64,000 bases of DNA. It comes from a virus (Duplodnaviria; Caudoviricetes). Positions within the stretch are counted from its first letter, which is position 1; every line of letters starts with the position of its first letter. Shown here piece by piece: positions 1-64,000 of the stretch. The DNA lies in the IMG/VR virus record IMGVR_UViG_3300009506_000084, positions 195-64,194 of that record; one strand, 5' to 3'. A program made the position numbers and the translations under genes. The notes beneath the pieces were generated by a model. The model searched no databases. It had not been told where the DNA came from and saw only the letters and a program-made list of their open reading frames with translations.

Positions 1-59
1 ACGAGCCGAAAGACGGCGTGTTTGTCAAACCTGAAAAGAAAAAGTAAACATAATTATGT

Positions 60-905
60 TTGTCAAGACCCCATGCCAAGGACGATAACCCCATGCCAGA
101 GCTTACACCAGAGGCTGGTAGGGCCTATGTCAAGCAGGAGCAGGCCGCAGGGCGTGACCCCTTTCGTGTGGGGCAGCGCAACGCCAGCGGGCGGCAAGTC
201 TGTGGAGCAAAAGGGAAGCGAAAACAAGCCCCATGCACACAAGTTATCATCTGTCCAAACGGGCGTTGTCGGATGCACGGCGGCACATCCCTAAGTGGGG
301 TGGCATCGCCAAGCTACAAACACGGTCGGTACTCAAAGGTCATGCCGGGCCGGTTGGCGGAGCGATATCACGCATCGCTGACCGATTCGGAGCTTTTGGC
401 GATGAGGGACGACATCAGCCTGGTAGATACCCGCATTGCCGAGCTATTGGGTCTACTCGACCGGACCAGGGAATCAGGCCAATTGTGGAAAGAGGTCAAC
501 CAGTATCGCCTGGATTTCCTGGCTGCCCAACGCACCCACGACGACAAGCAGATTGCGACGGCGCTGAACCGTATGTTGACGGCCATTGCCCTGGGCGCTG
601 CCGATTTCCAGCGATGGGCAGAGATTGTCGACCTGTTGGAGCGCCGTCGCAAGCTGGTGGAAAGCGAACAAAAACGGCTGGTTGCCATGCAGCAAATGGT
701 GACCGCGGAACAGGCCATGACCCTGGTTTCGGCGCTCTCCAATTCGCTGCGTACCCGCGTTGCGGAAATGGTTGAGCCTGATGCAGGACAGCTATTACTC
801 GCCGCGGTCCAAAGAGACCTTATTTCAATCCTTAGCAGTGGAGTTGGGCAGGCAGCTAACGGAGGAACCGCTCAATCTCTGGCCCCCGGTCTACGTCAAT
901 CGTGA
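60..905 (+). CDS. Terminase small subunit-like protein with HGGxSTG-type Cys/His motif
   Basis: CGAKGKRKQAPC...NGRCRMHGGTS motif, helical C-terminus, directly upstream of the large terminase. Confidence 0.7.
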   Translation: MSRPHAKDDNPMPELTPEAGRAYVKQEQAAGRDPFRVGQRNASGRQVCGAKGKRKQAPCTQVIICPNGRCRMHGGTSLSGVASPSYKHGRYSKVMPGRLAERYHASLTDSELLAMRDDISLVDTRIAELLGLLDRTRESGQLWKEVNQYRLDFLAAQRTHDDKQIATALNRMLTAIALGAADFQRWAEIVDLLERRRKLVESEQKRLVAMQQMVTAEQAMTLVSALSNSLRTRVAEMVEPDAGQLLLAAVQRDLISILSSGVGQAANGGTAQSLAPGLRQS

Positions 906-2247
906 GACAGGTAAGCGGTACGAACCTCACAATGAGGATGAGCGGCTCTTTGTTTTTCGGGATGTTCCCCGCGTTGCGCTGCTAAAAGGTGGGGAGGGTG
1001 GCGGCAAATCGGTCGCGGGCATAATCAAGAATTTGAACCGCTTAAGGCGAGGCATGACGGGAGCCATGGTCAGCCCCGACCTGGAGCACTTCAAAAAGAG
1101 CCTGTGGCCTGAATTCAAGCGATGGTGCCCCTGGGAAGCGGTCATCCCGCAACACCAGCACCGACGTGGCGAACACTGGGTGCCGGACAGGGCCTTTGTG
1201 CTGACCTTTCGCAGCGAATTGGGCCGGTATGTCAACCTCTATTGTGGCGGGGCCAAGGAAAGCGAAATCGGGTCGTGGGAAGGGCCAAACCTCTCATTCA
1301 TTCACTTCGATGAGGCCCGCAGGCACAAGACCCCGTCGGCCCTAAAGGTGTTCATGGGCCGGACCCGTATCCCAGGCCCCAAGGGGGAACCGCCCCAACT
1401 GTACTTTACCACGACCCCGCGCAAACACTGGCTTTTTGACTATTTCGGCGGGATTGTATTGGACAACCTGGTCGATGTCGAACCCAACGATGAACACCTG
1501 GACTTCAAGCGCATGGCCTTTGTGGGGACCATCCCCGTCTATTTGAACATTGACAACCTAGACCCCAACTATCTCAGCGAAAGGGCGCTCTCCCTGACAT
1601 CCAAAGAGAAGCGAGTCATCATGGATGCAGAATGGGAGGATGAGGAAGATACGCAGAAGTTTGTCAATTTGGCCTGGTGGAACGCCTGTCAAGAGACAAG
1701 CCGGGCATGGCCGCGCAATCAATCGACCATCATTGCCGTGGACGCGGCGACCGGCGGGGCGACCAGTACCCCGGACTGTTTTGCGGTAGTTGCGGTCACC
1801 CGCCATCCTGACCGGCCCAAGGACGTCATGGTGCGCTACTGTGGTATTTGGCATCCGCCCCCAGGCGGTGAGCTTGATTTTGAAGGGCCGCTGAACGAAA
1901 TTCGGCGCCTGTGTCGGGAATTCGCCGTGATTGAGGTCGCTTACGACAAGACACAGCTACACAGCGACATGGCCCGGTTAAGAAAAGAGGGCATCGTTCA
2001 CGTCAGGGAATTCCCACAGACGGAGGCCCGGTTGGTGGCCGACCGGGGTCTGCAACGGCTCATCATGGAACGGCGCATTGCCCATGACGGAAATCCGCTG
2101 TTGCGACAACACATTGATAATGCTGACTTCAAAAAGGTGAGAGAAGATGGAATCCGAATGGTCAAACGAAGCGAAAGCCAGAAAATCGACGCCGCCGTCG
2201 CCCTCAGCATGGCCGCCGACCGATGCCTCTATTACAACATCTGGTAG
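760..2247 (+). CDS. terL: Terminase large subunit (start uncertain, alternative ATG at 781)
   Basis: Walker A GGEGGGKS, Walker B FIHFDEA, coupling motif TTTP, RNase H-like nuclease IIAVDAA...KIDAAVALSMA. Confidence 0.93.
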   Translation: MRKWLSLMQDSYYSPRSKETLFQSLAVELGRQLTEEPLNLWPPVYVNRETGKRYEPHNEDERLFVFRDVPRVALLKGGEGGGKSVAGIIKNLNRLRRGMTGAMVSPDLEHFKKSLWPEFKRWCPWEAVIPQHQHRRGEHWVPDRAFVLTFRSELGRYVNLYCGGAKESEIGSWEGPNLSFIHFDEARRHKTPSALKVFMGRTRIPGPKGEPPQLYFTTTPRKHWLFDYFGGIVLDNLVDVEPNDEHLDFKRMAFVGTIPVYLNIDNLDPNYLSERALSLTSKEKRVIMDAEWEDEEDTQKFVNLAWWNACQETSRAWPRNQSTIIAVDAATGGATSTPDCFAVVAVTRHPDRPKDVMVRYCGIWHPPPGGELDFEGPLNEIRRLCREFAVIEVAYDKTQLHSDMARLRKEGIVHVREFPQTEARLVADRGLQRLIMERRIAHDGNPLLRQHIDNADFKKVREDGIRMVKRSESQKIDAAVALSMAADRCLYYNIW

Positions 2248-2566
2248 TTTTTGGGACCGGGTCAAGGCTTGGTGGGAGCGGCGCAAGCTAAGAATGCAAG
2301 ATTGGCCTCCGTCGCGGGTTATTCCAACGTATCGGGAAGACCCACTTGCGCCGCCGGAGATATGGGGCATCCTGGTCAACGGCGATATGTGGTTGCGTGA
2401 CAGAGAAGGCGTCGTGTGGTCGTTCTGGCGGGAGGACATGGAGGGTTACTGCGTCACCTGCCCCAACTATGAGGTCCGGCCTATCCCTGACGACGTGCTG
2501 CCGAGCGTGCCGCTGGCGCTGATGGCGCTGATGGGCTATGAATGGTTGAGAAAACGACGGAGGTAG
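2147..2566 (+). CDS. Hypothetical protein (start uncertain)
   Basis: ORF filling the gap between terL and the promoter; Trp-rich, CxxC near the C-terminus. Confidence 0.4.
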   Translation: MESEWSNEAKARKSTPPSPSAWPPTDASITTSGSFWDRVKAWWERRKLRMQDWPPSRVIPTYREDPLAPPEIWGILVNGDMWLRDREGVVWSFWREDMEGYCVTCPNYEVRPIPDDVLPSVPLALMALMGYEWLRKRRR

Positions 2567-2567
2567 T

Positions 2568-2596
2568 TTGCAGGGGGGCCGGGTTCATGGTATAAT
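2568..2596 (+). promoter_or_regulatory. Sigma70-type promoter with extended -10
   Basis: TTGCAG (2568-2573), 17 nt spacer, TGgTATAAT (TATAAT 2591-2596); intergenic. Confidence 0.7.
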
Positions 2597-2627
2597 GTGA
2601 ACGTGGTTTGGCTATGCCGGGAGGTAG

Positions 2628-2660
2628 GCCGTTCCCAGTAATTGGGGACGGCTTCTTTTT
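2628..2660 (+). terminator. Intrinsic terminator between promoter and portal gene
   Basis: GCCGTTCCCA-gtaat-TGGGGACGGC 10-bp stem (one G:U) followed by TTCTTTTT. Confidence 0.7.
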
Positions 2661-2666
2661 GTCTAT

Positions 2667-4853
2667 ATGGCAACGATACAGGAACAACTCACAGACGAAC
2701 AGCAAGAGCAACTGGCAGACGGCCAGAAATCGGTCGAAGACGCCCGCAAATACTCCTTGCAGCCCAGGGCCGAAGGAGGCGGTGGCAGCCTGACCGGCTG
2801 GTGGTTCTTCCGGCGCGAATCGGAGTGGGACGTAGCGCCGTGGTGGTCTGAGGAACGCGACCGGGACTTGAGGGAGTTTGCCAAGCGAGAAGGGAACGAC
2901 ATCCTCTCCGGGGCCGTCAGCAGCATGGTCAAGAAGTTCAAGGCCATGAGCTGGAAGCTAGAAGGGCCGGAGAAGCCGGTATCCGACATGCAACAGATTC
3001 TGGCGGAGGCCGAGTTCGGGCAAGGGTGGGGTTCTCTGATTTCCCTGGTGGTGGAAGACTACTGCACCCAGGATAAAGGCGCGTTCATTGAACTCATCGG
3101 CCCCGGCGACCCGGACAAGGAAATGAAAGGGTTGCCCGTCGGCCTGGCCCACCTGGACGCGGGCCAGTGCCAGCTTACGGGGGATACCGAATACCCGGTC
3201 ATCTACCGGGGGGCCAAGGACGGCAAGGCACACAAAATCCACGACAGCCGGGTTATCCATTTGGTCGACATGAAAAGCCCGCAACAGGCTATGAACGGCG
3301 TCGGGTTCTGCGCGGTCAGCCGGGTCCTTGCCAGCAGCGAAATCCTGTTGATGTTGAGCCAGTACCGGCGCGAAAAGCTGGAAGACCAGCCGCAAGCGGG
3401 CCTGGTCCTGTTGCGGAACCTGCTCCCGTCACAGTGGGAGGATGTCAAGGCCGAGTACGAGCGAAATCGCCGCCAGATGGGGCAGGAGTTCTGGGCCAAC
3501 CTGATGGTCCTGACCAGCGCAGACCCGGAACGGCCCGTCGGCGCAGAACTCATCAGTTTTTCCCAACTGCCCGAAATGTGGGACGAACAGACAGTCATCA
3601 CGACCTACATCAACGTGGTGGCCCTGGCCTTTGGGGTCGATGCCAGGGAATTCTGGCCCATTTCGTCGGGGGCACTTGGCACCGCTGCCGAATCAAAGGT
3701 CATGCACCAGAAGGCCCGCGGCAAGGGCGTAGGCGACATTACCAGCAGCATAGAACGCGCCATTAACTGGAAAGTCCTGCCAAAGCGGGTCGAGTTCGCC
3801 TTTGACTTCCAGGACGACGAAGAAGACGACCTGCGGAGCCAGATTGAGGACCGCAAGGTTGGCACCATCATGAAGATGTGGACGCCGGAAGCGCCTGTGA
3901 CCACGGTTCAGGAAATCCGCAACATGCTGGCTGACCACACCGACTATTTTAAAGAGGACTTCCTAGAAACTGATATCACCCAGGAAACCGAAGTCACGGA
4001 CACGGAGCGGGACAAGTGGGGACCAATTGTCGTTATCGACCGCAAGGGAGAGAAGCGGCACAAGAAAGGCTACAAATTGGGGTCGGTGGCGGAAAGGTGG
4101 GGCTACAAGGCAAACCCTAGTCAGGCCCGCGTTCCCGCGGGCAGCCCTCAGGGTGGGCAATTTACCAGCGGTGGTGGTGGGGGTCTTGCCGGGTCCATTC
4201 GTCCCAATATGACGGTTGAGGAAAAGACCGACCGCAAAAAACAGCCCGTGGAAAAGGCCGTGGCCTACGGGTGGGAGGGAGCCAGGGGCGGGGTCGCCAG
4301 TATGGGCATCTACAATTACAACCAGGGAATGGACGACCTGGTCACCATATCCGAAGGGAGAGAGCTTAAGGCGATTTCGACCCTGAGTGTGACCCGGTGG
4401 GTCAATCCATACCCGGACGTGCAGGGCAATTATCGGGAAATCGGCTATCTTGCCACCAAAGAACGCGGTTATGGGCGGGCTATGATGGAAGCAGCCATGC
4501 AGGTTGCCAAGCGGGAAGGGCAAGGGGTCTTTTTGAAGTCTGTGGAAAAGGCGGTCGGGTTCTATGAGGCCATCGGCATGAAAAGGTCCACCCAGGAGCG
4601 GGTTTTCTACTTTACGCCAGAGGATGTTGCCAACCAGGTCAAGCAGGACATCGACGCATTGGAACCTGACGACGGGGTGTTCTGTGACGGAGAAGGCCGG
4701 TTGCAAGGGGAAAAACAGGGGACCGCAGCCCACGGCGACCCCTTGCCCAATTGGGAAGGGGAGGTCGAAATCACGCCAGAGCAGGTCGCGGAAGCGTTGA
4801 GGGATTGGGACAAAAAGGCCCCGCGTGGCTGGCAGGGCATTTTGGAGACGTGA
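2667..4853 (+). CDS. Portal protein with C-terminal extension (tag motif + GNAT acetyltransferase domain)
   Basis: Follows terL; portal-like features (VALAFGVDAREFW, IERAINWKVLP, FAFDFQD, TVQEIR); then WGYKANPSQARVPAGSPQGGQFTSGGGGG and GNAT motifs YLATKERGYGRAMM, AVGFYEAIGM. Confidence 0.85.
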   Translation: MATIQEQLTDEQQEQLADGQKSVEDARKYSLQPRAEGGGGSLTGWWFFRRESEWDVAPWWSEERDRDLREFAKREGNDILSGAVSSMVKKFKAMSWKLEGPEKPVSDMQQILAEAEFGQGWGSLISLVVEDYCTQDKGAFIELIGPGDPDKEMKGLPVGLAHLDAGQCQLTGDTEYPVIYRGAKDGKAHKIHDSRVIHLVDMKSPQQAMNGVGFCAVSRVLASSEILLMLSQYRREKLEDQPQAGLVLLRNLLPSQWEDVKAEYERNRRQMGQEFWANLMVLTSADPERPVGAELISFSQLPEMWDEQTVITTYINVVALAFGVDAREFWPISSGALGTAAESKVMHQKARGKGVGDITSSIERAINWKVLPKRVEFAFDFQDDEEDDLRSQIEDRKVGTIMKMWTPEAPVTTVQEIRNMLADHTDYFKEDFLETDITQETEVTDTERDKWGPIVVIDRKGEKRHKKGYKLGSVAERWGYKANPSQARVPAGSPQGGQFTSGGGGGLAGSIRPNMTVEEKTDRKKQPVEKAVAYGWEGARGGVASMGIYNYNQGMDDLVTISEGRELKAISTLSVTRWVNPYPDVQGNYREIGYLATKERGYGRAMMEAAMQVAKREGQGVFLKSVEKAVGFYEAIGMKRSTQERVFYFTPEDVANQVKQDIDALEPDDGVFCDGEGRLQGEKQGTAAHGDPLPNWEGEVEITPEQVAEALRDWDKKAPRGWQGILET

Positions 4854-4854
4854 T

Positions 4855-5400
4855 ATGAACGAAGAACAGTATGAATGGACTTTGACCGAAGAAAAGGCAA
4901 ACCCGAACCAGCCCAGGGTTCCGGCGGGTTCTCCGCAAGGGGGCCAATTTGCCAGCACTGGCGGGGGCGGGGGTGCGGGTGCCACTGCGCCTTCTTCTGG
5001 TGGAACGACAGGGGTGGTGTCATACGAGACGCACCGGAATTTGTACAAGCCTGATTACAAGGTGGAGGATGGTTTTTATCGTCCAAACCAACCAATTAAA
5101 GTCTGGATGAGAAGCAAAGAAACGCGTCCAACCAACTATTGGGTAGGTGCCTCACGAATTCACCAACCTAATTTTACTGAGTACACCACAAAACCGGGAG
5201 ATACCATCATAAAGTGGCCCGGTGGCAATTTCGTCGTGCGCAAGGGGAACACAAATCGGGAGTCGATTGTGTTTGCCAGGAGCGACAAATCGCCATTTGA
5301 GCGCAGTTATGGTCCTGGTCCTGACCGCTACATTCCCGTTGGGGCCATGGATTATATTGGGAGGAATGCTCCCACCCCCGGCCTGGGTTCGTGGGAATAA
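4855..5400 (+). CDS. Tagged candidate effector, unknown domain
   Basis: N-terminus MNEEQYEWTLTEEKANPNQPRVPAGSPQGGQFASTGGGGG, then an unrecognised ~130 aa domain. Confidence 0.75.
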   Translation: MNEEQYEWTLTEEKANPNQPRVPAGSPQGGQFASTGGGGGAGATAPSSGGTTGVVSYETHRNLYKPDYKVEDGFYRPNQPIKVWMRSKETRPTNYWVGASRIHQPNFTEYTTKPGDTIIKWPGGNFVVRKGNTNRESIVFARSDKSPFERSYGPGPDRYIPVGAMDYIGRNAPTPGLGSWE

Positions 5401-5415
5401 AGTGGGAGACAGAGG

Positions 5416-6051
5416 GTGGATGAACTGGTCTGGACGCTCAAACGATACGACCCCAATCAGCCCAGGATACCCGCCGGACAGAGCGGTGGCGGTCAATGGA
5501 CCGGTGGGTCTGGGGTGCTGACCGATGCAGAGCAGACCGCGGTTCGCCTCTACACATCCCAGGCATACGGCGCAATTAACAGTGATTTGCGCCGCGGCAG
5601 AACTCTAAGTGACCGCAATCAGGAAATAGTCGACAACTTGGATTCAGCCATACGCAAGTCGAAGCTGGCTCAGGATACAACTGTGTTCAGGGGGGTGCCG
5701 CAAGGGCACTCTGCGGAAACCGTGCCGATTCGGCCCCTGGACGGTAAGAGAATTGTAGAAGGGGCAGAATTCATAGAAACCGCTTATTCCAGCACATCGC
5801 GAAGCCTGATGGTCGCATGGCAAGAGGGTACGCGCAAGGCAATACCCGGTGAAGGGGTCTATTTGTTGGAGATTCGGCTGAAAAAGGGGCAAAGCGCCCT
5901 TGATACGGGGCAACATTCTGCCTGGGGTGCTGAGGGGGAATTCCTGCTGCCCCGAAAGACAAAGTTTCGCATCGTTGAACGTGATTTTGATTACGGTCGG
6001 GAAGATGATGTCCGATTGGTCTTGGAAGCAGTAGGGGTGGAGGGTGGCTAA
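5416..6051 (+). CDS. Tagged ADP-ribosyltransferase (VIP2/C3-like, R-S-E)
   Basis: Leader MDELVWTLKRYDPNQPRIPAGQSGGGQWT; YTSQAYGAINSDLR, TVFRG, YSSTS, EGEFLLPR. Confidence 0.88.
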   Translation: MDELVWTLKRYDPNQPRIPAGQSGGGQWTGGSGVLTDAEQTAVRLYTSQAYGAINSDLRRGRTLSDRNQEIVDNLDSAIRKSKLAQDTTVFRGVPQGHSAETVPIRPLDGKRIVEGAEFIETAYSSTSRSLMVAWQEGTRKAIPGEGVYLLEIRLKKGQSALDTGQHSAWGAEGEFLLPRKTKFRIVERDFDYGREDDVRLVLEAVGVEGG

Positions 6052-6673
6052 GTGGTCGTGGCGTCCAAAGCTGGCACAATTCTGGAATCGCACGGTTGGC
6101 CGACTGGTTCCCCGGTTGCAGATTCGCCAGGTTGCCAACATTGTCATCGACGCGTCCCCGGTCAAGGCCTGGGCCGCGGATGTCGCCAGTGGCCGGGTCA
6201 GCGTCGAAAGCTGGCACCAGTTCATGCGAGACGAAATCCGCCGCAACTACATCCAGCAGTACCTGGCGGGCCGTGGTGGCATCGGCAAGATGACCTTCAA
6301 GGATTGGGGCAGCATCGGCGGCATGATTACCGACCAGTACCGGTATTTGGACAAGTTCGCCGGGGAGGTCGCCGCAAATGAGCTTGGACCCGGCACCATT
6401 GCCCGCCGAGCCGAAATGTACATCAACAGCAGCCGGGAGGCATACAGCCGGGCGGAAAAGAGGGCCGTTGAGGAATCAGAACTCAGGCGCAAGGAAGTCC
6501 GGTGGGTCGAAGACCCCGTGGCGGAGCACTGCACCGACTGTGACGGGCTGGTGCTGCTCGGCTGGCAGCCGATGGACCCGTGGCCGTTCAAGAGTGGCGG
6601 CAAGGACATCTATCCAGGCAGCGGCGATACCGTCTGCCTGACCAGTTGCAAGTGCCATCTGGAGTACCGGTAA
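6044..6673 (+). CDS. MuF-like / head morphogenesis (minor capsid) protein
   Basis: Position after portal; C-terminal VRW..EHCTDC...PGSGDTVCLTSCKCHLEY. Confidence 0.7.
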   Translation: MAKWSWRPKLAQFWNRTVGRLVPRLQIRQVANIVIDASPVKAWAADVASGRVSVESWHQFMRDEIRRNYIQQYLAGRGGIGKMTFKDWGSIGGMITDQYRYLDKFAGEVAANELGPGTIARRAEMYINSSREAYSRAEKRAVEESELRRKEVRWVEDPVAEHCTDCDGLVLLGWQPMDPWPFKSGGKDIYPGSGDTVCLTSCKCHLEYR

Positions 6674-6674
6674 G

Positions 6675-7343
6675 ATGCCGCTAGGCTCGACAAACAAGAC
6701 CAAACTTGAGGAAGTAGCGCACCCCGTCTGGACGTTGGGGGAGGACGGGGAGCCGTCGGGCGTGGAGGACAATCCCGTCTATGTCACGGGGGATGTCGTC
6801 ATCGGCGGGGAGGACGGCGACGCCTTTGGGCGTGACGAAACGACCGGGGCACTGGTCGCCATCCTGGTTCCTCACCATGAGATTCACGAAGGGGAGACAT
6901 ACCTTGTCAGCTACAAAACGCCAGACGGCGCACCGCTGGCCGACGATGGGACCATTGCCTTTGCCGTGACGGTCGCAGCCAGCCATGAGGCCCACATGCT
7001 TGCCAGTGGCGCGAACGGCGGCGACATGGAAGGGGAGCTGCGGGAAGGGGTAACGTGGACCGGGGGGACCGCGATGAACATCTTTAACAAGAAGCGCAGC
7101 GCATCAGGAGGGGCCACGGTAACGGTCGTGCGCGACCCGACCGTGACAGGCCCCGGAACGCTGATTGAAAATGAGTTCGTCCCCGGCGGGTCAGGGCCGC
7201 GGGCTGTTGGGGGCGCGGGAGGCCAGCGGGCAGAATGGATACTGGCACCAGGCCAGACCTACCTGTTTCGCATCACCAACCGGGCCGGGAACAACCAGCC
7301 TGCGTCACTATCGCTCGAATGGTACGAAGAAGGGGTGGCGTAG
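6675..7343 (+). CDS. Putative virion structural protein
   Basis: Gly/Thr-rich beta-type sequence, HHEIHEG motif, head-module location. Confidence 0.5.
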   Translation: MPLGSTNKTKLEEVAHPVWTLGEDGEPSGVEDNPVYVTGDVVIGGEDGDAFGRDETTGALVAILVPHHEIHEGETYLVSYKTPDGAPLADDGTIAFAVTVAASHEAHMLASGANGGDMEGELREGVTWTGGTAMNIFNKKRSASGGATVTVVRDPTVTGPGTLIENEFVPGGSGPRAVGGAGGQRAEWILAPGQTYLFRITNRAGNNQPASLSLEWYEEGVA

Positions 7344-7346
7344 AAA

Positions 7347-7895
7347 ATGCCGGTACCGATGTATGTGGTGGACGATGAGGGCAACGCGGTTCCCTGGGAT
7401 GGCAAGGTGACCCAGGAGGTCAAGGCAGACGTCAAGGTCACCCTGGCTGACGACCTGGGGCCAATTCATGAAAAACTGGACCAACTGGCAAGTAAGGAGC
7501 CGCGAATAGACCTCAGCGGCGTGCAGGATGAATTGACCGGGTTGCGTTTTGGCCTGGGGGCCGTTAACGAACAGATACAGGCCGTGGGGTCCGACCTTGA
7601 GGCGGCCAAGCGCCATCTTGCCGCGTTGCAGGCCAAGGAACCCGACCTGTCCGGCGTGACGTGCCAGATGGCCGCTATCGAACAGCGGCTTGCGATTTTG
7701 GAAGGAAAAGACCCTGACCTGACCAGCATCGGAGAGCCGGTTAGAGATATTGCCAAGACTTTAGGCGTGGTCCTTGAGGAAATGGGCGAACTGATGACGG
7801 CAATTGGGGAAATCATCGTGGCCGTGGACCAAGTCGGTCAAAGGGTAGACGAGTTCGGCAGGCCGTGGTGGAAACGGCAGAGGATGGATGAATAG
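7347..7895 (+). CDS. Coiled-coil protein with internal KEPxxDL(S/T) repeats
   Basis: SKEPRIDLSGV, AKEPDLSGV, GKDPDLTSI; heptad pattern. Confidence 0.5.
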   Translation: MPVPMYVVDDEGNAVPWDGKVTQEVKADVKVTLADDLGPIHEKLDQLASKEPRIDLSGVQDELTGLRFGLGAVNEQIQAVGSDLEAAKRHLAALQAKEPDLSGVTCQMAAIEQRLAILEGKDPDLTSIGEPVRDIAKTLGVVLEEMGELMTAIGEIIVAVDQVGQRVDEFGRPWWKRQRMDE

Positions 7896-7898
7896 GTC

Positions 7899-8150
7899 AT
7901 GGGCGCTCCTTGGCACAATCCGGTGAACGGGCTTGGATTTATAGGGCCGATGGGCTTGCAACGCAAGCCTGTTCGGGGAACGCAACTATTAGGAGAAGGG
8001 GCCGAGCCGGTCAACCCGGCAGACATGGACTGGTGGATTACACAGCGCATCCCGTTCTGGGTGGCGAACCCGGCCACCGGTAACACAGGGGACATGGAGG
8101 CGTGGGTGACGGACAGAATTTATCTTGACAACTGGGCAGGGGTACCATGA
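7899..8150 (+). CDS. Hypothetical protein
   Basis: Tightly packed ORF in the operon. Confidence 0.5.
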   Translation: MGAPWHNPVNGLGFIGPMGLQRKPVRGTQLLGEGAEPVNPADMDWWITQRIPFWVANPATGNTGDMEAWVTDRIYLDNWAGVP

Positions 8151-8593
8151 TGGACGTCTGGTTACTTTTGGGCGGCGTGCTTTTGGGCGTGTTGCTTGCC
8201 TGGTTTGTTTTCGTTGCCCGTCAAAAAGTCAAGGGAATCGCACAGGAACAAAAACAGGCGCGATTGCAGACCGTGTCGTCAGCGCAAAAGCACGGCCCAA
8301 GCTCCGTCCCGATGATATTCACGGATGGGGTTGAAAGCATCGGGGGCGTGAAGCGCATATTTCTACATCTTATTTTCTGCGACAACGAGGGTTGTGAATG
8401 GCAATATTTTGGCACAGACCCACAAGACAAGCCGCCGCCCGCCGGATGGGACCAATGGCCCATTGTGGAGAATTTATACATTCAGTTGCCGAACGACCTG
8501 GATGATTTGCCGAAGGAAGAAGGGGACCGGTTGTTGTATGACATGGCGCGATTGATAGCGGGCCGAAAAAGTGGTTGGGAATTGCCACAGTGA
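8147..8593 (+). CDS. Hypothetical protein with N-terminal transmembrane helix
   Basis: VWLLLGGVLLGVLLAWFVFVA; ATGA overlap with the previous gene. Confidence 0.55.
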   Translation: MMDVWLLLGGVLLGVLLAWFVFVARQKVKGIAQEQKQARLQTVSSAQKHGPSSVPMIFTDGVESIGGVKRIFLHLIFCDNEGCEWQYFGTDPQDKPPPAGWDQWPIVENLYIQLPNDLDDLPKEEGDRLLYDMARLIAGRKSGWELPQ

Positions 8594-10416
8594 CGACCTA
8601 TTATGTAGGCCCTGGCGGCAACGACGGCAACGCAGGTACCAGTTGGGCGCTGCGCAAGCTGACGCTGAACGGCGCGGAGGACATCCCCGTCGCGGCGGGC
8701 GACGTTGTCTATGTCGGCCCCGGCGTCTATAGAGAAACGCTGACCTGCGACGTGAGCGGCGGCAATACCTACACGACGGGGACCGTCACCGTGACGCAAG
8801 CCAGCGACCAGGTCACGGGTGCGGGCACGGCCTGGGTCGCCAACGTGGCGGCCGGCTATTGGTTTCACGTCCGCCGCTACCTCTACAACACCGACGGCGT
8901 CACCAATGGAACATCCACCTTCACCAGCGCGGCGGGGAATTTCCATGCCAACCTGATCGGGATGCCGATCCAGATCAACACGCGAGGGGCGTACACCATC
9001 TCAGCCGTGGTGGGAGCCACGTCGCTGACCCTGGCCGACCCGAATGGGCTGGGCTGGCCAGCGGCGGCAGGCGGCTTGACCTATTCCTGCATGACCGGCG
9101 AGGGCCATTATGAGATCGAGTCGGTGGACGACAACACGACGATCACGCTCTGCCAGCCGTGGCAGGGGCCGACGCATAGCGGCCTGGCCTACATCACGTT
9201 CAACGCGATTACCTACATCGCCGACCCAACGGGAGAGAATACGGATGGCGTAGGCGGGGTCGTTCGGCTCACTGGCTCGGACAACGATCAAACCGTGAAC
9301 CGCAACTACGGCATAGACAACAGCGCCGGGCGTGACTACCGGGTATTTCGTGGTCTCCGCGTGGATGGCACTGCCAGCTATGGCTATTATGGAAACGGTG
9401 CAGATCACGTCGTTATCGAGGACTGTCCATTCGTGGAGCAGGGTGCCGCCAGCTGGAGTAACTATTTGGCTACTTCTCTGGCGCACACTGTGCGGCGCTG
9501 TTATTTTCTGCCCCGCTACAGTAGCGGCTGGTTTGTCGGCTCGGCAGATGATACAGGCCATGTGTTTGAAAATAATGTGTTCCTCGGATCAACCTACAAA
9601 TCATTGGAGATCCGCAGTGCTGGCGGTGTCACTGTCCGCAACTGTCTATTTAAAAGCGGTCATCGTTTCGGCGGTATAGCATCGGGCTCTGTTGCCACGA
9701 CGGGCCAGACGTGGTGGGTTATCAACTCTGTATTTATCGGCAATGAGATTGGATTGGGCGGCGCAGCACTGGGCCAGATCACCGAGAATTACAACACGTT
9801 CTATCAAAATAACACCGACCGTCAAAATACTGCGACGGGGGCCAACTCGGTCCAGTATATGGCCCTGTTCGGGGCACCTTTGCTCTATGCCGGGGCCGAC
9901 GAATTGAGCGGTTTCAAAATCCCCTGGCGATTTGGACAACTGAGCCAATGGTCGGCCATTCGCGCCATCGCCGGATGGGATGAGCGCAATACTGACACAT
10001 ACGGCATCCGGCGCCCCGCCACGGCCGCCAAGTGTTCCTGGGGGCCGGTGCAGTACCATGACGTGGAGCGAGAGACAGGAACCATCTATGCCGGGACGGC
10101 CAGCATGAAGTTCAACGACGCGGGTTCGCACCAGGTATGGGTGCCACAGAACGGGACGGTCATCACCGTGTCGGTGTACGTCTACCGGGAGGCCAACTAT
10201 GCAGGCAACCTCCCACAAATGGTCATCAAGCAGCCGGGCCAGGCCGACCGGGTCACCACGGATGCCGGGGCGGCGGGAGGATGGAACTTGCTGACTGACA
10301 CATTCACCCCGGCGGCGCTGCCCGATTACGTGGTGGTGGAGTTGCAGAGCCAGAACACGGCGGCGGCGGGTAACTACGCAACATATTTCGACGCTTTCCG
10401 GGTAGCGGAAGCGTAA
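8590..10416 (+). CDS. Right-handed beta-helix (pectin-lyase-like) virion protein
   Basis: YYVGPGGNDGNAGTSW, AGDVVYVGPGVYRE, repeated VIEDC/VFENNVF/VTVRNCLF strands, carbohydrate-binding-like C-terminus. Confidence 0.75.
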   Translation: MTTYYVGPGGNDGNAGTSWALRKLTLNGAEDIPVAAGDVVYVGPGVYRETLTCDVSGGNTYTTGTVTVTQASDQVTGAGTAWVANVAAGYWFHVRRYLYNTDGVTNGTSTFTSAAGNFHANLIGMPIQINTRGAYTISAVVGATSLTLADPNGLGWPAAAGGLTYSCMTGEGHYEIESVDDNTTITLCQPWQGPTHSGLAYITFNAITYIADPTGENTDGVGGVVRLTGSDNDQTVNRNYGIDNSAGRDYRVFRGLRVDGTASYGYYGNGADHVVIEDCPFVEQGAASWSNYLATSLAHTVRRCYFLPRYSSGWFVGSADDTGHVFENNVFLGSTYKSLEIRSAGGVTVRNCLFKSGHRFGGIASGSVATTGQTWWVINSVFIGNEIGLGGAALGQITENYNTFYQNNTDRQNTATGANSVQYMALFGAPLLYAGADELSGFKIPWRFGQLSQWSAIRAIAGWDERNTDTYGIRRPATAAKCSWGPVQYHDVERETGTIYAGTASMKFNDAGSHQVWVPQNGTVITVSVYVYREANYAGNLPQMVIKQPGQADRVTTDAGAAGGWNLLTDTFTPAALPDYVVVELQSQNTAAAGNYATYFDAFRVAEA

Positions 10417-10425
10417 GGAGGAAGA

Positions 10426-10764
10426 ATGACAAGCCAAGCGCAGACGCAAAATTACCAGAGAATCAAAGAGGCGTCCTGTGGCGTTCACCTGTTGCCCTGG
10501 TATTACATTGGTGGGGCGGTCTTGCAGCCCAACGGCGAGCTTGAAGTCAACTTGCCTGCCGACGTGACGGCGGTAGTCATTGAGGCGCGGGGCGGGTACA
10601 TCCACTACAACGTGAACGGGGTCAACTGTGACACGAACAGTCCTGGCTACATCGTGGAAGACGGGATGAGAACCATCGGCCCGCTCTCTAACCTGACCAG
10701 CCTATGGATATACGGGGCAGACGCAACGACCTACGCTCACATTCAGTTCTACCGGGAGATGTAG
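10426..10764 (+). CDS. Hypothetical virion-associated protein
   Basis: AAGGAGG RBS, operon context. Confidence 0.55.
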   Translation: MTSQAQTQNYQRIKEASCGVHLLPWYYIGGAVLQPNGELEVNLPADVTAVVIEARGGYIHYNVNGVNCDTNSPGYIVEDGMRTIGPLSNLTSLWIYGADATTYAHIQFYREM

Positions 10765-10765
10765 C

Positions 10766-11572
10766 GTGAGCCAAGTTCGTGTTCCTGTTCTGCCTTACCA
10801 CCTGTGGGGTAAGCGATTCAGGCCCTTGCAAGGGCAGGGCCTACCAGGCGGTGGTGGCCCTGCCCCCGTCGCGGGCTTTACCTGGCACGATGGGGCCTAC
10901 GCGACAAGGCCCGCGGCCGGCGGTGCCAACAGCGATGCGTTTAGTGCCAACAACGATTATGTGTTTGAGCGCGACGATGGGGCATCGGCCTGGGTGCCGT
11001 GGGGGCCTCAATTTCCAATGGCCGAATCCCCGGCGGCAGGATGGTCGTGGGTGAATCAGGGTGGGGCTGCCATCGACGAGACGACAGGGGCGCCGATTTT
11101 AATCGCGCCCATAGTGGGGGGATTCAGCTTGCGTTGTCGTGTCCGGTCTATGCCCAGCGCACCCTATACACTGACGGCCTGTATTGCATTTCACTACCTT
11201 TGGACATCGGCAGGAAATGGGGCCGGGCTCCTGTTGAGGGACAGTGCCACCGGGCGTATTGTGACCTGGGGTTATTACAACGGGTCGGGGCAATTCTTTC
11301 GCTGTATGCATTGCACGGACGCAACAACCTATTCGTCCGCCCCGTATGGGAGCAACGGGATGCTGTGGCGGCGCATGTGGCTACAAATTTACGATGACAG
11401 CGTTGACAACTATTTCCGTGTCTCCTACGACGGGGAGCATTGGCTGACGTTACATTCTCAGGGCCGAACGACGTGGTTGGCAAACCCTGACCAAATTGGA
11501 TTCTTTTTGCACGCGGGTGGTGGGACATCAGATGAACTGGGGGTTTCTATTTTGTCCTGGGAGACAAGCTGA
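10766..11572 (+). CDS. Lectin/ConA-like beta-sandwich protein, paralog 1
   Basis: WSWVNQGGA, RDSATGR, SYDGEHW, TWLANPDQIGF shared with the next two genes. Confidence 0.6.
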   Translation: MSQVRVPVLPYHLWGKRFRPLQGQGLPGGGGPAPVAGFTWHDGAYATRPAAGGANSDAFSANNDYVFERDDGASAWVPWGPQFPMAESPAAGWSWVNQGGAAIDETTGAPILIAPIVGGFSLRCRVRSMPSAPYTLTACIAFHYLWTSAGNGAGLLLRDSATGRIVTWGYYNGSGQFFRCMHCTDATTYSSAPYGSNGMLWRRMWLQIYDDSVDNYFRVSYDGEHWLTLHSQGRTTWLANPDQIGFFLHAGGGTSDELGVSILSWETS

Positions 11573-12255
11573 TGACGACGACGGTCTACACGGGCACCCA
11601 CGCGGCACGGCCCGCACCTGGCACAATCAACGACCTGTATCTGCCGTCAGATGGCGCGCATCTGAATTGGGACAGTGGCGCGTTGTGGGTACCCTGGGGA
11701 GAGGTAAACCCGATGGTGGTCGTGCCGACGGCGGGTTGGTCGTGGGTCAACCAAGGGGGCGCGGTGATAGACGAATCGGATGGAGCAGCCACCATCTATA
11801 TCGACAGTGAGGCGTCATGGAACCTGCGCTGCCGCGCCCGCGCTATGCCAGGAACGCCGTGGACGCTGACAGCCTGCCTTCTGGGCACACACCAGACCCA
11901 GGTTGCGTACAGGTTCACCGGCGTGTTTGTGCGGGACAGCGCCACCGGGCGGGTGCTCGTTTTCGGTTATGGCACCGAAACCCTTTACATTATACACATG
12001 ACCGATGTCACAACGTTTAGCGCCACGGCCTGGAGCCAGGCTCACTTCAACTTTCAACCGTTCTGGCTAAGGGTCAGTGACGATGGGGTCAACCACACGT
12101 TTTATCTGTCCCTGTGGGGCCAGGACTGGGCGCAGGTACACCAGCAGGGGCGTGCGACATGGCTGGCGAACGCTGACCAGATTGGATTCTTTGCCCAGGC
12201 TGCGGCGGCCGGTTTCGGCCACCACGCGACGCTGCTGAGCTGGGAGGAAAGCTGA
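11572..12255 (+). CDS. Lectin/ConA-like beta-sandwich protein, paralog 2
   Basis: WSWVNQGGA, RDSATGR, DDGVNHT, TWLANADQIGF, LLSWEES. Confidence 0.6.
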   Translation: MTTTVYTGTHAARPAPGTINDLYLPSDGAHLNWDSGALWVPWGEVNPMVVVPTAGWSWVNQGGAVIDESDGAATIYIDSEASWNLRCRARAMPGTPWTLTACLLGTHQTQVAYRFTGVFVRDSATGRVLVFGYGTETLYIIHMTDVTTFSATAWSQAHFNFQPFWLRVSDDGVNHTFYLSLWGQDWAQVHQQGRATWLANADQIGFFAQAAAAGFGHHATLLSWEES

Positions 12256-12929
12256 TGGCCCAATTTTACAGCGATGCCTATGCAGCCCGACCCGCAGCGG
12301 GAACCGACGGCGACCTATTCATCCCAACCGACGGCTATCACCTGTTTCGGGATAATGGGGGCGCGTGGACACCCTGGGGTCTTATCTTTCCCATGAGCGC
12401 ACCGCCGACCACGGGGTGGTCGTGGGTCAACCAGAGCACGGCAACCGTAGACGAGAGCCGGACGGTCTTTCACATGAACGCATCGACCACAGGAGGCAGT
12501 AACCAATGGCGGCTGCGCGTCCGTTCGGCCCCCAGCACACCGTGGACCTTGACAACCTACGTAGAGAACCCGCACTGGAACGGAATGCACGCAGGCTTGC
12601 TGGTCCGGGACAGTTCATCGGGCCGATTCACCATCCTGGGGCGGTTGACCCGAGAATATATGACCATCCGGCGATACACGGCACCGGCCACATTCAGCGC
12701 CGCCGTGTTCACAAACACCGTCCCGTATGGACAACACCCCTGGTGGTGGCGGCTGGTTGACGATGGCGTTAACCACACCTACTATTACTCAGCCGACGGG
12801 CAACACTTTGTGCAGATTTACCAGGAAGCGCGGGCGACGTTCACCGCCAATCCCGACCAAATAGGTTGGGGCATGAATCCGTACACTGTAGACCAGATCA
12901 TGGCGCTCTGGTCATGGGACGAAAGCTAA
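12255..12929 (+). CDS. Lectin/ConA-like beta-sandwich protein, paralog 3
   Basis: WSWVNQS, RDSSSGR, DDGVNHT, FTANPDQIGW, LWSWDES. Confidence 0.6.
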   Translation: MAQFYSDAYAARPAAGTDGDLFIPTDGYHLFRDNGGAWTPWGLIFPMSAPPTTGWSWVNQSTATVDESRTVFHMNASTTGGSNQWRLRVRSAPSTPWTLTTYVENPHWNGMHAGLLVRDSSSGRFTILGRLTREYMTIRRYTAPATFSAAVFTNTVPYGQHPWWWRLVDDGVNHTYYYSADGQHFVQIYQEARATFTANPDQIGWGMNPYTVDQIMALWSWDES

Positions 12930-12943
12930 AAAGGGGGGGGCAG

Positions 12944-13471
12944 GTGGCCTATCTATACGGATACAACCAACTGTTGGTGATGTTTCTCAGGGAAAACGAA
13001 GTGCAGGAAGGGCCGCCAGGCCAGTACGATGATGTGTTGCGTTTCGATGAGGACACGAACCCCGATGTTGTGTCGGGCATCTTGGCAGCCTGGGACGCAC
13101 ACCGACTGGTTGACGGCGAACTGCGGCGCAACGGCCAGCCGGTGCCCATCAATCTGCCAGGGGAATCTTACAAGGAAGCCTTGCAAGCAGAGCAGGTCAA
13201 GAACGTGGTACGCCATTATTTGACGGGGCTGGGTGACTTGGGCATCGTCGATTTCGGATATGCCTACACGGCCCGCCTATTGGCACTGGCAAACGGGGAG
13301 GATGACGCGACGATATTTGCCATCGACGACCGGGCGTCGGCTACGTCTTATGTGGCTGGCATGTCCCAATGGGCCGAGTTGCCAGCATCGGTGCGCCAGT
13401 GGCTGGTCGTTGACCTGGAAAGCAGGGCCTACGACGCCATGGTGATTCGCGTGCTGTTGGTAGACCGATGA
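12944..13471 (+). CDS. Hypothetical protein
   Basis: GTG start after a purine run; operon context. Confidence 0.5.
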   Translation: MAYLYGYNQLLVMFLRENEVQEGPPGQYDDVLRFDEDTNPDVVSGILAAWDAHRLVDGELRRNGQPVPINLPGESYKEALQAEQVKNVVRHYLTGLGDLGIVDFGYAYTARLLALANGEDDATIFAIDDRASATSYVAGMSQWAELPASVRQWLVVDLESRAYDAMVIRVLLVDR

Positions 13472-13686
13472 GGGGAAAGGGCGTGACCTCCACACTGGCC
13501 TTGATGGCCGTCGTGCTGCTGGCTGCGGGCATCGACCTGAACGCCCTGTTGCCTTACTTGCCGACCAGCCTGGTCCTGCCGGGGGTCGTGCTGGCGGGCT
13601 GGTTGTTGGTGGCGGGGGCAGGGTGTGGCATCATGGCCGCGGCAGCTTTTTTTGCCTTTTTGAACCGGTGGAGGCGACATGGATAG
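13468..13686 (+). CDS. Small membrane protein (2 TM, basic tail; holin-like topology possible)
   Basis: Two hydrophobic segments, C-terminal NRWRRHG. Confidence 0.45.
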   Translation: MRGKGVTSTLALMAVVLLAAGIDLNALLPYLPTSLVLPGVVLAGWLLVAGAGCGIMAAAAFFAFLNRWRRHG

Positions 13687-16001
13687 ACTAGAACTCAACA
13701 GGCCGCACGGATACTTGATGTGGAAGGGGGTCAAGCAAGCCGTGGTTAGCCCGATTGAACTGCCGACCGGGGTAGAAATGCGCGTCACCACCGGCCAGGA
13801 AGGGTTCGGGGTCGTTATCCTGGACCGCCCGGCCCGCATGATTGCCGCAGAGGTAGACAGGAAAGAGTATTTTGAGGACCACCGGGTCACCCGCAAGGAG
13901 CGGGAAGGATGGTGGCCTGATGTTGAATTTCTGTTCGTTTACCCGGTTTCCAACTTTGACGCTTTCGACCGCATCCGAAAGAAAGCCAAATTGGAGCCGA
14001 CCAATGACGCCGATTGCCCTGACTGCCTGCAAAACATAGACGGTTTGTGTCGTCTGCACGACGTGGAGTGTAAAGACGGGTATCGGTGTGACGAGTTCAC
14101 CGAGATTAAAGATTGGCGCACTGGCGAGATTGTTCAGGGCCAGGAGCCGGAAACCAAGCAGGGGCAGGAGGCCACCATGCCGTACACAATCGAAGAAAAG
14201 GGGGATGAATACTGCGTCATCAAAGAGGACACGGGAGAAGAAGTCAAATGTCATCCTACTATGAAAGAAGCCCAGGCGCACCTTGCCGCGTTGAAAATCA
14301 ACGTGGAGGAAGCGGAAGAAAAGGAGTCGGAGCCAGAACAACCCGACATCGAAGCGTTGCAGGCCCGCATTGCCGAGTTGGAGCAGAAGGCAGCGCAGTT
14401 TGACGAAAGCGAATGGGACGGGGCCGCGGCCAACTGGCCCGACACCGCCGCCTATTGCAAAAGCTGCCTCATCGACGTGAACCCGGCGGGCGAAGACAAG
14501 GTGCAGGCGCTGTGCAAGCTGCCGGTCTACGCACCTGGCAGCAAGAAGCCGAACAAAGCTGCCGTCAAGGCTGCGGGTGGCGGGGCGCGGGGCGTCTCGG
14601 CCCTCAAAAAGCCGGAGGGGGTCAGCGGGGAAGCCTGGTCGCAGGCCGTGAACGAGGCCAAGCGGCGGCTGCGGGGTTGGTGGCCGGATGCGTTCGATAC
14701 CGAACCGCCGGAGAGCCTGAAAGCCATCAAACAAGAGGAAGAACCCGCAGAGGAAGAAGCGGAAGGGGTCTGCTACTGTGCCAAGTGTGATGAGGAAGTT
14801 CCTCACATGAAAGGGACCGATTGCGCTGACCAGGCCTGCCCCAAGTGTGAAGGCCCCTTGAAAGCGGTCGAAGAAGGGGAGGCTACCGAAGAACCCCAAG
14901 AGGAAGAAAAGGCGGGCCGTCGGCTCAGGTCGGGATGGGTCAAGAAGCTGAAAGAGGCCGTGGCAACCTTGACTGAATTTCTGGGCTTTGCCGAGTATGA
15001 CGACCTGGAAGGTGGGGAGTTGGGCTGGTTCAAGAGCCAGCAAGCCAAGTTTGCCATCAAGCAAGGGCCGGACGGGGAACCCTGGGTCGTGGCCTGGTCG
15101 TCCAATGCGTTCATCGACCGCGACAAGGAGATTTTCAGCACCAGTGGCCTGGAGCGATACGTCAGGGACAACGAAGGGCGCAAGAAAAAGGGAACGTTCA
15201 ACTTTTGGCACATTCCCGGCACCGAGTACGCTGAAAAAAGGTGGCAAGGGGTCGTCGGTCGATTCCTGCTTGAAACCGGCCCGTTCCTGGACACAGCGGC
15301 GGGCCGTCAAGCCAAAGCCTTTTTCACACAATATCCGGACAATCACCCCACGATTGCCCCCGAAGGGTGGGGCACATCGGTTGAGTTTCGCTATCTGCCA
15401 GAAGAAAAAAAGAATCGCGTGTTTGAGCATTTCTGGATTACGCGGACGTCCATTCTACCCAAATTGAATGCCGCGAACATCTGGACAAAAGGAGGAATTC
15501 ACATGGCGTTGACAGAGGAACAGGAAAAGGCCCTGCGTGAGGTCTTCCCTGACAGTGCCGACCAACTCATCAAGCAAGGACAGGACCAGACGAAAGAGTT
15601 GGAGGAAGGGGGTGGCCCACAAAGAGGCCGAACCGGAAAGCGACGAAGCGGAGAAAGAATCTCAGCCGGACCCGGAGCCAGCCTTTGATTGGGACAAGCT
15701 TATCAAGGCTGTGGCGGGTGAAGTGGCCGACCGGCTGGATGTGGACGTGACCGAACCGCTGTCTAAGATGGGGCAGCGACTGGAAGAAATGGCGGACCGT
15801 ATGGACCGGTACGAGCAGGCGAGAAGCGACGAGAAGGAAGTAAGCACAACGCGATATCGCCTGTCCCTTGAGCAGAAGCAGGCGTCAGAAGCAGCGGAAA
15901 CGGTGCTGGACGACGACGACGAACTGCAAAAGGCCAAGCCAAAGGAAACCGACCCCAAAGAAAAGAAAAGCGGTGCCGACCACTTCTATCCGCCCAAGTA
16001 A
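13679..16001 (+). CDS. Multidomain prohead protease/scaffold; frameshifted near 15608 (ORFs 13679..15688 and 15537..16001)
   Basis: Directly upstream of the capsid gene; protease-like segment WSSNAFIDRDKEIF..FWH..WGTSVEF..SILP..AAN; in-frame RBS+ATG at 14177 and 15503; acidic scaffold sequence continues in the +1 frame (GVAHKEAEPES...). Confidence 0.7.
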
Positions 16002-16059
16002 CAGCGGGTAGCGGGAAGGCCCCTATTCTTGCCACGAACAAAAGAGAGGGACGGCAGAG

Positions 16060-17493
16060 ATGAATGAACAGGAAGTTTTGAGTTTGGTTGCGCGTGCATT
16101 CCAGCAACTGGCAGAGGGCCAGAAGGCGTCGGGGACTCCGGCGGGGTATGCACCGCTCTACGGCTCAGGCGGTCTTTTTGGCCGCTGTGACGGCCCGTCG
16201 ATGCTGGTCAACGCCATGGTTGGCCCCATCGGCGTTGAGAGCAAGTTCCAGTGGATTGGGAACGACACGGAACGGGAATTTGTTGACACCCTGACCCAGA
16301 TTCAGGAAAGCGGCAGCGAGCAATCCACCGCCTGCGGCGACTGTGTCACGGTGTATCAGAAGGCTTGTGCGCAATTCTATTGTTTCGGACGGTTTTGCAG
16401 GCAGACGCCTGAGGAACAGTTCGACAACATCGGCTTGCGCGCCAACGCCCAGGTCCCGGTGAAAACGCTGTTTGGGGCCATCACCGACGCGTCGGGCGCT
16501 GTCCTGGTCCCGATGGGCGAGACCATCAGCGACAGTTTCTATCTCATGGCACGAAGCGCGGGCTATGCGCTGCGCTTCAAGAACAGCCAGTTGATTTGGA
16601 CGGGCAATCCGGCCAACAACGCGGGCAGCTACGCCGAATACAACGGCTTGGAGCAAATCGTCAACACCGGCAAGTTCGACGCGTACACCCAACTGACCTG
16701 CACCGCACTCGACAGCTTCTTGCAGAACTTCGGCAGCAACAACCCGCAATCGGCAGGCACCTACGCCATCCAGTCCTGGTTCCGGCGCGCCGTCGGCCAA
16801 CTGATGCGCCGGGCGGGGGGTGCCAACATGGACTGGACGACCGCAAACATGTTCATCGTCATGAGCGACAACATGTGGGACTGCGTCGCCCGCACCTACG
16901 CCTGCACCGGCATGGACCTGTGCGAAGGGCTGAGCGCAAGCGCAGCCGACGCCCGCGTGATGAACCAATCCGCGGACCAGGCCCTGAACCGCTACGAGCA
17001 GTACACCAGCCAGATGCAGTTGCCCATCTACGGGCGCAACTACCCGGTGGTCCTGGACACCCAGTTGACCGAGACGACCGGCCAGCCCAACGGCGTTTGC
17101 TCCGACATCTACTTCCTCACCGAAGCCATCAACGGCGAAACCATCTTGTATGGCGAGTACCAGGACTTCAACCGCACGTATGGGCGGGTCCACCAGGAGA
17201 TGCGGGCCATGTTCGCCAGCGATGACATTGCCATCACCGATAACGGTCGGTACGCGGTCATCCGCGACAACGTCAGGGGCTGCTTCGACATCCAAATCCT
17301 GACCAAGCCGCGGCTGGTGGCCCTGGCCCCCTGGCTGTGTGCCAGAATCCAGAACGTGTGCTGCAACGTCGGTGGCGACGGGACTCCCTATCCCGACCCG
17401 ACCCTGAGCGGCACCGTCTATGAGCCGGGCTGCGGTCGCACCACGACCCCAATCCCGACCCTGTACGGGTCCTGCCCTGAGACCCTGAGCTAG
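16060..17493 (+). CDS. Major capsid protein, cysteine-rich
   Basis: Follows scaffold; strongly biased codons; IWTGNP..EYNGLEQIVNTG, SDIYFLT and KPRLVALAPWLCARIQNV are HK97-fold-like segments; followed by a terminator. Confidence 0.85.
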   Translation: MNEQEVLSLVARAFQQLAEGQKASGTPAGYAPLYGSGGLFGRCDGPSMLVNAMVGPIGVESKFQWIGNDTEREFVDTLTQIQESGSEQSTACGDCVTVYQKACAQFYCFGRFCRQTPEEQFDNIGLRANAQVPVKTLFGAITDASGAVLVPMGETISDSFYLMARSAGYALRFKNSQLIWTGNPANNAGSYAEYNGLEQIVNTGKFDAYTQLTCTALDSFLQNFGSNNPQSAGTYAIQSWFRRAVGQLMRRAGGANMDWTTANMFIVMSDNMWDCVARTYACTGMDLCEGLSASAADARVMNQSADQALNRYEQYTSQMQLPIYGRNYPVVLDTQLTETTGQPNGVCSDIYFLTEAINGETILYGEYQDFNRTYGRVHQEMRAMFASDDIAITDNGRYAVIRDNVRGCFDIQILTKPRLVALAPWLCARIQNVCCNVGGDGTPYPDPTLSGTVYEPGCGRTTTPIPTLYGSCPETLS

Positions 17494-17500
17494 TCATGCA

Positions 17501-17560
17501 GCAAGTGTGCGGTGGGAACTATGAGCGGACAACTCTCCCGCCGCGCACTTGCTCCTTTTC
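17501..17560 (+). terminator. Terminator after the major capsid gene
   Basis: 17-bp stem GCAAGTGTGCGGTGGGA / TCCCGCCGCGCACTTGC (two G:U pairs) followed by TCCTTTTC. Confidence 0.65.
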
Positions 17561-17577
17561 GGGCAATGTGGTATAAT
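17549..17577 (+). promoter_or_regulatory. Sigma70-type promoter for the glycan/effector island
   Basis: TTGCTC, 17 nt spacer, TGgTATAAT; GGAG RBS and ATG at 17608 follow. Confidence 0.65.
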
Positions 17578-17607
17578 AGCCGCAGTGAATAGCCTGGGAG
17601 GGAGTTC

Positions 17608-18030
17608 ATGACGCAAGAAATGAAAAAAGAGGGCAACGTGGAAGAAGGGTCTGCGTTGCCCTCTTTTCAAGTTGAAGTCGTCGGCCTGACCCTGGAAGCA
17701 GGCCACGGCATCACCTGCCAGCCCAGGGAGGGGTTAGACCCCATCTTCCGGCCTATCCCTGATTGGACCCGGCCAGAGCTGACCGTCCAGGTCAAGGGGA
17801 CAGGCCGGGAACTGAAAAGGCTCTTTCGGAACCGGGCCTACTTTTTCGTCCCGCGCCACCTATTGGACCAAGAACAGACCTGGGACCTGGACGTGACCGA
17901 CGACGTGCTGGCGGGGCTGAGGGAAGCGGGGTTGTTGACCCAGGAATTGCGAGACGCCATAGACCAAATGAAATCAACGGAAAGTTCTTGTATGCACAGT
18001 GATACTAAGGCGGTACCGCCGTGCATGTAG
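17608..18030 (+). CDS. Hypothetical protein
   Basis: RBS GGGAG, first gene after the promoter. Confidence 0.55.
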   Translation: MTQEMKKEGNVEEGSALPSFQVEVVGLTLEAGHGITCQPREGLDPIFRPIPDWTRPELTVQVKGTGRELKRLFRNRAYFFVPRHLLDQEQTWDLDVTDDVLAGLREAGLLTQELRDAIDQMKSTESSCMHSDTKAVPPCM

Positions 18031-18743
18031 AAGCCTATTGCATCGCGCACTACGGGGCGGATTACATCGGGTATGCGCTGGCGTCGGTGGAGCCGCACGT
18101 CGACAAGATTCATGTCGTCTACACGCCGCACCCGTCCCACGGCCGCACGACCGACCTGCCCTGCCCGGACACCCGGCAGGCCATGATGGACGCGGCCCTT
18201 GACGTGCCGAAGACCATCTGGCACGAAACGAGCCTGTTCTGGCAGGAAGGGCCTCACCGGGACTTTGCCGAATCGCTATGCCGGGGTGACCTGGCGCTGG
18301 TGGTCGATTGCGACGAAGTATGGCACGGGGAGGTCTTGGAGCAGGCGTTGAAGATGGCCTACGACGGGGAGGCTAAGCGATGGCGCGTCAACTTCACAAC
18401 GCCGTGGAGAAGTTTCAAGTGGGTGGTGACTGACCCGCTGTGGCCGGACCGCATCATCGACCTAAGACCGGGCAAGAAGGGGTATGGCTACGTCAGCGCC
18501 AGCCCCATCTGGCACTTCGGCTACGCGACCCGCACCGACATCGTTAAGTATAAGATGAGTATCCACGGCCATGCGGGAGAGTGGAGGCCCAACTGGTTTG
18601 CCGACAAGTGGACGCCGTGGCCCCCGGTCGATGACCTGCATCCGACCAATGTGAATTTCTGGTACCCGCAGCCCTTGGACCGCAACCGCCTGCCTGCCAT
18701 CATGCACAAACACCCTTTTTGGGAGCTGGAGCCGATATCATGA
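18021..18743 (+). CDS. GT-A fold (GT2-like) glycosyltransferase
   Basis: IGYALASVEPHVDKIHVV, LVVDCDEVW (DxD), IWHFGYA. Confidence 0.7.
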   Translation: MHVEAYCIAHYGADYIGYALASVEPHVDKIHVVYTPHPSHGRTTDLPCPDTRQAMMDAALDVPKTIWHETSLFWQEGPHRDFAESLCRGDLALVVDCDEVWHGEVLEQALKMAYDGEAKRWRVNFTTPWRSFKWVVTDPLWPDRIIDLRPGKKGYGYVSASPIWHFGYATRTDIVKYKMSIHGHAGEWRPNWFADKWTPWPPVDDLHPTNVNFWYPQPLDRNRLPAIMHKHPFWELEPIS

Positions 18744-18949
18744 GGGATGGAATCAGCCGTGCAACCCTTTGGGAATATGAAATCGCCAACATTCACGGCT
18801 CCAAGACCGCGCTGAACGGGTTTGGCGCTGAGGGGTGGGAACTGGTCTGTTTTGACGACGGCTTGGCTTACTTCAAGCGACCGCGCTTGCCGGAACCCGG
18901 TTGCTTGTGTCTGGACCGGAGGGTGATTGTGATGGACAACTACGAATGA
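18740..18949 (+). CDS. DUF4177-like small protein
   Basis: WEY...LNGFGAEGWELV..YFKRP motif. Confidence 0.6.
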   Translation: MRDGISRATLWEYEIANIHGSKTALNGFGAEGWELVCFDDGLAYFKRPRLPEPGCLCLDRRVIVMDNYE

Positions 18950-19782
18950 CCGAACTGCTCATCACCACGCCGCTGTGTCTCATCCATTGGGACGGTACCC
19001 GTCCCAATATCCTGCAATCAGGCAAGCAGGAAGAAGGGAACGGCAATTTTACCGGCATTACCTGGGATGAGCGGGCGGTCTACGTCGCGTGCAGCCAGGA
19101 CTTCCGGTACGGGGTCCAGATATTTAGCCGGAAGTTCACCCAGGGCGTGTTCCTGTGCAATGACCTGCACCAGACCCATCAGATTTTGTGGGCCAACGGC
19201 GGCTTGCACCTGTGCAACACAGGCAAGAACCGAATAGAACATTGGGATGGCAAAAGCTGGACCTGGACCGCGTTCAACCCGTCGCCGTGCGACATCGACC
19301 ACCTGAACGGCCTCTGGTTTGACGGTCGGCGCTTTTGGGTGACGGAGTTCCGGCACAGACCGGAAAGGCCGTCGGTGGTCCGGGTCTGCTCCGACGACTG
19401 GCAGCTTTTGCAGACCCTGACCGTCGGCCCGCCCATCCACAACCTGTACATCGAAGGCAACTGCATGTACAATCTGGTCAGCCGACAGCCCAAGGGCCTG
19501 TTGCGCACCCGCCTGGGCACCGGCAACCAGAAAAGGCTTCCCGTCCGGGGAGAGGAAAACAACCTGGTACGCGGGCTGGCAAGGACGGCGGGTAACTGGT
19601 TCGTCGGCCTGGGCCGTTGGGAAAAGGAACGCGGCGACCGTCACAAAGGGAATGCCCAGGTTGTCATCTTGGACAACGGCTTTCGGGAAGTGGACCGCAT
19701 CGTAATCAAGGACGTGGGGCCGACCAACGACGTGCGGGTCATCGGCGAGCACGACTTCGCGCACAACGGGGTAGGGTGGTGA
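18946..19782 (+). CDS. Beta-propeller protein (DUF4915/TIGR03032-like)
   Basis: Blade-like motifs THQIL, CNTGKNRI, DHLNGLW, IHNL, VRGLA. Confidence 0.5.
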   Translation: MTELLITTPLCLIHWDGTRPNILQSGKQEEGNGNFTGITWDERAVYVACSQDFRYGVQIFSRKFTQGVFLCNDLHQTHQILWANGGLHLCNTGKNRIEHWDGKSWTWTAFNPSPCDIDHLNGLWFDGRRFWVTEFRHRPERPSVVRVCSDDWQLLQTLTVGPPIHNLYIEGNCMYNLVSRQPKGLLRTRLGTGNQKRLPVRGEENNLVRGLARTAGNWFVGLGRWEKERGDRHKGNAQVVILDNGFREVDRIVIKDVGPTNDVRVIGEHDFAHNGVGW

Positions 19783-20480
19783 GCGATTGGGAATGGCGGC
19801 TTGAGCGCAAGTACAGCCCCGACCAGCCGCGCGTGCCCGCGGGGTCGCCGGAGGGAGGGCGGTGGACGAGTGGGGGCGGCGGCATCGCCAAGGTGGAACG
19901 ACAAGGTCCGAAAGCGGTGGCTCGTTACCTCCGTTCCAAGCCTAAGTATACGGATTTCAAGGTTCTTCCCAAGGAGGAGTTCGACGAGCGGTTTGGGAAC
20001 GAGTACGGCGGCCTTACGGGCGATACTGCGGCCACCGCCCTGCGCACGGGCGAAATCTACATCAGGGAAGGAAACGAGGACTTCGCCCTTCATGAGCTAG
20101 TCCACGCCGCCGGGTTCATGCCTGACGGTGCGGGTCGCTTTCTTAACGAGGGCATGACCCAAGCCGCAGCAGAGGAAATAGGAAAGCTCGGCGGAATAAC
20201 AGTCTACCCGAGTTATGGAAAGGAACGCCGTTTCGTAGAAAAATACGTGATTCCCGCTACTGGGCTCTCAGCGCAAGAGGTGTTCCGGGGTTATGCTGGG
20301 GCGGCCCATAAGACGAGGTACCTTGTTGACTTGATTTGGAAGAAGCACGGTGACAAGTTCTCCAACGCCGAAGATTGGGGGCCTAACACGAGGAAAGGTT
20401 TTGAGCAGACGCTGGAGCAAACCATCGGTTCGAATATCTATCTCAGCTACCTGATAGACGAATTGGGAGTCGCAAAGTGA
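19779..20480 (+). CDS. Tagged zincin metallopeptidase
   Basis: Leader MSDWEWRLERKYSPDQPRVPAGSPEGGRWTSGGGG; HELVH plus downstream LNEGMT. Confidence 0.8.
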   Translation: MSDWEWRLERKYSPDQPRVPAGSPEGGRWTSGGGGIAKVERQGPKAVARYLRSKPKYTDFKVLPKEEFDERFGNEYGGLTGDTAATALRTGEIYIREGNEDFALHELVHAAGFMPDGAGRFLNEGMTQAAAEEIGKLGGITVYPSYGKERRFVEKYVIPATGLSAQEVFRGYAGAAHKTRYLVDLIWKKHGDKFSNAEDWGPNTRKGFEQTLEQTIGSNIYLSYLIDELGVAK

Positions 20481-21349
20481 CCGAGATCACGTTCCTGAAG
20501 TCCGTGCACCACTACGACAGCTACACCGACTTCTTCAAGCTGGCGGAATTGGCGGGCTTCCCCGTCAAGCGGGTGGACGAGCTGGACGTGAGCCAGCCGG
20601 GCGTGTTCATCACCAGCCCGATGAACGGGGACTGGCGCGAACATCTGCGATCCCAGGCCGACCGGACCCGCAACGCCCACCTGATTTTGTGGAACATCGA
20701 ACGACCGGCGGGCAGCAGCGGCAGCGTCGGCCAATACGGGGAGAGCAACCGGCGCCTGATGTACGGCCAGGAGGAAGACGGGTCGAAGGCCCCTTGCCGC
20801 TACATCGATGAAGTGTGGGTCAGCGACCGGCAACTGGCGCTGGAAACGGGGCTGCGCTTCGTCCCGCTTGGCTCCAACGCGGGTATGGGCAGACCGGGCC
20901 AGCCCAACGAAAAGCGGTACGACCTGGTCCACATAAGCTACACTGGCCCGCCGAGAAGGCAGACCATCTACAACCACTTCCAGAAGTCGCAAGTTGGCCC
21001 CAACTGCTGGCCGCCGGAACGCGACAAGGTCTTGCAAAGGAGCCGGTTCGCCCTGAACGTCCACCAGGACAACCATCCTTTTTGCGAACCCTTGCGCTTT
21101 GCCCTTTTCGCCGCCTATGGCCTGCCCATCCTGACGGAAACGGTCATCGACGCCTTTCCCTATTGCGACCGGACCATGCAATTTGCCAATTACGACCATT
21201 TGGTGCCACGGATGCGCGACATGCTCAAGGATGATTACAACCGGTGGCTGGCGATGGGCCAGCGGTGCCGGGACCGCATGATTGGGGAGTTTGAATTCGG
21301 CAAGGTGGTGAAAGAGGCGGTCAACCAGACGGTCGGGGACTGGCGATGA
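20477..21349 (+). CDS. GT-B-like glycosyltransferase
   Basis: SRFALNVHQD..EPLRF..GLPILTE C-terminal motif. Confidence 0.6.
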   Translation: MTEITFLKSVHHYDSYTDFFKLAELAGFPVKRVDELDVSQPGVFITSPMNGDWREHLRSQADRTRNAHLILWNIERPAGSSGSVGQYGESNRRLMYGQEEDGSKAPCRYIDEVWVSDRQLALETGLRFVPLGSNAGMGRPGQPNEKRYDLVHISYTGPPRRQTIYNHFQKSQVGPNCWPPERDKVLQRSRFALNVHQDNHPFCEPLRFALFAAYGLPILTETVIDAFPYCDRTMQFANYDHLVPRMRDMLKDDYNRWLAMGQRCRDRMIGEFEFGKVVKEAVNQTVGDWR

Positions 21350-21843
21350 CCCACTGGCCGGACATATGGGTGAACGGGGAAAACAACCTGTGGCTGGTCA
21401 ACGGGGGAAATCCGCTCTATTTGGATTGTTGTCGGGTTCGCGATGTACATTGGACCGTCGTAGCAACCCAGGTCTGCGCTTACTGCGGTTCGGAGAACGA
21501 AACCAGCCGTTGCCCTAATTGTGGGGGCAAGGTGACTGAGCGGTCCATCATCAAGGCAAAAGGAGCGACGGTCACAGTTTCGGGGTATCTGCCGAGTTCT
21601 TGGCCGCTCTTTGTTTTGGGCGAGAAGGACCGCCTGGAAGTCCTGCGCCGGTGTTGCGGGCGGCGGGATTGGTACGAATCGGATGAAGTCATTGTAAGGA
21701 TGGACAATATCGTGGTGACCGGCAGGAAGATTCCACACCTGGTTGTTCTGGACCCAGGCGATGAGGATGCGCTTGAACTGGTTGTAACGCTGAATTGTGA
21801 TGCCCGCCTGTTTGTCGATGAGGAACGCTATGGTACCGGATGA
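21346..21843 (+). CDS. Zinc-ribbon hypothetical protein
   Basis: CAYCG...CPNCGG. Confidence 0.5.
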   Translation: MTHWPDIWVNGENNLWLVNGGNPLYLDCCRVRDVHWTVVATQVCAYCGSENETSRCPNCGGKVTERSIIKAKGATVTVSGYLPSSWPLFVLGEKDRLEVLRRCCGRRDWYESDEVIVRMDNIVVTGRKIPHLVVLDPGDEDALELVVTLNCDARLFVDEERYGTG

Positions 21844-22300
21844 ACTGTATTATCAGTTTCTGGCCCTGATGCCGCTGTGCTGTGTGGATGTGGCTATTGT
21901 CCAGGGCGGGGCGGTGTTACTGGTCAAGCGGGCGTGCGCCCCGGCCAAGGGGCAGTGGTGGCTGCCTGGTGGCCGCGTGCTGAAGGGCGAGACCTTGCGC
22001 CAGGCCGCGCACCGCAAGGCGGTGGGGGAAACTGGCCTGGATTGTCATGTCGGCCCGCTCATCCACAGCGCCGAGACCCTCTTTGACGACGGGCCGGGAG
22101 ATATCAGCGTTCATTCGGTCAATTCCTGTTTCCTGTTGTGGCCGAAAGAGGGAGGGCAAAAGGTCCAGCTTGACGGCCAGAGCATTGATTTCAATTGGGT
22201 CTGCGACCCCCAGGAATTCTACGAGTTAACGGAAGAAGGGGCGGAGAAGGTCAGATTGCACCCGTATGTGATGTCTTGTCTAGCAGGGGCCGGGCTATGA
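21830..22300 (+). CDS. gmm: GDP-mannose mannosyl hydrolase-like NUDIX protein
   Basis: MPLCCVDVAI..LLVKR..PAKGQWWLPGGRVLKGET; C-terminal LHPY. Confidence 0.75.
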   Translation: MVPDELYYQFLALMPLCCVDVAIVQGGAVLLVKRACAPAKGQWWLPGGRVLKGETLRQAAHRKAVGETGLDCHVGPLIHSAETLFDDGPGDISVHSVNSCFLLWPKEGGQKVQLDGQSIDFNWVCDPQEFYELTEEGAEKVRLHPYVMSCLAGAGL

Positions 22301-23100
22301 GCGACAACCTGAAATGGGTCTTGAAAGAGGAAAAAGGCGGGCGGGGGTCTGGTCACTGGGGGCATGCCGGGGACCCGCCACACCGTGGCGGCAGCGTGGC
22401 GGGCGGCGGTCACTGGACGCTGGTCAAGGTCAAATGCCCTATAAACAACCCGGTGGCCGTCGAAATCTGCCAGCGACTGACCGCGGCGGCGGAGAAACGT
22501 GGGGAATTTCCGACGACCGCAGAGGTCAAGAAGCACAACCGATACTTGAAATCTATGAGCCATGAAGAAAAAGTGGACTATATCATAGAGAAAAAGTTGA
22601 AAAGTGCCTCAAAAAAGCTCAACGCGGAAGCCGAACCTGTGTTGCGCAAGGTCTTGGAGGATTTGCCGGATGGGCATCTTGACCTAATCAGGGCAACACA
22701 GTTCAAGCTGGCCCGCAAGTGGCCGGAGGAATCTGACTACACCAGTGAAGACACAGCGGGCACCTTTTCCAGCATGAATAATGTCGTGACGGTACTCGAC
22801 AAGTACAATGACCCCGGTGTTTGGGCACACGAAATCGGCCATGCTGTCCACTACAAGACCGAGAGCCAGATTGGAGGGTATTATCAAAACACGGGCCTGT
22901 GGGGGGCAACCTGGTCGTCGCTTAAAAAGCACATGCCGACCAACTACGCCCGGACCGATGCGGCAGAAGGTTTTGCTGAGTGTTACGAGTACTATTGCAA
23001 AGGAGCCATTTTCAAGTACCAGATGAACCATGAATTGGTCCAAATTTTCGACAGGGTGTTTTCGGAACCACCCAAGAAATGGGGAGATTACATGCAATGA
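22297..23100 (+). CDS. Leader-bearing zincin metallopeptidase with an alternative Gly/His tag
   Basis: MSDNLKWVLKEEK then GGRGSGHWGHAGDPPHRGGS; HEIGH and TNYARTDAAEGFAE. Confidence 0.78.
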   Translation: MSDNLKWVLKEEKGGRGSGHWGHAGDPPHRGGSVAGGGHWTLVKVKCPINNPVAVEICQRLTAAAEKRGEFPTTAEVKKHNRYLKSMSHEEKVDYIIEKKLKSASKKLNAEAEPVLRKVLEDLPDGHLDLIRATQFKLARKWPEESDYTSEDTAGTFSSMNNVVTVLDKYNDPGVWAHEIGHAVHYKTESQIGGYYQNTGLWGATWSSLKKHMPTNYARTDAAEGFAECYEYYCKGAIFKYQMNHELVQIFDRVFSEPPKKWGDYMQ

Positions 23101-23360
23101 ATCTGAACATCATAATGGGCGACCAGGTAGTGGGCAAAATCAAGCCAGACGGGTTCTACTCCGACGATGAGCGATTGTCTCTGATGCTGGTCGACATGTT
23201 TGACGGGCGCGGGGCAGAAGTGTGGAAAAGCACAAAGACCGATGAGGGTATAGCCGATTCCATTGCCAGTTACGTCAAGCCAGGAGAAAAGGACTTTGAA
23301 AGCCTGATGATGACCCAATTGACCCGGCGCGGTTACGTGTTGGCGATGGTGGAGGACTAA
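23097..23360 (+). CDS. Small acidic protein, candidate partner/immunity of the upstream peptidase
   Basis: ATGA overlap with the peptidase stop; 87 aa. Confidence 0.5.
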   Translation: MNLNIIMGDQVVGKIKPDGFYSDDERLSLMLVDMFDGRGAEVWKSTKTDEGIADSIASYVKPGEKDFESLMMTQLTRRGYVLAMVED

Positions 23361-24103
23361 TGCCGGTTCTAAGCGGTTTCACATTCATTCACAACGGGAT
23401 TGAAGGAGGCTACCCGTTCATAGAGGCCATCTATTCTGTCTGGCCTTTTGTAGACGAAATTGTGGTCATCGACGCCGACAGTGACGACGGGACACTGGAC
23501 GTACTCTTGCAGATGGGCGACAAGGTCCGGGTCATCGATGCCAGGTGGGGCAACCGGGCCGGGGAAACGCTGGCCCGCCTGCACGCCATGAATGAGCTTT
23601 GCAGGGGCGATGTGATTGTCCATTTTGAGGCCGATGAGGTCTGGGACCCCAACCTACTCGGCGTCGTAACCTACCAGATACGCTACGGCCAAGGGCGCGA
23701 TTTTGTGGTCTACCGCATCCAGGTGGAGCAGAATTTCCAGCGGGTGCGATGGTACCCGTGGCCGGTCCACCGGGTCTTTCCCAGGGGCAGCGTCAAGAAA
23801 ATCGGGGAATCGACCAATCGGCACGGCCAGGCAATGGTTGTGTCTGCCGACCACGGCCTGCTGTGGGATTGCACCAACTGTTTCCGCGACGACTGGCTGG
23901 GCCGAATCAAGAACCAGAGCATCTTGCGCAACCAAGAGGCGTTGAACCTGCTTGCGGTCCCCAACCACGCCAACGGCCCCAACCGGGTGGACGACATCGA
24001 CCAATTTCTGGCACAACCACACTGGACCTACACGACCAGCCCCCTTGCCCTGCCGGACATCCTGAGGCCTCTGGTCGGGAGGACAAGCTATGCCCCTGTA
24101 TGA
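23360..24103 (+). CDS. GT2-like glycosyltransferase
   Basis: LSGFTFIHNG..YPFIEAI..VDEIVVIDADSDDGT, FEADEVW. Confidence 0.8.
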   Translation: MPVLSGFTFIHNGIEGGYPFIEAIYSVWPFVDEIVVIDADSDDGTLDVLLQMGDKVRVIDARWGNRAGETLARLHAMNELCRGDVIVHFEADEVWDPNLLGVVTYQIRYGQGRDFVVYRIQVEQNFQRVRWYPWPVHRVFPRGSVKKIGESTNRHGQAMVVSADHGLLWDCTNCFRDDWLGRIKNQSILRNQEALNLLAVPNHANGPNRVDDIDQFLAQPHWTYTTSPLALPDILRPLVGRTSYAPV

Positions 24104-24302
24104 ATACCGGTGCGTGGACCCGGAATGTCGTCAGGTCAGCGAGTATATGAGGCCGTCAGCCAAGCGCAACGAACCGGCGATTTGCAAGGTCTGTGGCAAA
24201 GCTGCCAGGCGCATCATCTCGACGCCGCAACCTTGGAAGGGGGTGTGGGCCGAGCCGGTACACCCGGAGAAGTTGAGGACCACGAAGGAGATATGGGAAT
24301 GA
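24090..24302 (+). CDS. FmdB-family zinc-ribbon protein
   Basis: MPLYEYRC..C...CKVCG..ARRIIS. Confidence 0.75.
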   Translation: MPLYEYRCVDPECRQVSEYMRPSAKRNEPAICKVCGKAARRIISTPQPWKGVWAEPVHPEKLRTTKEIWE

Positions 24303-24679
24303 CAGACCCATTCAACGACTTCTTTGAACCGTTTGAATGGACCCGAAAGATGCGATTCTTGTTCTGGCTGGGCAAGCACATCGGCAACATTCGCTATCGC
24401 CTGGGTCTGACCCATCAGTTTCATTGCCAGGAATGTGGGTGGCCGATGATGGAGCGATACGATGGTCATTACTGGCACTGGCTTTGCTCAAATTCCGATT
24501 GTGGCTTTGAGCGACCCTGCCGACACGCTCCACAGGTTTTGAAGCGACAACACCGCGTGGTGGCTCATTTGCGGGTCATTTGGAAAGAGTCTCAAGTTAG
24601 GCACCAACAGGCGAACGCGGAGTTTCAGGGCCTGCTTGCCAACAGGCTATATGAAGCCGGAAAAAGGAGACAACGGTGA
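24299..24679 (+). CDS. Zinc-finger hypothetical protein
   Basis: CQECG..CSNSDC; ATGA overlap. Confidence 0.45.
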   Translation: MTDPFNDFFEPFEWTRKMRFLFWLGKHIGNIRYRLGLTHQFHCQECGWPMMERYDGHYWHWLCSNSDCGFERPCRHAPQVLKRQHRVVAHLRVIWKESQVRHQQANAEFQGLLANRLYEAGKRRQR

Positions 24680-24891
24680 TGCTTTTTCTGCCGATGATTG
24701 AGGCCCGGCAGGAATACGCGAAAATCATGTGTGACCATGAGTGGCAGATGGCAGACCTGCAACGGGATTACAGCCGAAAGATGATGGACCTGGCGTCGGA
24801 TTTCTCGGACAACCGACAGGACTTGCAAGAAGTCCTGGCCTATCGTTTGCAGGCATCAGGATTTTGGGGAGGATGGTGGTTAAAGAAATGA
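24676..24891 (+). CDS. Hypothetical protein
   Basis: Overlapping start/stop packing. Confidence 0.4.
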   Translation: MMLFLPMIEARQEYAKIMCDHEWQMADLQRDYSRKMMDLASDFSDNRQDLQEVLAYRLQASGFWGGWWLKK

Positions 24892-25634
24892 GCGTTACCT
24901 TTGTCACCTTTTGCCACCCGCCGCGGTATGTCGAAAAGCTGCACCGACCTGGGGCCTTGCAGAACATGGTCGCCAGCCACGCGTGGCCCTTTGACAAGGT
25001 GATTGTGGTCCACCAGAAATGTAGGAGCCAAGACTACCCGCCATTTGACACAGCTTGTCAGCCGGTCGACTTGCCGCGGGAGAAGTTCGACCCATTACTG
25101 TTGCGGTTTGGGGTGGATCCGACCAACGCCAGGGCGGAAGAATTGACCCACGGGGAGGGGGCCGCGCACTGGTGGAAGGCGCACGTGGTTAACCACTTGT
25201 GCGGCTTGGAGCACACCACCGGGGAGTTCGTGGTCTTTGCCGACTGTGACACCTACATCAAGTCGCAACCGTCATCCTGGGTCGGTCTGGGTATCGCTAT
25301 TCTGCGGAACAAGCCAGAGGTCTTGATTGTTAGCCCCGGCGACGGGGCGCAGAACGGCGGGCCGGGGGAAGGCGGTCATTGGGAGGATGGAACCCGGCTG
25401 ACCCGTAACGTCAGCCAGCAGCTTTTCATCTGCCGGGGTCAAGAGTTCAGGCAAAAGGTCAATTTCGACGTGCCGTGGAACGGCAAATTTGACGCCCCCG
25501 GCGGTCCCTTGCAGGAGTGGTATTTTATGCTTGAGGGCCGGTTGGGGCGCTATATGGACCAGAGCGGCCAGTGGCGGGCCATCTTACCTGACGCATGGCG
25601 CTATTGGCACGATTCCTATTGGGGGGCCGAATGA
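24888..25634 (+). CDS. GT-A-like glycosyltransferase
   Basis: GEFVVFADCDTYI (DxD), terminal YWH. Confidence 0.6.
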   Translation: MSVTFVTFCHPPRYVEKLHRPGALQNMVASHAWPFDKVIVVHQKCRSQDYPPFDTACQPVDLPREKFDPLLLRFGVDPTNARAEELTHGEGAAHWWKAHVVNHLCGLEHTTGEFVVFADCDTYIKSQPSSWVGLGIAILRNKPEVLIVSPGDGAQNGGPGEGGHWEDGTRLTRNVSQQLFICRGQEFRQKVNFDVPWNGKFDAPGGPLQEWYFMLEGRLGRYMDQSGQWRAILPDAWRYWHDSYWGAE

Positions 25635-26119
25635 GCGAAGCCGAAAACCCGCCCTACACGGTCCAATACAGCCATAACCGGCGCAACTGGTTTGACCTGA
25701 GCGGGCCTGCACCTCAGTCTTTCGATATCTGGGATGAAGCCCTGGTCTGGTATGAAAGGTTACTCGGCTATCATGGTCTATTGCGCTATGTTCGGATGCT
25801 CGACGGCAGCGGGTTTGAGGTCCTAATCAGTGAGATTCAAAAAGGGAGGCAAAAAGAAATGGCACACACAGATTGTTGCAAGTCAGAGACACAGCCGGAA
25901 ATCCGGGCGGGGTGGTTGCAACGGCTGGACGCGATTCAGGACGTGCTCAAGGAATCACTGGCGATTGAGGCGGAAATTGTCGGCCCGGTAGTTCAGGAGG
26001 GCCGGGAAAGCAAAAGCCCCGGCCACCTGTCAGACGGGTTGGGGTACCGGCTCTGCGAAATAGAATCGTTGTCTCACGCGGTCCTGGAACAACTCAACCA
26101 GATTCGGGCGCAGTTCTGA
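25631..26119 (+). CDS. Hypothetical protein
   Basis: Operon packing. Confidence 0.45.
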   Translation: MSEAENPPYTVQYSHNRRNWFDLSGPAPQSFDIWDEALVWYERLLGYHGLLRYVRMLDGSGFEVLISEIQKGRQKEMAHTDCCKSETQPEIRAGWLQRLDAIQDVLKESLAIEAEIVGPVVQEGRESKSPGHLSDGLGYRLCEIESLSHAVLEQLNQIRAQF

Positions 26120-27015
26120 TGCGCGTCTTGGTCACTGGCGGGTCTGGCCTTTTGGGCCGGTACCTGCTGAACACCCAACCCCGCAACATAGAAGCGGCGT
26201 ACACCTGGTACACTCGCAGCCAGCCGTGGACGGACTACCAGTTGGACGTTTGTGACAAGAGCATGGTCAGCTACGTCGTGGGCCGGGTCCAACCCGACGC
26301 CATCATTCACATGGCGGCAGCAGGCAACGTGGATTGGTGTGAAAACAACTACCGGGAGGCGTGGCGCTGCAACGTGGAGGGGACCGAGAACGTCTTGGCG
26401 GCGGCGGCAGACTACGGGGCCAAGGTGTTGCTGACCAGCACCAACGCGGTGTTCGACGGGGAGAACCCACCGTACCAGCCCGACGCGGAGCGCAACCCGG
26501 TCAACAGCTACGGCCGGATGCGGCGTAAGGCGGAAGACCTGTTTGCCCGGTACAAGGGAGAGTGGCAAGTTGCCCGACTGTTCCTGCTGTACGGGTGGGA
26601 GCCGCCGGGGGCGCGGGGCAATTGGGGGTCTGACGCCGTCCGGCGCTTAAGGCGGGGCGTGCCCATGCGGGTGGTGGATGACATCACCTACCAGCCGACC
26701 TATGCCGGGGACGCAGCGCGGGCGCTGTGGTGGCTGGTGACGGATTATGGGCCGGGGTACTACCACCTTTCTGGCGGCGACACGCTCAACCTGCACGCCT
26801 TTGTGCTCAAGGTGGCCGAAACGTGGGGCTACGACAAAAGCCTTATATCGGCTATAAGCATGTCGCAACTGGCCCACCTGAAAATGGCCCCCAGGCCACG
26901 CGATAGCAGCTACGTGCGAACCAACGGTCTGGGCCTGGTCTGCCGTGGGGTTGATAGCGGGCTGGCATCCATGCACCTGGAATGGCTGCAAGGGGCCGGG
27001 GGAGGACTTGAATGA
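26119..27015 (+). CDS. rmlD: dTDP-4-dehydrorhamnose reductase-like extended SDR
   Basis: VTGGSGLLG, HMAAAGNVDWCE, STNAVFDG, PVNSYG, PTYAGD, APRPRDS; the YxxxK lysine appears replaced (YGRMR). Confidence 0.75.
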   Translation: MRVLVTGGSGLLGRYLLNTQPRNIEAAYTWYTRSQPWTDYQLDVCDKSMVSYVVGRVQPDAIIHMAAAGNVDWCENNYREAWRCNVEGTENVLAAAADYGAKVLLTSTNAVFDGENPPYQPDAERNPVNSYGRMRRKAEDLFARYKGEWQVARLFLLYGWEPPGARGNWGSDAVRRLRRGVPMRVVDDITYQPTYAGDAARALWWLVTDYGPGYYHLSGGDTLNLHAFVLKVAETWGYDKSLISAISMSQLAHLKMAPRPRDSSYVRTNGLGLVCRGVDSGLASMHLEWLQGAGGGLE

Positions 27016-27497
27016 TGCGATGCGATTTGGACATCAACGAAATGGCGGGAAACATTAGGATTGAAATCGTCGTGAGCGGGATGCCCAAGTTCCGATTGAA
27101 GCTGTGGTTGTTTGGCCTGTTTGTCTGGCTGGCCCGCCTGTTCTCCCCATTCGATTTGCAGGTGGTAGAGGAAGAAGGGGAACCGGCGCTGCTGTTCTGC
27201 CCTTACTGCGGAAGGGAGAACGTGGAGCGGGTCATGCCGGGTCCTGACTATTTTCAGTGCCATCATTGCAGGTGCCAATACATGGTGCTGGACGGGAAGG
27301 TACAGGCAAGCCCGCGGCCCTGCGACTATGGCTGCGGCTTTGAGGAACCGTTCGGCTATGTGCCGGAGGCCGGTTGCCCCGTTCACGATTACCGTGAATG
27401 GGTTGAGAGCGATGAGGGACATGCCTGCCCTGACTGTTTGAACATTCAAGACCTTTTTGACGGCGGTGAGGACGATGAGCGACCCGACGGCGCATGA
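27012..27497 (+). CDS. Cys-rich hypothetical protein
   Basis: Several CxxC pairs. Confidence 0.45.
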   Translation: MMRCDLDINEMAGNIRIEIVVSGMPKFRLKLWLFGLFVWLARLFSPFDLQVVEEEGEPALLFCPYCGRENVERVMPGPDYFQCHHCRCQYMVLDGKVQASPRPCDYGCGFEEPFGYVPEAGCPVHDYREWVESDEGHACPDCLNIQDLFDGGEDDERPDGA

Positions 27498-27711
27498 AAA
27501 CCTGATAGGGATAAGGGCCGACGAACTGCTGCGCCAGCCGGAACGGGCGATGCCGTTCATCATCGCCCCGGCGCAATGGCTGGAACCGGGCCAAAGTTGC
27601 GTGTGGCACTACCACGACGTGTCCATCGTGCTGAAACACGACGGCCAGTTGTTCCGGGTGGCAGACGTGGTGGAGGACATAGGACAATGGGCGAATACCG
27701 CTGGAAGCTAG
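27475..27711 (+). CDS. Hypothetical protein
   Basis: GAGG RBS, operon packing. Confidence 0.4.
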   Translation: MSDPTAHENLIGIRADELLRQPERAMPFIIAPAQWLEPGQSCVWHYHDVSIVLKHDGQLFRVADVVEDIGQWANTAGS

Positions 27712-28478
27712 AGAAAAAGAAGTACGACCCTAATCAACCAAGAATCCCGGCGGGCCAATCCGGCGGGGGCCGGTGGACCAGCGGGGGAGGTGGCGGGGAA
27801 TCCTTTGCCAACATGGCCGTGGCGGGCAACGTGCAGAAAGACAAGGGACTTGGCGGCGGTGTCACTGAATCGCGCCTGTTGAGCTTTGGGGGAGGACAAG
27901 ACGGGGTCTGGAAGAAAGACGAGCCGGTTAACCGGGCTGACGCAGAAGTTGCCGTGGACCGATTGGACAATTTGTTGGGCATGGAAGTTGTTCCAGAAAC
28001 AGTGTTTTTGGAACGCGAAGGCAAGATGGGTTCCTGCCAACGGTTCGTGGGGGATGCCACGACCGCAGCGTGGATACTCGATAATGACGGAGAGGCCCGA
28101 TACAATGAGTTGTTACAGTCTAACCGGGAACGGGTAGAGGCCATGATTTTCCTTGATTGGATGAGCGGAAACAGGGATCGGCATTTTGGAAACGTGATTT
28201 TCGACAAAGAAGGAAAATTGTGGGCCATTGACAACGGGCAAGCTCAAGATTGGGATGCCCGTCGTGGCGCGGGCAAGGCATGGGCGGGCGACCTTGACCC
28301 CTCCGTCAGGCAAACGGGCCGATACGCCCTCACGTCGCCCAGGTTGAAGGAGTCCATAGGCAATATAGATTCCTTTGGGTTGTTGAAGGTTGTGAAGGGA
28401 ACCAGATACGAAAGGCAGTTTGAAGCGGCGCTTAGAAAATTGCGCCATGTTCAGAACACGGGGGAATTGATATGGTAG
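27687..28478 (+). CDS. Tagged PI3/PI4-kinase/HipA-like kinase
   Basis: Leader MGEYRWKLEKKKYDPNQPRIPAGQSGGGRWTSGGGGG; GLGGGVT, VWKK, AEVAV..LLG..VPET, DWMSGNRDRHFGN, WAIDNG. Confidence 0.82.
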   Translation: MGEYRWKLEKKKYDPNQPRIPAGQSGGGRWTSGGGGGESFANMAVAGNVQKDKGLGGGVTESRLLSFGGGQDGVWKKDEPVNRADAEVAVDRLDNLLGMEVVPETVFLEREGKMGSCQRFVGDATTAAWILDNDGEARYNELLQSNRERVEAMIFLDWMSGNRDRHFGNVIFDKEGKLWAIDNGQAQDWDARRGAGKAWAGDLDPSVRQTGRYALTSPRLKESIGNIDSFGLLKVVKGTRYERQFEAALRKLRHVQNTGELIW

Positions 28479-28669
28479 TCATTTTCTATCAGACCACCAC
28501 GGGCGGTGGCGCAGAAGTTGCACGGGTCAACTTGGTGGACGGACGATTAGAAGGGCCGAAAACTTACGTGGACCTGTTGCTATCTGCGGGCCAGCAACCT
28601 GCAGAAGCCATGAAACAAGCTCCGTCTCGGTTCAACGGCTCTTATTTGCGGGCGAAGTTTCAAGCATGA
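28472..28669 (+). CDS. Small protein, candidate partner of the kinase
   Basis: Overlaps the kinase stop; 65 aa; PSRFNGSYLRA. Confidence 0.5.
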   Translation: MVVIFYQTTTGGGAEVARVNLVDGRLEGPKTYVDLLLSAGQQPAEAMKQAPSRFNGSYLRAKFQA

Positions 28670-29523
28670 CCCATCCCGTCAGCGGTTGCTGCTTCATCAA
28701 AAACACCTTTTTGGGGGCCTTCTGCCTGTTTGAAAGCATGGCAAGCCTGCTGCCCTTTGTGGACGACATGACCATCTTGGACCTGGGCAGCACCGACGGC
28801 ACCGAGCACTATTTGAAGGCCATTGCCAACAGCAACCCGCGGGTTAGGGTCTTGCACGGGGAATTTCCGGCGACCGATGCCGGGGTCTTTGCTACGCTGG
28901 CAAACACGCTCATTGCCGGGGTCAAACACGATGCGGTTCTGTACTGGCAGGCCGACGAAATCTGGCACGAAGACCTGCTGCTTCTCATGGAAGAACGGTT
29001 CAAGCGGGATGAGTTTGACCTGAGCTTTTGGCGCATCCAGTACCGGGACAACTTCCAGACGGTCAAGTGGTTCCCGCACGTCGTCCACCGGGTCGGCGTC
29101 AAGGGCCGGTTCAACTTCGTCGGGGACGGCATGAACACCGATAGGTTCATGGAACCGCCCATTTGCAGCGACTACGGCGGCGAGTACTTCATGCAGTGGG
29201 GGCAGATGGGCCAGGAGAAAATCAAGCCCTACGTGAACCAGATGATAACCGACGTTTCGATGGTCGGCGGGTTCCGCGACAACATCCCGTTCCGGCGCAT
29301 GGCCCACGCCCCGTTCTGGCACGAAGAACCGACCATCGAAGGCAAACCGGCCAGCCAGTGGCACGCCGATGCGCTGGCTGACCCCAAGTGGACCCGGCCC
29401 GCCAGCCCCTACAACTTGCCCAAGGCCCTGCGCTTTCATGTAGGACGGACCAGCTACGAATTTCGGAGTGACCTTTTTGACGCGCTGTGCCGGGACACAA
29501 CGCGGGAATGGTTGGGAATCTAA
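28666..29523 (+). CDS. GT2-like glycosyltransferase (paralog of 23360)
   Basis: VSGCCFIKN..LPFVDDMTILDLGSTDGT, WQADEIW, C-terminal VGRTSY shared with 23360. Confidence 0.8.
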   Translation: MTHPVSGCCFIKNTFLGAFCLFESMASLLPFVDDMTILDLGSTDGTEHYLKAIANSNPRVRVLHGEFPATDAGVFATLANTLIAGVKHDAVLYWQADEIWHEDLLLLMEERFKRDEFDLSFWRIQYRDNFQTVKWFPHVVHRVGVKGRFNFVGDGMNTDRFMEPPICSDYGGEYFMQWGQMGQEKIKPYVNQMITDVSMVGGFRDNIPFRRMAHAPFWHEEPTIEGKPASQWHADALADPKWTRPASPYNLPKALRFHVGRTSYEFRSDLFDALCRDTTREWLGI

Positions 29524-29542
29524 CAAAAGGAGGAAAGGACAA

Positions 29543-29728
29543 ATGAACGTGTACATGGTCTATGGGGTAGACAAGACTCAGAACAAGACGGTAGAGGCCG
29601 ATTTCTTCCACGTGGACGAACACGGCATCACCTTCTACCGGGCGGCAGGGGAGGACGAAGAACACGATGAATCCATTGCCTTTTTCCCCGCCTACCACAC
29701 GACCGGGGTTGTCAAGGAGCCAGAATGA
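29543..29728 (+). CDS. Hypothetical protein
   Basis: Strong RBS AGGAGGAAAGGA. Confidence 0.55.
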   Translation: MNVYMVYGVDKTQNKTVEADFFHVDEHGITFYRAAGEDEEHDESIAFFPAYHTTGVVKEPE

Positions 29729-29925
29729 TGTGCTGTGGCGGGAAAAACCGCCCCAATCCGTCGCAAGGGACGACGGTTGACTGTAACGGGCAAGAGGTCC
29801 GTTTCGAACCCAGAGCCTACGTGATAGCGGTCAAAAACAGCATGGACCTGTGTTCGTTCACCGGGACCGGGGCCGATGGCCTGGTCACTTACCTGGATGT
29901 TGAACGGGCGCTCGGAAGGAGATGA
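29725..29925 (+). CDS. Small protein with N-terminal CCGG
   Basis: AAGGAG RBS; MMCCGGK. Confidence 0.4.
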   Translation: MMCCGGKNRPNPSQGTTVDCNGQEVRFEPRAYVIAVKNSMDLCSFTGTGADGLVTYLDVERALGRR

Positions 29926-29928
29926 ATT

Positions 29929-30534
29929 GTGCCATTCGCAATCTATGACAATGAAGGCAATCCGCGTGACATGGACTGGCTCGTTGCCAACTACGGCCCG
30001 GTCGTCGGTCACGCGCCGATGGACGACGAGACGTGGGCGTGGCGGGTCGTTGAGGTCCGGGAGAACAAGCAGGGCAAGAACTTTGTCCTGGTCACCGTGC
30101 TTGATGCAGAGGGCAACCCGGTTGCGGGCAAGAAGGTATCCTGGTACTATTCAAGCGCCCACCACTGGGACGACAATCCCTGCGGCCCCATTGACGGCCT
30201 GCCCCCCGGCATGGTACCCGACGTGTTCGCAGGACCAGGGACCACGAATCCCGCAGGCCTGATTGGCCTGGGAATGAGCTTCGACGGCCAGTACGAACCG
30301 CCAGACATTGGCCCTTACGGCTTTTGGATATGCACCGAAGACGAACCCACGATGGTGGTTTACGGCCTGGGCTGGCTGCGGGCGACTAGTTATCATCACC
30401 TGGACGTGACCGTGCAATGGTCACAGGGAGATGCGTCGAACGGAGAACTGCTAGAAGAACTAGAGGCGGCGCAGACCAGCAACGCGGAAACGGCGCAGCA
30501 CATCGCCAACGCGATTGCGCTTGCCGGGGGCTAA
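29929..30534 (+). CDS. Ig-like/prealbumin-fold hypothetical protein
   Basis: VLVTVLDAEGNPVAG..VSW, GPYGFW, GLGW..HHLDV; C-terminal helix shared with the next gene. Confidence 0.5.
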   Translation: MPFAIYDNEGNPRDMDWLVANYGPVVGHAPMDDETWAWRVVEVRENKQGKNFVLVTVLDAEGNPVAGKKVSWYYSSAHHWDDNPCGPIDGLPPGMVPDVFAGPGTTNPAGLIGLGMSFDGQYEPPDIGPYGFWICTEDEPTMVVYGLGWLRATSYHHLDVTVQWSQGDASNGELLEELEAAQTSNAETAQHIANAIALAGG

Positions 30535-30535
30535 C

Positions 30536-31849
30536 ATGCAAATACCTGAATGTGTGTCAGGTCGGCGGGTCACACCGCGGGGTGTGCACGGTGCCCCAAT
30601 TGGGTTCCAGCCGTGGATGGACCCAAGCTGGCCGTACAACGCTGAACACTGGCAACAATTGCTGACCAATATGGGCGTTTCCTGGATGGTACTGCTCAGT
30701 GAGGGAGACGCAGCCCTTTTGAGCGGCGCAGCAGAAGCCCTCTTGGAGGCCGGGGTCATCCCCATCGTGCGGTTCAATTACCAGTTTCCCCGCCATTGGA
30801 CCCACGGGGACGTGACCGGGCAATACGTCAGTTTGTACAGCCAATATGGAGCGCCGTTTATCGCGGCCATCGGCAACGAGCCGTTTGACCCGCGGGAATG
30901 GGTGGACGGGGACGTGCCGCCCAAAGAAGAAGCCTGGGCCATCATCGCTGACCGCTGGAATGAAGCGGCCTGCATCACCGCGGAACGGGGGGGCATCGCT
31001 GGCTTTCCAGATGGGCCAAGCTATAATCTGGACGATAACCCGTTCTATCGCATCGGGGACCCGGACCTGCACTGGCAGGAAGGGCGGGCCGTGTACCTGG
31101 GCCACCACTACGGCAAGGGCCGACCCTGGGACTACCCGCGGGACGACGTGAGCCGGTTCGGGGTGTCGTTGACCGAAGATGAGTACTGCCAACTGCTCGA
31201 TATCTTCTGCGGCGACCCAAGCTGGCAGGACCTTCCGCTTGACCTCATCAACGCCCAGCGGCTGGCGTGGGCCAACCCGGACCTGACCGCCGTTCAGGAT
31301 GACGTGTGCTGGCACGGCTGGAAACGGGTCCAGCACTTCTCCCAAGAGGCGTTCGGTTTCCAGGTCCAAATGGCGATGACCGAAGGGGGATGGGTGCCCA
31401 GGGACCGGGCCGGAAGCGGGGACAAGAACGAAGAAGAACTGAAACGGCTGATACACGATTACTGGACCAAAGGGTTCACCAGGGAGGCGGCTCACCGGGC
31501 CGCAATCCTCAGCATCGACATTCGCTGGCCGCTGACCACGCCGACCCAGGTTGCCGTCAAGAGCCTGCAAATGTACGGCGACGACCATCCGTTCTTTGCC
31601 GTCTGCCCCTGGCTGCTGGCCTGTTCTGACATGGGCGGCAGCGGATGGGAATATGATGCGTGGCACGGGTGGGCGTTTGAACCGGAGCACGGGCGACAGA
31701 AGCCGGTCATTCAGGCCCTCATCGACAACCCGCCCAACGGGAACGACCTGTTGGCAGAACTGTACGCGGCGATGGAGGCCTGTTTGGAGACAGATGCACG
31801 GCTGGCCGCAGCCATCGCCCTGGCACAAGGAGTACAGCGATGCCCATGA
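30536..31849 (+). CDS. Putative TIM-barrel glycoside hydrolase (clan GH-A-like), possible lysin
   Basis: IGNEP acid/base-like motif, MTEGGW nucleophile-like motif, AVCPWLL. Confidence 0.6.
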   Translation: MQIPECVSGRRVTPRGVHGAPIGFQPWMDPSWPYNAEHWQQLLTNMGVSWMVLLSEGDAALLSGAAEALLEAGVIPIVRFNYQFPRHWTHGDVTGQYVSLYSQYGAPFIAAIGNEPFDPREWVDGDVPPKEEAWAIIADRWNEAACITAERGGIAGFPDGPSYNLDDNPFYRIGDPDLHWQEGRAVYLGHHYGKGRPWDYPRDDVSRFGVSLTEDEYCQLLDIFCGDPSWQDLPLDLINAQRLAWANPDLTAVQDDVCWHGWKRVQHFSQEAFGFQVQMAMTEGGWVPRDRAGSGDKNEEELKRLIHDYWTKGFTREAAHRAAILSIDIRWPLTTPTQVAVKSLQMYGDDHPFFAVCPWLLACSDMGGSGWEYDAWHGWAFEPEHGRQKPVIQALIDNPPNGNDLLAELYAAMEACLETDARLAAAIALAQGVQRCP

Positions 31850-32379
31850 ACTCTTTGCGGCTCACCCGGCGGGAATTTCTGAAACTGATAGGGCTGACGA
31901 CCACCGGCGCGGCGACGGGCTGGAAGCCACGTGTGGAGATTCTTCCTTATGAGTCCCCGGTTCTGGTTGACCAGGCGGCCAGGCAGCGTACCTTGTTTGC
32001 AAGTGACCTGCAATTCGCCAACGTGGGCGATGGCCTGCTGTCTTACATGTTTATGGCCCCGCAGGACACCCAGGGAGAGGTGGACCTGACCCTGTTGTGG
32101 ACGGGAAAGAGCCGGGAATTCGGCTGGTGGGTGGACCGGCTGGACTGGCACCAACTGGGGGAAGACCTGGGGCGCTGTGACCCCTTTGCGGCATTGCCGA
32201 TGACCTTGAGAGAGCTTCAATCGGAAGGGCCGGACCTGGTCAACCGGGACCCGTTGGGCAGTTTCCCTGTCAAGCCGTCCGGCCTGTACTCCATCGGCCT
32301 GTACACCCCGCACCTGCCCTATCTTCTCAAAGAGGGGGCAATTAGGGTGTTGGGCCTGGATTTGTCATGGATGGCGTGA
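31840..32379 (+). CDS. Protein with twin-arginine (Tat)-like signal
   Basis: LTRREFLKLIGLTTTGAATG. Confidence 0.5.
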   Translation: MPMNSLRLTRREFLKLIGLTTTGAATGWKPRVEILPYESPVLVDQAARQRTLFASDLQFANVGDGLLSYMFMAPQDTQGEVDLTLLWTGKSREFGWWVDRLDWHQLGEDLGRCDPFAALPMTLRELQSEGPDLVNRDPLGSFPVKPSGLYSIGLYTPHLPYLLKEGAIRVLGLDLSWMA

Positions 32380-33002
32380 CCATGGATTTCACAGCGGTGC
32401 GCGACCTGGCTCTGTCCTTTGACGACGGGCCGACCGGCGACCCTTTTCTGGACGACCGCTACCAGTGGCAGATTGACACCTTCGGTCATCCCAAGCCCTA
32501 CTATCGCCTGTTCTACCGGCTGGCTGAACTGCTCAAGCCGCGCATGGTCGTGGAGCTTGGCGCGTGGCGGGCGACCGGGGCGGCGCACCTTGCCCCGCAC
32601 AGCGGGACGGTGGTCACCATAGACCATCACACCGACCCCGGCGATGAGGAAAACAAGCGGTGGTGCGTTGAAGCCGCACAGCATTACGACAACTTGCTGT
32701 ACTTCCAAGGGTGGACCTGGGACCTGGTAAGCGATGTCTGGTACATCGGCAAATACATCGACGTGTTGTTCATCGACTCCTGGCACCACTACGATTATGC
32801 CATGAAAGACTGGAAATCCTACGTTGACATGCTGCGCCCGGAGGGAGCCTTGGTCATCGTGGATGACCTGGAAGACGTGGAGCCGACCTTGCACGACATG
32901 GTCAAGTTCTGGAATGAAATCAGCGACGGGTTCGACCGCTTTGTGCTCAAGGACGTGTCTACTTATCCGATGGGGTTCTTTTTGTGGAAGGAAAACAGCT
33001 AA
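32367..33002 (+). CDS. Class I SAM methyltransferase (Methyltransf_24-like)
   Basis: VVELGAWRATG, VTID, IDVLFIDSWHHY, LVIVDD. Confidence 0.8.
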   Translation: MDGVTMDFTAVRDLALSFDDGPTGDPFLDDRYQWQIDTFGHPKPYYRLFYRLAELLKPRMVVELGAWRATGAAHLAPHSGTVVTIDHHTDPGDEENKRWCVEAAQHYDNLLYFQGWTWDLVSDVWYIGKYIDVLFIDSWHHYDYAMKDWKSYVDMLRPEGALVIVDDLEDVEPTLHDMVKFWNEISDGFDRFVLKDVSTYPMGFFLWKENS

Positions 33003-33553
33003 CAACCCATAGCCTGCCGTGGCTGTTGCCAGCGGCCATCGAGTTTCTTGAAGGCATCCTGACGCCGGAGGCCAGGGTGTTTGAGTGGGGCATGGGCGGC
33101 AGCACCCCGTGGCTGGCCGACCGCTGCGGGCTGCTTTGGTCGGTAGACCACAACCCGGCGTGGTTTGAGGCGTGCTGGCAGGAACTTTGCAGCCGCGGCC
33201 ATGTCAACCTGCTGCTCTACCCGCCGGAAGGCAGCGACCGCGGCGACGCATCCGACCCGGACGCCTTTCTGTCGTCCTGCAAGACCGGCAGCTTCGAACG
33301 GTACGTCAAGACCATCGGCCTGTGCAAGGACTACGACGTGGTCCTGGTCGATGGCAGGGCGCGGGCGTCCTGCATCAAGGCCGGGGCAGAGGCCCTCAAG
33401 CCGGGCGGCTGGCTGGTGGTGGACAACACAGAGCGGGACTGGTACCTGAGAAGGGCCGGAGAATACCTGAAAGGATGGCAATGCGTCGTGTTCAAGGAGT
33501 CGGGTTGGCAAACATCGTTCTGGCGGAAGCCAGGTGGGGAGTGTTGTGAATGA
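32984..33553 (+). CDS. Class I SAM methyltransferase-like protein
   Basis: PWL, VFEWGMGGST, SVDHN, VLVDGRAR, LKPGGWLVVDN. Confidence 0.8.
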   Translation: MEGKQLTTHSLPWLLPAAIEFLEGILTPEARVFEWGMGGSTPWLADRCGLLWSVDHNPAWFEACWQELCSRGHVNLLLYPPEGSDRGDASDPDAFLSSCKTGSFERYVKTIGLCKDYDVVLVDGRARASCIKAGAEALKPGGWLVVDNTERDWYLRRAGEYLKGWQCVVFKESGWQTSFWRKPGGECCE

Positions 33554-34095
33554 ACCTGACGAACCTTGCTTACCTGGTAGACAAAGCCGTGGAAACCGAC
33601 CCGCCAAAAGACCTGCTGGCCTATTGTGGCGACCAGTACCGGCCTTATTATCACTTGCTGTACCTTTTGGCATTACACACGCCACACGCCTGCGTGGAAT
33701 TGGGGGTCGAGAAGGGACGGGGCGCGTTCGCAATGGCGCTAGCAGGACGTGATGTGTGGGGGATGGACCACACGCGGCGGGACGAACTGGCCGTGGTCGA
33801 GCGCCGGTTCCCCAACTTCCATTACCTGGAGCAGAGCAGCCTTCCGGTGCCCAAGCGGGTCAAGGCGCCCGTCGGCCTGCTGCACGTGGACACCGAACAC
33901 AGCTACGCCCAGGCCAGGGAAGAATTTTGGGCGTACAAGGAGTATCTTCCCATCGGTGGGACGGTCTGTTTCGATGACACCCACGCCCAGGAATATCAGG
34001 TCGCCCATTTCGTGACCACCTTGCCGTGGCCGACTATCTTCGATGACCGTCTGCACGAATGCGGGTACGCGGTCGTGGTCTATACCGGGGGCTAA
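33550..34095 (+). CDS. Class I SAM methyltransferase (Methyltransf_24-like)
   Basis: CVELGVEKG, LLHVDTEHSY, VCFDD. Confidence 0.8.
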   Translation: MNLTNLAYLVDKAVETDPPKDLLAYCGDQYRPYYHLLYLLALHTPHACVELGVEKGRGAFAMALAGRDVWGMDHTRRDELAVVERRFPNFHYLEQSSLPVPKRVKAPVGLLHVDTEHSYAQAREEFWAYKEYLPIGGTVCFDDTHAQEYQVAHFVTTLPWPTIFDDRLHECGYAVVVYTGG

Positions 34096-34096
34096 G

Positions 34097-34960
34097 ATGA
34101 GTGATTTGGAATGGAAGCTGGAAAAATCAAACCCAAGCCAGCCCCGCATCCCGCCTGGTGTGCCGGAAGGCGGGCAATGGACCCAGGCGTCGGGGCTGGG
34201 TGGGGGAGGAAAGCCGATGGGTAACCTACGGGGTCGTTCTGGTCGTAGTGACCCCAAACTGCCAAGAGATAGGGCGGGTCAAGCTGTCCTGTCTGGTCTG
34301 GCAAAAGGAACCCCTGACGGCATGCGGAAATTAGGTTTACACGGGTGGTCAAATCCGACACTGGAAGATGCCAAGCTCGTAAAAGATGAGATTTGCACAG
34401 AGCTAACAGAAAAAACAGGCCTGCCCTATAATACAGTGAGAACATTGGTTAAAACCTGGGCGGAAAGCTCTGCCGACAATAACGTGCTGTCACTCCAATT
34501 GCAAAAGGCAGCAAGCGATGAATTTGGGTTGAAGCTGAGGCAATCTGTCAGAAGCCGTCTCAAGAAAAATATTGAACTAATGAGTGACCTTTCATCGCAC
34601 AAAAGCCTAGAAAACCTCAACCTTACCGAAAAAGATGCCCGTGGATTCTTGAGGGCTATGTACAACAATACGCAAAAGCGGCTTGCCGACAGCGGTATCA
34701 AAGAGTTAACCCTGTATCGTGGCAGTGAGAGCTTTGAAAAGTATGAAGGACAGGATATTCGGTTGTCTGGAAATCCCATGCAATCCTGGTCTGTCTCTAA
34801 TTATGAGGCGTCTCTTTTTGGAAGGGCTGCGGTAATGAGGGTTCCGGCGACATCTATCATCAGCAGCGCCAGGACAGGGTTCGGTTGTCTATCTGAGGGG
34901 GAATTCGTGATATTGGTTGGAAATGATTCTGACCACACGGCGACAGTCCTTGAGGCTTGA
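34097..34960 (+). CDS. Tagged ADP-ribosyltransferase (divergent R-S-E)
   Basis: Leader MSDLEWKLEKSNPSQPRIPPGVPEGGQWT; LTLYRG, MQSWS, SEGEFVIL. Confidence 0.72.
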   Translation: MSDLEWKLEKSNPSQPRIPPGVPEGGQWTQASGLGGGGKPMGNLRGRSGRSDPKLPRDRAGQAVLSGLAKGTPDGMRKLGLHGWSNPTLEDAKLVKDEICTELTEKTGLPYNTVRTLVKTWAESSADNNVLSLQLQKAASDEFGLKLRQSVRSRLKKNIELMSDLSSHKSLENLNLTEKDARGFLRAMYNNTQKRLADSGIKELTLYRGSESFEKYEGQDIRLSGNPMQSWSVSNYEASLFGRAAVMRVPATSIISSARTGFGCLSEGEFVILVGNDSDHTATVLEA

Positions 34961-34978
34961 AGTAAAAGGGTATAAAAC

Positions 34979-35152
34979 ATGACCAAAAAAGAAGAATTGC
35001 CACTGGTTGACCCAGACGACCCGGAAGAAAACGAAGATTGGATACTGACGCCAGAGAAGCGCAAGCGGGAGGTGGCGCTGTTTGACGGGTTGCCTGAGAA
35101 AAAGACGTACAAAATAACCTGGCAAGAAGAAAAACAGCCCAAAGAAGAATAA
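34979..35152 (+). CDS. 57-aa charged protein, candidate partner of the upstream ART (not in ORF track)
   Basis: MTKKEELPLVDPDDPEENEDWILTPEKRKREVALFDGLPEKKTYKITWQEEKQPKEE; fills the gap between the two ARTs. Confidence 0.6.
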   Translation: MTKKEELPLVDPDDPEENEDWILTPEKRKREVALFDGLPEKKTYKITWQEEKQPKEE

Positions 35153-35154
35153 AG

Positions 35155-35832
35155 ATGGACAAGTATCACTGGAAGCTGGAAGTACAAAAGGGGTTTGACC
35201 CCAATCAACCCCGATGGCCTGCCGGGATGCCGTGGGGCGGTCAATGGCGGTCGCTTGGCGGGCAAGGCAGCGAAGTGTTGGATTTCGGGACCAATTGGGG
35301 AAAAGCCAGCGATTGGGGCCGGGAAAGCTCTCGACGGTGGACCAAGACTGTCACCAAAGAAGAAAAAGATGCCATCTTCCGCTACACGGCAAGTGGTTGG
35401 TATTCAATAAATAGAATACTCAGGGGAAAGAACCGGGAGGATGATTTCAACCTAGATTTTCGGGGAGACAAGCAAAAGCTGGACTCGGCTCTTTCCCGTT
35501 CCACAATCCCTTCCAATGTCAAGGCATATCGGGGCATGTGCAAAGGAGACAAATGTGCTGAAAGAATTAGCCAGCTTCAACCAGGAGACACATTCACTGA
35601 CAAAGGATACACTTCTACTTCCCTGGTTGCCAACATCGCATTCAGAAAACGGGTGATGGTCAACATCACAGTGCCCAAGGGGACCAAGGCGGCTTATATT
35701 GACCACCTATCCGAGAACAAGGGCGAATATGAACTGCTTATTGCAAGAAACTCAACCTTTCGCGTGGATGCTGTAAGGCGAGAAGGGGAATTGATAGACC
35801 TAGACGTAACCCTCATCGGACAGGGAGAATAA
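35155..35832 (+). CDS. Tagged ADP-ribosyltransferase (VIP2/C3-like)
   Basis: Leader MDKYHWKLEVQKGFDPNQPRWPAGMPWGGQW; YTASGWYSINRILR, KAYRG, DKGYTSTS, EYELLIAR. Confidence 0.88.
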   Translation: MDKYHWKLEVQKGFDPNQPRWPAGMPWGGQWRSLGGQGSEVLDFGTNWGKASDWGRESSRRWTKTVTKEEKDAIFRYTASGWYSINRILRGKNREDDFNLDFRGDKQKLDSALSRSTIPSNVKAYRGMCKGDKCAERISQLQPGDTFTDKGYTSTSLVANIAFRKRVMVNITVPKGTKAAYIDHLSENKGEYELLIARNSTFRVDAVRREGELIDLDVTLIGQGE

Positions 35833-35833
35833 C

Positions 35834-35932
35834 ATGAAAAAAGAAGACAAGTTCATCTGGGAAGATGACGACATTATCATTGTGAAAAAAGACAAAAAGC
35901 CGGAAAAGAAAAAGGAACCCAAAAGGAAATGA
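35834..35932 (+). CDS. 32-aa peptide, candidate partner of the upstream ART (not in ORF track)
   Basis: GGGAG RBS; MKKEDKFIWEDDDIIIVKKDKKPEKKKEPKRK; ATGA overlap with the next gene. Confidence 0.55.
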   Translation: MKKEDKFIWEDDDIIIVKKDKKPEKKKEPKRK

Positions 35933-36501
35933 ACCCTGGCTGGTTTCATGCGCTGGCTGACATCGCAATGGCAATGCCGGTGTGGCCTGATGAACGGTTT
36001 CCGCCGTCGCCCTATTACCGGTTCTTCCGGGCGTTGGCCTCTAATCTGCACCCAGGGTTGAGTGTGGAGCTTGGCGTCTGTGGCGGTGGCGGGTCGTTTC
36101 ACCTGGCCGTCGGGTGGCCGGATGGCGTGGTGGTGGGCATAGAGAACGGCAAGCCGACGCCCCAACAGCGGGACAACTGGCATTTCATCGAGTCGTTCTG
36201 CCCCAACTTCAAGTTGTGGGAGATTGACAGCGTCCTGGCGGCTCCGCTGGTTTCGGCGGAGTATGGGGCGACCAACATTCTGTTCATTGACACGACCCAC
36301 ACCTACGACCAGACCATGGCCGAGTGGAACGCCTGGGAACCCTGGCTGGCGACCAGCGCCGTGGTCATGTTGGACGACCTATTCCGTCCGGGCATGGAAG
36401 ACGCGTGGAGCGACATCCCGTGGCCGAACAAGCTGCGATTGGACCAACTGCACGACGGGTCACCGGGCATCGGTGGGGGATTTGGGGTGGTATGGCGATG
36501 A
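35929..36501 (+). CDS. Class I SAM methyltransferase (Methyltransf_24-like)
   Basis: PYYRF, SVELGVCGG, ILFIDTTHTY, VMLDD. Confidence 0.8.
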   Translation: MNPGWFHALADIAMAMPVWPDERFPPSPYYRFFRALASNLHPGLSVELGVCGGGGSFHLAVGWPDGVVVGIENGKPTPQQRDNWHFIESFCPNFKLWEIDSVLAAPLVSAEYGATNILFIDTTHTYDQTMAEWNAWEPWLATSAVVMLDDLFRPGMEDAWSDIPWPNKLRLDQLHDGSPGIGGGFGVVWR

Positions 36502-37694
36502 AAAAGGCACTCTTGGTCGAACCCCAAAAGGGGCAGGATTGGGGCAACAACAACCAGTATGTCGGCCTGTTGCGCGTCGGGCGCTGGCTGCAAGCGACTG
36601 GTTACGATGTGCGCTACGCGGTCATGCCCGACCTTCCGGCACGGGAGGAATTCTCACCCGAAACGGTCTATGTCACGTCCATGTTCACCTACGATTACCC
36701 GAATGTGTGGGATGCGGTCCACACCTGCAAACGCATGTACCCGGCGGCGGAAGTCCAGTTGGGTGGGGTCTACGCGACCATCTGCCACGAACATGCCATG
36801 CAAAGCGGTGCCGATGTGGTCTACCAGGGCAGACACGCACAGGCCCGGTTCTACCCGCCCAATCCCAACCTGCTGCCCGAAAGGCCGCAATTGGCCTACC
36901 TGTTCACCAGTTATGGATGCAACCGGGGCTGCACCTATTGCGCAACCCACCTGTTGTTTGGCAAGGGCATGGAGCAATCCGACCCGCAAATCGTCATCAG
37001 CGAAATCAAGTACCTGACCCGGCTTGGCTATCGCCGCATCCGGTTCGGGGATGACAACATTCTGTTCAACGCCGAAAACCACATCAACCGGGTCTGCGAA
37101 GAAATCTTGCATCACGGCGTCAAGGCCCGGTTCGAAGTCCCTGGCGGTATGACGGCCAAGGAATTGACCCAGGAAACGCTGGACCTGATGCGAAGGGCCG
37201 GGTTTGAGCAGTTCAGCTTCGCCATTGAAAGCGTGTCCGATGCGGTCCTCAAAAAGATGGGGCGGGCCGACCATACCGACCGCGAAGACCTGACAAGGGC
37301 CGTCGAAATGTGTGAACGGTCAGGCCTTAAACGGCGAGACATCGACGTGTATTTTCTCATCGGCTTGCCCTACCAGACCCTGGAAAGCATGGTCGATACG
37401 CTGGTGTTCCTGCTGGGCCTGGGAGTTTGGGCGCATCCCCAACGACTGACCCCCATTCCCCATACGGTCGAATGGAAGCGCATGAAGCTGGAAGATTGGG
37501 ACTACCGCGACTTGTATTATCGGGATTTCGTCGCCCCAGACCAGGACAACTTCACCGGCGACGACCTGAATGCCATCTATCTGCTGGCGCGCATGTTCAA
37601 TGTGGGAAGCAGGTTAACCAGCGGGGTCAACTGGCTGACCCAGGAAGGACGCGTGCAGGAAATGTTCCGCCAAAAGCTAAGGGAAACCCTGTAA
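36498..37694 (+). CDS. B12-binding radical SAM protein
   Basis: TSMFTY and LGGVYAT in the N-terminal domain; TSYGCNRGCTYC; FGDDNI; FAIES. Confidence 0.88.
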   Translation: MKKALLVEPQKGQDWGNNNQYVGLLRVGRWLQATGYDVRYAVMPDLPAREEFSPETVYVTSMFTYDYPNVWDAVHTCKRMYPAAEVQLGGVYATICHEHAMQSGADVVYQGRHAQARFYPPNPNLLPERPQLAYLFTSYGCNRGCTYCATHLLFGKGMEQSDPQIVISEIKYLTRLGYRRIRFGDDNILFNAENHINRVCEEILHHGVKARFEVPGGMTAKELTQETLDLMRRAGFEQFSFAIESVSDAVLKKMGRADHTDREDLTRAVEMCERSGLKRRDIDVYFLIGLPYQTLESMVDTLVFLLGLGVWAHPQRLTPIPHTVEWKRMKLEDWDYRDLYYRDFVAPDQDNFTGDDLNAIYLLARMFNVGSRLTSGVNWLTQEGRVQEMFRQKLRETL

Positions 37695-37695
37695 A

Positions 37696-38430
37696 ATGGA
37701 ATATATCGTGGTAGGCACCCATGAATACGAATGGGCGACGGCCGTTTTTGCCCGCCTGTTCAACAAGTATTGGAATTCAGTGACCCCGGTCACCTACTGG
37801 TGCGACCGGGAACCCAAGGTCAGGCTGCCCGACAACTTCACGGCCCGCCAGGTCCCGGCCTACAAAGAAGGCATCTGGCCGTGGAACAACTGGTTCAGCA
37901 ATGGATTGAAAAGCATCTTGGAGACGTTAAGGGAGCAGCATGTGGCCCTGTTTCTGCCCGACCACTGGCTTTCAGCGCCCGTGGACCTAATCGGCGTGGA
38001 GCAGATGCACCGCTACATGATGTTCAACGAAGACGTGCTGCGCGGCAACCTGACCGCCGGGACATGCCTGGATGGATATGGTATAATAGTCAAGTGGCTT
38101 GAGGGTCGCCGGGTTGTGCAGGTTTCCCCGACCGACGCTCATTGTGCGCTGTACGGGGGGCTGACCTTCTCCCCGGCCCTTTGGGACGTTCGGAAGCTGG
38201 CGTCCCACCTGGAATCAGGGTGGAACCTGTGGATGACGGAGAGGGTCGGGACGGAAAAGATGGCAAGAGAAGGGAAATGGCGCTCGGTCGGCATCCTACC
38301 TGCCCCACTTGAAAGGACACACGGGCTGAGCCAGCGAGAGCCGCGCACGGCCTTTTTGAACGGGTTGCAGCCAGAGGACCGAAGGATGGTCATAGACATG
38401 TTGCCAGAAGGATGGAACTATCGTGATTGA
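37696..38430 (+). CDS. GT-A-like glycosyltransferase
   Basis: LFNKYW, FSNGL, LFLPDHWL, PALW, WMTE. Confidence 0.55.
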   Translation: MEYIVVGTHEYEWATAVFARLFNKYWNSVTPVTYWCDREPKVRLPDNFTARQVPAYKEGIWPWNNWFSNGLKSILETLREQHVALFLPDHWLSAPVDLIGVEQMHRYMMFNEDVLRGNLTAGTCLDGYGIIVKWLEGRRVVQVSPTDAHCALYGGLTFSPALWDVRKLASHLESGWNLWMTERVGTEKMAREGKWRSVGILPAPLERTHGLSQREPRTAFLNGLQPEDRRMVIDMLPEGWNYRD

Positions 38431-40285
38431 CCTTTCGATTGTGACCGGAACCTACAATCGCATAGACCTGTTGCAGAAAATGGTTGCATCGGTAAGAAGC
38501 TCGGTCACACCCAGGGAGACGCCCATCGCCCGGTTTGAGGGGCTGACCTGGGAGATTATCATCGTAGACGGCGGCTCAACCGACGGCACCCAGGATTGGG
38601 TCAGGCAGCAACCGAACTGCCGCCTCATCGAGCATGGCAAGCTGCTCGGTGCGGTCAAGGCGTTCAACGACGGGGCCAGGGCTGCCGGCGGCACCTATGT
38701 GGTCCTGGGCAACGACGACGTGGAATTCCTGGACGACGCCCTGTGGCGGGCCTGGCTGTTCATGCAGACCTACCCGATTGTCGGTATGGGCTGTTTCTAC
38801 CAGGACCGCAGCAATCCGGGCAAGCCACCTGCCCCGTGGCACGTCGAGCAGATGCCAGCGGTGGCGGAGCAGGACGGCCAGTATCGCCCGGTCCACGTCG
38901 CCTACGGCCAGGTGTGCATCGTTCCCCGCGAACTGGGCAACGCCCTTGGGTGGTGGGGCGACTATTTGCACACCTATGGGGGCGACAATGAACTGTCGTC
39001 CATGGTGTACGAGAGCGGGTACAAGGTGGTCCCGCTGTATTGGGGGCCAGACGTGTCCCCTCCCGTGCGCGGGGCAGACCCGCGCCACATCGCCAAAATC
39101 CACGACAACAAGCCAGATGACGCCCTCAGGAAATTGAACAACATTGACGGGGCCAGCGACCCGCGGGGCGTCGGCCCACGGGGGGCGCGGAGCCATCCTG
39201 ACTCTTTTGCCTGGGGGCGCAAGTGGACCCAGCGCTGGCGGTCCATGGGGCGGCGCGACCTGGGCGGGCCAGAGATTCGGCACCGGCCCCAAATTGCCCT
39301 TACCTTGCCGGAAGTCGAGCGGTTTTTGTACCTGCCCATCTACGAGCACGGATACCCGGTCCAGCAGCAGCAGAAGCGGGGATTGCGGGAAGCCCTGGGC
39401 CGCGCCGGGGTTGTGGCTGAGTATGATTATGTCACGCGCCACCGCAACGGGGCTGACCTATTTGCGGAATTGCGGGATATTTGCGGGTTGTTCGGGCCAA
39501 CCGTTGTCCTGACGCAGCTACACGGCCCGGACCCCATCGGCCCGGACCTCATCGGTCGGTTGCGCGGGGAAGCGTTGGGGGCCTGGTTCGTCAACTGGAA
39601 CGGCGACTTCTGGCCGCAGAACCTGCTGTCTGACGGCGGGGTGGCGCTGGCGCGGGCGGTTGACCTGCAACTGACGGTCAACCGGGAGGTCTTGGAGGAA
39701 TACGGCAAGCTGGGCGTCCAGGCCGGGTACTGGCAAATCGGGTGGGAGCCGGACGGGGTCGGCCACGAACCACGCCCGGAGGACCATTGCGACATTGTCT
39801 TTCTAGCGAACGGGTACAGCCGGGAACGGACCCGTTTTGTCGACCAACTGCGAAAGCTGCCGTACAACTTCCGGCTGTGGGGCAGCGGATGGCCTCAAAG
39901 CTATACGGTCGGCCATTGCACCTACGATTTTATCACTGCCTGTCGGGCGTACCGGGGGGCGCGATTCTCCATTGGGGACAGCCAGTGGCCGGACAGCGGG
40001 TTTGTCTCCAACCGGGTCATGCAAGCCCTGGTTGCAGGCGGGTCGGCGCTATGCCACCAGTGGTTCCGCGACATGGAACATTTGGGCCTCATCGACGGGG
40101 AAACCTGCATCGTGTGGCGCGACTTCGGGGAATTGAAGGACAAGCTGCATTACTACAGCCAGGATGAGGGCAAGCGGGCGCAGATTGCAAAGGCCGGGGA
40201 ACAACTGGCGTTGGAGCGCCACAGCTTCGACCAGCGGGTCCATGAGCTGATGACCATGAAACCGACGGCGGGAGATTGGCGATGA
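38423..40285 (+). CDS. Bifunctional glycosyltransferase: GT2 + CgeB-like GT-B
   Basis: LSIVTGTYNR, IIVDGGSTDGT, GNDD, YGGDNEL; then DIVFLAN, SNRVMQAL, ERHSF. Confidence 0.85.
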   Translation: MIDLSIVTGTYNRIDLLQKMVASVRSSVTPRETPIARFEGLTWEIIIVDGGSTDGTQDWVRQQPNCRLIEHGKLLGAVKAFNDGARAAGGTYVVLGNDDVEFLDDALWRAWLFMQTYPIVGMGCFYQDRSNPGKPPAPWHVEQMPAVAEQDGQYRPVHVAYGQVCIVPRELGNALGWWGDYLHTYGGDNELSSMVYESGYKVVPLYWGPDVSPPVRGADPRHIAKIHDNKPDDALRKLNNIDGASDPRGVGPRGARSHPDSFAWGRKWTQRWRSMGRRDLGGPEIRHRPQIALTLPEVERFLYLPIYEHGYPVQQQQKRGLREALGRAGVVAEYDYVTRHRNGADLFAELRDICGLFGPTVVLTQLHGPDPIGPDLIGRLRGEALGAWFVNWNGDFWPQNLLSDGGVALARAVDLQLTVNREVLEEYGKLGVQAGYWQIGWEPDGVGHEPRPEDHCDIVFLANGYSRERTRFVDQLRKLPYNFRLWGSGWPQSYTVGHCTYDFITACRAYRGARFSIGDSQWPDSGFVSNRVMQALVAGGSALCHQWFRDMEHLGLIDGETCIVWRDFGELKDKLHYYSQDEGKRAQIAKAGEQLALERHSFDQRVHELMTMKPTAGDWR

Positions 40286-40527
40286 CCTTGTGTCGACAAC
40301 GCAACGCCGGGTCCAAATTGCACCAGGTCTATTGCGACCTTTGCGCCGAGATGTTTGAATGGCCCAAAGGGGAAAAGGTGTTTGGGTTCTGTGATACCTG
40401 CGGGCGTGCAACCTGGTGTACCGACGTGGTCCTTTCTGGATTGCCCTACGCAATCACGAAACCTTACGGGAGAACATTTGGTGATGAGCGGGAAAGACAA
40501 GCAGCAATGGCGGCTTACCAAATATAG
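40276..40527 (+). CDS. Small Cys-rich hypothetical protein
   Basis: CDLC..CDTC; operon packing. Confidence 0.4.
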   Translation: MAMTLCRQRNAGSKLHQVYCDLCAEMFEWPKGEKVFGFCDTCGRATWCTDVVLSGLPYAITKPYGRTFGDERERQAAMAAYQI

Positions 40528-41134
40528 CGCCAACCAACCGAGAATTCCCGCGGGCCAGACCGGGGGTGGTCGCTGGACCAGCAGCAGCTTGCGGATAGAG
40601 GAAATTAAAGACACTCATCGGGAAATAGCCGCATCCGAAATCGACCGGGAATGGGTTGGAACGCGGAAACAGGTAGGGGTCGCCGCAATGCGCCTGCTTG
40701 CAGGTAGACCCATCGCCCTGTATGATGGGGATGAACTGGTCGGCGCGGCCAACCTTGCCCACTCAACCAGCCCTGTCCGGGTTCAAAATTGGGACGGGCC
40801 GTGGGGCATGGAAGTTTACTGGCTGGCGACCAAGCGCAAGGGTTATGGCAAGCAAATTTTGGAGGCCGTCCGGCAAAAAGCGGCCAGTGAGGGAGAAACC
40901 ATCTGGCTTTCCTCCTACAAGGACGCCCGCCCATTCTATGATGCAATGGGCATGAAAAGGGTCGGGCCGGAAAGCAGTCGTTACTTTTATCCCAAAGAGG
41001 GGGAAAAGAAAAAGGACAAGATTGAAGTGTTGGAACCGGAAGAAGGGGTTTTTGCTGTCAAGGAAGATGAGTGGGAAACAGAAAAGGGGCAATTGGGGTG
41101 GAGCCTAACCAAAAAGGAGGGCAACACGACATGA
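40484..41134 (+). CDS. Tagged GNAT acetyltransferase (paralog of the portal C-terminal domain)
   Basis: Leader MSGKDKQQWRLTKYSANQPRIPAGQTGGGRWTS; WLATKRKGYGKQIL, ARPFYDAMGM, LEPEEGVF. Confidence 0.82.
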   Translation: MSGKDKQQWRLTKYSANQPRIPAGQTGGGRWTSSSLRIEEIKDTHREIAASEIDREWVGTRKQVGVAAMRLLAGRPIALYDGDELVGAANLAHSTSPVRVQNWDGPWGMEVYWLATKRKGYGKQILEAVRQKAASEGETIWLSSYKDARPFYDAMGMKRVGPESSRYFYPKEGEKKKDKIEVLEPEEGVFAVKEDEWETEKGQLGWSLTKKEGNTT

Positions 41135-42066
41135 CTGACTTCTGGACGGGCAAGAGGGTCGTCGTCACAGGCGGGACTGGGTTCCTGGGAGGCCACCTGT
41201 GCGCCAAACTGAAACGGCTCGGCGTCCGGGTCCATTGCGTCGGGGGGCAATCCTTCGACCTGTTGGACGAAGGCCAGGCATGGCACCTGTTTGAGGAAAT
41301 CAAGACTGACGTGGTCTTTCACCTTGCGGCAAACGTCGGCGGCATCGGTTACAACCAGGCACACCCGGCGACCTTGCTCCATCAGAACGCGATGATGGCC
41401 CTGAACGTCCTGTCGGCGCTGGCAATCATGTATGAAAATCGGGTCCGGGTTGTCCTGGTTGGCAGCACCTGCGCCTATCCGCGGGACTGTCCTGTGCCGT
41501 TCAAGGAAACAAGCCTGTTCGATGGCTACCCGGAAGGGACCAATGCACCCTACGGCATCGCCAAGCGCATGATGATGGTCTACGCCGATGCCCTGGGCAA
41601 GCAACACGGGTTGAATTGGACTTGCGCCATCCCGACCAATTTGTACGGGGAACGGGATTGTTTTGACCCCGACCGGTCGCATGTCATCCCGGCGCTGATG
41701 CGCAAGATGGCGGAGAACCCCACCGAAATCACGGTATGGGGGACCGGAAACGCGACCCGCGATTTCCTGTACGCCGGGGATTGCGCCGACGGCCTGTTGG
41801 CCCTGGCCGAAAGGGGCCAGGGCGTGGTCAATTTGGGGTCCGGGCGGGAGATTGCAATCAATCATCTGGTCCTAGACATTGCAGAGGCAATGGATTGGAG
41901 TGGGAGGATTCGTTGGGACGAAAGCAAGCCCGACGGCCAGCCCCGGCGCTTGCTCGACATCACCCGCGCCCGCGAATTGGGATGGTCCCCGAAGACCCCT
42001 CTGGCGGAAGGATTGCAGCGCACCGCCGACTGGTACAAGGACGTTCCAAAACTTTGGGAATTATGA
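41131..42066 (+). CDS. fcl: GDP-L-fucose synthase
   Basis: VTGGTGFLG, HLAANVGGIG, STCAYP, PYGIAK, PTNLYG, SHVIPAL, WGTGNATRDFLY, KPDGQPRR. Confidence 0.92.
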   Translation: MTDFWTGKRVVVTGGTGFLGGHLCAKLKRLGVRVHCVGGQSFDLLDEGQAWHLFEEIKTDVVFHLAANVGGIGYNQAHPATLLHQNAMMALNVLSALAIMYENRVRVVLVGSTCAYPRDCPVPFKETSLFDGYPEGTNAPYGIAKRMMMVYADALGKQHGLNWTCAIPTNLYGERDCFDPDRSHVIPALMRKMAENPTEITVWGTGNATRDFLYAGDCADGLLALAERGQGVVNLGSGREIAINHLVLDIAEAMDWSGRIRWDESKPDGQPRRLLDITRARELGWSPKTPLAEGLQRTADWYKDVPKLWEL

Positions 42067-42081
42067 GGGAGGTCATAGAAA

Positions 42082-43461
42082 ATGGAACCGTTGGTCAGCA
42101 TCATCACGCCCGCGTTGATTGACTCGCCAGAACGGGCAAAGTGGTTGGGCGAACTGACGACCAACCTCATCGACCAGACCATGGTCGAATGGGAGTGGAT
42201 TGTCATAGACGATGCCAGCCCCATGCCGCTGGACCTGCCGGGTGATTCGCGCATCCGAGTGATGCGCGCACCCAATCCGAGCGGGCCAGCGGGTTGTCGC
42301 AACACCGCCGCAGCCCTGGCCCGCGCCACCATCCTGCCCCTGGACGCCGACGACCTGCTGGCCGACAACGACACACTGGCCTTCCTGTATAGTGCCTGGA
42401 ACGACCACAAGCGCCGGTTCGTCTACGGGGACATCCAGGCCATCCTGGAAGACGGCCAGCGCAAAGACATCACGCCCTTGCCGCCCTACTCCATGAAGAA
42501 CTCGCTCAACACCCGGGGGACGGTCCCTGTGACGGCGATGCACGCCCGCGACGCGTGGCTGGCGGCAGGCGGGTGGAAACCGCAGTTGGAACATGGCCTG
42601 GAAGACGTGGAGTATTGGATTGCGATGGGCCGTGCCGGATGGTGCGGCCTCAAGCTCGACCGGGTGACCTTGCTTTACCGCAGGCACAGCGATTCCCGGT
42701 TCTACACCATGCGACGGAACGGCATGGAAACGTCTATGATTGCGCAGATTCGGTTGATGCATGAAGACTTGTATAAAGGAGAGATGCCAGTGGGATGCTG
42801 TGGGGGCAGTAGAAGCAGCAGGAGCGGGGCAGCGGCCAGCCGACCGCTGCCGGTACGGAACAAAATCATCGACTTGGAAGACAACCCGACCATCGGCGGG
42901 GGCAAGATATGGGTACGCTACGAGGGCAGTAGTGCGGGCGGGTTTGGGGTGATTGGCGACGTGACCAAGACCCCGTACCGCATCGAAGGGCAAGGGTGCA
43001 TCTTCGCGATATGGGCCGTGGACGCGCCCAAATTCCAGCGGTACGGGCGCGGCACGCACTTCACCGTGGGCGTACCCGCGCCCCAGGTGGCGGAGCCGGA
43101 ACCGGAACCGGAGCCGGAAGCGCCACCTGCGGACCCGCCGCAACTGGCGACCATCGAACGGATAGACGCCATCGGACAGCGCAAGTTCAGCCAGCCGGAG
43201 CCTGAAACACAACCAGAACCGCCGCCCGTGGTCGAAATGACCCCGCCGCCCTTGGTTGAGGGGGAGGGACCGAGCCTGGAAGACATGAACCCGGACATCC
43301 CCGGTTGGGACCGTCTTGCAGCCATGCTCGCCGCGGAGCAACAGACGGTCCAGGGCCTGTCGGTCATCGACCCTTACGACCTGATGCTATACCAGGGCAT
43401 CGGCCCGGCCTACGCGGAGCGCATCATCAAAGAGGCGCGGCGGCTGTGCCAACTGCCATAG
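42082..43461 (+). CDS. GT2 glycosyltransferase fused to a CCGG-containing domain, Pro/Glu linker and helix-hairpin-helix tail
   Basis: VSIITP, VIDDAS, PLDADD, LEDVEYW; then GCCGG, PEPEPEPE, YQGIGPAYAERII. Confidence 0.82.
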   Translation: MEPLVSIITPALIDSPERAKWLGELTTNLIDQTMVEWEWIVIDDASPMPLDLPGDSRIRVMRAPNPSGPAGCRNTAAALARATILPLDADDLLADNDTLAFLYSAWNDHKRRFVYGDIQAILEDGQRKDITPLPPYSMKNSLNTRGTVPVTAMHARDAWLAAGGWKPQLEHGLEDVEYWIAMGRAGWCGLKLDRVTLLYRRHSDSRFYTMRRNGMETSMIAQIRLMHEDLYKGEMPVGCCGGSRSSRSGAAASRPLPVRNKIIDLEDNPTIGGGKIWVRYEGSSAGGFGVIGDVTKTPYRIEGQGCIFAIWAVDAPKFQRYGRGTHFTVGVPAPQVAEPEPEPEPEAPPADPPQLATIERIDAIGQRKFSQPEPETQPEPPPVVEMTPPPLVEGEGPSLEDMNPDIPGWDRLAAMLAAEQQTVQGLSVIDPYDLMLYQGIGPAYAERIIKEARRLCQLP

Positions 43462-43766
43462 AGATAGGGCTTGCCACCTTTGCGCTGACTTGGTTCCTGT
43501 CGTTCTGGTATCGGACCGACGGCATCCGGGAGAGGCTCGGCGTCTATTTTGTCGACCAGGACGGCTACCAGGACCGCGTGGACGCCGGGGGGTTGGGCGG
43601 CTGGTTGAACTGCCCGCAGTGTTCGGCGTTGCTGGCCGCCCCGGTCGCCCTGGCGCTGTGGGCCTGGGTCCCGGTCGCCTTGCACGGGCTTGCGGCCCTT
43701 GGCGTGGCGTTGTTGCTGGTGCGCTGGTACGAGTCGGCCCGCATCCGGGCAGAATGGTGGCGGTGA
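43446..43766 (+). CDS. Membrane protein, DUF1360-like
   Basis: Hydrophobic helices with WLNCPQC. Confidence 0.55.
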   Translation: MPTAIEIGLATFALTWFLSFWYRTDGIRERLGVYFVDQDGYQDRVDAGGLGGWLNCPQCSALLAAPVALALWAWVPVALHGLAALGVALLLVRWYESARIRAEWWR

Positions 43767-43768
43767 AC

Positions 43769-43797
43769 TTGTCGGGGGACTGAGGTTATGATATAAT
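43769..43797 (+). promoter_or_regulatory. Sigma70-type promoter with extended -10
   Basis: TTGTCG, 17 nt spacer, TGaTATAAT. Confidence 0.6.
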
Positions 43798-43990
43798 GAC
43801 AAAGAGACAGCGAGACGTGGTTCAAGAGGCCGTGGCCGAACTGCTGGCCCTGGGTTCTTGCATCCGGGCAATGGCCCCATGCAAGGTGACGCTGAACATT
43901 CCACCGCCGGACGAAATCAACCAATCGGTGCTGGTGGAGATATACGCCAAGCTGAACCAGGACAAGATGGACAAGCTGAAAACAACGTAA
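43796..43990 (+). CDS. Small hypothetical protein (start uncertain; ATG overlaps the -10 box)
   Basis: Lies between promoter and terminator. Confidence 0.4.
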   Translation: MTKRQRDVVQEAVAELLALGSCIRAMAPCKVTLNIPPPDEINQSVLVEIYAKLNQDKMDKLKTT

Positions 43991-44016
43991 GCCTGATAGA
44001 CGTAGCCTAAGAAGGG

Positions 44017-44052
44017 AGCGTCATATCCTACGGGATATGACGCTTTTTCTTT
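44017..44052 (+). terminator. Intrinsic terminator upstream of the neck/tail operon
   Basis: AGCGTCATATCC-tacg-GGATATGACGCT perfect 12-bp stem followed by TTTTCTTT. Confidence 0.8.
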
Positions 44053-44069
44053 CGGAGAAGGACCGATTC

Positions 44070-45269
44070 ATGGGCCGTGCTGAAACGGTAACCAAGCTGC
44101 CCCTTGGGCGGTACGCACAAATCATGCACATGGACCTGTGCCACTTCAACCAGGTGAACGGGGCAAAGGCCCCGATGCGAACCGGCTGCGATGACATTTG
44201 GGACCAGCAGGCCCGCGAAGACCTGGCGTGGACCATGAAGATTGCCGAGACCATGATTGAGGATTTCTTAGACACCTATCTGGTCCCGACCCAGGTCACC
44301 GCAGAGGCGCAGCGCATGACGCGGACGCGCCCCGACTGGTGGAACGCGGAGTTTGGGGTCAAGCATCGGCACCTGGTTTCGTTCGGCACCGAGTCGTTCA
44401 CGCTGGTGCAGGCTGATGCGCCCGTGACCTATGAGGACCGCGACAACGACCCGCTGGGCCGGGAGGAAACGGCGGTCATCGGCACCCCGGCGGCGCTGTA
44501 CCAGTATCCCATTTCATCCTGTGATGAAATCTGCGACGTGCGGGTCTACTTTCGGGAGGAAGACGGGGCCTGGGACAGCCAGGACCCGCGGTGGGAGATA
44601 CGGCCGCTCAGGCCCGACATCGACGGCGATTACATGACCATCATCGGCCCGTCGTGCATGTTTGTCAGGCCGGAACTGTGGGAGATTGACGAGTGGGAGG
44701 CATACGGCAACCCGGACGAATGGATAATCAATTTCGACATCAACAACCTGGTCCACGCGGTCGATGTCTACTGCCGGAGCGTTAGCACCGCTACGCCCAT
44801 CACCCTGTACTGGGAAGGGGTCTGCGATTGCGGAAGCCCGTGCGCCCACACGACGCAGACCGCTTGCCCGTACATCACTGACCAGGACCGCGGCTTTTTC
44901 GCGCCCCGGCCCTCAACCTGGAACGGGACCAGCCACACATGGGCTGCACCGCTATACAACCAGGTGCCTGTGCGCATGACCTACAATTATATCGCGGGTT
45001 TTGCACTCGACCCGCGCACCTGCCGCATGGACAGCCGGTTGGAGCGGGCGGTGGTCAAGCTCACCAATGCCCTGCTGCCGGAACCGCCGTGCGGGTACTG
45101 TGACGCAGCGGAGACCCTTTGGAAACAGGACCGGGAGCCCATCGACCCGCTGACGCCGGATGCGGCCAACCTGCCGTGGGACCTGTATAGCAAAGGGGCG
45201 CTTGACGCCTGGAAGATTGTCCGGCTGCTCAAACTCGGCACCGGGGGCCACGTTCGGAGCGTGCGCTGA
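44070..45269 (+). CDS. Head-tail adaptor-like protein, Cys-rich
   Basis: AETMIEDFL, MTYNYIAG, LERAVVKL pattern; first gene of the neck module. Confidence 0.6.
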   Translation: MGRAETVTKLPLGRYAQIMHMDLCHFNQVNGAKAPMRTGCDDIWDQQAREDLAWTMKIAETMIEDFLDTYLVPTQVTAEAQRMTRTRPDWWNAEFGVKHRHLVSFGTESFTLVQADAPVTYEDRDNDPLGREETAVIGTPAALYQYPISSCDEICDVRVYFREEDGAWDSQDPRWEIRPLRPDIDGDYMTIIGPSCMFVRPELWEIDEWEAYGNPDEWIINFDINNLVHAVDVYCRSVSTATPITLYWEGVCDCGSPCAHTTQTACPYITDQDRGFFAPRPSTWNGTSHTWAAPLYNQVPVRMTYNYIAGFALDPRTCRMDSRLERAVVKLTNALLPEPPCGYCDAAETLWKQDREPIDPLTPDAANLPWDLYSKGALDAWKIVRLLKLGTGGHVRSVR

Positions 45270-45829
45270 TGGCAAAGGCATTCATACGGTCCATCATTTC
45301 GGAGAAAAGGCAGCGGGGCCTGGGCGACCTTGCCAGCGACGTGCGCAAGGAAGTGGAAAGCACCCTGGACCGGAAAATCAAGCCGCTCCTGGTCAAGAAA
45401 CACGAAGAAGTGGTCGTGGAATGGGAGTCGGACGTCGGGTTCGCGGCCAAGAAGGTCATCACGACCAAGAGCATTACCATCTACGTCTACCCGACCGGGA
45501 AAGACAAGATGGTGTGGATATACGTCAACTACGGGACCAAGCCGCACGACATCACGCCCAGGCCCGAAAACAAGTCTGGGCGGCTGGCGTTCATGTGGGG
45601 CGGGCCTGGCAGCTACGTGCCCAAGACGGTAGCCAATCCGCCGCGGGTCGTCTACGGCGGCGGGTACGTGAAGAACCCGACGTTGCGCAGGCCGAGAATC
45701 GTTCACCATCCGGGGATAGAGGAACCCCGGTTGTTCACCGAGCAGATAGCGAAAGAGGTACTACCGGAATTCAGGCAAGAGACACATAATGCTTTCCGGC
45801 GGGCACTCCGCCGGAAACCAAGAAAATGA
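45269..45829 (+). CDS. HK97 gp10-like neck/tail completion protein
   Basis: Basic; YVNYGTKPHDI, LAF.W, VHHPG motifs. Confidence 0.65.
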   Translation: MAKAFIRSIISEKRQRGLGDLASDVRKEVESTLDRKIKPLLVKKHEEVVVEWESDVGFAAKKVITTKSITIYVYPTGKDKMVWIYVNYGTKPHDITPRPENKSGRLAFMWGGPGSYVPKTVANPPRVVYGGGYVKNPTLRRPRIVHHPGIEEPRLFTEQIAKEVLPEFRQETHNAFRRALRRKPRK

Positions 45830-45845
45830 ACAGGAGAGATATGCG

Positions 45846-47357
45846 ATGGCAGTTGATGAAGTACTTGTGTTGAAAGGGGAAGGCAACGTCGATGTCCAGG
45901 TGGGCGGGCCGGGTCAATCGGCCTGGGCCTATCTGTCGGCCTGCGCGTCGATGGACGGTCCTTCCGTACCGCAAGGGGACACGGAGCTGCGGTACTGCCA
46001 GGATGCACAGAGGGCCGGGAAGTTCACGGTATCCAGCAAAATCCAGACGGCCCCTGACCAAATCACCGGAAATCTCTTGACCAAGTTGGGCAAAATCGAC
46101 CACCTGAACGGTCTGGATTGCCCATTTGCGTTGCGGGCGAGATACAACAAATGTGGGGCCAGGGAAGACCCCACCGTGTTCGACCCGCTGATGATTATCT
46201 TCAACGACGTGACGCTGACCAGCATCGACTACGATGAACTGGTCATCACCGACCCAGGGTCAGAAGATGAAATCCTGGTCACTGCCGCATACAGCGCCAC
46301 CGACCACTACCGGGTCCAAACCGTGGTAGGGGCAAGGGCCGGGTCTGCGGCAGAAATCGGGGACGCGGCCATCAACGACTGGGCCATCTGCGACGACCCG
46401 CAATGTGCCGGGTACTGCGGCACCCGGTTGGACGGCTGTTCGCTGTACTACGGCGTGACCGACCTGGACACAACCCCGTACCCGTGGCCCAACCTCATCA
46501 CCGGCATCAAAAACATCCTGACCGATGTTGTTGCCTGGTACACGCACCCCATCCTGGGCGTTCCCGGCAACGTGGAGAACGTCGAGTGCGCAGGGACCAG
46601 GGTCATCGTCGCATCCAACGGGGCCACCATGGTCGCTTACAACGACACCTACGACGAGTACGGCGTCCCGGACCAGGACGAATGGAACCCGGTCGCCCTC
46701 ACCCACGCGCCCGCGGCCAACGGCAACGCCCTGTATGCAAGGACCAGCCGTGAAATCTGGCTGGCGTGCGCGGACGGCTACGTGGGCAAGAGCATCGACG
46801 CCGGGGAGACCTGGACCTACACCGACGTGGGCACGGCGCTGAACGCCATCTTTGCCTACGATGCAGACCTGGTCTACGTCGTAGGGCAGGCCGGGGAAAT
46901 GTACCGGTCCAGCGACGGCGGCTCGACCTGGGCCGACATCACCGAAGTGGCGACGACCGCAGCCAACCTGCTGGTGGTGGTGGTCCCGCCGAGTCGCATC
47001 CAGGAAGTGTACATCGGCACCGACGACGGGCAAATCTTCCGCAGCCAGAACCAGGGAGACACCTTCGCCGCGATGGGATTCACCGGCGATGGCGTCGGCA
47101 CAGTGGACGACCTGGCCTTCTGGGGCGCGGTAGGCGACGTGTTGTGGATTCTGCACAACAACGCTGGCCCCCAAGGGCGCGTCTTGCGTGACTTGTCGGG
47201 TGGCTACGGTGGCCCGGACGTTCGGGTGGAAATCGGGTACACCAGCGTTGTTGCGGCAGGGGTAGAGTTGAACGCCATCGCCGCCTGTGACGCCAACACG
47301 GCATGGGCGGCAGGGGAGGTTACGGGCGGGTATCCCGCCGTGTTCAAGATTGCCTAA
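45846..47357 (+). CDS. Major tail (tube) protein with C-terminal Asp-box beta-propeller
   Basis: Position before chaperone and tape measure; SIDAGETW, SSDGGSTW, SQNQGDTF. Confidence 0.65.
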   Translation: MAVDEVLVLKGEGNVDVQVGGPGQSAWAYLSACASMDGPSVPQGDTELRYCQDAQRAGKFTVSSKIQTAPDQITGNLLTKLGKIDHLNGLDCPFALRARYNKCGAREDPTVFDPLMIIFNDVTLTSIDYDELVITDPGSEDEILVTAAYSATDHYRVQTVVGARAGSAAEIGDAAINDWAICDDPQCAGYCGTRLDGCSLYYGVTDLDTTPYPWPNLITGIKNILTDVVAWYTHPILGVPGNVENVECAGTRVIVASNGATMVAYNDTYDEYGVPDQDEWNPVALTHAPAANGNALYARTSREIWLACADGYVGKSIDAGETWTYTDVGTALNAIFAYDADLVYVVGQAGEMYRSSDGGSTWADITEVATTAANLLVVVVPPSRIQEVYIGTDDGQIFRSQNQGDTFAAMGFTGDGVGTVDDLAFWGAVGDVLWILHNNAGPQGRVLRDLSGGYGGPDVRVEIGYTSVVAAGVELNAIAACDANTAWAAGEVTGGYPAVFKIA

Positions 47358-47384
47358 CCCTAAAAGGGAGGGAGAACAAACCAA

Positions 47385-47960
47385 ATGGCAGGCGCAGATA
47401 GCGAAAACGGTTATGTAACGGAAGAGTGGTTGGAATTTCAGACATCCAGCGGGATGAAAGTCCTGTATGGCCCGTTCCCTTTCGGCATGTATTGGGACAT
47501 CATGGAAAAGGGCTTGGACCAGTTTCCCGACCCGCCAGTACCGCAAAAGGAAATCAAGGTGTTGGACGGGACGGAAATGGTGGACGATGAGGACGACCCG
47601 GAGTATCAGGTTGAACTGAAAGCCGCTGTGTTCAAGCGCAACAACCTGTTGGGCCAGGCCTGTTTGGAATTCTGCGTGGAGCCTGTGGGCGGGATGGAGC
47701 AGTACGAGCCGCTCATCCAGCGCATGGCATCCGAGTACGTGAAAGACCCGGTCCCGGAAAACCCGACGGAACGCAAGGTGTGGTTTCTCAAGCGATATGC
47801 GTTCCGAACCGCAACCGACTGGAACGAAATCATCCGGCGGGTGCAGAACTTCTCCCAAATTCGTGAGAAGGAGGTCCGGGACCGGGTTGAGTTTTTTCGG
47901 GGTAAGATGGAGGGGCCAGAAGGTGATGGGGCTGATGCACCCGGCCCTGCTGAGAAGTAG
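47385..47960 (+). CDS. Tail assembly chaperone (G-like)
   Basis: Acidic, between tail tube and tape measure, slippery TTTTTTC at 47892. Confidence 0.7.
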   Translation: MAGADSENGYVTEEWLEFQTSSGMKVLYGPFPFGMYWDIMEKGLDQFPDPPVPQKEIKVLDGTEMVDDEDDPEYQVELKAAVFKRNNLLGQACLEFCVEPVGGMEQYEPLIQRMASEYVKDPVPENPTERKVWFLKRYAFRTATDWNEIIRRVQNFSQIREKEVRDRVEFFRGKMEGPEGDGADAPGPAEK

Positions 47961-48159
47961 CGGCTGGCGCTACATTGGGCGGGCGCGGGACCTGATGGCC
48001 GCCCGGTGGGCCGGGGTGATAGACACCTTCGATACCCTCCCGAAAAACAAACAAATCGACATCGTGGCCCTTTATGAAATCAACTGGCGCATAGAGGCGG
48101 TGAACGCCTGGGAGGCGTACCACCGGCCCAGGCCACCCAAAAGAAGGCGACGGCGATGA
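47893..48159 (+). CDS. Frameshift extension of the tail chaperone (T-like)
   Basis: Overlapping frame FFGVRW...DIVALYEI..RRRRR ending just before the tape measure. Confidence 0.6.
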   Translation, partial: FFGVRWRGQKVMGLMHPALLRSSGWRYIGRARDLMAARWAGVIDTFDTLPKNKQIDIVALYEINWRIEAVNAWEAYHRPRPPKRRRRR

Positions 48160-48165
48160 TAGGAT

Positions 48166-51100
48166 ATGCCTGAACTGTCAGAGGTCGGGCTGCGTGCCGT
48201 TCTTGAGAATGTAGACGGCTTTGAAGCGGGCGCAAAACGACTAGAAACCGCATACGGCAAAATCAGCACGGCGGAGGCGCTGGCCGCCTCCGCCTCTGAA
48301 CAAAACGCGGCGGTCATAGACCAGACGGCCCAGGCCGCAAGCCAGGCCGCGGGCCAAATCGAAGAAATCTCCGGTGCCATCGAAGGCATGATATCGCCGG
48401 AGACGCAGGCGCGGATTGAGAAGGTCTATGAGGCGATGGGCAAGGTGTCCCCGGAAGCTGAAAAAAGCGTCCGGGCGCTTGGCGCGTCCCTGGGCAAGAC
48501 GGAACAGGACGCCGAGCAGTTCGCGACGCGGTTCGAGAACGTGATGAAAACGGCCCAATTTGCCGTTGCGGGCATTGCGGGCAAATACAGCGAATTCCAG
48601 CAGAGAATATCAGACACCGCTGCCTTTGAACGAATAGAACGCGCCTACGACGTGTTGGGCCGCAAATCTCCTGAACTGGTGGCAGACCTCCGGGAACAAC
48701 AAGAAGAATGGATTGCAGCAGGCGGGGCCGCAGAGGAATGGGCCGACGCGGTCCAGCAGGTCTTCGGTCAGACCGTCGCTCAAATCCAACAGGGGTCGGA
48801 CCAGGCGTCCAACGCGTTGCAGACCATGGTCAACATCATCTCGCTTGGCGCGTTGCGGGAAGTGACCGGCACCCTGGGCGGGGTAGGCGACCGGCTGGTC
48901 GGGCTTGCCAAGGACGCGACGATGGCTGCGGCCCGCGTGGAGGAATTGGACCTGGTTTTGGGCAACCTGGCCGAGAAGAACGACCTCAGCGCCGCAGCCA
49001 TGCGCAACCAGGTGCAGGCCATCCGCGACCAGGGCATCCAGGCCGATGTGGCCTACGGCCTGGTCAGCCAGTTCGTGCGCTCCAACCTGGACCTTTCCAA
49101 AGCCTCAACGCTGGCCCGCATCGCCCAGGACGCCGCGGTCATCAGCATGGAGGACAGTTCCCAGGCGCTGCAAGGGCTCCTTCACGGCATCCTGACCCTA
49201 CAGCCTGAAATCCTGCGATATCGGGGCATCATCGTTGACCTGCAATCAGAGTACAAGCGATGGGCTGAGGCCAACAACCGCACCACCCTGTCGATGACCG
49301 GGGCCGAGAAACAGATGGTGGCCCTGGAAGCCGTCATTGCACAAGGGGCCTCTATTGCGGGGACCTACGAGAGCGCGATGGAATCGGCCAGCAAGCAATT
49401 GCGGTCGTTCCCGCGGTACATCAACGACCTCAAGGTGGAGTTCGGCAACGCATTGCTCCCGGCGTACAGCGATGCCATCTTTGCCACAAAAGACCTCATC
49501 AAGGAGATTTCCGGCATCCCTGAGCCGGTCAAGGCGGCGACGGCCGTCATCGGGACCATGACCGGCGGGCTGTTCAAAGGCACCAGCGCCCTGTTGGGGT
49601 TTGCGACCCAGGCCGGGTACACGCTGCTGGCCGTCCAAAACCTAATGCCACAATTGGAAGCCCTGGGTGTCACGGCCAAGCTGGCAAGTGTCAGTTTCCT
49701 GGGGCCGGTTGGCCTGGCCGCAGGGCTGGCTGCGGTGGTCGGCATCGGCGTGGTGACGGCGCTCAAAACTCAGGAAGAAGCGTTGCGTGCAACGGCATCG
49801 CAAACTCTGGCTGGGACTGATAGTTACGCCGAATATGTCATCAAGATGCGCGAAGTGGAGCTTGCCAGCTTTACCCTCAGCGAAGGGCTGTACGAGATTG
49901 CCAAAAGCGCCGACGCCGCGGCCCAAGGGCTAGATGCGGTGGCGCTGACAGAAGCGTTCCGTGACCTGGACATGGCAATCGGCGGGACGCGCACCGGCAT
50001 CGAAGCGTTGGACGAAATACTGGTCAGTATGAACCAGTCCGGGGAAGGGGCGATGGACCAGCTCAGGGTCAGCCTGGAACGCATCGCGCCGGACCTGAAC
50101 GACGCCCAGGTCGTGGTGTTGCAAAATGCTGACGCGGTCCGCCGGTTGGGCGAGAACGCCGGGTACTCCGGGCAAGACCTGCGCGACTTCACCCAAATCG
50201 TGTTGGAATTTGCAGAAGCCCAGAGCATCGCCAGGGAAGAAGCGGCCAAACTGCAACAGTTCATCGGGTGGGCGGAACAGGGCAAGGAGCCGTGGCAGGA
50301 GATGGCGACCGCGGCGGATGAGGCCGCGGCGGCAACGGCGCGCGCCGTTGCCGCCAACGAGCAGTACGAAGGCGTCATGCCCGGCATGATTAGTTACGAA
50401 CAGGAACTGCTCATCGCCCAAGCCGCCCGGTACGAGCAACTTTTGTTGCTGGCAAAGGCCCAGGAGGATTACAGCGCAAGCCTTGAGGGGATTGCGGCCC
50501 GTGGCGCTGCCCAGATATTGCGCGCCGAAGAACAGAAGAACGCATCCATCCTGAGGGCGGAACAAAGCCTGACCGACCAGTTGGGCAGCCTGTGGGACGG
50601 GTACGCAGACCGGGTCACCGGCATCATGGAACAACTGGCCGACGTGGAAGCCAACCTGCAAGCGGGGCTGGCCGCGGCCCAACAACAATACCTGGCCGAC
50701 AGGCTGGCGGCAGAACAATCCTACGCCCAGAGCGTGGCGCAACTTCAAACCGACCTTGCCGCCCAAGAGGCGCAACTGGCTACAGACCTGCAACAGAGGT
50801 TGGATGACCTGCGCCGGGGCTATGAGGAAGCGCAAGCCAACGCGGCCAGCAACCTGGCCCGCGACCTGGAAGACATCAACCGCGATCACCTGGCCCGGAT
50901 GGCCGCGATGGAGGCCGACCATTACGCCAACATAGAGACCTTGGCGGAGCAACACGAACAGAACCTGCTCTCCATCCAGGAGGCATTCGACCGGCAGCGG
51001 GAGGCCATAGAGGAAAAGTACCGCACCGAGCCGACCGAAGAAGAAAAGCTGGACGCGGAACGGGAGCGGCTGCTGCGCGAACTGGAACGGCTGCGCGAAC

Positions 51101-52668
51101 TGCAAGCGGGCGGCATGACCGGCATCGACTGGGGTGCCAGCATCGAAGAAATCCTGCGCCAGCTTGACGAACTCAAGCAGCAAGAATTGGACGCGCTGGA
51201 TGAGCAGCAGGCCGCGGAAGAAGAAGCGGAAGAACAGGCCCACCAGGAGCGATTGCAAGCGGAGCAGGACCGGTGGGAAGAAGCGCAAGCGGCGGAAGAA
51301 GCCCGATGGCAGGAGGCCCGCGACGAACGGCAGGCCCAATACGAGCAGGAATTGGAAGACCTGCGGCTTGCCAACGAGCGGGCGCAGGATGAGGCCCGCC
51401 GCGCCAACCAGCAGGCCCTTGACGCCCTGCGGCAGAGGACCGCAGAGGAAAGGGCCGAACTGGAAGCCCGGTACCGGGAGCAGCTTGCGGCACTGGAAGA
51501 ACGGTTGCGGGAGGAACGGCAAAAGCTGACCGCGTCGGCGGCGGAGCAGCGGACCCGCTTGCAAGAACAACTGCGCACCGAGCAAAGCAACTACCAGGAG
51601 AGGCGTGACGAGCTAAAAGAGCACAACCGGCAACAGATACAAGCGACCGAAGAACAATACAAGGAACAGCTCAAAGAGATTCAAGACGGCTTGTTGTTGC
51701 AGAAGCTGAAAATCATCGACGGGTTGAGTGAGCAGAGCACGGAATTCGCCCAGGCCTACAAGGACGAGAAGGAGGCGCTCGAAGACTACCTGTTCGGTGA
51801 GGGGGGCCGCTACCAGCAGCAACACGACCTGGAGCAAGATGTCCTGTCGATGTTGGGCAACGAACTGCCCAACCAGACGGCGGCGTTTGCCAATGCCTAC
51901 ACGGTGCAGCGCAACGACCTGTACGAGCACCTTTTCGGGGCCAACGGCCTGTTGGGCATGTGGACGCAATACTTCGGGGACCTGGCAAACCTGGGCGACA
52001 CCCACTCGCCGTCTGGGTGGATGATTCAGTTCGGGCGGGACCTGACCACCGGCCTGTTGCGCGGCCTGGACCTTGGCGCGGCCCTGGGCCGGTCGCTGGC
52101 CCAGTTCTCCGAGTTCAAGGGAGAGGTAGAGGCGCAGATACCCAACCTGCAACTACTGGCCCCTGACCTGCAACTGCAAGCGCCCGACCTGGCCACCGGG
52201 ATTTCCAGCCTTCAATTGCCAACGCCGGACGCTGCGAGCGTGAACTTTGAGGCGGCGGCGGTAGACAGGTTGACATACGAGCCAGGGGCAGGTGTGGGGG
52301 AGTTGTCAAGCAGCGCAATTCCCCTGGCAGCCCCGGACCTGGTCTTGGCGCTTGACAACCTGGCCCACATCCTGCAAACACAGGCAGCGTGCGGCGGAGA
52401 TAGGATGGCAAGGTTGGCAGACCCCGATTGGCGAGTCGGAGAAATCACCCGAATTATGCGCGACCTGTACGAAAAAAGCGCACATTCTGGTATGCTTCTT
52501 CCGACTGTGACCGTGCAAGCCCCGACGGTTGCCGCTCCTGTCATGCCGCCAGGGCCAACCAATGTCCAGAACACGACCAACTACAACCTGACCGCGGATT
52601 TCACCAATTCCAACATGATGCCGGGCATCCTGAGCCAGTTCCGCATGTTGGAAATGTCGAGACGATAA
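48166..52668 (+). CDS. Tape measure protein
   Basis: 1500 aa, Ala/Glu/Gln-rich, coiled coils, hydrophobic segment, DTHSPSGW motif, NTTNYNL near the C-terminus. Confidence 0.9.
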   Translation: MPELSEVGLRAVLENVDGFEAGAKRLETAYGKISTAEALAASASEQNAAVIDQTAQAASQAAGQIEEISGAIEGMISPETQARIEKVYEAMGKVSPEAEKSVRALGASLGKTEQDAEQFATRFENVMKTAQFAVAGIAGKYSEFQQRISDTAAFERIERAYDVLGRKSPELVADLREQQEEWIAAGGAAEEWADAVQQVFGQTVAQIQQGSDQASNALQTMVNIISLGALREVTGTLGGVGDRLVGLAKDATMAAARVEELDLVLGNLAEKNDLSAAAMRNQVQAIRDQGIQADVAYGLVSQFVRSNLDLSKASTLARIAQDAAVISMEDSSQALQGLLHGILTLQPEILRYRGIIVDLQSEYKRWAEANNRTTLSMTGAEKQMVALEAVIAQGASIAGTYESAMESASKQLRSFPRYINDLKVEFGNALLPAYSDAIFATKDLIKEISGIPEPVKAATAVIGTMTGGLFKGTSALLGFATQAGYTLLAVQNLMPQLEALGVTAKLASVSFLGPVGLAAGLAAVVGIGVVTALKTQEEALRATASQTLAGTDSYAEYVIKMREVELASFTLSEGLYEIAKSADAAAQGLDAVALTEAFRDLDMAIGGTRTGIEALDEILVSMNQSGEGAMDQLRVSLERIAPDLNDAQVVVLQNADAVRRLGENAGYSGQDLRDFTQIVLEFAEAQSIAREEAAKLQQFIGWAEQGKEPWQEMATAADEAAAATARAVAANEQYEGVMPGMISYEQELLIAQAARYEQLLLLAKAQEDYSASLEGIAARGAAQILRAEEQKNASILRAEQSLTDQLGSLWDGYADRVTGIMEQLADVEANLQAGLAAAQQQYLADRLAAEQSYAQSVAQLQTDLAAQEAQLATDLQQRLDDLRRGYEEAQANAASNLARDLEDINRDHLARMAAMEADHYANIETLAEQHEQNLLSIQEAFDRQREAIEEKYRTEPTEEEKLDAERERLLRELERLRELQAGGMTGIDWGASIEEILRQLDELKQQELDALDEQQAAEEEAEEQAHQERLQAEQDRWEEAQAAEEARWQEARDERQAQYEQELEDLRLANERAQDEARRANQQALDALRQRTAEERAELEARYREQLAALEERLREERQKLTASAAEQRTRLQEQLRTEQSNYQERRDELKEHNRQQIQATEEQYKEQLKEIQDGLLLQKLKIIDGLSEQSTEFAQAYKDEKEALEDYLFGEGGRYQQQHDLEQDVLSMLGNELPNQTAAFANAYTVQRNDLYEHLFGANGLLGMWTQYFGDLANLGDTHSPSGWMIQFGRDLTTGLLRGLDLGAALGRSLAQFSEFKGEVEAQIPNLQLLAPDLQLQAPDLATGISSLQLPTPDAASVNFEAAAVDRLTYEPGAGVGELSSSAIPLAAPDLVLALDNLAHILQTQAACGGDRMARLADPDWRVGEITRIMRDLYEKSAHSGMLLPTVTVQAPTVAAPVMPPGPTNVQNTTNYNLTADFTNSNMMPGILSQFRMLEMSRR

Positions 52669-52669
52669 C

Positions 52670-53620
52670 ATGCCCTTTTTGGAAGGACTGTGGCGTATCA
52701 TCACATCTTATGGCGACGTGTTGGAGCTTTCCCCGCCGTCCGGGGGGCTGCGGCGCATGGCGGGCATCGGTATGCCGGTGGCCCAATACGTGACACAGCA
52801 GGCGCCAGGCCAGCACGGCAATTCCCACCTGGGGTTCACATTGAACCCGCGGGAGGTCGCCATGCAGTTGGATTGGCAAGGCTGCGAACTGGTTGACGTG
52901 AGGACGGGCAAAATCTATCCGACCTTCAATTACATCGCGTCCCCGTTCATCCTGCAACGCGCCCTGCCGGACCAGACCGTGCGGGAACTGCGCGACGTGT
53001 GGTTCGCTGGGGGGCTGGGCCGCGACTCGGACGCCATCGACGTGGAAGGCCATGTCGAGACGCAGCCTATCACCGTCATTGCCCGCGACCCGGTGTGGTG
53101 GGCCGGGGAGGAAAGCTCCTATACAATCACCACGGCGACCATCGAAACCGGGGATGAGGCGGTGTTTGACACGCCAGCCGGGGAGCCAGCGCCCACCTGG
53201 ATATTCGCCACGGCAAGTTACCTTACGTTCGGTTACTCGACCATCAACACGACCCTGAGCAGCGGGGAGATTGCAACCCTGGGCGACTGGTACACCTTTC
53301 CGACCATCACCATCGTGGGGCCAGCCTCAGACCCGGAAATCGAGAACCTCACCACCGACCAAATCATCACCATGGACTACGACATCCCGGCGGGAAGGAC
53401 CGTGACCTTCAACCTGCAATGGGGCTACAAAACTGTGACGGACGACCTGGGCACCAACCTGGCTGGATACGTCCCGGCGACCGATGACCTGGCAACGTTC
53501 GTGCTGTGGCCGCATCCCAGGGCAACCGACGGCGAGAACAGCATCCGGGTGTTTGCGGGCGGCGTGACCGCAGCGTCCAGCATCACCATCAGTTGGTATG
53601 ATAGGTTTTTGGGGATATAG
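52670..53620 (+). CDS. Distal tail protein (Dit, siphovirus-type)
   Basis: Follows tape measure; PREV, ARDPVW, PTITIVGP..P.IENLTT, GENSI, WYDRFLGI. Confidence 0.75.
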   Translation: MPFLEGLWRIITSYGDVLELSPPSGGLRRMAGIGMPVAQYVTQQAPGQHGNSHLGFTLNPREVAMQLDWQGCELVDVRTGKIYPTFNYIASPFILQRALPDQTVRELRDVWFAGGLGRDSDAIDVEGHVETQPITVIARDPVWWAGEESSYTITTATIETGDEAVFDTPAGEPAPTWIFATASYLTFGYSTINTTLSSGEIATLGDWYTFPTITIVGPASDPEIENLTTDQIITMDYDIPAGRTVTFNLQWGYKTVTDDLGTNLAGYVPATDDLATFVLWPHPRATDGENSIRVFAGGVTAASSITISWYDRFLGI

Positions 53621-53623
53621 ACC

Positions 53624-54880
53624 ATGAGTGACCTTGTAACGCTTACAGGACAAAGCCGACCGTGGGGCGGTCAGACCGTTGGGGACAGTGGGCCGTATAC
53701 AGACGGCCAGTGGCGCGACGTGTGGGAAAGCCTGTTTGACGGCAGCGGCAATCGCGGCCCCTTGCTCAATTGGGACGACGACTTTGAAGTGACGGAACGC
53801 GGGGCCGGGGCCAACATGAGCGTGGACGTGCAGACCGGCGCGGCCATCATCGACGGCGAATGGGCCATTTCCGACAGCATCGTGAACCTGACCGTCGCCG
53901 CCAACGCGTCGGGCATGACCCGGTACGACCTGGTCTTTCTGCACTGGACCGCTGCGGCCCAGACCACTTCGGTGCGCATCGTGGACGGGACGCCGGGGGC
54001 CGGGTCGTGTGAGAGCATCGCCAATTACCAGAACGCGGGGGTTGAATGGGCTGTGCCGCTGGCTTGTGTGGAGGTCGTCAACGGAGCAGCTACCATCCAG
54101 GATGCCGACATCACCGACGAAAGGGAGTTTTGCCGGTATCGCACAGACCCAGCCGACATCATCGACGGGTCAACGCTGGACCAGAACGCGGCCAACCAGA
54201 TTCGCATTGCCCCCTCTGGCGTGGGCATCGTCGAAATTGCCGCCGCCATTGCCGGGGATGGCCTGGTCGGCGGCGGAGGCGCTGCGCTTGACGTGAACGT
54301 AGACGGGGTCACCCTGGAAATCGTCGCGGACACCCTTCAAATCATCAATGGGGAGGTGGACGAAAGCATCAGCGCCAATCGGACGCGCACCTGGTACGTG
54401 GGGGCCAACGAATTGCACGAACCGGCGGGAGGCCTTTACGCCCTAAGCCCCACCTGGGGCAACATCGACATCCAGACCGACGCGACCGAATGCTGGATAT
54501 TCGACCCAGGCCAGGACATGGGCGTCATCGGTCACACCCAAGTCCCTGCTGATGCAGTGGCTGGGGCAGTGACCATTTCGGCCATCTGGACCCACGCCGA
54601 ACCGGGCTGGCCGGTCTGGGTGCGTTGGTACCTGGAATATGTGACCAATTTCGGTTGCATCGAGCTTCTGACCCCCACCAACATGATTGTAGCCCTGGGT
54701 CCGGTGGGGGCCGCTGCCGAGAATTACCGCATCTGCACGGCCTTTTCCAACACCGTCACCCTGGCCGCTGGGGAGTTCTTCGACTTCATTGTGGGGCGCA
54801 ACGGGTCGCACCCGGCAGACGATTGCTCCTCCGACGCGGGCCTCTTGGGCGTTCTGTTCAGCTATACGGCGGATATGTAA
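53624..54880 (+). CDS. Tail tip/baseplate fibre protein, paralog A
   Basis: MSVDVQTGAAII, RYDLV, VPLACV, DITDER; shares blocks with the next gene. Confidence 0.65.
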   Translation: MSDLVTLTGQSRPWGGQTVGDSGPYTDGQWRDVWESLFDGSGNRGPLLNWDDDFEVTERGAGANMSVDVQTGAAIIDGEWAISDSIVNLTVAANASGMTRYDLVFLHWTAAAQTTSVRIVDGTPGAGSCESIANYQNAGVEWAVPLACVEVVNGAATIQDADITDEREFCRYRTDPADIIDGSTLDQNAANQIRIAPSGVGIVEIAAAIAGDGLVGGGGAALDVNVDGVTLEIVADTLQIINGEVDESISANRTRTWYVGANELHEPAGGLYALSPTWGNIDIQTDATECWIFDPGQDMGVIGHTQVPADAVAGAVTISAIWTHAEPGWPVWVRWYLEYVTNFGCIELLTPTNMIVALGPVGAAAENYRICTAFSNTVTLAAGEFFDFIVGRNGSHPADDCSSDAGLLGVLFSYTADM

Positions 54881-54882
54881 TC

Positions 54883-56136
54883 ATGTCTGACTCTCAAGCC
54901 ATCGTCAGCAGGCCGTGGGGCGGGCTGGCTTCGTACACCGACCTGGAATGGTGGGAAATCTGGCAGAGCCTGTTCGATGGAACGCAGAACCGCGGCCCCT
55001 TGCTCGGCTACCTGAACGAACTGGAAGTCTCGGCCAGCAGCCCGGCGGCGATGACTGTTTCCATCGGGACCGGGGCCGGGATAATCATGGGAGTCTGGTT
55101 CAAGAACGACACAGCCCGAACTCTGACCGTCGCGGCCAACGGCGGCGGGGCCAACCGTTATGACCTGGTCTTCGCCCACTGGACACGGACCACGCAACAG
55201 GTCCAATTGCGAATTGTGGATGGGACCGCGGCGACCTGTGCCGCGGCGGTCGCCCCGGCTGCAAACGCCATCGCCACCTACCAGTCCGGCGTGACCGAAT
55301 GGGCCATCCCGTTGGCCTGTATCACGGTCACACCGGGCGCGACCAGCATCGCCAGCGGCAACATCACCGACTTGCGTGAATTCTGCCGGTTCCGCATGGA
55401 CCCCGGCAGCCTGCCGGACCTGTCCACAATCAACGTCAACCCCAACACCCGCCAGATGTATGTGTATAATGTTGGCGTGACCCAGATTTCGAGCGCCATC
55501 GCGGGCGATGGCCTGGTTGGTGGCAGTGGGGCGGCGCTGGACGTGAATCCTGACGGTGTGACCTTGGAAATCGTCGCAGACGTGCTTCGCATCGCGGGCG
55601 GGGCAGTTTCGGCCAGCATCCGGGCCAACCGGACGCGGTCCTTCTACGTCTCGGCCAGCAAATTGCGCAAGTCGTCGGGGGCCGATGCGTCCATTGTGTG
55701 GGGGTCGGGGGCCGGGTGGCCGGACGGGGCAGAGGGGTGGGTCGTGCCATACAACACCGGTTCCCTGGTCGGCCACACCCAGGTTCCCGTCGATTTCGCG
55801 TCGGGACTTGGCATGAAATTCATCTTTGCCCATGAATACGGCGGGGTTGGCACCCAACCCGTCGTATGGCGCGCCTCTTTTGCGGCAGACGCGGGCGGCG
55901 ATCTCATGGGCGGTTGTGATGAAGATATTCAAAGCCAGACGTTCTTGCCCCAGGTCAGTACAGACATCACCTCAGCGACCGCCGGGTATAGAATTTGTAG
56001 CGATGCTGGCACAAGCAGCCTGGAAACTGTGGTGGCGGGCGATTTCCTGGATTTTCGCATCTATCGTCCCACATCCGGCCTAGTTCTCGACCTGCTGCTG
56101 CTTGGCGTGCTGTTTGAGTACACGGCGGACATGTAG
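54883..56136 (+). CDS. Tail tip/baseplate fibre protein, paralog B
   Basis: SRPWGG, SLFDG, NRGPLL, AIAGDGLVGG.GAALDVN.DGVTLEIVAD and LLGVLF.YTADM shared with paralog A. Confidence 0.65.
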   Translation: MSDSQAIVSRPWGGLASYTDLEWWEIWQSLFDGTQNRGPLLGYLNELEVSASSPAAMTVSIGTGAGIIMGVWFKNDTARTLTVAANGGGANRYDLVFAHWTRTTQQVQLRIVDGTAATCAAAVAPAANAIATYQSGVTEWAIPLACITVTPGATSIASGNITDLREFCRFRMDPGSLPDLSTINVNPNTRQMYVYNVGVTQISSAIAGDGLVGGSGAALDVNPDGVTLEIVADVLRIAGGAVSASIRANRTRSFYVSASKLRKSSGADASIVWGSGAGWPDGAEGWVVPYNTGSLVGHTQVPVDFASGLGMKFIFAHEYGGVGTQPVVWRASFAADAGGDLMGGCDEDIQSQTFLPQVSTDITSATAGYRICSDAGTSSLETVVAGDFLDFRIYRPTSGLVLDLLLLGVLFEYTADM

Positions 56137-56139
56137 CCC

Positions 56140-58466
56140 ATGCCAGGAGAATACCGGCTGGTGGTCAAAGGCCACGACGGCGACCAAATCGGGGTGATGA
56201 CGGCCTACGAGTCGTTCACCTACGAGAAGTTGCTGAACCGGGCCGGGACCGGGGTGCTGGTCGCCCATTACGGGGTGACCGACGCTGCCGATGCGTTGCT
56301 GGACGAACTGGCCTACGACATCATCCTGGAGGTCCAGCGGCGCATCGATGGCGACTCGGAATGGTACGTCGATTGGATGGGCCTGTGCCAAGACACGCAG
56401 GAGGAAATCACCCAGGCCGCGACCGACAAGGACACCTGGAATTTCGTCCACATCAATCACCATCTGGAACGCCGCCGGGTCATCCCGCCGTGGGAGGGCT
56501 ACTACCCCGACACGGGCCGCATCTACCAGGCCAACCGCTGGCTGGAAACCGCCGTTGTCGGCAACGCCATGCGCAACCTGGTGCGCGAACAGGCAGTTGA
56601 CCCCTGCAGACCAACGAAGTGGAACCGGCGGCGGCGGGTGCCCCCGGCCTGGTCTTCGGAGAGGATGAGACGGAACAATACGCCGTGGAGGGGCAGGGGC
56701 TTTGGAACTGGGGCAGCGGCGACCAGATGTTCGTGGGGGCCGGGAGCCGCAGCCAGGCCTATTGCGGCATCTACACGACCCCGGACGGCGACACCTACAC
56801 CTTACAACGCAACGGCAATATGGGCGACATCGTCCAGCGGTTTCTTTGTTTTCAGGCGTGGGACGATGGCCTGGGCGAACGCATGTACGTGGGAACCGGG
56901 GGACTGATTCAGGCCGACGGGGAAGTGTGGCGGTCGGACGTAAACGACCCAACCAACTGGACGCGGGTTGCCAACCTGACTCAATGCAACGGGGTATTTG
57001 ACCTGGAAGTCCATGAATCCCTGTTGTATGGCAATGAGTTGTATTGTTGTTGTGGCTACGGGGTCTTTGGAACGGCAGGCAACTACCGCGCCCGCGGCCG
57101 CATCTATCGCACATTTGATGGCACAACCTGGGAGTTGGTCTATGACGGCAATCCTGGCGGTGGCGCGGTCACGACCCAGAAGTACATCTGTTTTCAGGGA
57201 TTGAAATCATGGGACGATGGCTATCTGTATGCCGCCGGGTCATACTATGACGAGAATCAGCAATACCGGGCCAGGGTCATTCGCAGCGCAAGCGGGGATG
57301 TGGGGTCGTGGTCGGTCGTGTTTGATGAGATTGCGACCGACCTTGACACCGGAGACGATATAGACCTTATTGGCGCCTGTTGCCTAGAATCGTTCGGCAA
57401 CTACCTGTATGTCGGCCTGGGCGACCGGTGGCGACCGCGGCGATGGGGAGAAGGCCGGGTGTACCGCACGGCAGATGGCACAACCTGGACCCAGGTGTTT
57501 GGCTCCAACGATGACAGTGCCCCCCAATATGCCGCCGCGGGTTGTACCTGTCTGGCCCCGCACGACGGGGCGTTGTGGATGGGTACGGGCGGCGACGCCA
57601 AGGGCGATGCGCGGGTCTGGTTCACGCTGGACGGCCTGACTTGGTTTGAATCGTTCGACTGTCGCGGCATGGAGTACCAGACCTGTTTTTGCCTTATATC
57701 ATTCCTGACCGACCTGTATGCAGGATTTGGCGGCTGCCTCAAATCGCCAACGGAATTCAACCAATACGTTTTCGACCAAGGCGATATGTGGCGCATGACA
57801 TCGGCGGGCTGGGACCCGCCGGACGCGCAACGGGAAGGGGCAGGCCGGTGGCCGTCCGTCCTGAGCGTGTTGAGCGAACTAGCCGAATCGTCGCTTGACA
57901 CAGAAGGTGGCACCGACTTCATGGTGGAGCCTTATGACCTGGGCGGGGACACGCAAGAATTCCTGTTCTCGGCCCGCGCCCCGTGGGGGACCGACCATCG
58001 CAGCACCAGCGACGACCCCATCATCTTCGGCGTTCCTAGGGGCAACATGGGCGACCCCCAATACCTGGTGGAGCGCAGCCAGGGGCCTACCGTGGTCTAC
58101 GTGCTGGGGTCGGGCGGGGAGGAACGGAGGCCCGTCCTGCGCTTTTCCAACGTGGCGGCAATGGCCGCATCCCCGTGGGGCCGGTTTGAGGGGACCATAG
58201 ACGCCCAAGGGGTCAGTGGCCCGTTGGAATTGTGGGAAAAAGCCATGGAGGCTCTCAATCAAGGGGTGTTGGAATCTTTCGGCTTTGTGGCGCTGGACAC
58301 CCCGTCTACCCGATACGGGGATTGGGACATCGGGGACCTGGTAACCGCGGTCTTTCGAGACATTGTCGCCCATTGCAAAATCGAGGGGGTGCGCGTTGAC
58401 CTGGGCGGAAACAACAAGGCAGTAGAGTACATCGTGCCAGAAATCCGGCTATTGGAGATAGTGTGA
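56140..58466 (+). CDS. Gp37-like tail hub protein with inserted beta-propeller; frameshifted near 56601 (ORFs 56140..56907 and 56619..58466)
   Basis: Hub-like N-terminus; C-terminal LSVLSELA..DF..IFG..GN..VYVLGSG..R.E..DA..YGDWDIGDLVT; Asp-box repeats in between. Confidence 0.65.
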
Positions 58467-59098
58467 GCGAAGACCTGGAAAAGATATTGCAAAGCGTTGC
58501 AAATACCCTCAAGCAACAAAATGACCGGATTGCTGCGCTGGAAGCCCGCGGGCAAGACCAGGGGCAGGACTGGGGCGCACCGTCAGAAATGGGATGGGTG
58601 TCGCCCACTAGCCCGCCGGGGTTGAGCGTGCAAATCAGCCGGGGTATCGCTTTTCGGAATGATGAATACAACCCGTCATCGGATTGGGTCTATCCCGAAT
58701 ACATGCTAACGTTTGGCTGGCCGGACTACGTGTTTGACATGACCCCCTATGTCAGTGCGTTCTCCGACGCCTACTACTATCGCCTGGTCGTCATCACCAA
58801 GCCGATGTCTACGGTCAATTACGCAGGGTGGGACCTGTATGAATATCCTTGGGGAGATTTTGAAACCTATCAGGAATGTGTCGAAGATGCCTGGGACGCC
58901 ATTCAATCGGGCATCATAGACCTGTACGATGGCAATCCTTATTGGCCTGATGCCATCATATCATTTGCGGCACTCATCCTGCGCAACAACGGGACCATCG
59001 GAAGTGCGGGCCAGTATCTGCCTGTGACCCTGCATGACACGGAGCAATCTACCATTTTCATCCGGGACTTTCGTCCCTGGTTCTGGGCGGCCCAATAA
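58463..59098 (+). CDS. Putative tail-associated protein
   Basis: N-terminal coiled coil (RIAALE), follows the hub. Confidence 0.5.
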   Translation: MSEDLEKILQSVANTLKQQNDRIAALEARGQDQGQDWGAPSEMGWVSPTSPPGLSVQISRGIAFRNDEYNPSSDWVYPEYMLTFGWPDYVFDMTPYVSAFSDAYYYRLVVITKPMSTVNYAGWDLYEYPWGDFETYQECVEDAWDAIQSGIIDLYDGNPYWPDAIISFAALILRNNGTIGSAGQYLPVTLHDTEQSTIFIRDFRPWFWAAQ

Positions 59099-59099
59099 T

Positions 59100-59732
59100 A
59101 TGAAAATCATCTATTGCGCGTCTACCCTGGGAGGAACAGCCCGCGGCGTCGGCATTTTGCGCGAACTTGGCGGCGGGGTGCTGGTTACTCCATTTCGGGA
59201 AGTCGTAGACCTGGAAGATGGCATCGTGTTCTTCGGCCATGTTCCCCTGTCTTGTCAGACGTTGATACTTGACAAGGTGCGCCCCAGAAGGCGGGGTGGC
59301 AATTACGACAAGATACTGATTTATGGAGAAGACATCGAGCCGGGACCGGTGTTGCCACGCCAGATAGACGAAATGGACTTGCAACGAGCAGAAGCGTGGT
59401 GGCAAGCCCCGCCCCTGCTCAGGCTCAAAATTGGACGCATTCATTATGAACTGGAAACAGACTTTGGGCGAAAAAGAACATTGTCTGTTTGCAGCAGCTA
59501 TCGGCCCAGGGACTGGCGTGATTTCCGGCTTACTGCTAAAGGTCGCGTGGTCTGCCCAAGCCCCGAACTGTTCTATTGGCCTGCCATGGAACTGATGGCG
59601 CTGGCGGATGAGGTTCACGGCGGCGGAATCCAGGTCCAGGCAGAACGGCTTGCCGTCGAGAATCAGGCTGCACGGGTGGCCGCAGACATCAAAAGAGCCA
59701 AGGGGCCAGTGAGTTATTCGTTTCCCGCTTGA
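59100..59732 (+). CDS. Hypothetical protein (degenerate GT-B-like features)
   Basis: MKIIY..GG.ARG, FYWPAMELMALAD. Confidence 0.35.
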   Translation: MKIIYCASTLGGTARGVGILRELGGGVLVTPFREVVDLEDGIVFFGHVPLSCQTLILDKVRPRRRGGNYDKILIYGEDIEPGPVLPRQIDEMDLQRAEAWWQAPPLLRLKIGRIHYELETDFGRKRTLSVCSSYRPRDWRDFRLTAKGRVVCPSPELFYWPAMELMALADEVHGGGIQVQAERLAVENQAARVAADIKRAKGPVSYSFPA

Positions 59733-59757
59733 CAGCCGCCGGGCGCGGCGGTATAAT
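59729..59757 (+). promoter_or_regulatory. Consensus sigma70 promoter
   Basis: TTGACA, 17 nt spacer, TATAAT. Confidence 0.85.
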
Positions 59758-59762
59758 GGGGA

Positions 59763-59839
59763 TGCTGTACGTTTTCTCCTTTCTCCTCCATGAGGAACGG
59801 GAGCCGTTTACAGGGAGACGGCTCCCGTTCTGCCTTTCT
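59763..59839 (+). ncRNA. Candidate small RNA with tandem anti-SD (CUCCU) tract and 3' hairpin
   Basis: Promoter, then TTTTCTCCTTTCTCCTCC, then perfect 13-bp stem GAACGGGAGCCGT/ACGGCTCCCGTTC; no RBS-led plus-strand ORF. Confidence 0.5.
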
Positions 59840-59853
59840 GGGAATTGCCCGAA

Positions 59854-59881
59854 TTGACAAAAAGCCAAGATGTGATATAAT
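59854..59881 (+). promoter_or_regulatory. Consensus sigma70 promoter for the downstream operon
   Basis: TTGACA, 16 nt spacer, TGaTATAAT; GGAGGT RBS and ATG at 59912. Confidence 0.8.
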
Positions 59882-59911
59882 AGACAGAACATCAGACCAG
59901 GGAGGTAGAGA

Positions 59912-60115
59912 ATGGATGATTTGGTGTCTGTCCCGATTATCAGCATTTCGGCGGAGGTTTATCGCCAAATGCTGCAATGCGGGTGTCTGCTGCTCCGGGT
60001 TCAGGGGGCCATCGTCGGCGTCGGCCAGGCCATAGACCCGCCGGTCACGTTCAAGCGGGGGGCCACCGACCAGGAAATCATCAGGCGCTATGAGGAAGCC
60101 TATGGGCGCGAATGA
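59912..60115 (+). CDS. Hypothetical protein
   Basis: GGAGGT RBS after the promoter. Confidence 0.55.
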   Translation: MDDLVSVPIISISAEVYRQMLQCGCLLLRVQGAIVGVGQAIDPPVTFKRGATDQEIIRRYEEAYGRE

Positions 60116-60959
60116 CAAGCTCATCATCTGCGCGGCGCTCACGGGTGCGCTGTTCCAAAAAGTGGACAATCCCAACCTGCCTACCACGCCGGACGAAATT
60201 GCCGCCGATGCCCGGCGCTGTGCAGATGAGGGAGCTTCTATCTTTCACCTACACGCCCGCGACCACCACGAAAACGCCAGCAGCAACGCCTATTACTTCA
60301 AACCCATCATCCAGGCGGTCTGGCACCAAGTGCCAGGGGCCATCATCTGCGTGTCGTGCTCTGGGCGGCACAACCAGACTCTGCCTGAGCGAGCAGAGGT
60401 TCTCAACTTGTCCGGCATCGACATGGCAAGTCTGACCTTGGGAAGCATGAACTTCCCCACCGGGGCCAGTGTTAACGACCCGTTCACCATTCGACAACTG
60501 GCACGAAAGATGCAATATCTTGGCATCGTCCCAGAGTTGGAATGTTTTGAATTGGGACACGTCCATTACAGCTATTATCTAGCCGACCAGGGTGTTTTGA
60601 ACAGACCGCTTTGGTTCAATTTCTTTTTGGGCAATCAGGGGACATTGCCCGCAAACAAGCAATATCTTGTCAACATGGCAGACATCATTCCAGAGGATGC
60701 GTTATGGGCCGGGGCCGGGGTCGGGCGCTATCAAGCCGACGCGGTAGGGTGGGCCATCAGCCTGGGCGGTCACGTGCGAACCGGCCTGGAAGATGGGTTG
60801 CGCGACAAGCACGGGAATCTGACCATCAACCCGGCCCTTGTCCAGCAGGCGGCAATTTGGGGACGGATGGTGGGCCGGGAGCCAGCGACCACCGAAGAAG
60901 CCAGGGCGATGATATGGGGAGAACTCTCTACAAATGACAGAAGGGAGGAAAACACATGA
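60102..60959 (+). CDS. Beta-keto acid cleavage enzyme (3-keto-5-aminohexanoate cleavage family, DUF849)
   Basis: LIICAALTGA, PNLPTTPDEIA, GASIFHLHARD, MASLTLGSMNF, PELECFE, GGHVRTGLED. Confidence 0.9.
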   Translation: MGANDKLIICAALTGALFQKVDNPNLPTTPDEIAADARRCADEGASIFHLHARDHHENASSNAYYFKPIIQAVWHQVPGAIICVSCSGRHNQTLPERAEVLNLSGIDMASLTLGSMNFPTGASVNDPFTIRQLARKMQYLGIVPELECFELGHVHYSYYLADQGVLNRPLWFNFFLGNQGTLPANKQYLVNMADIIPEDALWAGAGVGRYQADAVGWAISLGGHVRTGLEDGLRDKHGNLTINPALVQQAAIWGRMVGREPATTEEARAMIWGELSTNDRREENT

Positions 60960-61294
60960 ACGTTGTGGTGAGAGATAAACAAGGGGAAAGCCACCCGGTG
61001 CGCCTGACCCACTGGTGGCCGGGGCGGTGGTGGAAACGGTGGGACATCACATTTGGGGCACCGGCTCCCATACCAAATTACCTGGTTGCGCAGGCGGCAA
61101 GAGAGGGTAGCCGGTACATGACGGTGGCCCGCGTGGACCTGGGCTACGTCGAACTCACGACCACTGCCCGATGTTGCCCGCGGGACCAGCCCCGTCGGTC
61201 AGCAGGCCGGTTCATCGCGCTTTTGCGGCTGGCAAGGGCGCTGAAAACGATGGGACTCAAAATGGAAAAGGAGGAAAAGGACGATGGAGAATAG
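60956..61294 (+). CDS. Hypothetical protein
   Basis: GGGAGG RBS; ARCCPRDQP...GRFIAL.R motif. Confidence 0.5.
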   Translation: MNVVVRDKQGESHPVRLTHWWPGRWWKRWDITFGAPAPIPNYLVAQAAREGSRYMTVARVDLGYVELTTTARCCPRDQPRRSAGRFIALLRLARALKTMGLKMEKEEKDDGE

Positions 61295-61913
61295 GCCGAC
61301 CCTGGTCATTTTGGGGGCAGGGGATTTTGCCAAGGTCGCGGCAGACCTGGTTGAATCCCACCTGATGAAAGTCAGCATGTTCATCGTGGACCAGGTCGAA
61401 AACGAGCGAATTTGGAAAGATGTCCCGGTAATCAGCTTAGACAAAGCCCGGATGACGCCAACGGTCGGTTATGTCTGCGCCATTATGTCGCCCAAGCGCA
61501 GAGGGTTCATCGCCCGCGCAGAAGGGATGCTGCCCATCCAGGCCGTCCGGCTGACCAGTATCCAGGCCGACCTTTCAGAGCAGGCGTTTGTTGGTCAGGG
61601 CTGCATCGTCTGCCGAGGGGCCGTCGTCGACACCGGGGTCATCTTGCAACAGCACGTCATCGTCAACCGGGGGGCTACCATCGGCCACCATGTGTCCATT
61701 GGCCGGTACTCGACCATCGGGCCGGGGGCAAACCTGGCGGGTCGGGTCAAGGTCGGGGAAGGGGTCACCATCGGCATGGGGGCCAACATCCGGGAAGGGG
61801 TACGCATCGGGGACAATTCGGTGGTCGGCATGGGCAGCGTTGTGTTGGAGAGCATCCCTGAAAACGAAGTGTGGTGGGGCGTCCCGGCAGGGTTCCAGCA
61901 TTACAATGAGTGA
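61284..61913 (+). CDS. NeuD/PglD-family sugar acyltransferase
   Basis: LVILGAG, hexapeptide repeats with IGHH, WGVPA. Confidence 0.88.
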   Translation: MENRPTLVILGAGDFAKVAADLVESHLMKVSMFIVDQVENERIWKDVPVISLDKARMTPTVGYVCAIMSPKRRGFIARAEGMLPIQAVRLTSIQADLSEQAFVGQGCIVCRGAVVDTGVILQQHVIVNRGATIGHHVSIGRYSTIGPGANLAGRVKVGEGVTIGMGANIREGVRIGDNSVVGMGSVVLESIPENEVWWGVPAGFQHYNE

Positions 61914-62127
61914 CCAGGAATGCAAAACCTGCCAGCGGTTGCGCCAAGAGCTTGCACAACAGACCGTGCTCATCGCCAAGCTCAACGACGACTTGCGCAC
62001 GCAGAAATCCTGGGCGCGGTCATGGGGCAACGCCTATCTTCGGATGAAGGCCGAATTGAAAGCCATGCGGGAGGCTTGGGTCGAACGGGAGACGGAATGG
62101 GAAGCAAGCCATGAGAACACAGGTTGA
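61906..62127 (+). CDS. Small coiled-coil protein
   Basis: MSDQECKTC, heptad pattern. Confidence 0.45.
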   Translation: MSDQECKTCQRLRQELAQQTVLIAKLNDDLRTQKSWARSWGNAYLRMKAELKAMREAWVERETEWEASHENTG

Positions 62128-62341
62128 AATCATCAAGTGTGACAAATGCTTCCGTGAAATAAGGGGAGAACCCAAGGTCATCGTCGCCAACGACAGGCGT
62201 GCGGAATTCTGCGACGGTTGCGCCGGGGAGGTCTGGTACATTCTGGTCACCATCCTGCCCATCCATTTCGACGTGGAAATACCGGGCCTGCGCACCGTCG
62301 GCTGGCGGGCCTGTGAAAACAGGGAGCCACCTTATCCATGA
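62111..62341 (+). CDS. Small zinc-finger protein
   Basis: CDKC...FCDGC. Confidence 0.5.
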   Translation: MRTQVEIIKCDKCFREIRGEPKVIVANDRRAEFCDGCAGEVWYILVTILPIHFDVEIPGLRTVGWRACENREPPYP

Positions 62342-63093
62342 GCCGAAAGAGGAACGTCCGTGAAAACAGTGCCATCCAGTGGCTGGCGGCACTGATGCCC
62401 GCGCTGGCGGCGCTGCCGTCGGCCTACTTCGTGGCGCGGTCTGCCTACTACCACTTGATTCTCAACTGGCACCTGGACTTCTGGCCGGTCCTGGGCGTGA
62501 CGGTGGCCGTCGTCGTCGGCCTGGTGGTGGAAAGCCTGGGGACCGTGAGCATCTTTTTGGCCCTGACCTTCCATCGGTGGAACCGGGTCAAGGGCAAGCT
62601 CAAGGGATACGACCGCGCCCCTTACGGCCTGGCAGTGATGTCCATTGTACTGTATGTGACGGCAACCGTCATTTTGTTAGCGATCCTGGAGGCGTGGCCG
62701 CAAACGTCGGCCTACGCCCCAATGGTCTTTCCATTCATGACGGTGTTGGGCGGGACGTGTTGGGCCATGTACGACCAGCACCGGGACCGGCTGGCCTATC
62801 ATGGGCTGTCTTGGAATTGGGTTGTTCTGGAAAGGTCTGAGCCGGTCCAGGTTCGGAAACCAGAACCGGAAATTGAATCTGAACCAGTCCGGCCGGAAAC
62901 ACGACTGGACCGGCTGGACTGGCTGGTGGACCATTTCTCGTCCGACCCGGTCCTAGATATTCCGAACTTGGAAGGGGCGCTAGGTGTGTCCCGGTCCACA
63001 ATCTACGCTGACCTGGGAGCCTTGGAGCAGGCCGGACGGGTCAGCCGCAACGACGGACATGTGGAGGTTATCGGTGAGCTACAGAGGCAATGA
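62338..63093 (+). CDS. Membrane protein with C-terminal helix-turn-helix
   Basis: Four hydrophobic helices; LGVSRSTIYADL..LEQAG. Confidence 0.65.
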   Translation: MSRKRNVRENSAIQWLAALMPALAALPSAYFVARSAYYHLILNWHLDFWPVLGVTVAVVVGLVVESLGTVSIFLALTFHRWNRVKGKLKGYDRAPYGLAVMSIVLYVTATVILLAILEAWPQTSAYAPMVFPFMTVLGGTCWAMYDQHRDRLAYHGLSWNWVVLERSEPVQVRKPEPEIESEPVRPETRLDRLDWLVDHFSSDPVLDIPNLEGALGVSRSTIYADLGALEQAGRVSRNDGHVEVIGELQRQ

Positions 63094-64000
63094 CGACCCA
63101 TTGTACCGCCTGCTCGGTGCCATTTCGATGCTGCGCCAGGCGGCGGGAGGCGGGCCAGAGAGCCAAATCAGCACGCGGGAAGATGTCAACATCGTCACGC
63201 GGTTCCAACTGGCCGCGCTGAACGCCCTTGCCCTGTTCATGGCCTTTTGCCTGTTCATGGCTGGCCTGTACCTGACCAGCAGCGGCATCGCCTGGCTGCT
63301 GGACCTGAACATGGACCCGGCGTCTTACTTGCTGGCGTGGCTGGTCATTCTGCTTGTGGCAATTGGCGTCAACGCCGGAATCAGGCGACTTTTCCAGTCT
63401 GCCATTCGCCCGGTCCAGTCGTTTGCGGTGGTGGTGGCCTTGATTGTCGTGGGGCTGGCGCTGGGGTCGTTTGCGCTGACCGTCAGGGAGCATTACGACC
63501 CGGTACGGCTGGCCGGGATGGTCGTAGGGGCCGGGATGATGGTTGCTGCCCCGGTCTGGTTCTATAACCAGGCCATGGACCTGGTTCAACCGTACTGGCG
63601 GCGGTCGCCCTATGAGGATGCCATCCAGCGAGAAATCTTCCCCGCCATCCGTGCGCTCCTGGGCATGGACAAAGAAGAAGAACAAGCGCGGGAAGTTGAC
63701 CCGCGGTTCCCGTTCCAACAGTGGTCACAACCGGCCTACACACCACAACCCCTGATGCACCGGCCCGGATGGGCTGACACCTACGTGCCAGGAGAAGAAA
63801 CCCTATATGACGAAGAACAGGAGAAATGGCGAGAACTGTTGGGGGATGAAGAAAAAGAAGAAGAAGAAGAACCAACGGTCATCACGGCGGAGGCTGGCAA
63901 CCTGGTCTGGTTTGCGCTGTACGCGGCTCGCTGCCGTTCGCTGACCCACGCCGACCTGCTCATCAAACCCGCGCCAACCCTGCCGTTCAAAGAGAAGGAC
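63074..64000 (+). CDS. Multi-pass membrane protein, runs off the window end (not in ORF track)
   Basis: GGAGGT RBS and GTG; MSYRGNDDPLYRLLGAISML...LALFMAFCLFMAGLYL. Confidence 0.55.
   Translation, partial: MSYRGNDDPLYRLLGAISMLRQAAGGGPESQISTREDVNIVTRFQLAALNALALFMAFCLFMAGLYLTSSGIAWLLDLNMDPASYLLAWLVILLVAIGVNAGIRRLFQSAIRPVQSFAVVVALIVVGLALGSFALTVREHYDPVRLAGMVVGAGMMVAAPVWFYNQAMDLVQPYWRRSPYEDAIQREIFPAIRALLGMDKEEEQAREVDPRFPFQQWSQPAYTPQPLMHRPGWADTYVPGEETLYDEEQEKWRELLGDEEKEEEEEPTVITAEAGNLVWFALYAARCRSLTHADLLIKPAPTLPFKEKD

Follow-up and report, generated by a model that had tools for sequence, protein, structure and literature searches.

What is the role of a short peptide that recurs near the start of otherwise unrelated enzymes in one phage genome, and once more inside the portal protein of the same phage? 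The question is raised by a 64,000-nucleotide stretch of viral DNA (the window), which is nearly the whole 64-kb genome of a tailed phage and encodes a terminase large subunit (TerL), a portal, an S78-like protease, a major capsid protein (MCP) of the HK97 fold, a tape measure protein, and tail proteins. An original prediction, made from this DNA, held that the peptide is a portable tag which loads exchangeable enzymes into the phage head for injection. Here, we follow the tag through the window, its relatives, and public sequence data, and weigh the functions that it might have.

The tag and the proteins that carry it

Eight proteins encoded on the plus strand of the window have the common motif K-[YF]-x-P-x-Q-P-R-x-P-[AK]-G-x3-G-G-[QR]-[WF], with a Gly-rich spacer after it. 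When all six frames were scanned for Q[PA]R[VIWLM]P, exactly eight sites appeared, all on the plus strand (Q codons at 4122, 4909, 5458, 19824, 27735, 34139, 35206, and 40535), and all fall within signatures quoted in the original prediction. A tag HMM, built from the eight window tags and applied to every six-frame ORF in the genome (64,194 bp), scored these tags at 55.4–72.3 bits, with the next best ORF at 9.9 bits. The prediction had counted nine modules with one two-part signature, which is true of eight. The ninth (22297; genes are named here by their first position) has the leader, MSDNLKWVLKEEK, and then GGRGSGHWGHAG and a stretch ending in GGGHWT. Since it is missing the tag core and received no score in the six-frame HMM search of the genome, we treat it only as a degenerate or partial member.

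The copies are conserved as peptides, as had been proposed. Mean pairwise nucleotide identity among the 19-codon tag cores is 0.60 (range 0.49–0.74), and the longest exact DNA run common to any two of the 120-nt tag regions is 12 nt. The same codon is used in 124 of 331 same-residue codon pairs (0.37, with 0.42 expected from genome codon usage), that is, synonymous sites are randomised. The window tags are under peptide-level selection. In the seven free-standing proteins with a full tag, the tag K is found at residues 6–14, with 5–13 residues before it. The gene starts on which these positions depend were well placed: with degenerate 22297 counted, a purine-rich run lies upstream of all eight free-standing genes, and database gene calls match seven of the eight starts (P0102, P0105, P0116, P0128, P0135, P0155, and P0156). 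Five of the eight abut or overlap the previous ORF (gaps of 1, 15, -4, -4, and 1). The motif had no match in Pfam, NCBIfam, or PDB, and no paper describing it was found.

Table 1. Head genes and tag-related genes of the window
Feature	Position	Strand	Evidence or detail
Terminase large subunit	760..2247	+	phrog_9 3.1e-22, plus five other TerL PHROGs
Portal (about aa 1-470) + tag + putative C-terminal GNAT, 728 aa	2667..4853	+	Located after TerL
Tag core in portal gene, K481 to F499: KANPSQARVPAGSPQGGQF, then GGGGG	4107..4163	+	Tag HMM 55.4 bits
Free-standing tagged protein, 181 aa, unknown domain	4855..5400	+	Tag core 4894-4950
Free-standing tagged ADP-ribosyltransferase (ART), 211 aa	5416..6051	+	Tag core 5443-5499; ADPrib_exo_Tox 1.3e-21
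Small Cys-rich head protein in MuF position, candidate MuF-like protein	6044..6673	+	phrog_24776, function unknown
669-aa protein: acidic scaffold-like middle, S78-like prohead protease at about aa 445-640	13679..15688	+	Atlas features, structure
Major capsid protein, HK97 fold	16060..17493	+	AF2 model, Foldseek
Free-standing tagged protein, 233 aa, HELVH motif	19779..20480	+	Tag core 19809-19865
Ninth module, 267 aa: leader, Gly/His-rich stretch to GGGHWT, HEIGH metallopeptidase-like domain	22297..23100	+	Degenerate tag
Free-standing tagged kinase-like protein, 263 aa	27687..28478	+	Tag core 27720-27776
Free-standing tagged ART-like protein, 287 aa	34097..34960	+	Tag core 34124-34180
Free-standing tagged ADP-ribosyltransferase, 225 aa	35155..35832	+	Tag core 35191-35247; ADPrib_exo_Tox 3.9e-35; phrog_3895 7.6e-23
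Free-standing tagged GNAT acetyltransferase, 216 aa	40484..41134	+	Tag core 40520-40576; Acetyltransf_10 4.4e-6, above gathering score

The head genes were assigned from several kinds of evidence (Table 1). The portal had no direct portal match in Pfam or PHROG, and comparison with an alignment of HK97-type portal ORFs by hhalign gave a probability of 91% (E 1.1e-6). It is 47–52% identical over the alignment (53–57% in the search) to the portals of five close relatives, whose open frames of 498–544 aa have no C-terminal extension. No sequence match to the 669-aa protein was found in Pfam or PDB; its protease assignment comes from Atlas features (score 0.94, 15 of 30 matches in PF04586 clusters) and from structure (TM 0.58 to PF04586 clusters), and 49 of its homologs adjoin MCP homologs. 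For the AF2 model of the MCP (pLDDT 65.8, pTM 0.65), the best Foldseek PDB matches are phage capsids and encapsulins (E 4e-10, probability 1.0), and the protein has 201 homologs, with 55–72% identity among the 120 listed. A MuF-like identity for the 6044 protein is a lead only. It had no Pfam match, and 23 of its 30 feature matches (Atlas score 0.94) fall in a PF04233-carrying set; in the cluster displayed, 18% of members have PF04233. It also matches the N-terminal half of a fusion protein in the relative G004 (blastp 4.8e-5).

The domain calls of the original prediction stand for the ARTs at 5416 and 35155 and the GNAT at 40484, and are weak for the kinase, the two peptidases, the third ART, and the portal GNAT. 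The kinase-like protein (27687) weakly matches PI3_PI4_kinase (2.1e-5, below the gathering score) and TIGR03843 (9.7e-8, far below the cut-off). Gene 22297 weakly matches ATLF (7.6e-4, below the gathering score), while 19779 has the HELVH motif only, with no domain family match in Pfam or NCBIfam. The 34097 protein had no Pfam match and is called ART-like from profile–profile comparison only (63% probability and E 7e-5 in hhalign against the ART family, in which the R / S-x-S / E-x-E positions line up). The portal GNAT (Pfam 2.6e-4, below the gathering score) is a paralog of the 40484 GNAT, to which it is 32% identical. No match to the 4855 protein was found in Pfam, PHROG, or NCBIfam; a tagged homolog, P0136, is 52% identical to it. 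Each of the eight free-standing proteins (108–320 aa class) has at most one domain, and the portal–GNAT protein is the sole fusion.

Accessory genes with fused counterparts

A tag search that recovered 14, 5, and 6 copies from three tag-bearing records gave 0 for five whole related records, three of them complete. The five close relatives mentioned above are tagless, and MCPs in their loci are 58–62% identical to that of the window. Insertion sites were judged against two relatives compared in full (G005 and G006). None of the eight free-standing genes (degenerate 22297 counted) has a homolog in either, whereas the flanking genes do. For example, 19779 is absent from both and its neighbours, 18021 and 20477, are conserved there; 22297..23100 is likewise absent from both. 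By this comparison, the free-standing genes (seven tagged plus 22297) are accessory insertions at no fewer than six sites in a backbone that tagless relatives also have.

Alignments place the enzyme domains of these genes elsewhere as portal-fused or MuF-like-fused modules, and the free-standing window proteins have homologs among the modules of one portal-fused polyvalent protein of a related phage. The 27687 protein aligns with the last module of a 1658-aa portal–polyvalent ORF of G001 (33% identity over 220 aa, 4e-21), and the 34097 protein with the C-terminal half of a MuF-like fusion in G004, a tagless relative (35% identity over 221 aa, 3e-30). The 34097 domain is thus found in three states: in a tagless MuF-like fusion (G004), as a module of a portal–polyvalent protein (G001), and free and tagged in the window. 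It is homologous to modules in P0021, P0015, P0046, and P0020, and the 5416 ART to repeated modules in the polyvalent proteins P0123 and P0097; overall, window proteins align to modules of P0020, P0021, P0015, P0123, and P0097. The original prediction saw the free-standing enzymes as taking the place of fusions to MuF, and G004, in which a 34097-type domain is fused to a MuF-like head protein, bears this out.

Association of the tag with head proteins

A tag profile search of 1.84 billion representatives returned 4177 clusters of tag-bearing proteins (50% identity) at E ≤ 1e-3 and 225 at E ≤ 1e-10. On re-scanning, 135 of the 150 best matches carried 2–10 tag copies, with a median spacing of 254 aa and about 257 aa after the last copy. 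Going by these matches, the element is mainly an inter-module junction, present in 2–10 copies within giant polyvalent proteins, which corrects the earlier reading. The first tag K lies no more than 15 residues from the start in 31 of 148 top matches, including five window and 26 non-window proteins, and N-terminally tagged proteins include polyvalent proteins of up to 2078 aa. Pfam domains in the top 30 tagged proteins were ADPrib_exo_Tox (10), ART-PolyVal (9), GNAT (4), and Zeta_toxin (3), together with NUDIX, PARP, Acb1, topoisomerase IB, Portal_Mu, and Phage_portal_3. The proposal that all cargo enzymes modify proteins does not extend across this family, whose domains include RNase A-like toxins, NUDIX, Acb1, topoisomerase IB, and Zeta-toxin kinases.

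The tag is placed after portal, MuF, and S78 prohead protease domains, between polyvalent modules, and at the N-terminus of free-standing proteins. All ten ORFs picked by size and tag position were Pfam portals in which the tag comes just after the portal domain, and among the 120 matches listed, precomputed Pfam annotations included PF04860 portal (6), Portal_Mu (1), PF04233 MuF (3), and PF04586 S78 protease (2). A portable peptide element tied to head proteins is the part of the capsid-cargo prediction that these fusions uphold, and the link between tag and head cargo is well supported by comparative genomics. Since the same peptide joins enzymes to head-interior proteins in other phages, the tag probably marks injected cargo; it may itself direct packaging, or be cleaved. 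Head genes were not recognised near every tagged locus. Among loci of at least 10 kb, seed searches found no portal or TerL within 10 kb for 23 of the 39 from bacterial genomes and 16 of the 53 from viruses; with few portal and TerL seeds in use, the number of loci without head genes is an upper bound. A conserved Bosea locus contains no phage genes and no PHROG matches, and is adjoined by TauE and pseudouridine-synthase genes.

We lean, by a small measure, towards the view that the window proteins are unbundled head-internal effector modules, for which the tag would serve as docking signal and release. Tagged proteins would be synthesised late, taken into the procapsid, and delivered to the host by ejection together with the DNA, and every module, fused or free, would require the tag. 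Its likeliest role would be docking to a component already present in any HK97-type head, coupled to proteolytic release by the prohead protease, following the logic of the T4 capsid-targeting sequence. Pure targeting does not explain why tags are kept before every module of portal-anchored polyvalent proteins, and pure cleavage does not explain why they are kept on free-standing proteins. A co-evolved receptor is unlikely, because the tag accompanies four or more portal families and two or more MCP types and is missing from close relatives with a 59% identical MCP. The loci without recognised head genes, bacterial, viral, and Bosea, count against this view, as do the weak domain assignments of several window proteins and the portal 3' remnants among the 'free' tagged ORFs of Methylocystis-type prophages.

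A bolder version, in which the 19-residue motif alone, as a portable signal, would suffice for loading and release in HK97-type heads, we regard as possible though doubtful. The signal would work in any such head because it exploits an ever-present component. For instance, the tag, acting as pseudo-substrate for the S78 prohead protease, might be carried into the procapsid and then be cut at maturation. If this were true, a phage could gain injected effectors gene by gene, anywhere in the late operon, and adding the tag would suffice to load any protein.

Effector delivery via portal, MuF, or polyvalent proteins is of an already known kind. [quoted passage not shown] Giant phage proteins are likewise the best tag matches; their domains include ART-PolyVal, ART, GNAT, Zeta toxin, NUDIX, and Acb1, and some are fused to portals. 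The window enzymes are homologous to modules of this kind, occur in a phage with TerL, portal, and MCP, and would share the predicted fate. However, the window modules are separate genes with one domain each, apart from the portal–GNAT fusion, whereas P0001–P0030 have the two to fifteen domains per polypeptide that define polyvalent proteins. In the searched passages of PMC5512222, a repeated junction motif goes unmentioned and the word 'linker' appears 0 times. A tblastn search with a 50-aa tag gave no credible match in conjugative plasmids.

MuF- and portal-anchored polymorphic toxins (Zhang et al. 2012, PMC3482391) also resemble the tagged family, in which head proteins have variable C-terminal toxins, MuF, portal, and protease fusions bear the tag, and orphan cassettes form arrays. 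In the window, ART, GNAT, kinase-like, and HExxH domains are encoded in the head-gene region, with 4855 and 5416 between the portal and the MuF-like gene. Unlike these toxins, no tagged window protein has PF04233 and the seven free-standing ones are without a MuF or portal domain; the 19-residue motif replaces the anchor, while G004 keeps a MuF-like fusion for the same domain. MuF- and portal-anchored toxins are said to have been treated by Jamet et al. in 2017 as well.

In T4, internal proteins and the ART Alt bear a short N-terminal capsid-targeting sequence, are packaged (in a scaffold-dependent way) and injected, and have this peptide removed at [LI]-x-E by the gp21-type (S77) prohead protease. 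The window tag is similarly a short N-terminal peptide common to unrelated proteins, an ART among them, whose packaging is predicted. The T4 sequence is mentioned in PMC9503650. The two peptides have no sequence similarity, the window protease is S78-like rather than of the T4 gp21 type, and most of the conserved part of the window tag comes after the putative K cut site. The window element is also used as an internal repeat. Encapsulin cargo-loading peptides and the C-terminal capsid-targeting tail of the HK97 protease are terminal peptides that direct cargo to the lumen of an HK97-fold shell. They resemble the tag as a short peptide with a flexible Gly-rich spacer on diverse enzymes, and the window MCP model matches both capsids and encapsulins. 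In contrast, the window tag is N-terminal or internal and has no motif similarity to them, and its binding to the shell is hypothetical.

Alternative roles for the tag

The tag could be a processing site only, with polyproteins divided into their modules by the prohead protease or by an HExxH peptidase packaged alongside. On free-standing proteins it would then be a leftover without function in loading, or would only trim the leader. The regular spacing of about 254 aa between modules fits this idea, as do the presence of the tag between anchor and effector and the form of the motif, which begins sharply at K(-5)/[YF](-4) and has another aromatic residue, [WF](+13), ahead of the Gly spacer. 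S78 proteases occur both in the window and at tag-bearing loci, with 42 ORFs at the latter, and autoproteolytic processing of polyvalent proteins has been proposed (Iyer et al. 2017, PMC5512222). We nevertheless judge it unlikely that processing is the whole function. The seven free-standing tags are under peptide-level selection though just 5–13 residues lie upstream to be removed, a conserved core of 19 residues is long for a cleavage site, and the residues before the K carry little information.

Polymorphic toxins have pre-toxin junction motifs, such as VENN of CdiA and DPxGL of Rhs, and a cognate immunity gene beside each toxin. The tag could be a motif of this type, a border for swapping effector cassettes by recombination, with no part in packaging. 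It stands directly after portal, MuF, and protease domains and before unrelated variable ones, and the variable C-terminal domains always begin right after tag and spacer. At one locus of a Methylocystis MAG (L090), a portal–tag–toxin gene is followed by three ORFs that repeat the last 100–160 residues of the portal and the tag and then diverge; two of these three orphans are 85–90% identical in DNA to the portal 3' end (over 300 nt), so that they retain a conserved upstream piece with DNA homology across the motif. Judged from such cases, many 'free-standing' tagged ORFs in alphaproteobacterial prophages are displaced portal 3' ends, or orphan cassettes, and as portal 3' remnants those of Methylocystis-type prophages may not be expressed. 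The window differs. Its tag regions share at most 12 identical bases and average 60% identity, too little for homologous recombination, yet the peptide is conserved, and its genes have their own starts with short leaders. The tag also sits on phage head proteins, unlike the pre-toxin motifs, and a role confined to cassette exchange is in our view quite improbable.

A non-capsid route or target (export or trafficking outside phages, or docking to a host hub after entry) would suit the 23 bacterial loci without recognisable head genes nearby and the Bosea locus, but is more improbable still, given repeated fusions to portal, MuF, and prohead protease, all capsid-interior proteins, cargo enzymes too diverse for one common host target, and a headless-locus count that is an upper bound from few seeds.

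As a separate observation on gene neighbourhoods, a DUF2019 gene comes after the tagged ORF at locus L083.

Tagged accessory genes in a conserved late region

The window is taken from a single virus record of 64,194 bp, of which it covers bases 195-64194; no terminal repeat or clean circular junction was found in the record. Its large open reading frames (ORFs) all lie on the plus strand, and its GC content is about 0.6. Eight sites carry the signature of a leader followed by the tag, a Pro/Gly-rich core with a Gly-rich spacer, exactly as the original prediction described. A tag profile built from these eight copies scores them at 55-72 bits, compared with at most 10 bits for the rest of the genome. 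For the ninth proposed module, gene 22297 (free-standing genes are named here by their start), only part of the signature was recovered: the leader (MSDNLKWVLKEEK) and a Gly/His-rich stretch ending in GGGHWT are present, while the core is missing and is not scored by the tag HMM. The claim that conservation is at the peptide level is borne out by comparison of the 19-codon cores. Their mean nucleotide identity is 0.60, and among 331 codon pairs encoding the same residue the codon is identical in 124 (0.37), where codon usage predicts 0.42.

In the free-standing proteins, the tag begins almost at the N-terminus. A purine-rich run lies upstream of every proposed start of these genes, five of these eight genes adjoin or run into the preceding ORF, and database gene calls agree with the proposed starts for seven. 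Scanning positions 19000-38900 for promoters and terminators gave no sign of separate transcription units, with 11 promoter-like sites (7.1 +/- 2.4 expected) and 14 terminator-like sites (21.2 +/- 5.0 expected).

Close relatives of the phage lack the tag altogether. It was detected neither in 54 IMG/VR loci comprising a homolog of the window's major capsid protein (MCP) and 10-kb flanks, nor in five whole related records, three of them complete with terminal repeats, whose MCPs and portals are 58-62% and 53-57% identical to those of the window. The same kind of search finds 14, 5 and 6 tags in three tag-bearing records. The portals of these tagless relatives close with a short C-terminal helix; at the position of their end, the window continues with ERWGYK, the tag, GGGGG and a GNAT domain. 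Every window ORF was also compared with two complete tagless relatives, G005 and G006. None of the eight free-standing tagged genes (counting the degenerate 22297) has a homolog in either, and homologs were found for the flanking genes 18021, 20477, 21797, 23360, 26119, 28666, 33550, 35929, 38423 and 42082. It follows that the tagged genes are accessory and were inserted into a conserved late region at six or more places.

Distribution of the tag and its effector modules

A search of 1.84 billion representative proteins with the tag profile matched 4177 clusters at E<=1e-3, a number that falls to 225 at E<=1e-10 and to 23 at E<=1e-30. The majority of the thousands of tag-bearing clusters have no known family. 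The top-scoring proteins are 1000-4000 aa long and carry many copies of the core. When the best 150 listed were re-scanned, 15 had one copy and 135 had 2-10, with a median spacing of 254 aa between copies and a median of 257 aa after the final one, which indicates a (tag-domain)n architecture. Pfam domains in the top 30 include ADPrib_exo_Tox (10), ART-PolyVal (9), GNAT (4), Zeta_toxin (3), DUF3626 (3), NUDIX (2) and PARP (2), along with Acb1, topoisomerase IB, Portal_Mu, Phage_portal_3 and HINT (one each). These giant multi-tag proteins are phage polyvalent proteins of the type described by Iyer et al. 2017 (PMC5512222). A word-index search with one tagged protein as the query returned 3 proteins, and with the tag alignment as the query, 120 were listed.

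Across 714 unique instances, with R(+2) required by the anchor pattern, the motif was tabulated position by position. Frequencies in its upstream half are 0.63 for K(-5), 0.89 for [YF](-4), 0.79 for P(-2), 0.94 for Q(0) and 0.93 for P(+1). Downstream, they are 0.99 for P(+4), 0.92 for [AK](+5), 0.99 for G(+6) and 0.97 for G(+10)/G(+11), followed by [QR](+12) at 0.86, [WF](+13) at 0.96 and a Gly-rich run to about +21. Residues upstream of the K carry little information. The tag is covered by no Pfam-A match in any tagged protein, and has no NCBIfam match and no PDB sequence match at E<=10. With 38-aa and 50-aa tags, tblastn of 50,697 GenBank phage records gave nothing at E<=0.01 (best E=1), and against plasmids it gave two matches only, both on Mb-size replicons (Methylobacterium and Shinella), short Pro/Gly-rich queries being weak in both searches.

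Sequence comparison suggests that the free-standing tagged genes of the window are unbundled modules of fused effector proteins. The kinase-like protein 27687 matches the last module of a 1658-aa ORF (33% identity over 220 aa, 4e-21) in G001, a related 101-kb record estimated to be complete. This ORF carries four tags, and its N-terminus is homologous to the window portal (34% identity, 1.5e-72). The remainder of the 14 tag matches in G001 are in separate ORFs across 7.5-82 kb, so the window is not alone in its scattered layout. For the 34097 protein, matches were found to modules of this same G001 ORF and of the database proteins P0021 (three modules), P0015 (three) and P0046, and each of the two window ADP-ribosyltransferases (ARTs) matches four modules of P0123 and of P0097.

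A further state of the 34097 domain is seen in G004, a tagless related record. There, the gene after the portal (L180:3005-4390) encodes a 462-aa protein with a Cys-rich MuF-like domain, a Pro/Lys-rich linker and an ART-like domain. Residues 234-453 are 35% identical (3e-30) to the 34097 protein downstream of its tag. Residues 7-195 match 189-aa post-portal ORFs of G005 and G006, and the N-terminal region also matches the N-terminal parts of tag-bearing ORFs in four other loci, where the tag lies at about residue 250, and weakly (4.8e-5) window ORF 6044-6673. In the Atlas, a resource of protein feature and structure clusters, 23 of 30 matches of this N-terminal family fall in a set with PF04233, a domain carried by 18% of the members in the displayed cluster; this suggests a MuF-like family, as a candidate only. 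Taken together, these comparisons place one effector domain in three states: a tagless MuF-like fusion (G004), a tagged module of a portal polyprotein (G001) and a free protein with an N-terminal tag (the window). The proposal of free-standing tagged cargo in place of a MuF fusion has its counterpart in this MuF-like fusion of G004.

Two kinds of free-standing tagged ORF can be distinguished. In the first, the leader is short (for example MDALIKY..., MYEILKF... and MDGYEWRLEVKY...), and the first tag has its K among the opening 15 residues; this applies to 31 of 148 top matches, five of them the window's own, and includes polyvalent proteins of up to 2078 aa. In an alphaproteobacterial set, the tag is that near the start in only 8 of 106 proteins. 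The second kind is exemplified by a Methylocystis sp. MAG (L090:7062-13500), in which three ORFs come after a portal-tag-toxin gene. Each repeats the last 100-160 residues of the portal together with the tag, and then diverges into a different C-terminal domain. For two of the three, the DNA is 85-90% identical to the portal 3' end. The array has the orphan-cassette layout known from polymorphic toxin loci, and lies inside a prophage head module, upstream of an S78 protease. The window genes belong to the short-leader kind, and are not orphan cassettes. One database protein, P0028 (465 aa), contains two complete leader and tag units, one at residue 1 (MGDYVWRIDVKY...) and the other at residue 186 (VGDYVWRLDVKY...). 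It resembles a pair of neighbouring tagged genes read as a single one, or the product of a very recent fusion.

Head genes and the genomic neighbourhood of the tag

Structural and associated genes of the window
Feature	Position	Strand	Basis
TerL (terminase large subunit)	760-2247	+	phrog_9, 3.1e-22
Portal with tag and C-terminal GNAT	2667-4853	+	Portals of relatives, hhalign
S78-like prohead protease domain	C-terminal part of ORF 13679-15688	+	Atlas
MCP	16060-17493	+	AF2 model against PDB; homologs
Glycosyltransferases, epimerase, radical-SAM protein	36.3-43.5 kb	+	
Tape measure	48163-52668	+	
Dit, then tail proteins downstream	52634-53620	+	

A megablast search of window positions 1-25000 against GenBank phages gave no match. 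The portal has no direct family match in Pfam or PHROG, and an AF2 model from 7 sequences (mean pLDDT 37.1) was too poor for a fold search. Its identity rests on related-record portals, with its N-terminal 470 residues being 53-57% identical to 498-544-aa ORFs of five records, and on hhalign against an alignment of HK97-type portal ORFs (probability 91%, E 1.1e-6). The MCP has no Pfam, PHROG or PDB sequence match; 201 homologs were found, with identities of 55-72% among the 120 listed, and PDB matches of its AF2 model (pLDDT 65.8, pTM 0.65) are phage capsids and encapsulins (E 4e-10, probability 1.0). The protease domain looks like an S78 prohead protease on Atlas evidence, its sole support (feature score 0.94, 15 of 30 matches in PF04586 clusters, structural TM 0.58). 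Pfam, PDB sequence search and jackhmmer did not recover the S78 link, and a single-protein scan of viral contigs gave no homologs of the protease, which were collected via MCP-based loci.

The 669-aa ORF that bears this domain has a Cys-rich N-terminal part and a very acidic Glu/Lys-rich middle, and overlaps ORF 15537-16001 in a different frame (local AT skew 0.30 over 13679-16001). A fusion of scaffold and protease, or a scaffold gene with a frameshift, may account for this arrangement. Upstream of TerL, ORF 60-905 contains a zinc-finger-like motif, CPNGRCRMHGG, and in our own reading is probably a putative small-terminase-like protein. It is 47% identical to an ORF of G001 and absent from G005 and G006, and the comparison of tagged and tagless genomes gave no other extra gene common to the window and G001 only. 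Record bases 1-194, just outside the window, code for the C-terminus of a third GNAT paralog, whose N-terminus and any tag are missing from the record. Between this end and the other, at window positions 62984-64000, there is no terminal repeat and no clean closure. Positions 36324-43461, inside the late region, encode a radical-SAM/B12-binding protein, two glycosyltransferases and an NAD-dependent epimerase, a cluster that may modify virion or host glycans; the 620-aa glycosyltransferase and ORF 42082 are kept in tagless relatives.

The MCP N-arm (residues 22-41, positions 16123-16182) reads K-A-S-G-T-P-A-G-...-G-G-L-F-G and shares with the tag the K-to-GG (15 residues) and K-to-aromatic (18 residues) spacing. 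K22, G37, G38, L39 and F40 are invariant among 32 homologs, and residues 13-54 have an AF2 pLDDT below 50. This likeness may be due to chance and was dropped as evidence, the tag HMM giving the MCP no score. Complex prediction from an alignment of the window MCP and one of the tag (118 sequences in the latter) scored 0.00 and returned no answer.

In other genomes, the tag can be linked directly to portals. Scanning IMG/VR gave 145 confirmed sites in 77 loci, many with 2-7 tagged ORFs on a single strand. Ten ORFs picked by size (630-870 aa) and tag position (residues 470-610) all proved to be portals by Pfam, nine with PF04860 and one with PF06381. In each, the tag comes directly behind the portal domain, and two have a C-terminal RNase A-like toxin domain. 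Among the 120 listed proteins, precomputed Pfam domains include portal PF04860 in 6, Portal_Mu with ART in 1, MuF PF04233 in 3, and RNAse_A_bac in 17 altogether, 2 of them with S78 prohead protease PF04586, in addition to Zeta toxin, topoisomerase IB, DUF3626 and others. Named source organisms in this set are Methylocystis, Methylobacterium and Pseudolabrys, and scanning bacterial genomes with a narrow pattern yielded 48 loci, almost exclusively in Alphaproteobacteria.

Proximity of the tag to head genes holds in part: among tag loci of at least 10 kb, a small set of seed profiles detected a portal or TerL in 37 of the 53 from viruses and in 16 of the 39 from bacteria. A recurrent tagged ORF of about 245 aa in Bosea (L120:9866-10600, L108, L110, L113, L121 and L122) has TauE and pseudouridine-synthase genes as neighbours, with no recognisable phage gene within 10 kb; one such Bosea locus compared with PHROG gave no match. 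These loci, the head-gene counts and the GenBank tblastn result weigh against a strict head link.

A possible docking and release signal

Proteins injected by phages set the first minutes of infection, including host takeover and anti-defence. To our knowledge, their route of entry into the head is established only for T4, P1 and a few others. In T4, a capsid-targeting sequence combines docking in the assembling head with proteolytic release.

Several simpler roles for the tag can be weighed. Loading alone leaves unexplained why the tag persists before every module of portal-anchored polyproteins, and cleavage alone leaves unexplained why it persists on free proteins. A recombination junction does not fit the DNA of the window, in which the longest identical DNA stretch between any two window tag regions is at most 12 bases. 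Nor can the tag be a mere linker, as it is conserved on free-standing proteins, where there is nothing to link. As each of these readings is insufficient, we favour a combined signal that each module would need whether fused or free. By analogy with the T4 sequence, the tag would dock its module within the assembling head, with docking coupled to proteolytic release. Its receptor would be a generic, pre-existing feature of the head, because phages whose MCP, portal and protease are very similar differ in whether they have the system, and because the tag occurs with several portal families. The S78 protease is a candidate receptor, and recruitment by the anchor's own tag is another candidate route.

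Delivery of effectors by portal, MuF and polyvalent proteins is already known from earlier work (PMC5512222, PMC3482391, PMC9503650). Neither the motif conserved at these junctions nor its use as an N-terminal tag of scattered single-domain genes turned up in Pfam-A, NCBIfam, PDB sequences or the literature searched; no paper describing the motif was found, and supplementary alignments could still show it. One peptide connects three known carriers (portal fusion, MuF fusion and polyvalent polyprotein) with a fourth, free-standing tagged genes dispersed along the late operon. If it is a loading or release determinant, it would provide a rule by which the injected effectors of metagenomic phages could be recognised from sequence. 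It would also account for gene-by-gene turnover of effector repertoires, from none in close relatives to eight or nine in the window phage, and offer a small tag with which foreign proteins could be brought into phage capsids. What is packaged, and how, would then be open to reporter-fusion tests. The mechanism is testable and potentially useful.

In Afipia birgiae (L083:10675-11115), downstream of TerL and portal, a DUF2019 gene (2.5e-42) directly follows and overlaps a tagged ORF, and may be an immunity gene.

Follow-up and report, generated by a model that had tools for sequence, protein, structure and literature searches.

Bacteriophage T4 places Alt, an ADP-ribosyltransferase (ART), and its internal proteins in the head by way of a short N-terminal capsid-targeting sequence and injects them from there; to our knowledge, these T4 proteins have no partner inhibitors. 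The MuF polymorphic toxins of temperate phages, in which variable enzymatic toxin domains are tied to the head-morphogenesis region, have immunity open reading frames (ORFs) downstream (Jamet et al. 2017, PMC5576092), and the word “kinase” is absent from the main text of that paper. The domains of the polyvalent proteins of phages and conjugative elements were proposed by Iyer et al. 2017 to be delivered with the DNA; the passages of that paper concerned with these proteins (PMC5512222) do not use “immunity” in the cognate-partner sense, and “HipA” has 0 occurrences in its text.

A small protein that acts on a kinase is found in the Hip modules. According to the sections of PMC10627512 devoted to it, HipS serves as antitoxin to the HipT kinase and neutralises it via Trp65, which is inserted at the active site. 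In hipJS and hipIN, as described in the relevant part of PMC8262856, the gene of the HipS-like antitoxin is located downstream of the kinase, and HipN combines a HipS-like domain with a second domain.

The window considered here, the whole 64,000-nt stretch of DNA that was analysed, is part of the genome of an uncultured tailed phage: belonging to a virus record, it carries TerL and a 1500-aa tape-measure-like ORF, and a single strand is coding throughout (all window features given below are on the + strand). Eight of its genes encode tagged enzymes, namely three ARTs, two zincin-like peptidases, a PI3/4-kinase-like kinase, a GNAT, and one protein of unassigned function. The N-terminal tag, roughly 30 residues in length, was found in seven genes by a regular expression and in a variant, GSGHWGHAG-type form on the peptidase at 22297..23100, and its DNA pattern gave six forward matches as against none in the control. 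Four of the eight are directly followed by a small ORF: the above-mentioned zincin-like peptidase, with a HEIGH motif and a weak, under-cut-off match to ATLF (0.0015); the 263-aa kinase (27687..28478; PI4K-II, FAM20, or HipA-like), with conserved motifs GVWKK, DRHxGN, and IDNG and a PI3_PI4_kinase match (2e-5) just under the cut-off; ART1 (34097..34960), recognised by eye from its R, S-x-S, and E-x-E motifs and lacking a Pfam match; and ART2 (35155..35832), a VIP2/C3-like ADP-ribosyltransferase (Pfam PF03496 ADPrib_exo_Tox, 3.9e-35). The remaining four have no small partner, and comprise the function-unassigned protein (4855..5400), the ART that comes next (5416..6051; 34% identical to ART2 and itself followed by a MuF-like gene at 6044-6673), a HELVH zincin-like protein (19779..20480), and the GNAT (40484..41134; motif LEPEEGVF). 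A C-terminal GNAT-like domain with the motif LEPDDGVF is also present in the protein at the portal position (2667..4853), whose portal identity is judged from its place after TerL. The sequence-only reading had presented LEP(D/E)(D/E)GVF as an acidic tail conserved in both GNATs; the motif is indeed found in both and their C-terminal regions align (z 7.3), but, lying 64 and 35 residues ahead of the two stops, it does not form the extreme C-terminus.

The window shares with the polyvalent proteins, as far as the corresponding passages of PMC5512222 describe them, the same four kinds of protein-modifying domain (peptidases, ARTs, kinases, and GNATs), and differs in that these are separate tagged genes, not one giant polypeptide, and in the cognate small partners, which do not figure in that description. 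With the MuF toxins it has in common variable enzymatic domains tied to the head-morphogenesis region with a small ORF after each (PMC5576092), and three of its enzymes have MuF-fusion homologues; here, however, the enzymes are eight separate genes with the N-terminal tag and no MuF domain, and the temperate lifestyle of those phages is no more than possible for the window phage. [quoted passage not shown] As these enzyme domains occur in other phages as fusions with MuF or portal proteins, the tagged enzymes are most likely taken into the capsid and delivered by injection along with the DNA. T4 likewise has an ART and other proteins with a short N-terminal signal, but the tag sequences are unrelated, and packaging is presumed for the window enzymes.

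All four small ORFs that had been described behind tagged enzymes are present and are probably real genes, and the association itself is confirmed, each ORF being tightly coupled to the peptidase, the kinase-like enzyme, or one of two ARTs. The ATG of s1 (87 aa, 23097..23360) overlaps the peptidase stop (ATGA), and its own stop in turn overlaps the following gene's start; s2 (65 aa, 28472..28669) begins 7 nt ahead of the kinase stop and is joined by an ATGA overlap to the gene that follows; s3 (57 aa, acidic and highly charged, 34979..35152) is situated 18 nt behind ART1 and 2 nt ahead of ART2; and s4, a mini-ORF of 32 aa rich in Lys, Glu, and Asp (35834..35932), is 1 nt behind ART2, again with an ATGA overlap with the next gene. 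A purine-rich stretch was read by eye 6-14 nt 5' of each. Sequence comparison showed the four to be unrelated to one another. The exact sequences of s1, s2, and s3 have been called on 3, 2, and 7 contigs, respectively, in a public protein collection, from which s4 is absent. Enzyme and small ORF of each pair are alike in their low GC (0.34-0.56; GC3 0.52-0.69), the values for the flanking transferase genes being higher (0.59-0.62; GC3 0.76-0.81). With 49% and 69% charged residues, s3 and s4 may be disordered.

The s2 family, with 431 representatives at E <= 0.001, is un-annotated, and none of 124 members gave a convincing match to any Pfam family. Matches to the family HMM are located directly 3' of a phage-type PI3/4-kinase-like gene in 10 of the 61 related metagenome loci (L061, L063-L068, L076, L097, and L107), including 7 of the 10 best-scoring ones, so that the conserved linkage put forward as a check on the immunity idea was found for this pair. 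In L064-L066, where the kinase gene is upstream, the s2-like protein takes a two-domain form. More than 100 aa are reached by 27 of the top 150 representatives, and in the longer members read the s2-like domain is N-terminal, preceding tag and ART (P0024, P0077), a HExxH peptidase (P0079 and P0146, the latter a homologue of the window peptidase with 24% identity over 237 aa, 7e-6), or the kinase (P0063). In L122 an s2-like gene follows a zincin-like ORF, and a kinase was not detected in this 40.5-kb, 56% complete record. The s2-like domain is therefore not restricted to kinases, which is a misfit with a simple cognate-immunity picture.

The AF2 model of s2 has a pLDDT of 95.1. Among 48,161 chains compared, its best structure matches were HipS chains (7ab3_B, Z 3.8, rmsd 2.7, 54 aligned; 7vkb_B, Z 3.8, rmsd 3.1, 57 aligned) and N-subdomains of HipA (rank 6, Z 3.2; rank 8, Z 2.8), a weak fold match given that a Z below 8 may mean merely a common arrangement. 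The topology agrees with the account of HipS in section 5 of PMC10627512. A Foldseek search with the s2 model returned no matches, a profile search of PDB sequences with the s2 family found nothing, and 0 of the 124 members matched HipS or Couple_hipA by sequence. With the full-length kinase, tag included, s2 was predicted to form a complex at ipSAE 0.83, 0.84, and 0.83 against 0.01 for the best of three controls (the mark applied was attained by 116 of the 157 solved complexes and by 2 of the 215 mismatched pairs), values which come from one structure-prediction job and which likeness to the solved HipBST complex could inflate. The partner pLDDT was 91, and contacts agreed to at least 91% between runs. 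On the kinase, the predicted contacts involve residues 74 and 76 (GVWKK), 166-171 (the DRHxGN loop), and 181-182 (IDNG); on s2, they involve the conserved 54-62 motif (compare the invariant columns). s2 is accordingly modelled, and no more than predicted, as a HipS-like protein placed on the kinase active site. The suggestion in the sequence-only reading that the small proteins keep the enzymes inactive is, for the kinase and s2, well supported by linkage, complex prediction, and fold, and is set back by the occurrence of the s2-like domain in fusions and in the kinase-less fragment and by the four partnerless tagged enzymes.

Those fusions bear on what is the most serious alternative, although an unlikely one, in which the small proteins do bind their enzymes, but as chaperones, loading adaptors, or pro-domains, and not as inhibitors, with the s2-like domain as a generic N-terminal escort of tagged effectors to the procapsid, perhaps removed at the tag. 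The position of the domain N-terminal to the tag in the ART, peptidase, and kinase fusions, and by eye with a GNAT-like domain too, is in keeping with such a role, as is the fact that it holds the place taken by MuF or portal in other fusions; so is the s2-like gene next to a non-kinase gene in L122. However, the predicted interface is on the catalytic residues, away from the tag that was supplied, and different enzymes in the window have different, unrelated partners, which does not suit a generic adaptor. An s2-like gene is also absent from 29 other tag-bearing viral records, and the fusions could have come from an s2 gene joining the tagged gene that follows it in an array, as the L064-L066 arrangement with its upstream kinase would allow.

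As regards the three remaining pairs, ORFs picked solely by their place after homologous enzymes were ranked among 9,907 small ORFs. In L122 the ART1 homologue is overlapped at its end by a 51-aa ORF similar to s3 (score 47, z 4.4; one lineage), which is the top match to s3, the runner-up scoring 38. Both loci found with peptidase homologues (L149 and L150) have small ORFs, of 50 and 56 aa, behind the enzyme; these are homologous to each other (z 13.6), and that of L149 ranks second against s1. In L021, a tagged ART is followed by a 56-aa ORF which shares an N-terminal motif with s4 (BLASTP E 0.003; z 3.9; one lineage) and ranks second against it. The absolute scores of the s1 and s4 parallels are below those of the best unrelated small ORFs (45 vs 48 and 37 vs 39), that is, within noise. 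The ART2-like domain of Pseudomonas phage Orisa03 has no small ORF behind it, and a barstar-like ORF (by eye) was seen behind a toxin in the tag-bearing loci L022 and L047. With a conserved position in one or two further phage lineages and weak similarity between the small ORFs, the immunity-type interpretation of s1, s3, and s4 is weakly to moderately supported.

There is a small chance that s1, s3, and s4 are ordinary phage ORFans or gap-fillers placed by chance, s4 perhaps being no gene, in view of its 32 highly charged residues and its absence from the protein collection. An ORF below 100 aa comes next for 4 of the 8 tagged genes as compared with 21 of 87 genes, a count that rests on a crude gene model and is not significant in the window alone (hypergeometric p = 0.09); small ORFs are found elsewhere too (29725-29925, for example), and no relative of s1 was detected among 5.8 billion clusters. 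Chance placement is nevertheless at odds with the ranks of first, second, and second attained by position-chosen ORFs against s3, s1, and s4, with the tight coupling and the composition common to upstream enzyme and small ORF, and with the single-sequence AF2 model of s1 (pLDDT 71.7), which has a beta3-helices-beta topology.

The comparison with the Hip modules brings in a further possibility. Like HipBST, hipJS, and hipIN, the window has a small protein (beta-strands, a helical subdomain, and a final strand) encoded beside a short atypical kinase; s2 is predicted at the kinase active site, as Trp65 of HipS is in the account of PMC10627512, its gene is downstream of the kinase, as in hipJS and hipIN, and the two-domain form resembles HipN as outlined in PMC8262856. 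It differs from HipS in size (65 aa vs about 100 aa), and no likeness in sequence to HipS or Couple_hipA was detected. The window kinase, in turn, scores best against PI4K type II (1.6e-11) and also FAM20, with HipA_C matched weakly and by only 2 of 13 members; no HipB-like HTH gene adjoins the pair, and s2 belongs to a phage structural and effector region where the kinase is tagged or, in relatives, fused to portal or MuF. Sections 3 and 5 of PMC10627512 equate HipS with N-subdomain 1 of HipA, a component of that enzyme in its active form, and a HipS-like fold alone therefore does not imply inhibition. There is a slim prospect that s2 supplies the N-subdomain lacking from a split HipA-like kinase, which would need it as an activating subunit, the other three small ORFs being functionally unrelated. 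P0063, with its s2-like domain ahead of the kinase in HipA fashion, would fit; the predicted contacts on the catalytic loop and metal-binding Asp, by contrast, suit occlusion over scaffolding, and a separate HipS is an antitoxin in the known split systems covered by the pertinent parts of PMC6581861 and PMC9325769. That the small ORFs serve the gene downstream, namely GT2 glycosyltransferases after s1 and s2 (paralogous, 29% identity, 3e-27) and a methyltransferase after s4, is very improbable even though all four are translationally coupled to the next gene as well, for homologues of the genes downstream of s1, s2, and s4 are missing from all related loci, where s2-like, s3-like, and peptidase-partner ORFs do recur behind enzyme homologues, and the gene after s3 is a tagged ART itself.

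The small partners are most likely enzyme-specific and inhibitors, a point against this being that a lytic phage may require no self-protection late in infection. The reading in full, with tagged enzymes packaged and the small ORFs encoding enzyme-specific inhibitory partners, among which s2 plugs the kinase, is given an even chance of being right. Each small ORF would encode a partner specific to the enzyme just upstream; s2, by its predicted binding, would cover the ATP-binding Lys, catalytic loop, and metal-binding Asp of the kinase and so keep it inactive in the phage-producing cell, and the same part is proposed for s1, s3, and s4 with the peptidase and the two ARTs, from position and parallels in other phages. 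Being untagged, the partners would be left behind at packaging, and only the free enzyme would reach the next host.

The window covers nearly all of a 64,194-base virus record (completeness estimate 69%), and its plus strand carries all of the long ORFs, including a large terminase, a 1500-aa ORF of tape-measure size, and sugar and methyl transferases grouped in one long block. Eight plus-strand genes bear, at or near their start, a tag of the form W-x-L ... P-N-Q-P-R-x-P-A-G ... G-G-Q/R-W, namely three ADP-ribosyltransferases (ARTs; 5416, 34097, and 35155), two HExxH proteins (19779 and 22297), a PI3/4-kinase-like protein (27687), a GNAT (40484), and a protein of no assigned function (4855). 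The tag was found by regular expression on seven genes, its DNA pattern giving six forward matches versus none in the control, and the peptidase carries a GSGHWGHAG-type variant. The second ART of the adjacent pair, ART2, is a member of PF03496 (121.4 bits against a curated cut-off of 23.4). The enzyme classes represented (peptidase, ART, kinase, and GNAT) coincide with the classes given for polyvalent phage proteins, and the eight genes look like a polyvalent protein split into tagged single-domain genes. Close phage relatives were found neither by megablast among phages nor when viral contigs were scanned with ART2 or the portal; the kinase gave no tblastn match in cultured phages.

The window enzymes start with the short tag and lack a MuF domain, MuF or portal fusions being found among their homologues elsewhere. 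The tag motif itself is common in viral contigs (54 loci), often with a domain on its N-terminal side and an enzyme on its C-terminal side. Two other tag types, GPGRGWWGPPKGTH and GSGHWGHAGRPG, take its place in related loci on other contigs (L061 4237-5022, 6878-7390, and 7394-8854; L064/L066; L067 3452-4240; L069 after 2125), where in fusions they separate the enzyme from a carrier domain (MuF, portal, or s2-like), a position that would suit a linker or protease site. A recurrent N-terminal motif, K-Y-x-R-R-E-G-x-x-G-x-Y-x-Y-F-Y, which may be a further tag class, lies ahead of a 669-aa ART-containing protein in L068 (4665-5261 and 5628-7637). The 728-aa protein in the portal position of the window (2667-4853, plus strand) has a GNAT-like C-terminus (Acetyltransf_10 at 2.6e-4, under the cut-off), and L063 fuses a kinase domain to its portal protein (8393-10705); direct enzyme-portal fusion seems to be a recurring design. 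The gene at 6044-6673, following the ART at 5416, resembles both the MuF-like N-terminal part of a kinase fusion in L061 (24.6% over 167 aa, 7e-10) and an ORF of L049 (2e-21), and is probably the MuF-type minor head protein of the phage.

Four small ORFs had been described directly behind tagged enzymes, and all are present: s1 (23097-23360, 87 aa) after the peptidase, s2 (28472-28669, 65 aa) after the kinase, s3 (34979-35152, 57 aa) after ART1, and s4 (35834-35932, 32 aa) after ART2. They are tightly coupled on both sides, overlapping their neighbours by 4 or 7 nt or lying 1-18 nt away from them, and purine-rich stretches lie upstream of all four. Such an ORF thus follows four of the eight tagged enzymes, an enrichment that is not significant within the window alone (p = 0.09). 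The first three are already called as proteins in a public collection, from which s4 is absent. Near-identical copies occur on contigs of four runs, the single difference within the four ORFs being 23190 G>T in contig X9, which gives the V32F variant P0156. The acidic LEP(D/E)(D/E)GVF motif, which the sequence-only reading had placed as a tail on both GNATs, exists as a motif, but at the very end of neither protein.

The GC and GC3 of each enzyme/small-ORF pair fall below those of the surrounding transferase genes, and the block of ART1, s3, ART2, and s4 (34001-36000) has the lowest GC of any 2-kb stretch in the window (0.499 versus 0.56-0.63 elsewhere), which suggests a cassette acquired together. 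Contigs X9 and X17 join window position 26613 to 33853 with 17 other letters between, skipping 7,239 bases including the kinase and s2; the junction, whose shorter side measures only 21 letters, may be an artefact or a variant without the block. The GT2-like glycosyltransferase genes following s1 (23360-24103) and s2 (28666-29523) are paralogues (29% identity, 3e-27), so that a tagged enzyme, a small ORF, and a GT2 gene stand in this order twice. Two further small coupled ORFs (29540-29728 and 29725-29925) are not behind a tagged enzyme, the second being a called protein on five contigs. Elsewhere, ORFs of 150-154 aa, barstar-like by eye (L022 4579-5031 and L047 1192-1656, in reverse-complement coordinates), and an ORF of 94 aa carrying W-D-P-I-G, an immunity-like motif (L019 2375-2659), were seen behind tagged toxin-like genes.

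The linkage of small gene to enzyme is strong for the kinase and s2. A word index returned two kinase relatives besides the kinase itself (with s1 and ART2 the same searches gave self-matches only), and a scan of metagenome contigs with the resulting three-sequence alignment yielded 61 loci. At the closest of these the kinase is followed by an ORF of 67-87 aa that aligns clearly to s2, and HMMs built from those ORFs detected an s2-like domain directly behind the kinase in 10 of the 61 loci, including seven of the ten best-scoring (L061, L063, L064, L065, L066, L067, L068, L076, L097, and L107, of which L064-L066 are near-duplicates of one type). L062 carries an s2-domain fragment just 5' of its kinase and L069 another tagged gene behind it, while L070 and most weaker matches have different, cellular-looking surroundings. 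The attachment of the kinases to the virion varies from a portal fusion in L063 (by Pfam) to a MuF-like N-terminus in L061, with GPGRGWWGPPKGTH and GSGHWGHAG among the further tags; the s2-like gene thus trails the kinase whatever its mode of attachment. All 13 members of the kinase class match PI3_PI4_kinase and two match HipA_C weakly, and no HTH family of the kind expected for a HipB-like regulator was detected in the adjacent genes at 27012-27497 and 28666-29523.

Searched with a profile, 1.84 billion representatives yielded 431 proteins, mostly of 65-95 aa, that were assigned to the s2 family at E <= 0.001; s2 itself has a conserved G-[AS]-Y-L-R-A motif. None of the 124 members compared with Pfam has a match, and none matches Couple_hipA at E <= 5; the s2 profile found neither HipS nor HipA among PDB sequences, and a motif scan of genome contigs gave 12 matches, none a true family member by HMM. 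The AlphaFold2 model made with the family alignment (pLDDT 95.1) predicts a beta-beta-beta-alpha-alpha-beta order of three strands, helices, and a last strand. HipS is described as having a sheet at its N-terminus, three helices in a subdomain that faces HipT, and a closing strand, and Trp65 of chain B is placed in the kinase active site (7AB3; PMC10627512). Foldseek found nothing in the PDB at E <= 0.001 and an Atlas search gave Ig-like rows only, from a poor model, whereas exhaustive alignment to 48,161 chains ranked chain B of two HipBST complexes as the top two (Z 3.8) and HipA N-terminal regions sixth and eighth, with Z spanning only 2.8-3.8 over these four ranks. Such scores are low and mean little alone, yet the family that the model places first is the known partner of a related kinase class. 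The predicted fold of s2 looks HipS-like, with no sequence link to HipS, and s2 is not placed in the HipS family because the sequence test failed.

The complex predicted for the kinase and s2 attained an ipSAE of 0.83 in three runs versus 0.01 for the best of three controls, the mark used being reached by 116 of 157 solved complexes versus 2 of 215 mismatched pairs; the counts are only rough with custom alignments, and resemblance to a known complex structure can raise the score. The partner had a pLDDT of 91, and contacts agreed between runs to at least 91%. The predicted interface comprises, on the kinase, residues 74 and 76 of GVWKK, the DRHxGN loop (166-171), and the IDNG Asp (181-182), and, on s2, its most conserved stretch (residues 54-62), in agreement with the invariant columns of the alignments. 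The predicted contacts are those to be expected of a plug in the active site.

The s2-like domain also occurs beyond the kinases. Representatives longer than 100 aa make up 27 of the best 150, and those that were read have the s2-like domain N-terminal, then a Gly-rich tag of the kinds seen in the window, then an enzyme: an ART in proteins P0024 (2e-20) and P0077 (weak), a kinase in P0063, HExxH peptidases in P0079 and P0146, the tag and peptidase of the latter being homologous to the window peptidase (7e-6), and, by eye, a GNAT-like domain in P0005. Either these fusions reflect a wider role of the domain as a pro-domain or adaptor, or they arose when an s2 gene was joined to the next tagged gene of an effector array, as the near-duplicate loci L064-L066, with a kinase gene upstream, appear to show. 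Starting from the small protein, only L122 and L123, of one phage type, were found, with the s2-like gene behind a 386-aa HExxH ORF; no kinase was detectable in the L122-type record (40.5 kb, 56% complete). This s2-like gene without a kinase is a counter-example to a partner that travels with its toxin type.

For the other three enzymes, parallels come from fewer relatives. Among viral contigs ART1 has a single relative, which forms the C-terminal domain of a MuF-like fusion in L122 (34% identity, 2e-32). The last 25 nt of this fusion are overlapped by a 51-aa acidic ORF whose centre aligns to s3 (score 47, z 4.4); the ORF is the best s3 match of 9,907 small ORFs from 144 loci, the next, unrelated, scoring 38. 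The peptidase has two relatives in viral contigs, in L149 and L150, each immediately followed by an ORF of 50 or 56 aa; the two ORFs are mutually homologous (z 13.6), and that of L149 aligns to residues 20-50 of s1 (score 45) and ranks second of the 9,907, the best unrelated ORF being higher at 48. A distant tagged relative of ART2 in L021 (27% identity, 4e-8) overlaps by ATGA the start of an acidic ORF of 56 aa, which shares with s4 the N-terminal motif K-[FY]-x-W-[EG]-D-x-D-[IL]-[IV]-[IV] (BLASTP E 0.003) and ranks second of the 9,907 at a score not above noise (37 versus 39). Since position, and not similarity, decided which ORFs were compared, ranks of one, two, and two are unlikely by chance, although the sample is one or two lineages per pair. 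Counter-examples are the window ART at 5416 and the ART of Pseudomonas phage Orisa03, neither of which has a small partner.

Membership of s1 in the s2 family was rejected (nothing by BLASTP, E > 20 with HMMs, and an hhalign probability of 0.4% against both A2 and A4), the only hints being a similar topology and, for a model of poor quality, an Atlas row for a HipA N-terminus (TM 0.47). When the s1 model was run through VIA, death-domain-like helices came up at Z 4.6, with HipS absent. Kinship of s3 or s4 with the GNAT tails or with each other was not significant, and s3 against the first half of the tags gave two of eight comparisons at p 0.002, marginal after 16 tests. Scanning viral contigs for the s4 motif gave eight stretches, mostly chance, one of which falls within a 1231-aa ORF of L142. 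There, at about residue 833, K-Y-T-W-E-D-G-D-I-I-I-V stands six residues ahead of an N-P-D-Q-P-R tag, and, given this closeness, the s4 N-terminus and the first, W-x-L... half of the tag may be one and the same element. That the small ORFs are instead partners of the genes downstream was dismissed, as those GT2 and methyltransferase genes have no homologue in any related locus.

No available explanation does better than the earlier proposal that the small ORFs are immunity-type partners of the enzymes they follow: support is strong for s2, from conserved linkage and a predicted complex, and tentative for s1, s3, and s4, each with one or two parallels of weak similarity. The partners may inhibit, chaperone, or complete their enzymes. 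Among the MuF toxins of temperate phages, a small putative immunity ORF comes next for 89.4% of 191 toxin genes, and 25.5% of 952 short MuF genes have such an ORF downstream (PMC5576092); kinases go unmentioned in the text of that paper. Polyvalent phage proteins are described as bearing the same four enzyme classes (PMC5512222), and bacterial Hip kinase modules as placing a HipS-like antitoxin downstream of the kinase, two-domain HipS-like antitoxins also being known (PMC8262856). In contrast to MuF fusions or polyvalent chains, the window has separate tagged effectors, with a different small partner for each effector type. The window case is a combination of MuF-toxin, polyvalent-protein, and Hip-module features, and by analogy the kinase and s2 would function in the manner of HipT with HipS and of a toxin with its immunity protein.

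Phages are known to inject proteins, T4 Alt and the MuF toxins among them; to our knowledge, how a phage spares its own production cell and how cargo gets chosen for packaging are poorly understood. A particle-level toxin-antitoxin arrangement in capsid-injecting phages is conceivable, albeit doubtful as a whole. Each effector class would be paired with its own small inhibitor, and the N-terminal tag would sort the enzyme, and not the inhibitor, into the capsid; with the inhibitor left out, the enzyme would be armed simply by packaging. With at least 431 sequence clusters and no Pfam entry, the s2 family would then be a hitherto unrecognised HipS-like branch dedicated to virion-delivered PI4K/HipA-like kinases, its domain being reused before the tag as a removable N-terminal safety domain on ARTs and peptidases.

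The kinase and its 65-residue neighbour constitute a testable pair with an interface predicted at residue level, three further candidate enzyme/partner pairs are available for study, and the s2 family, 431 clusters devoid of annotation, is one to annotate. A search rule is also suggested, by which new inhibitors of ARTs, zincins, and atypical kinases may be sought directly after tagged or MuF-fused enzyme genes. Finally, the HipS-type antitoxins of bacterial persistence modules would be tied to the biology of phage effectors.
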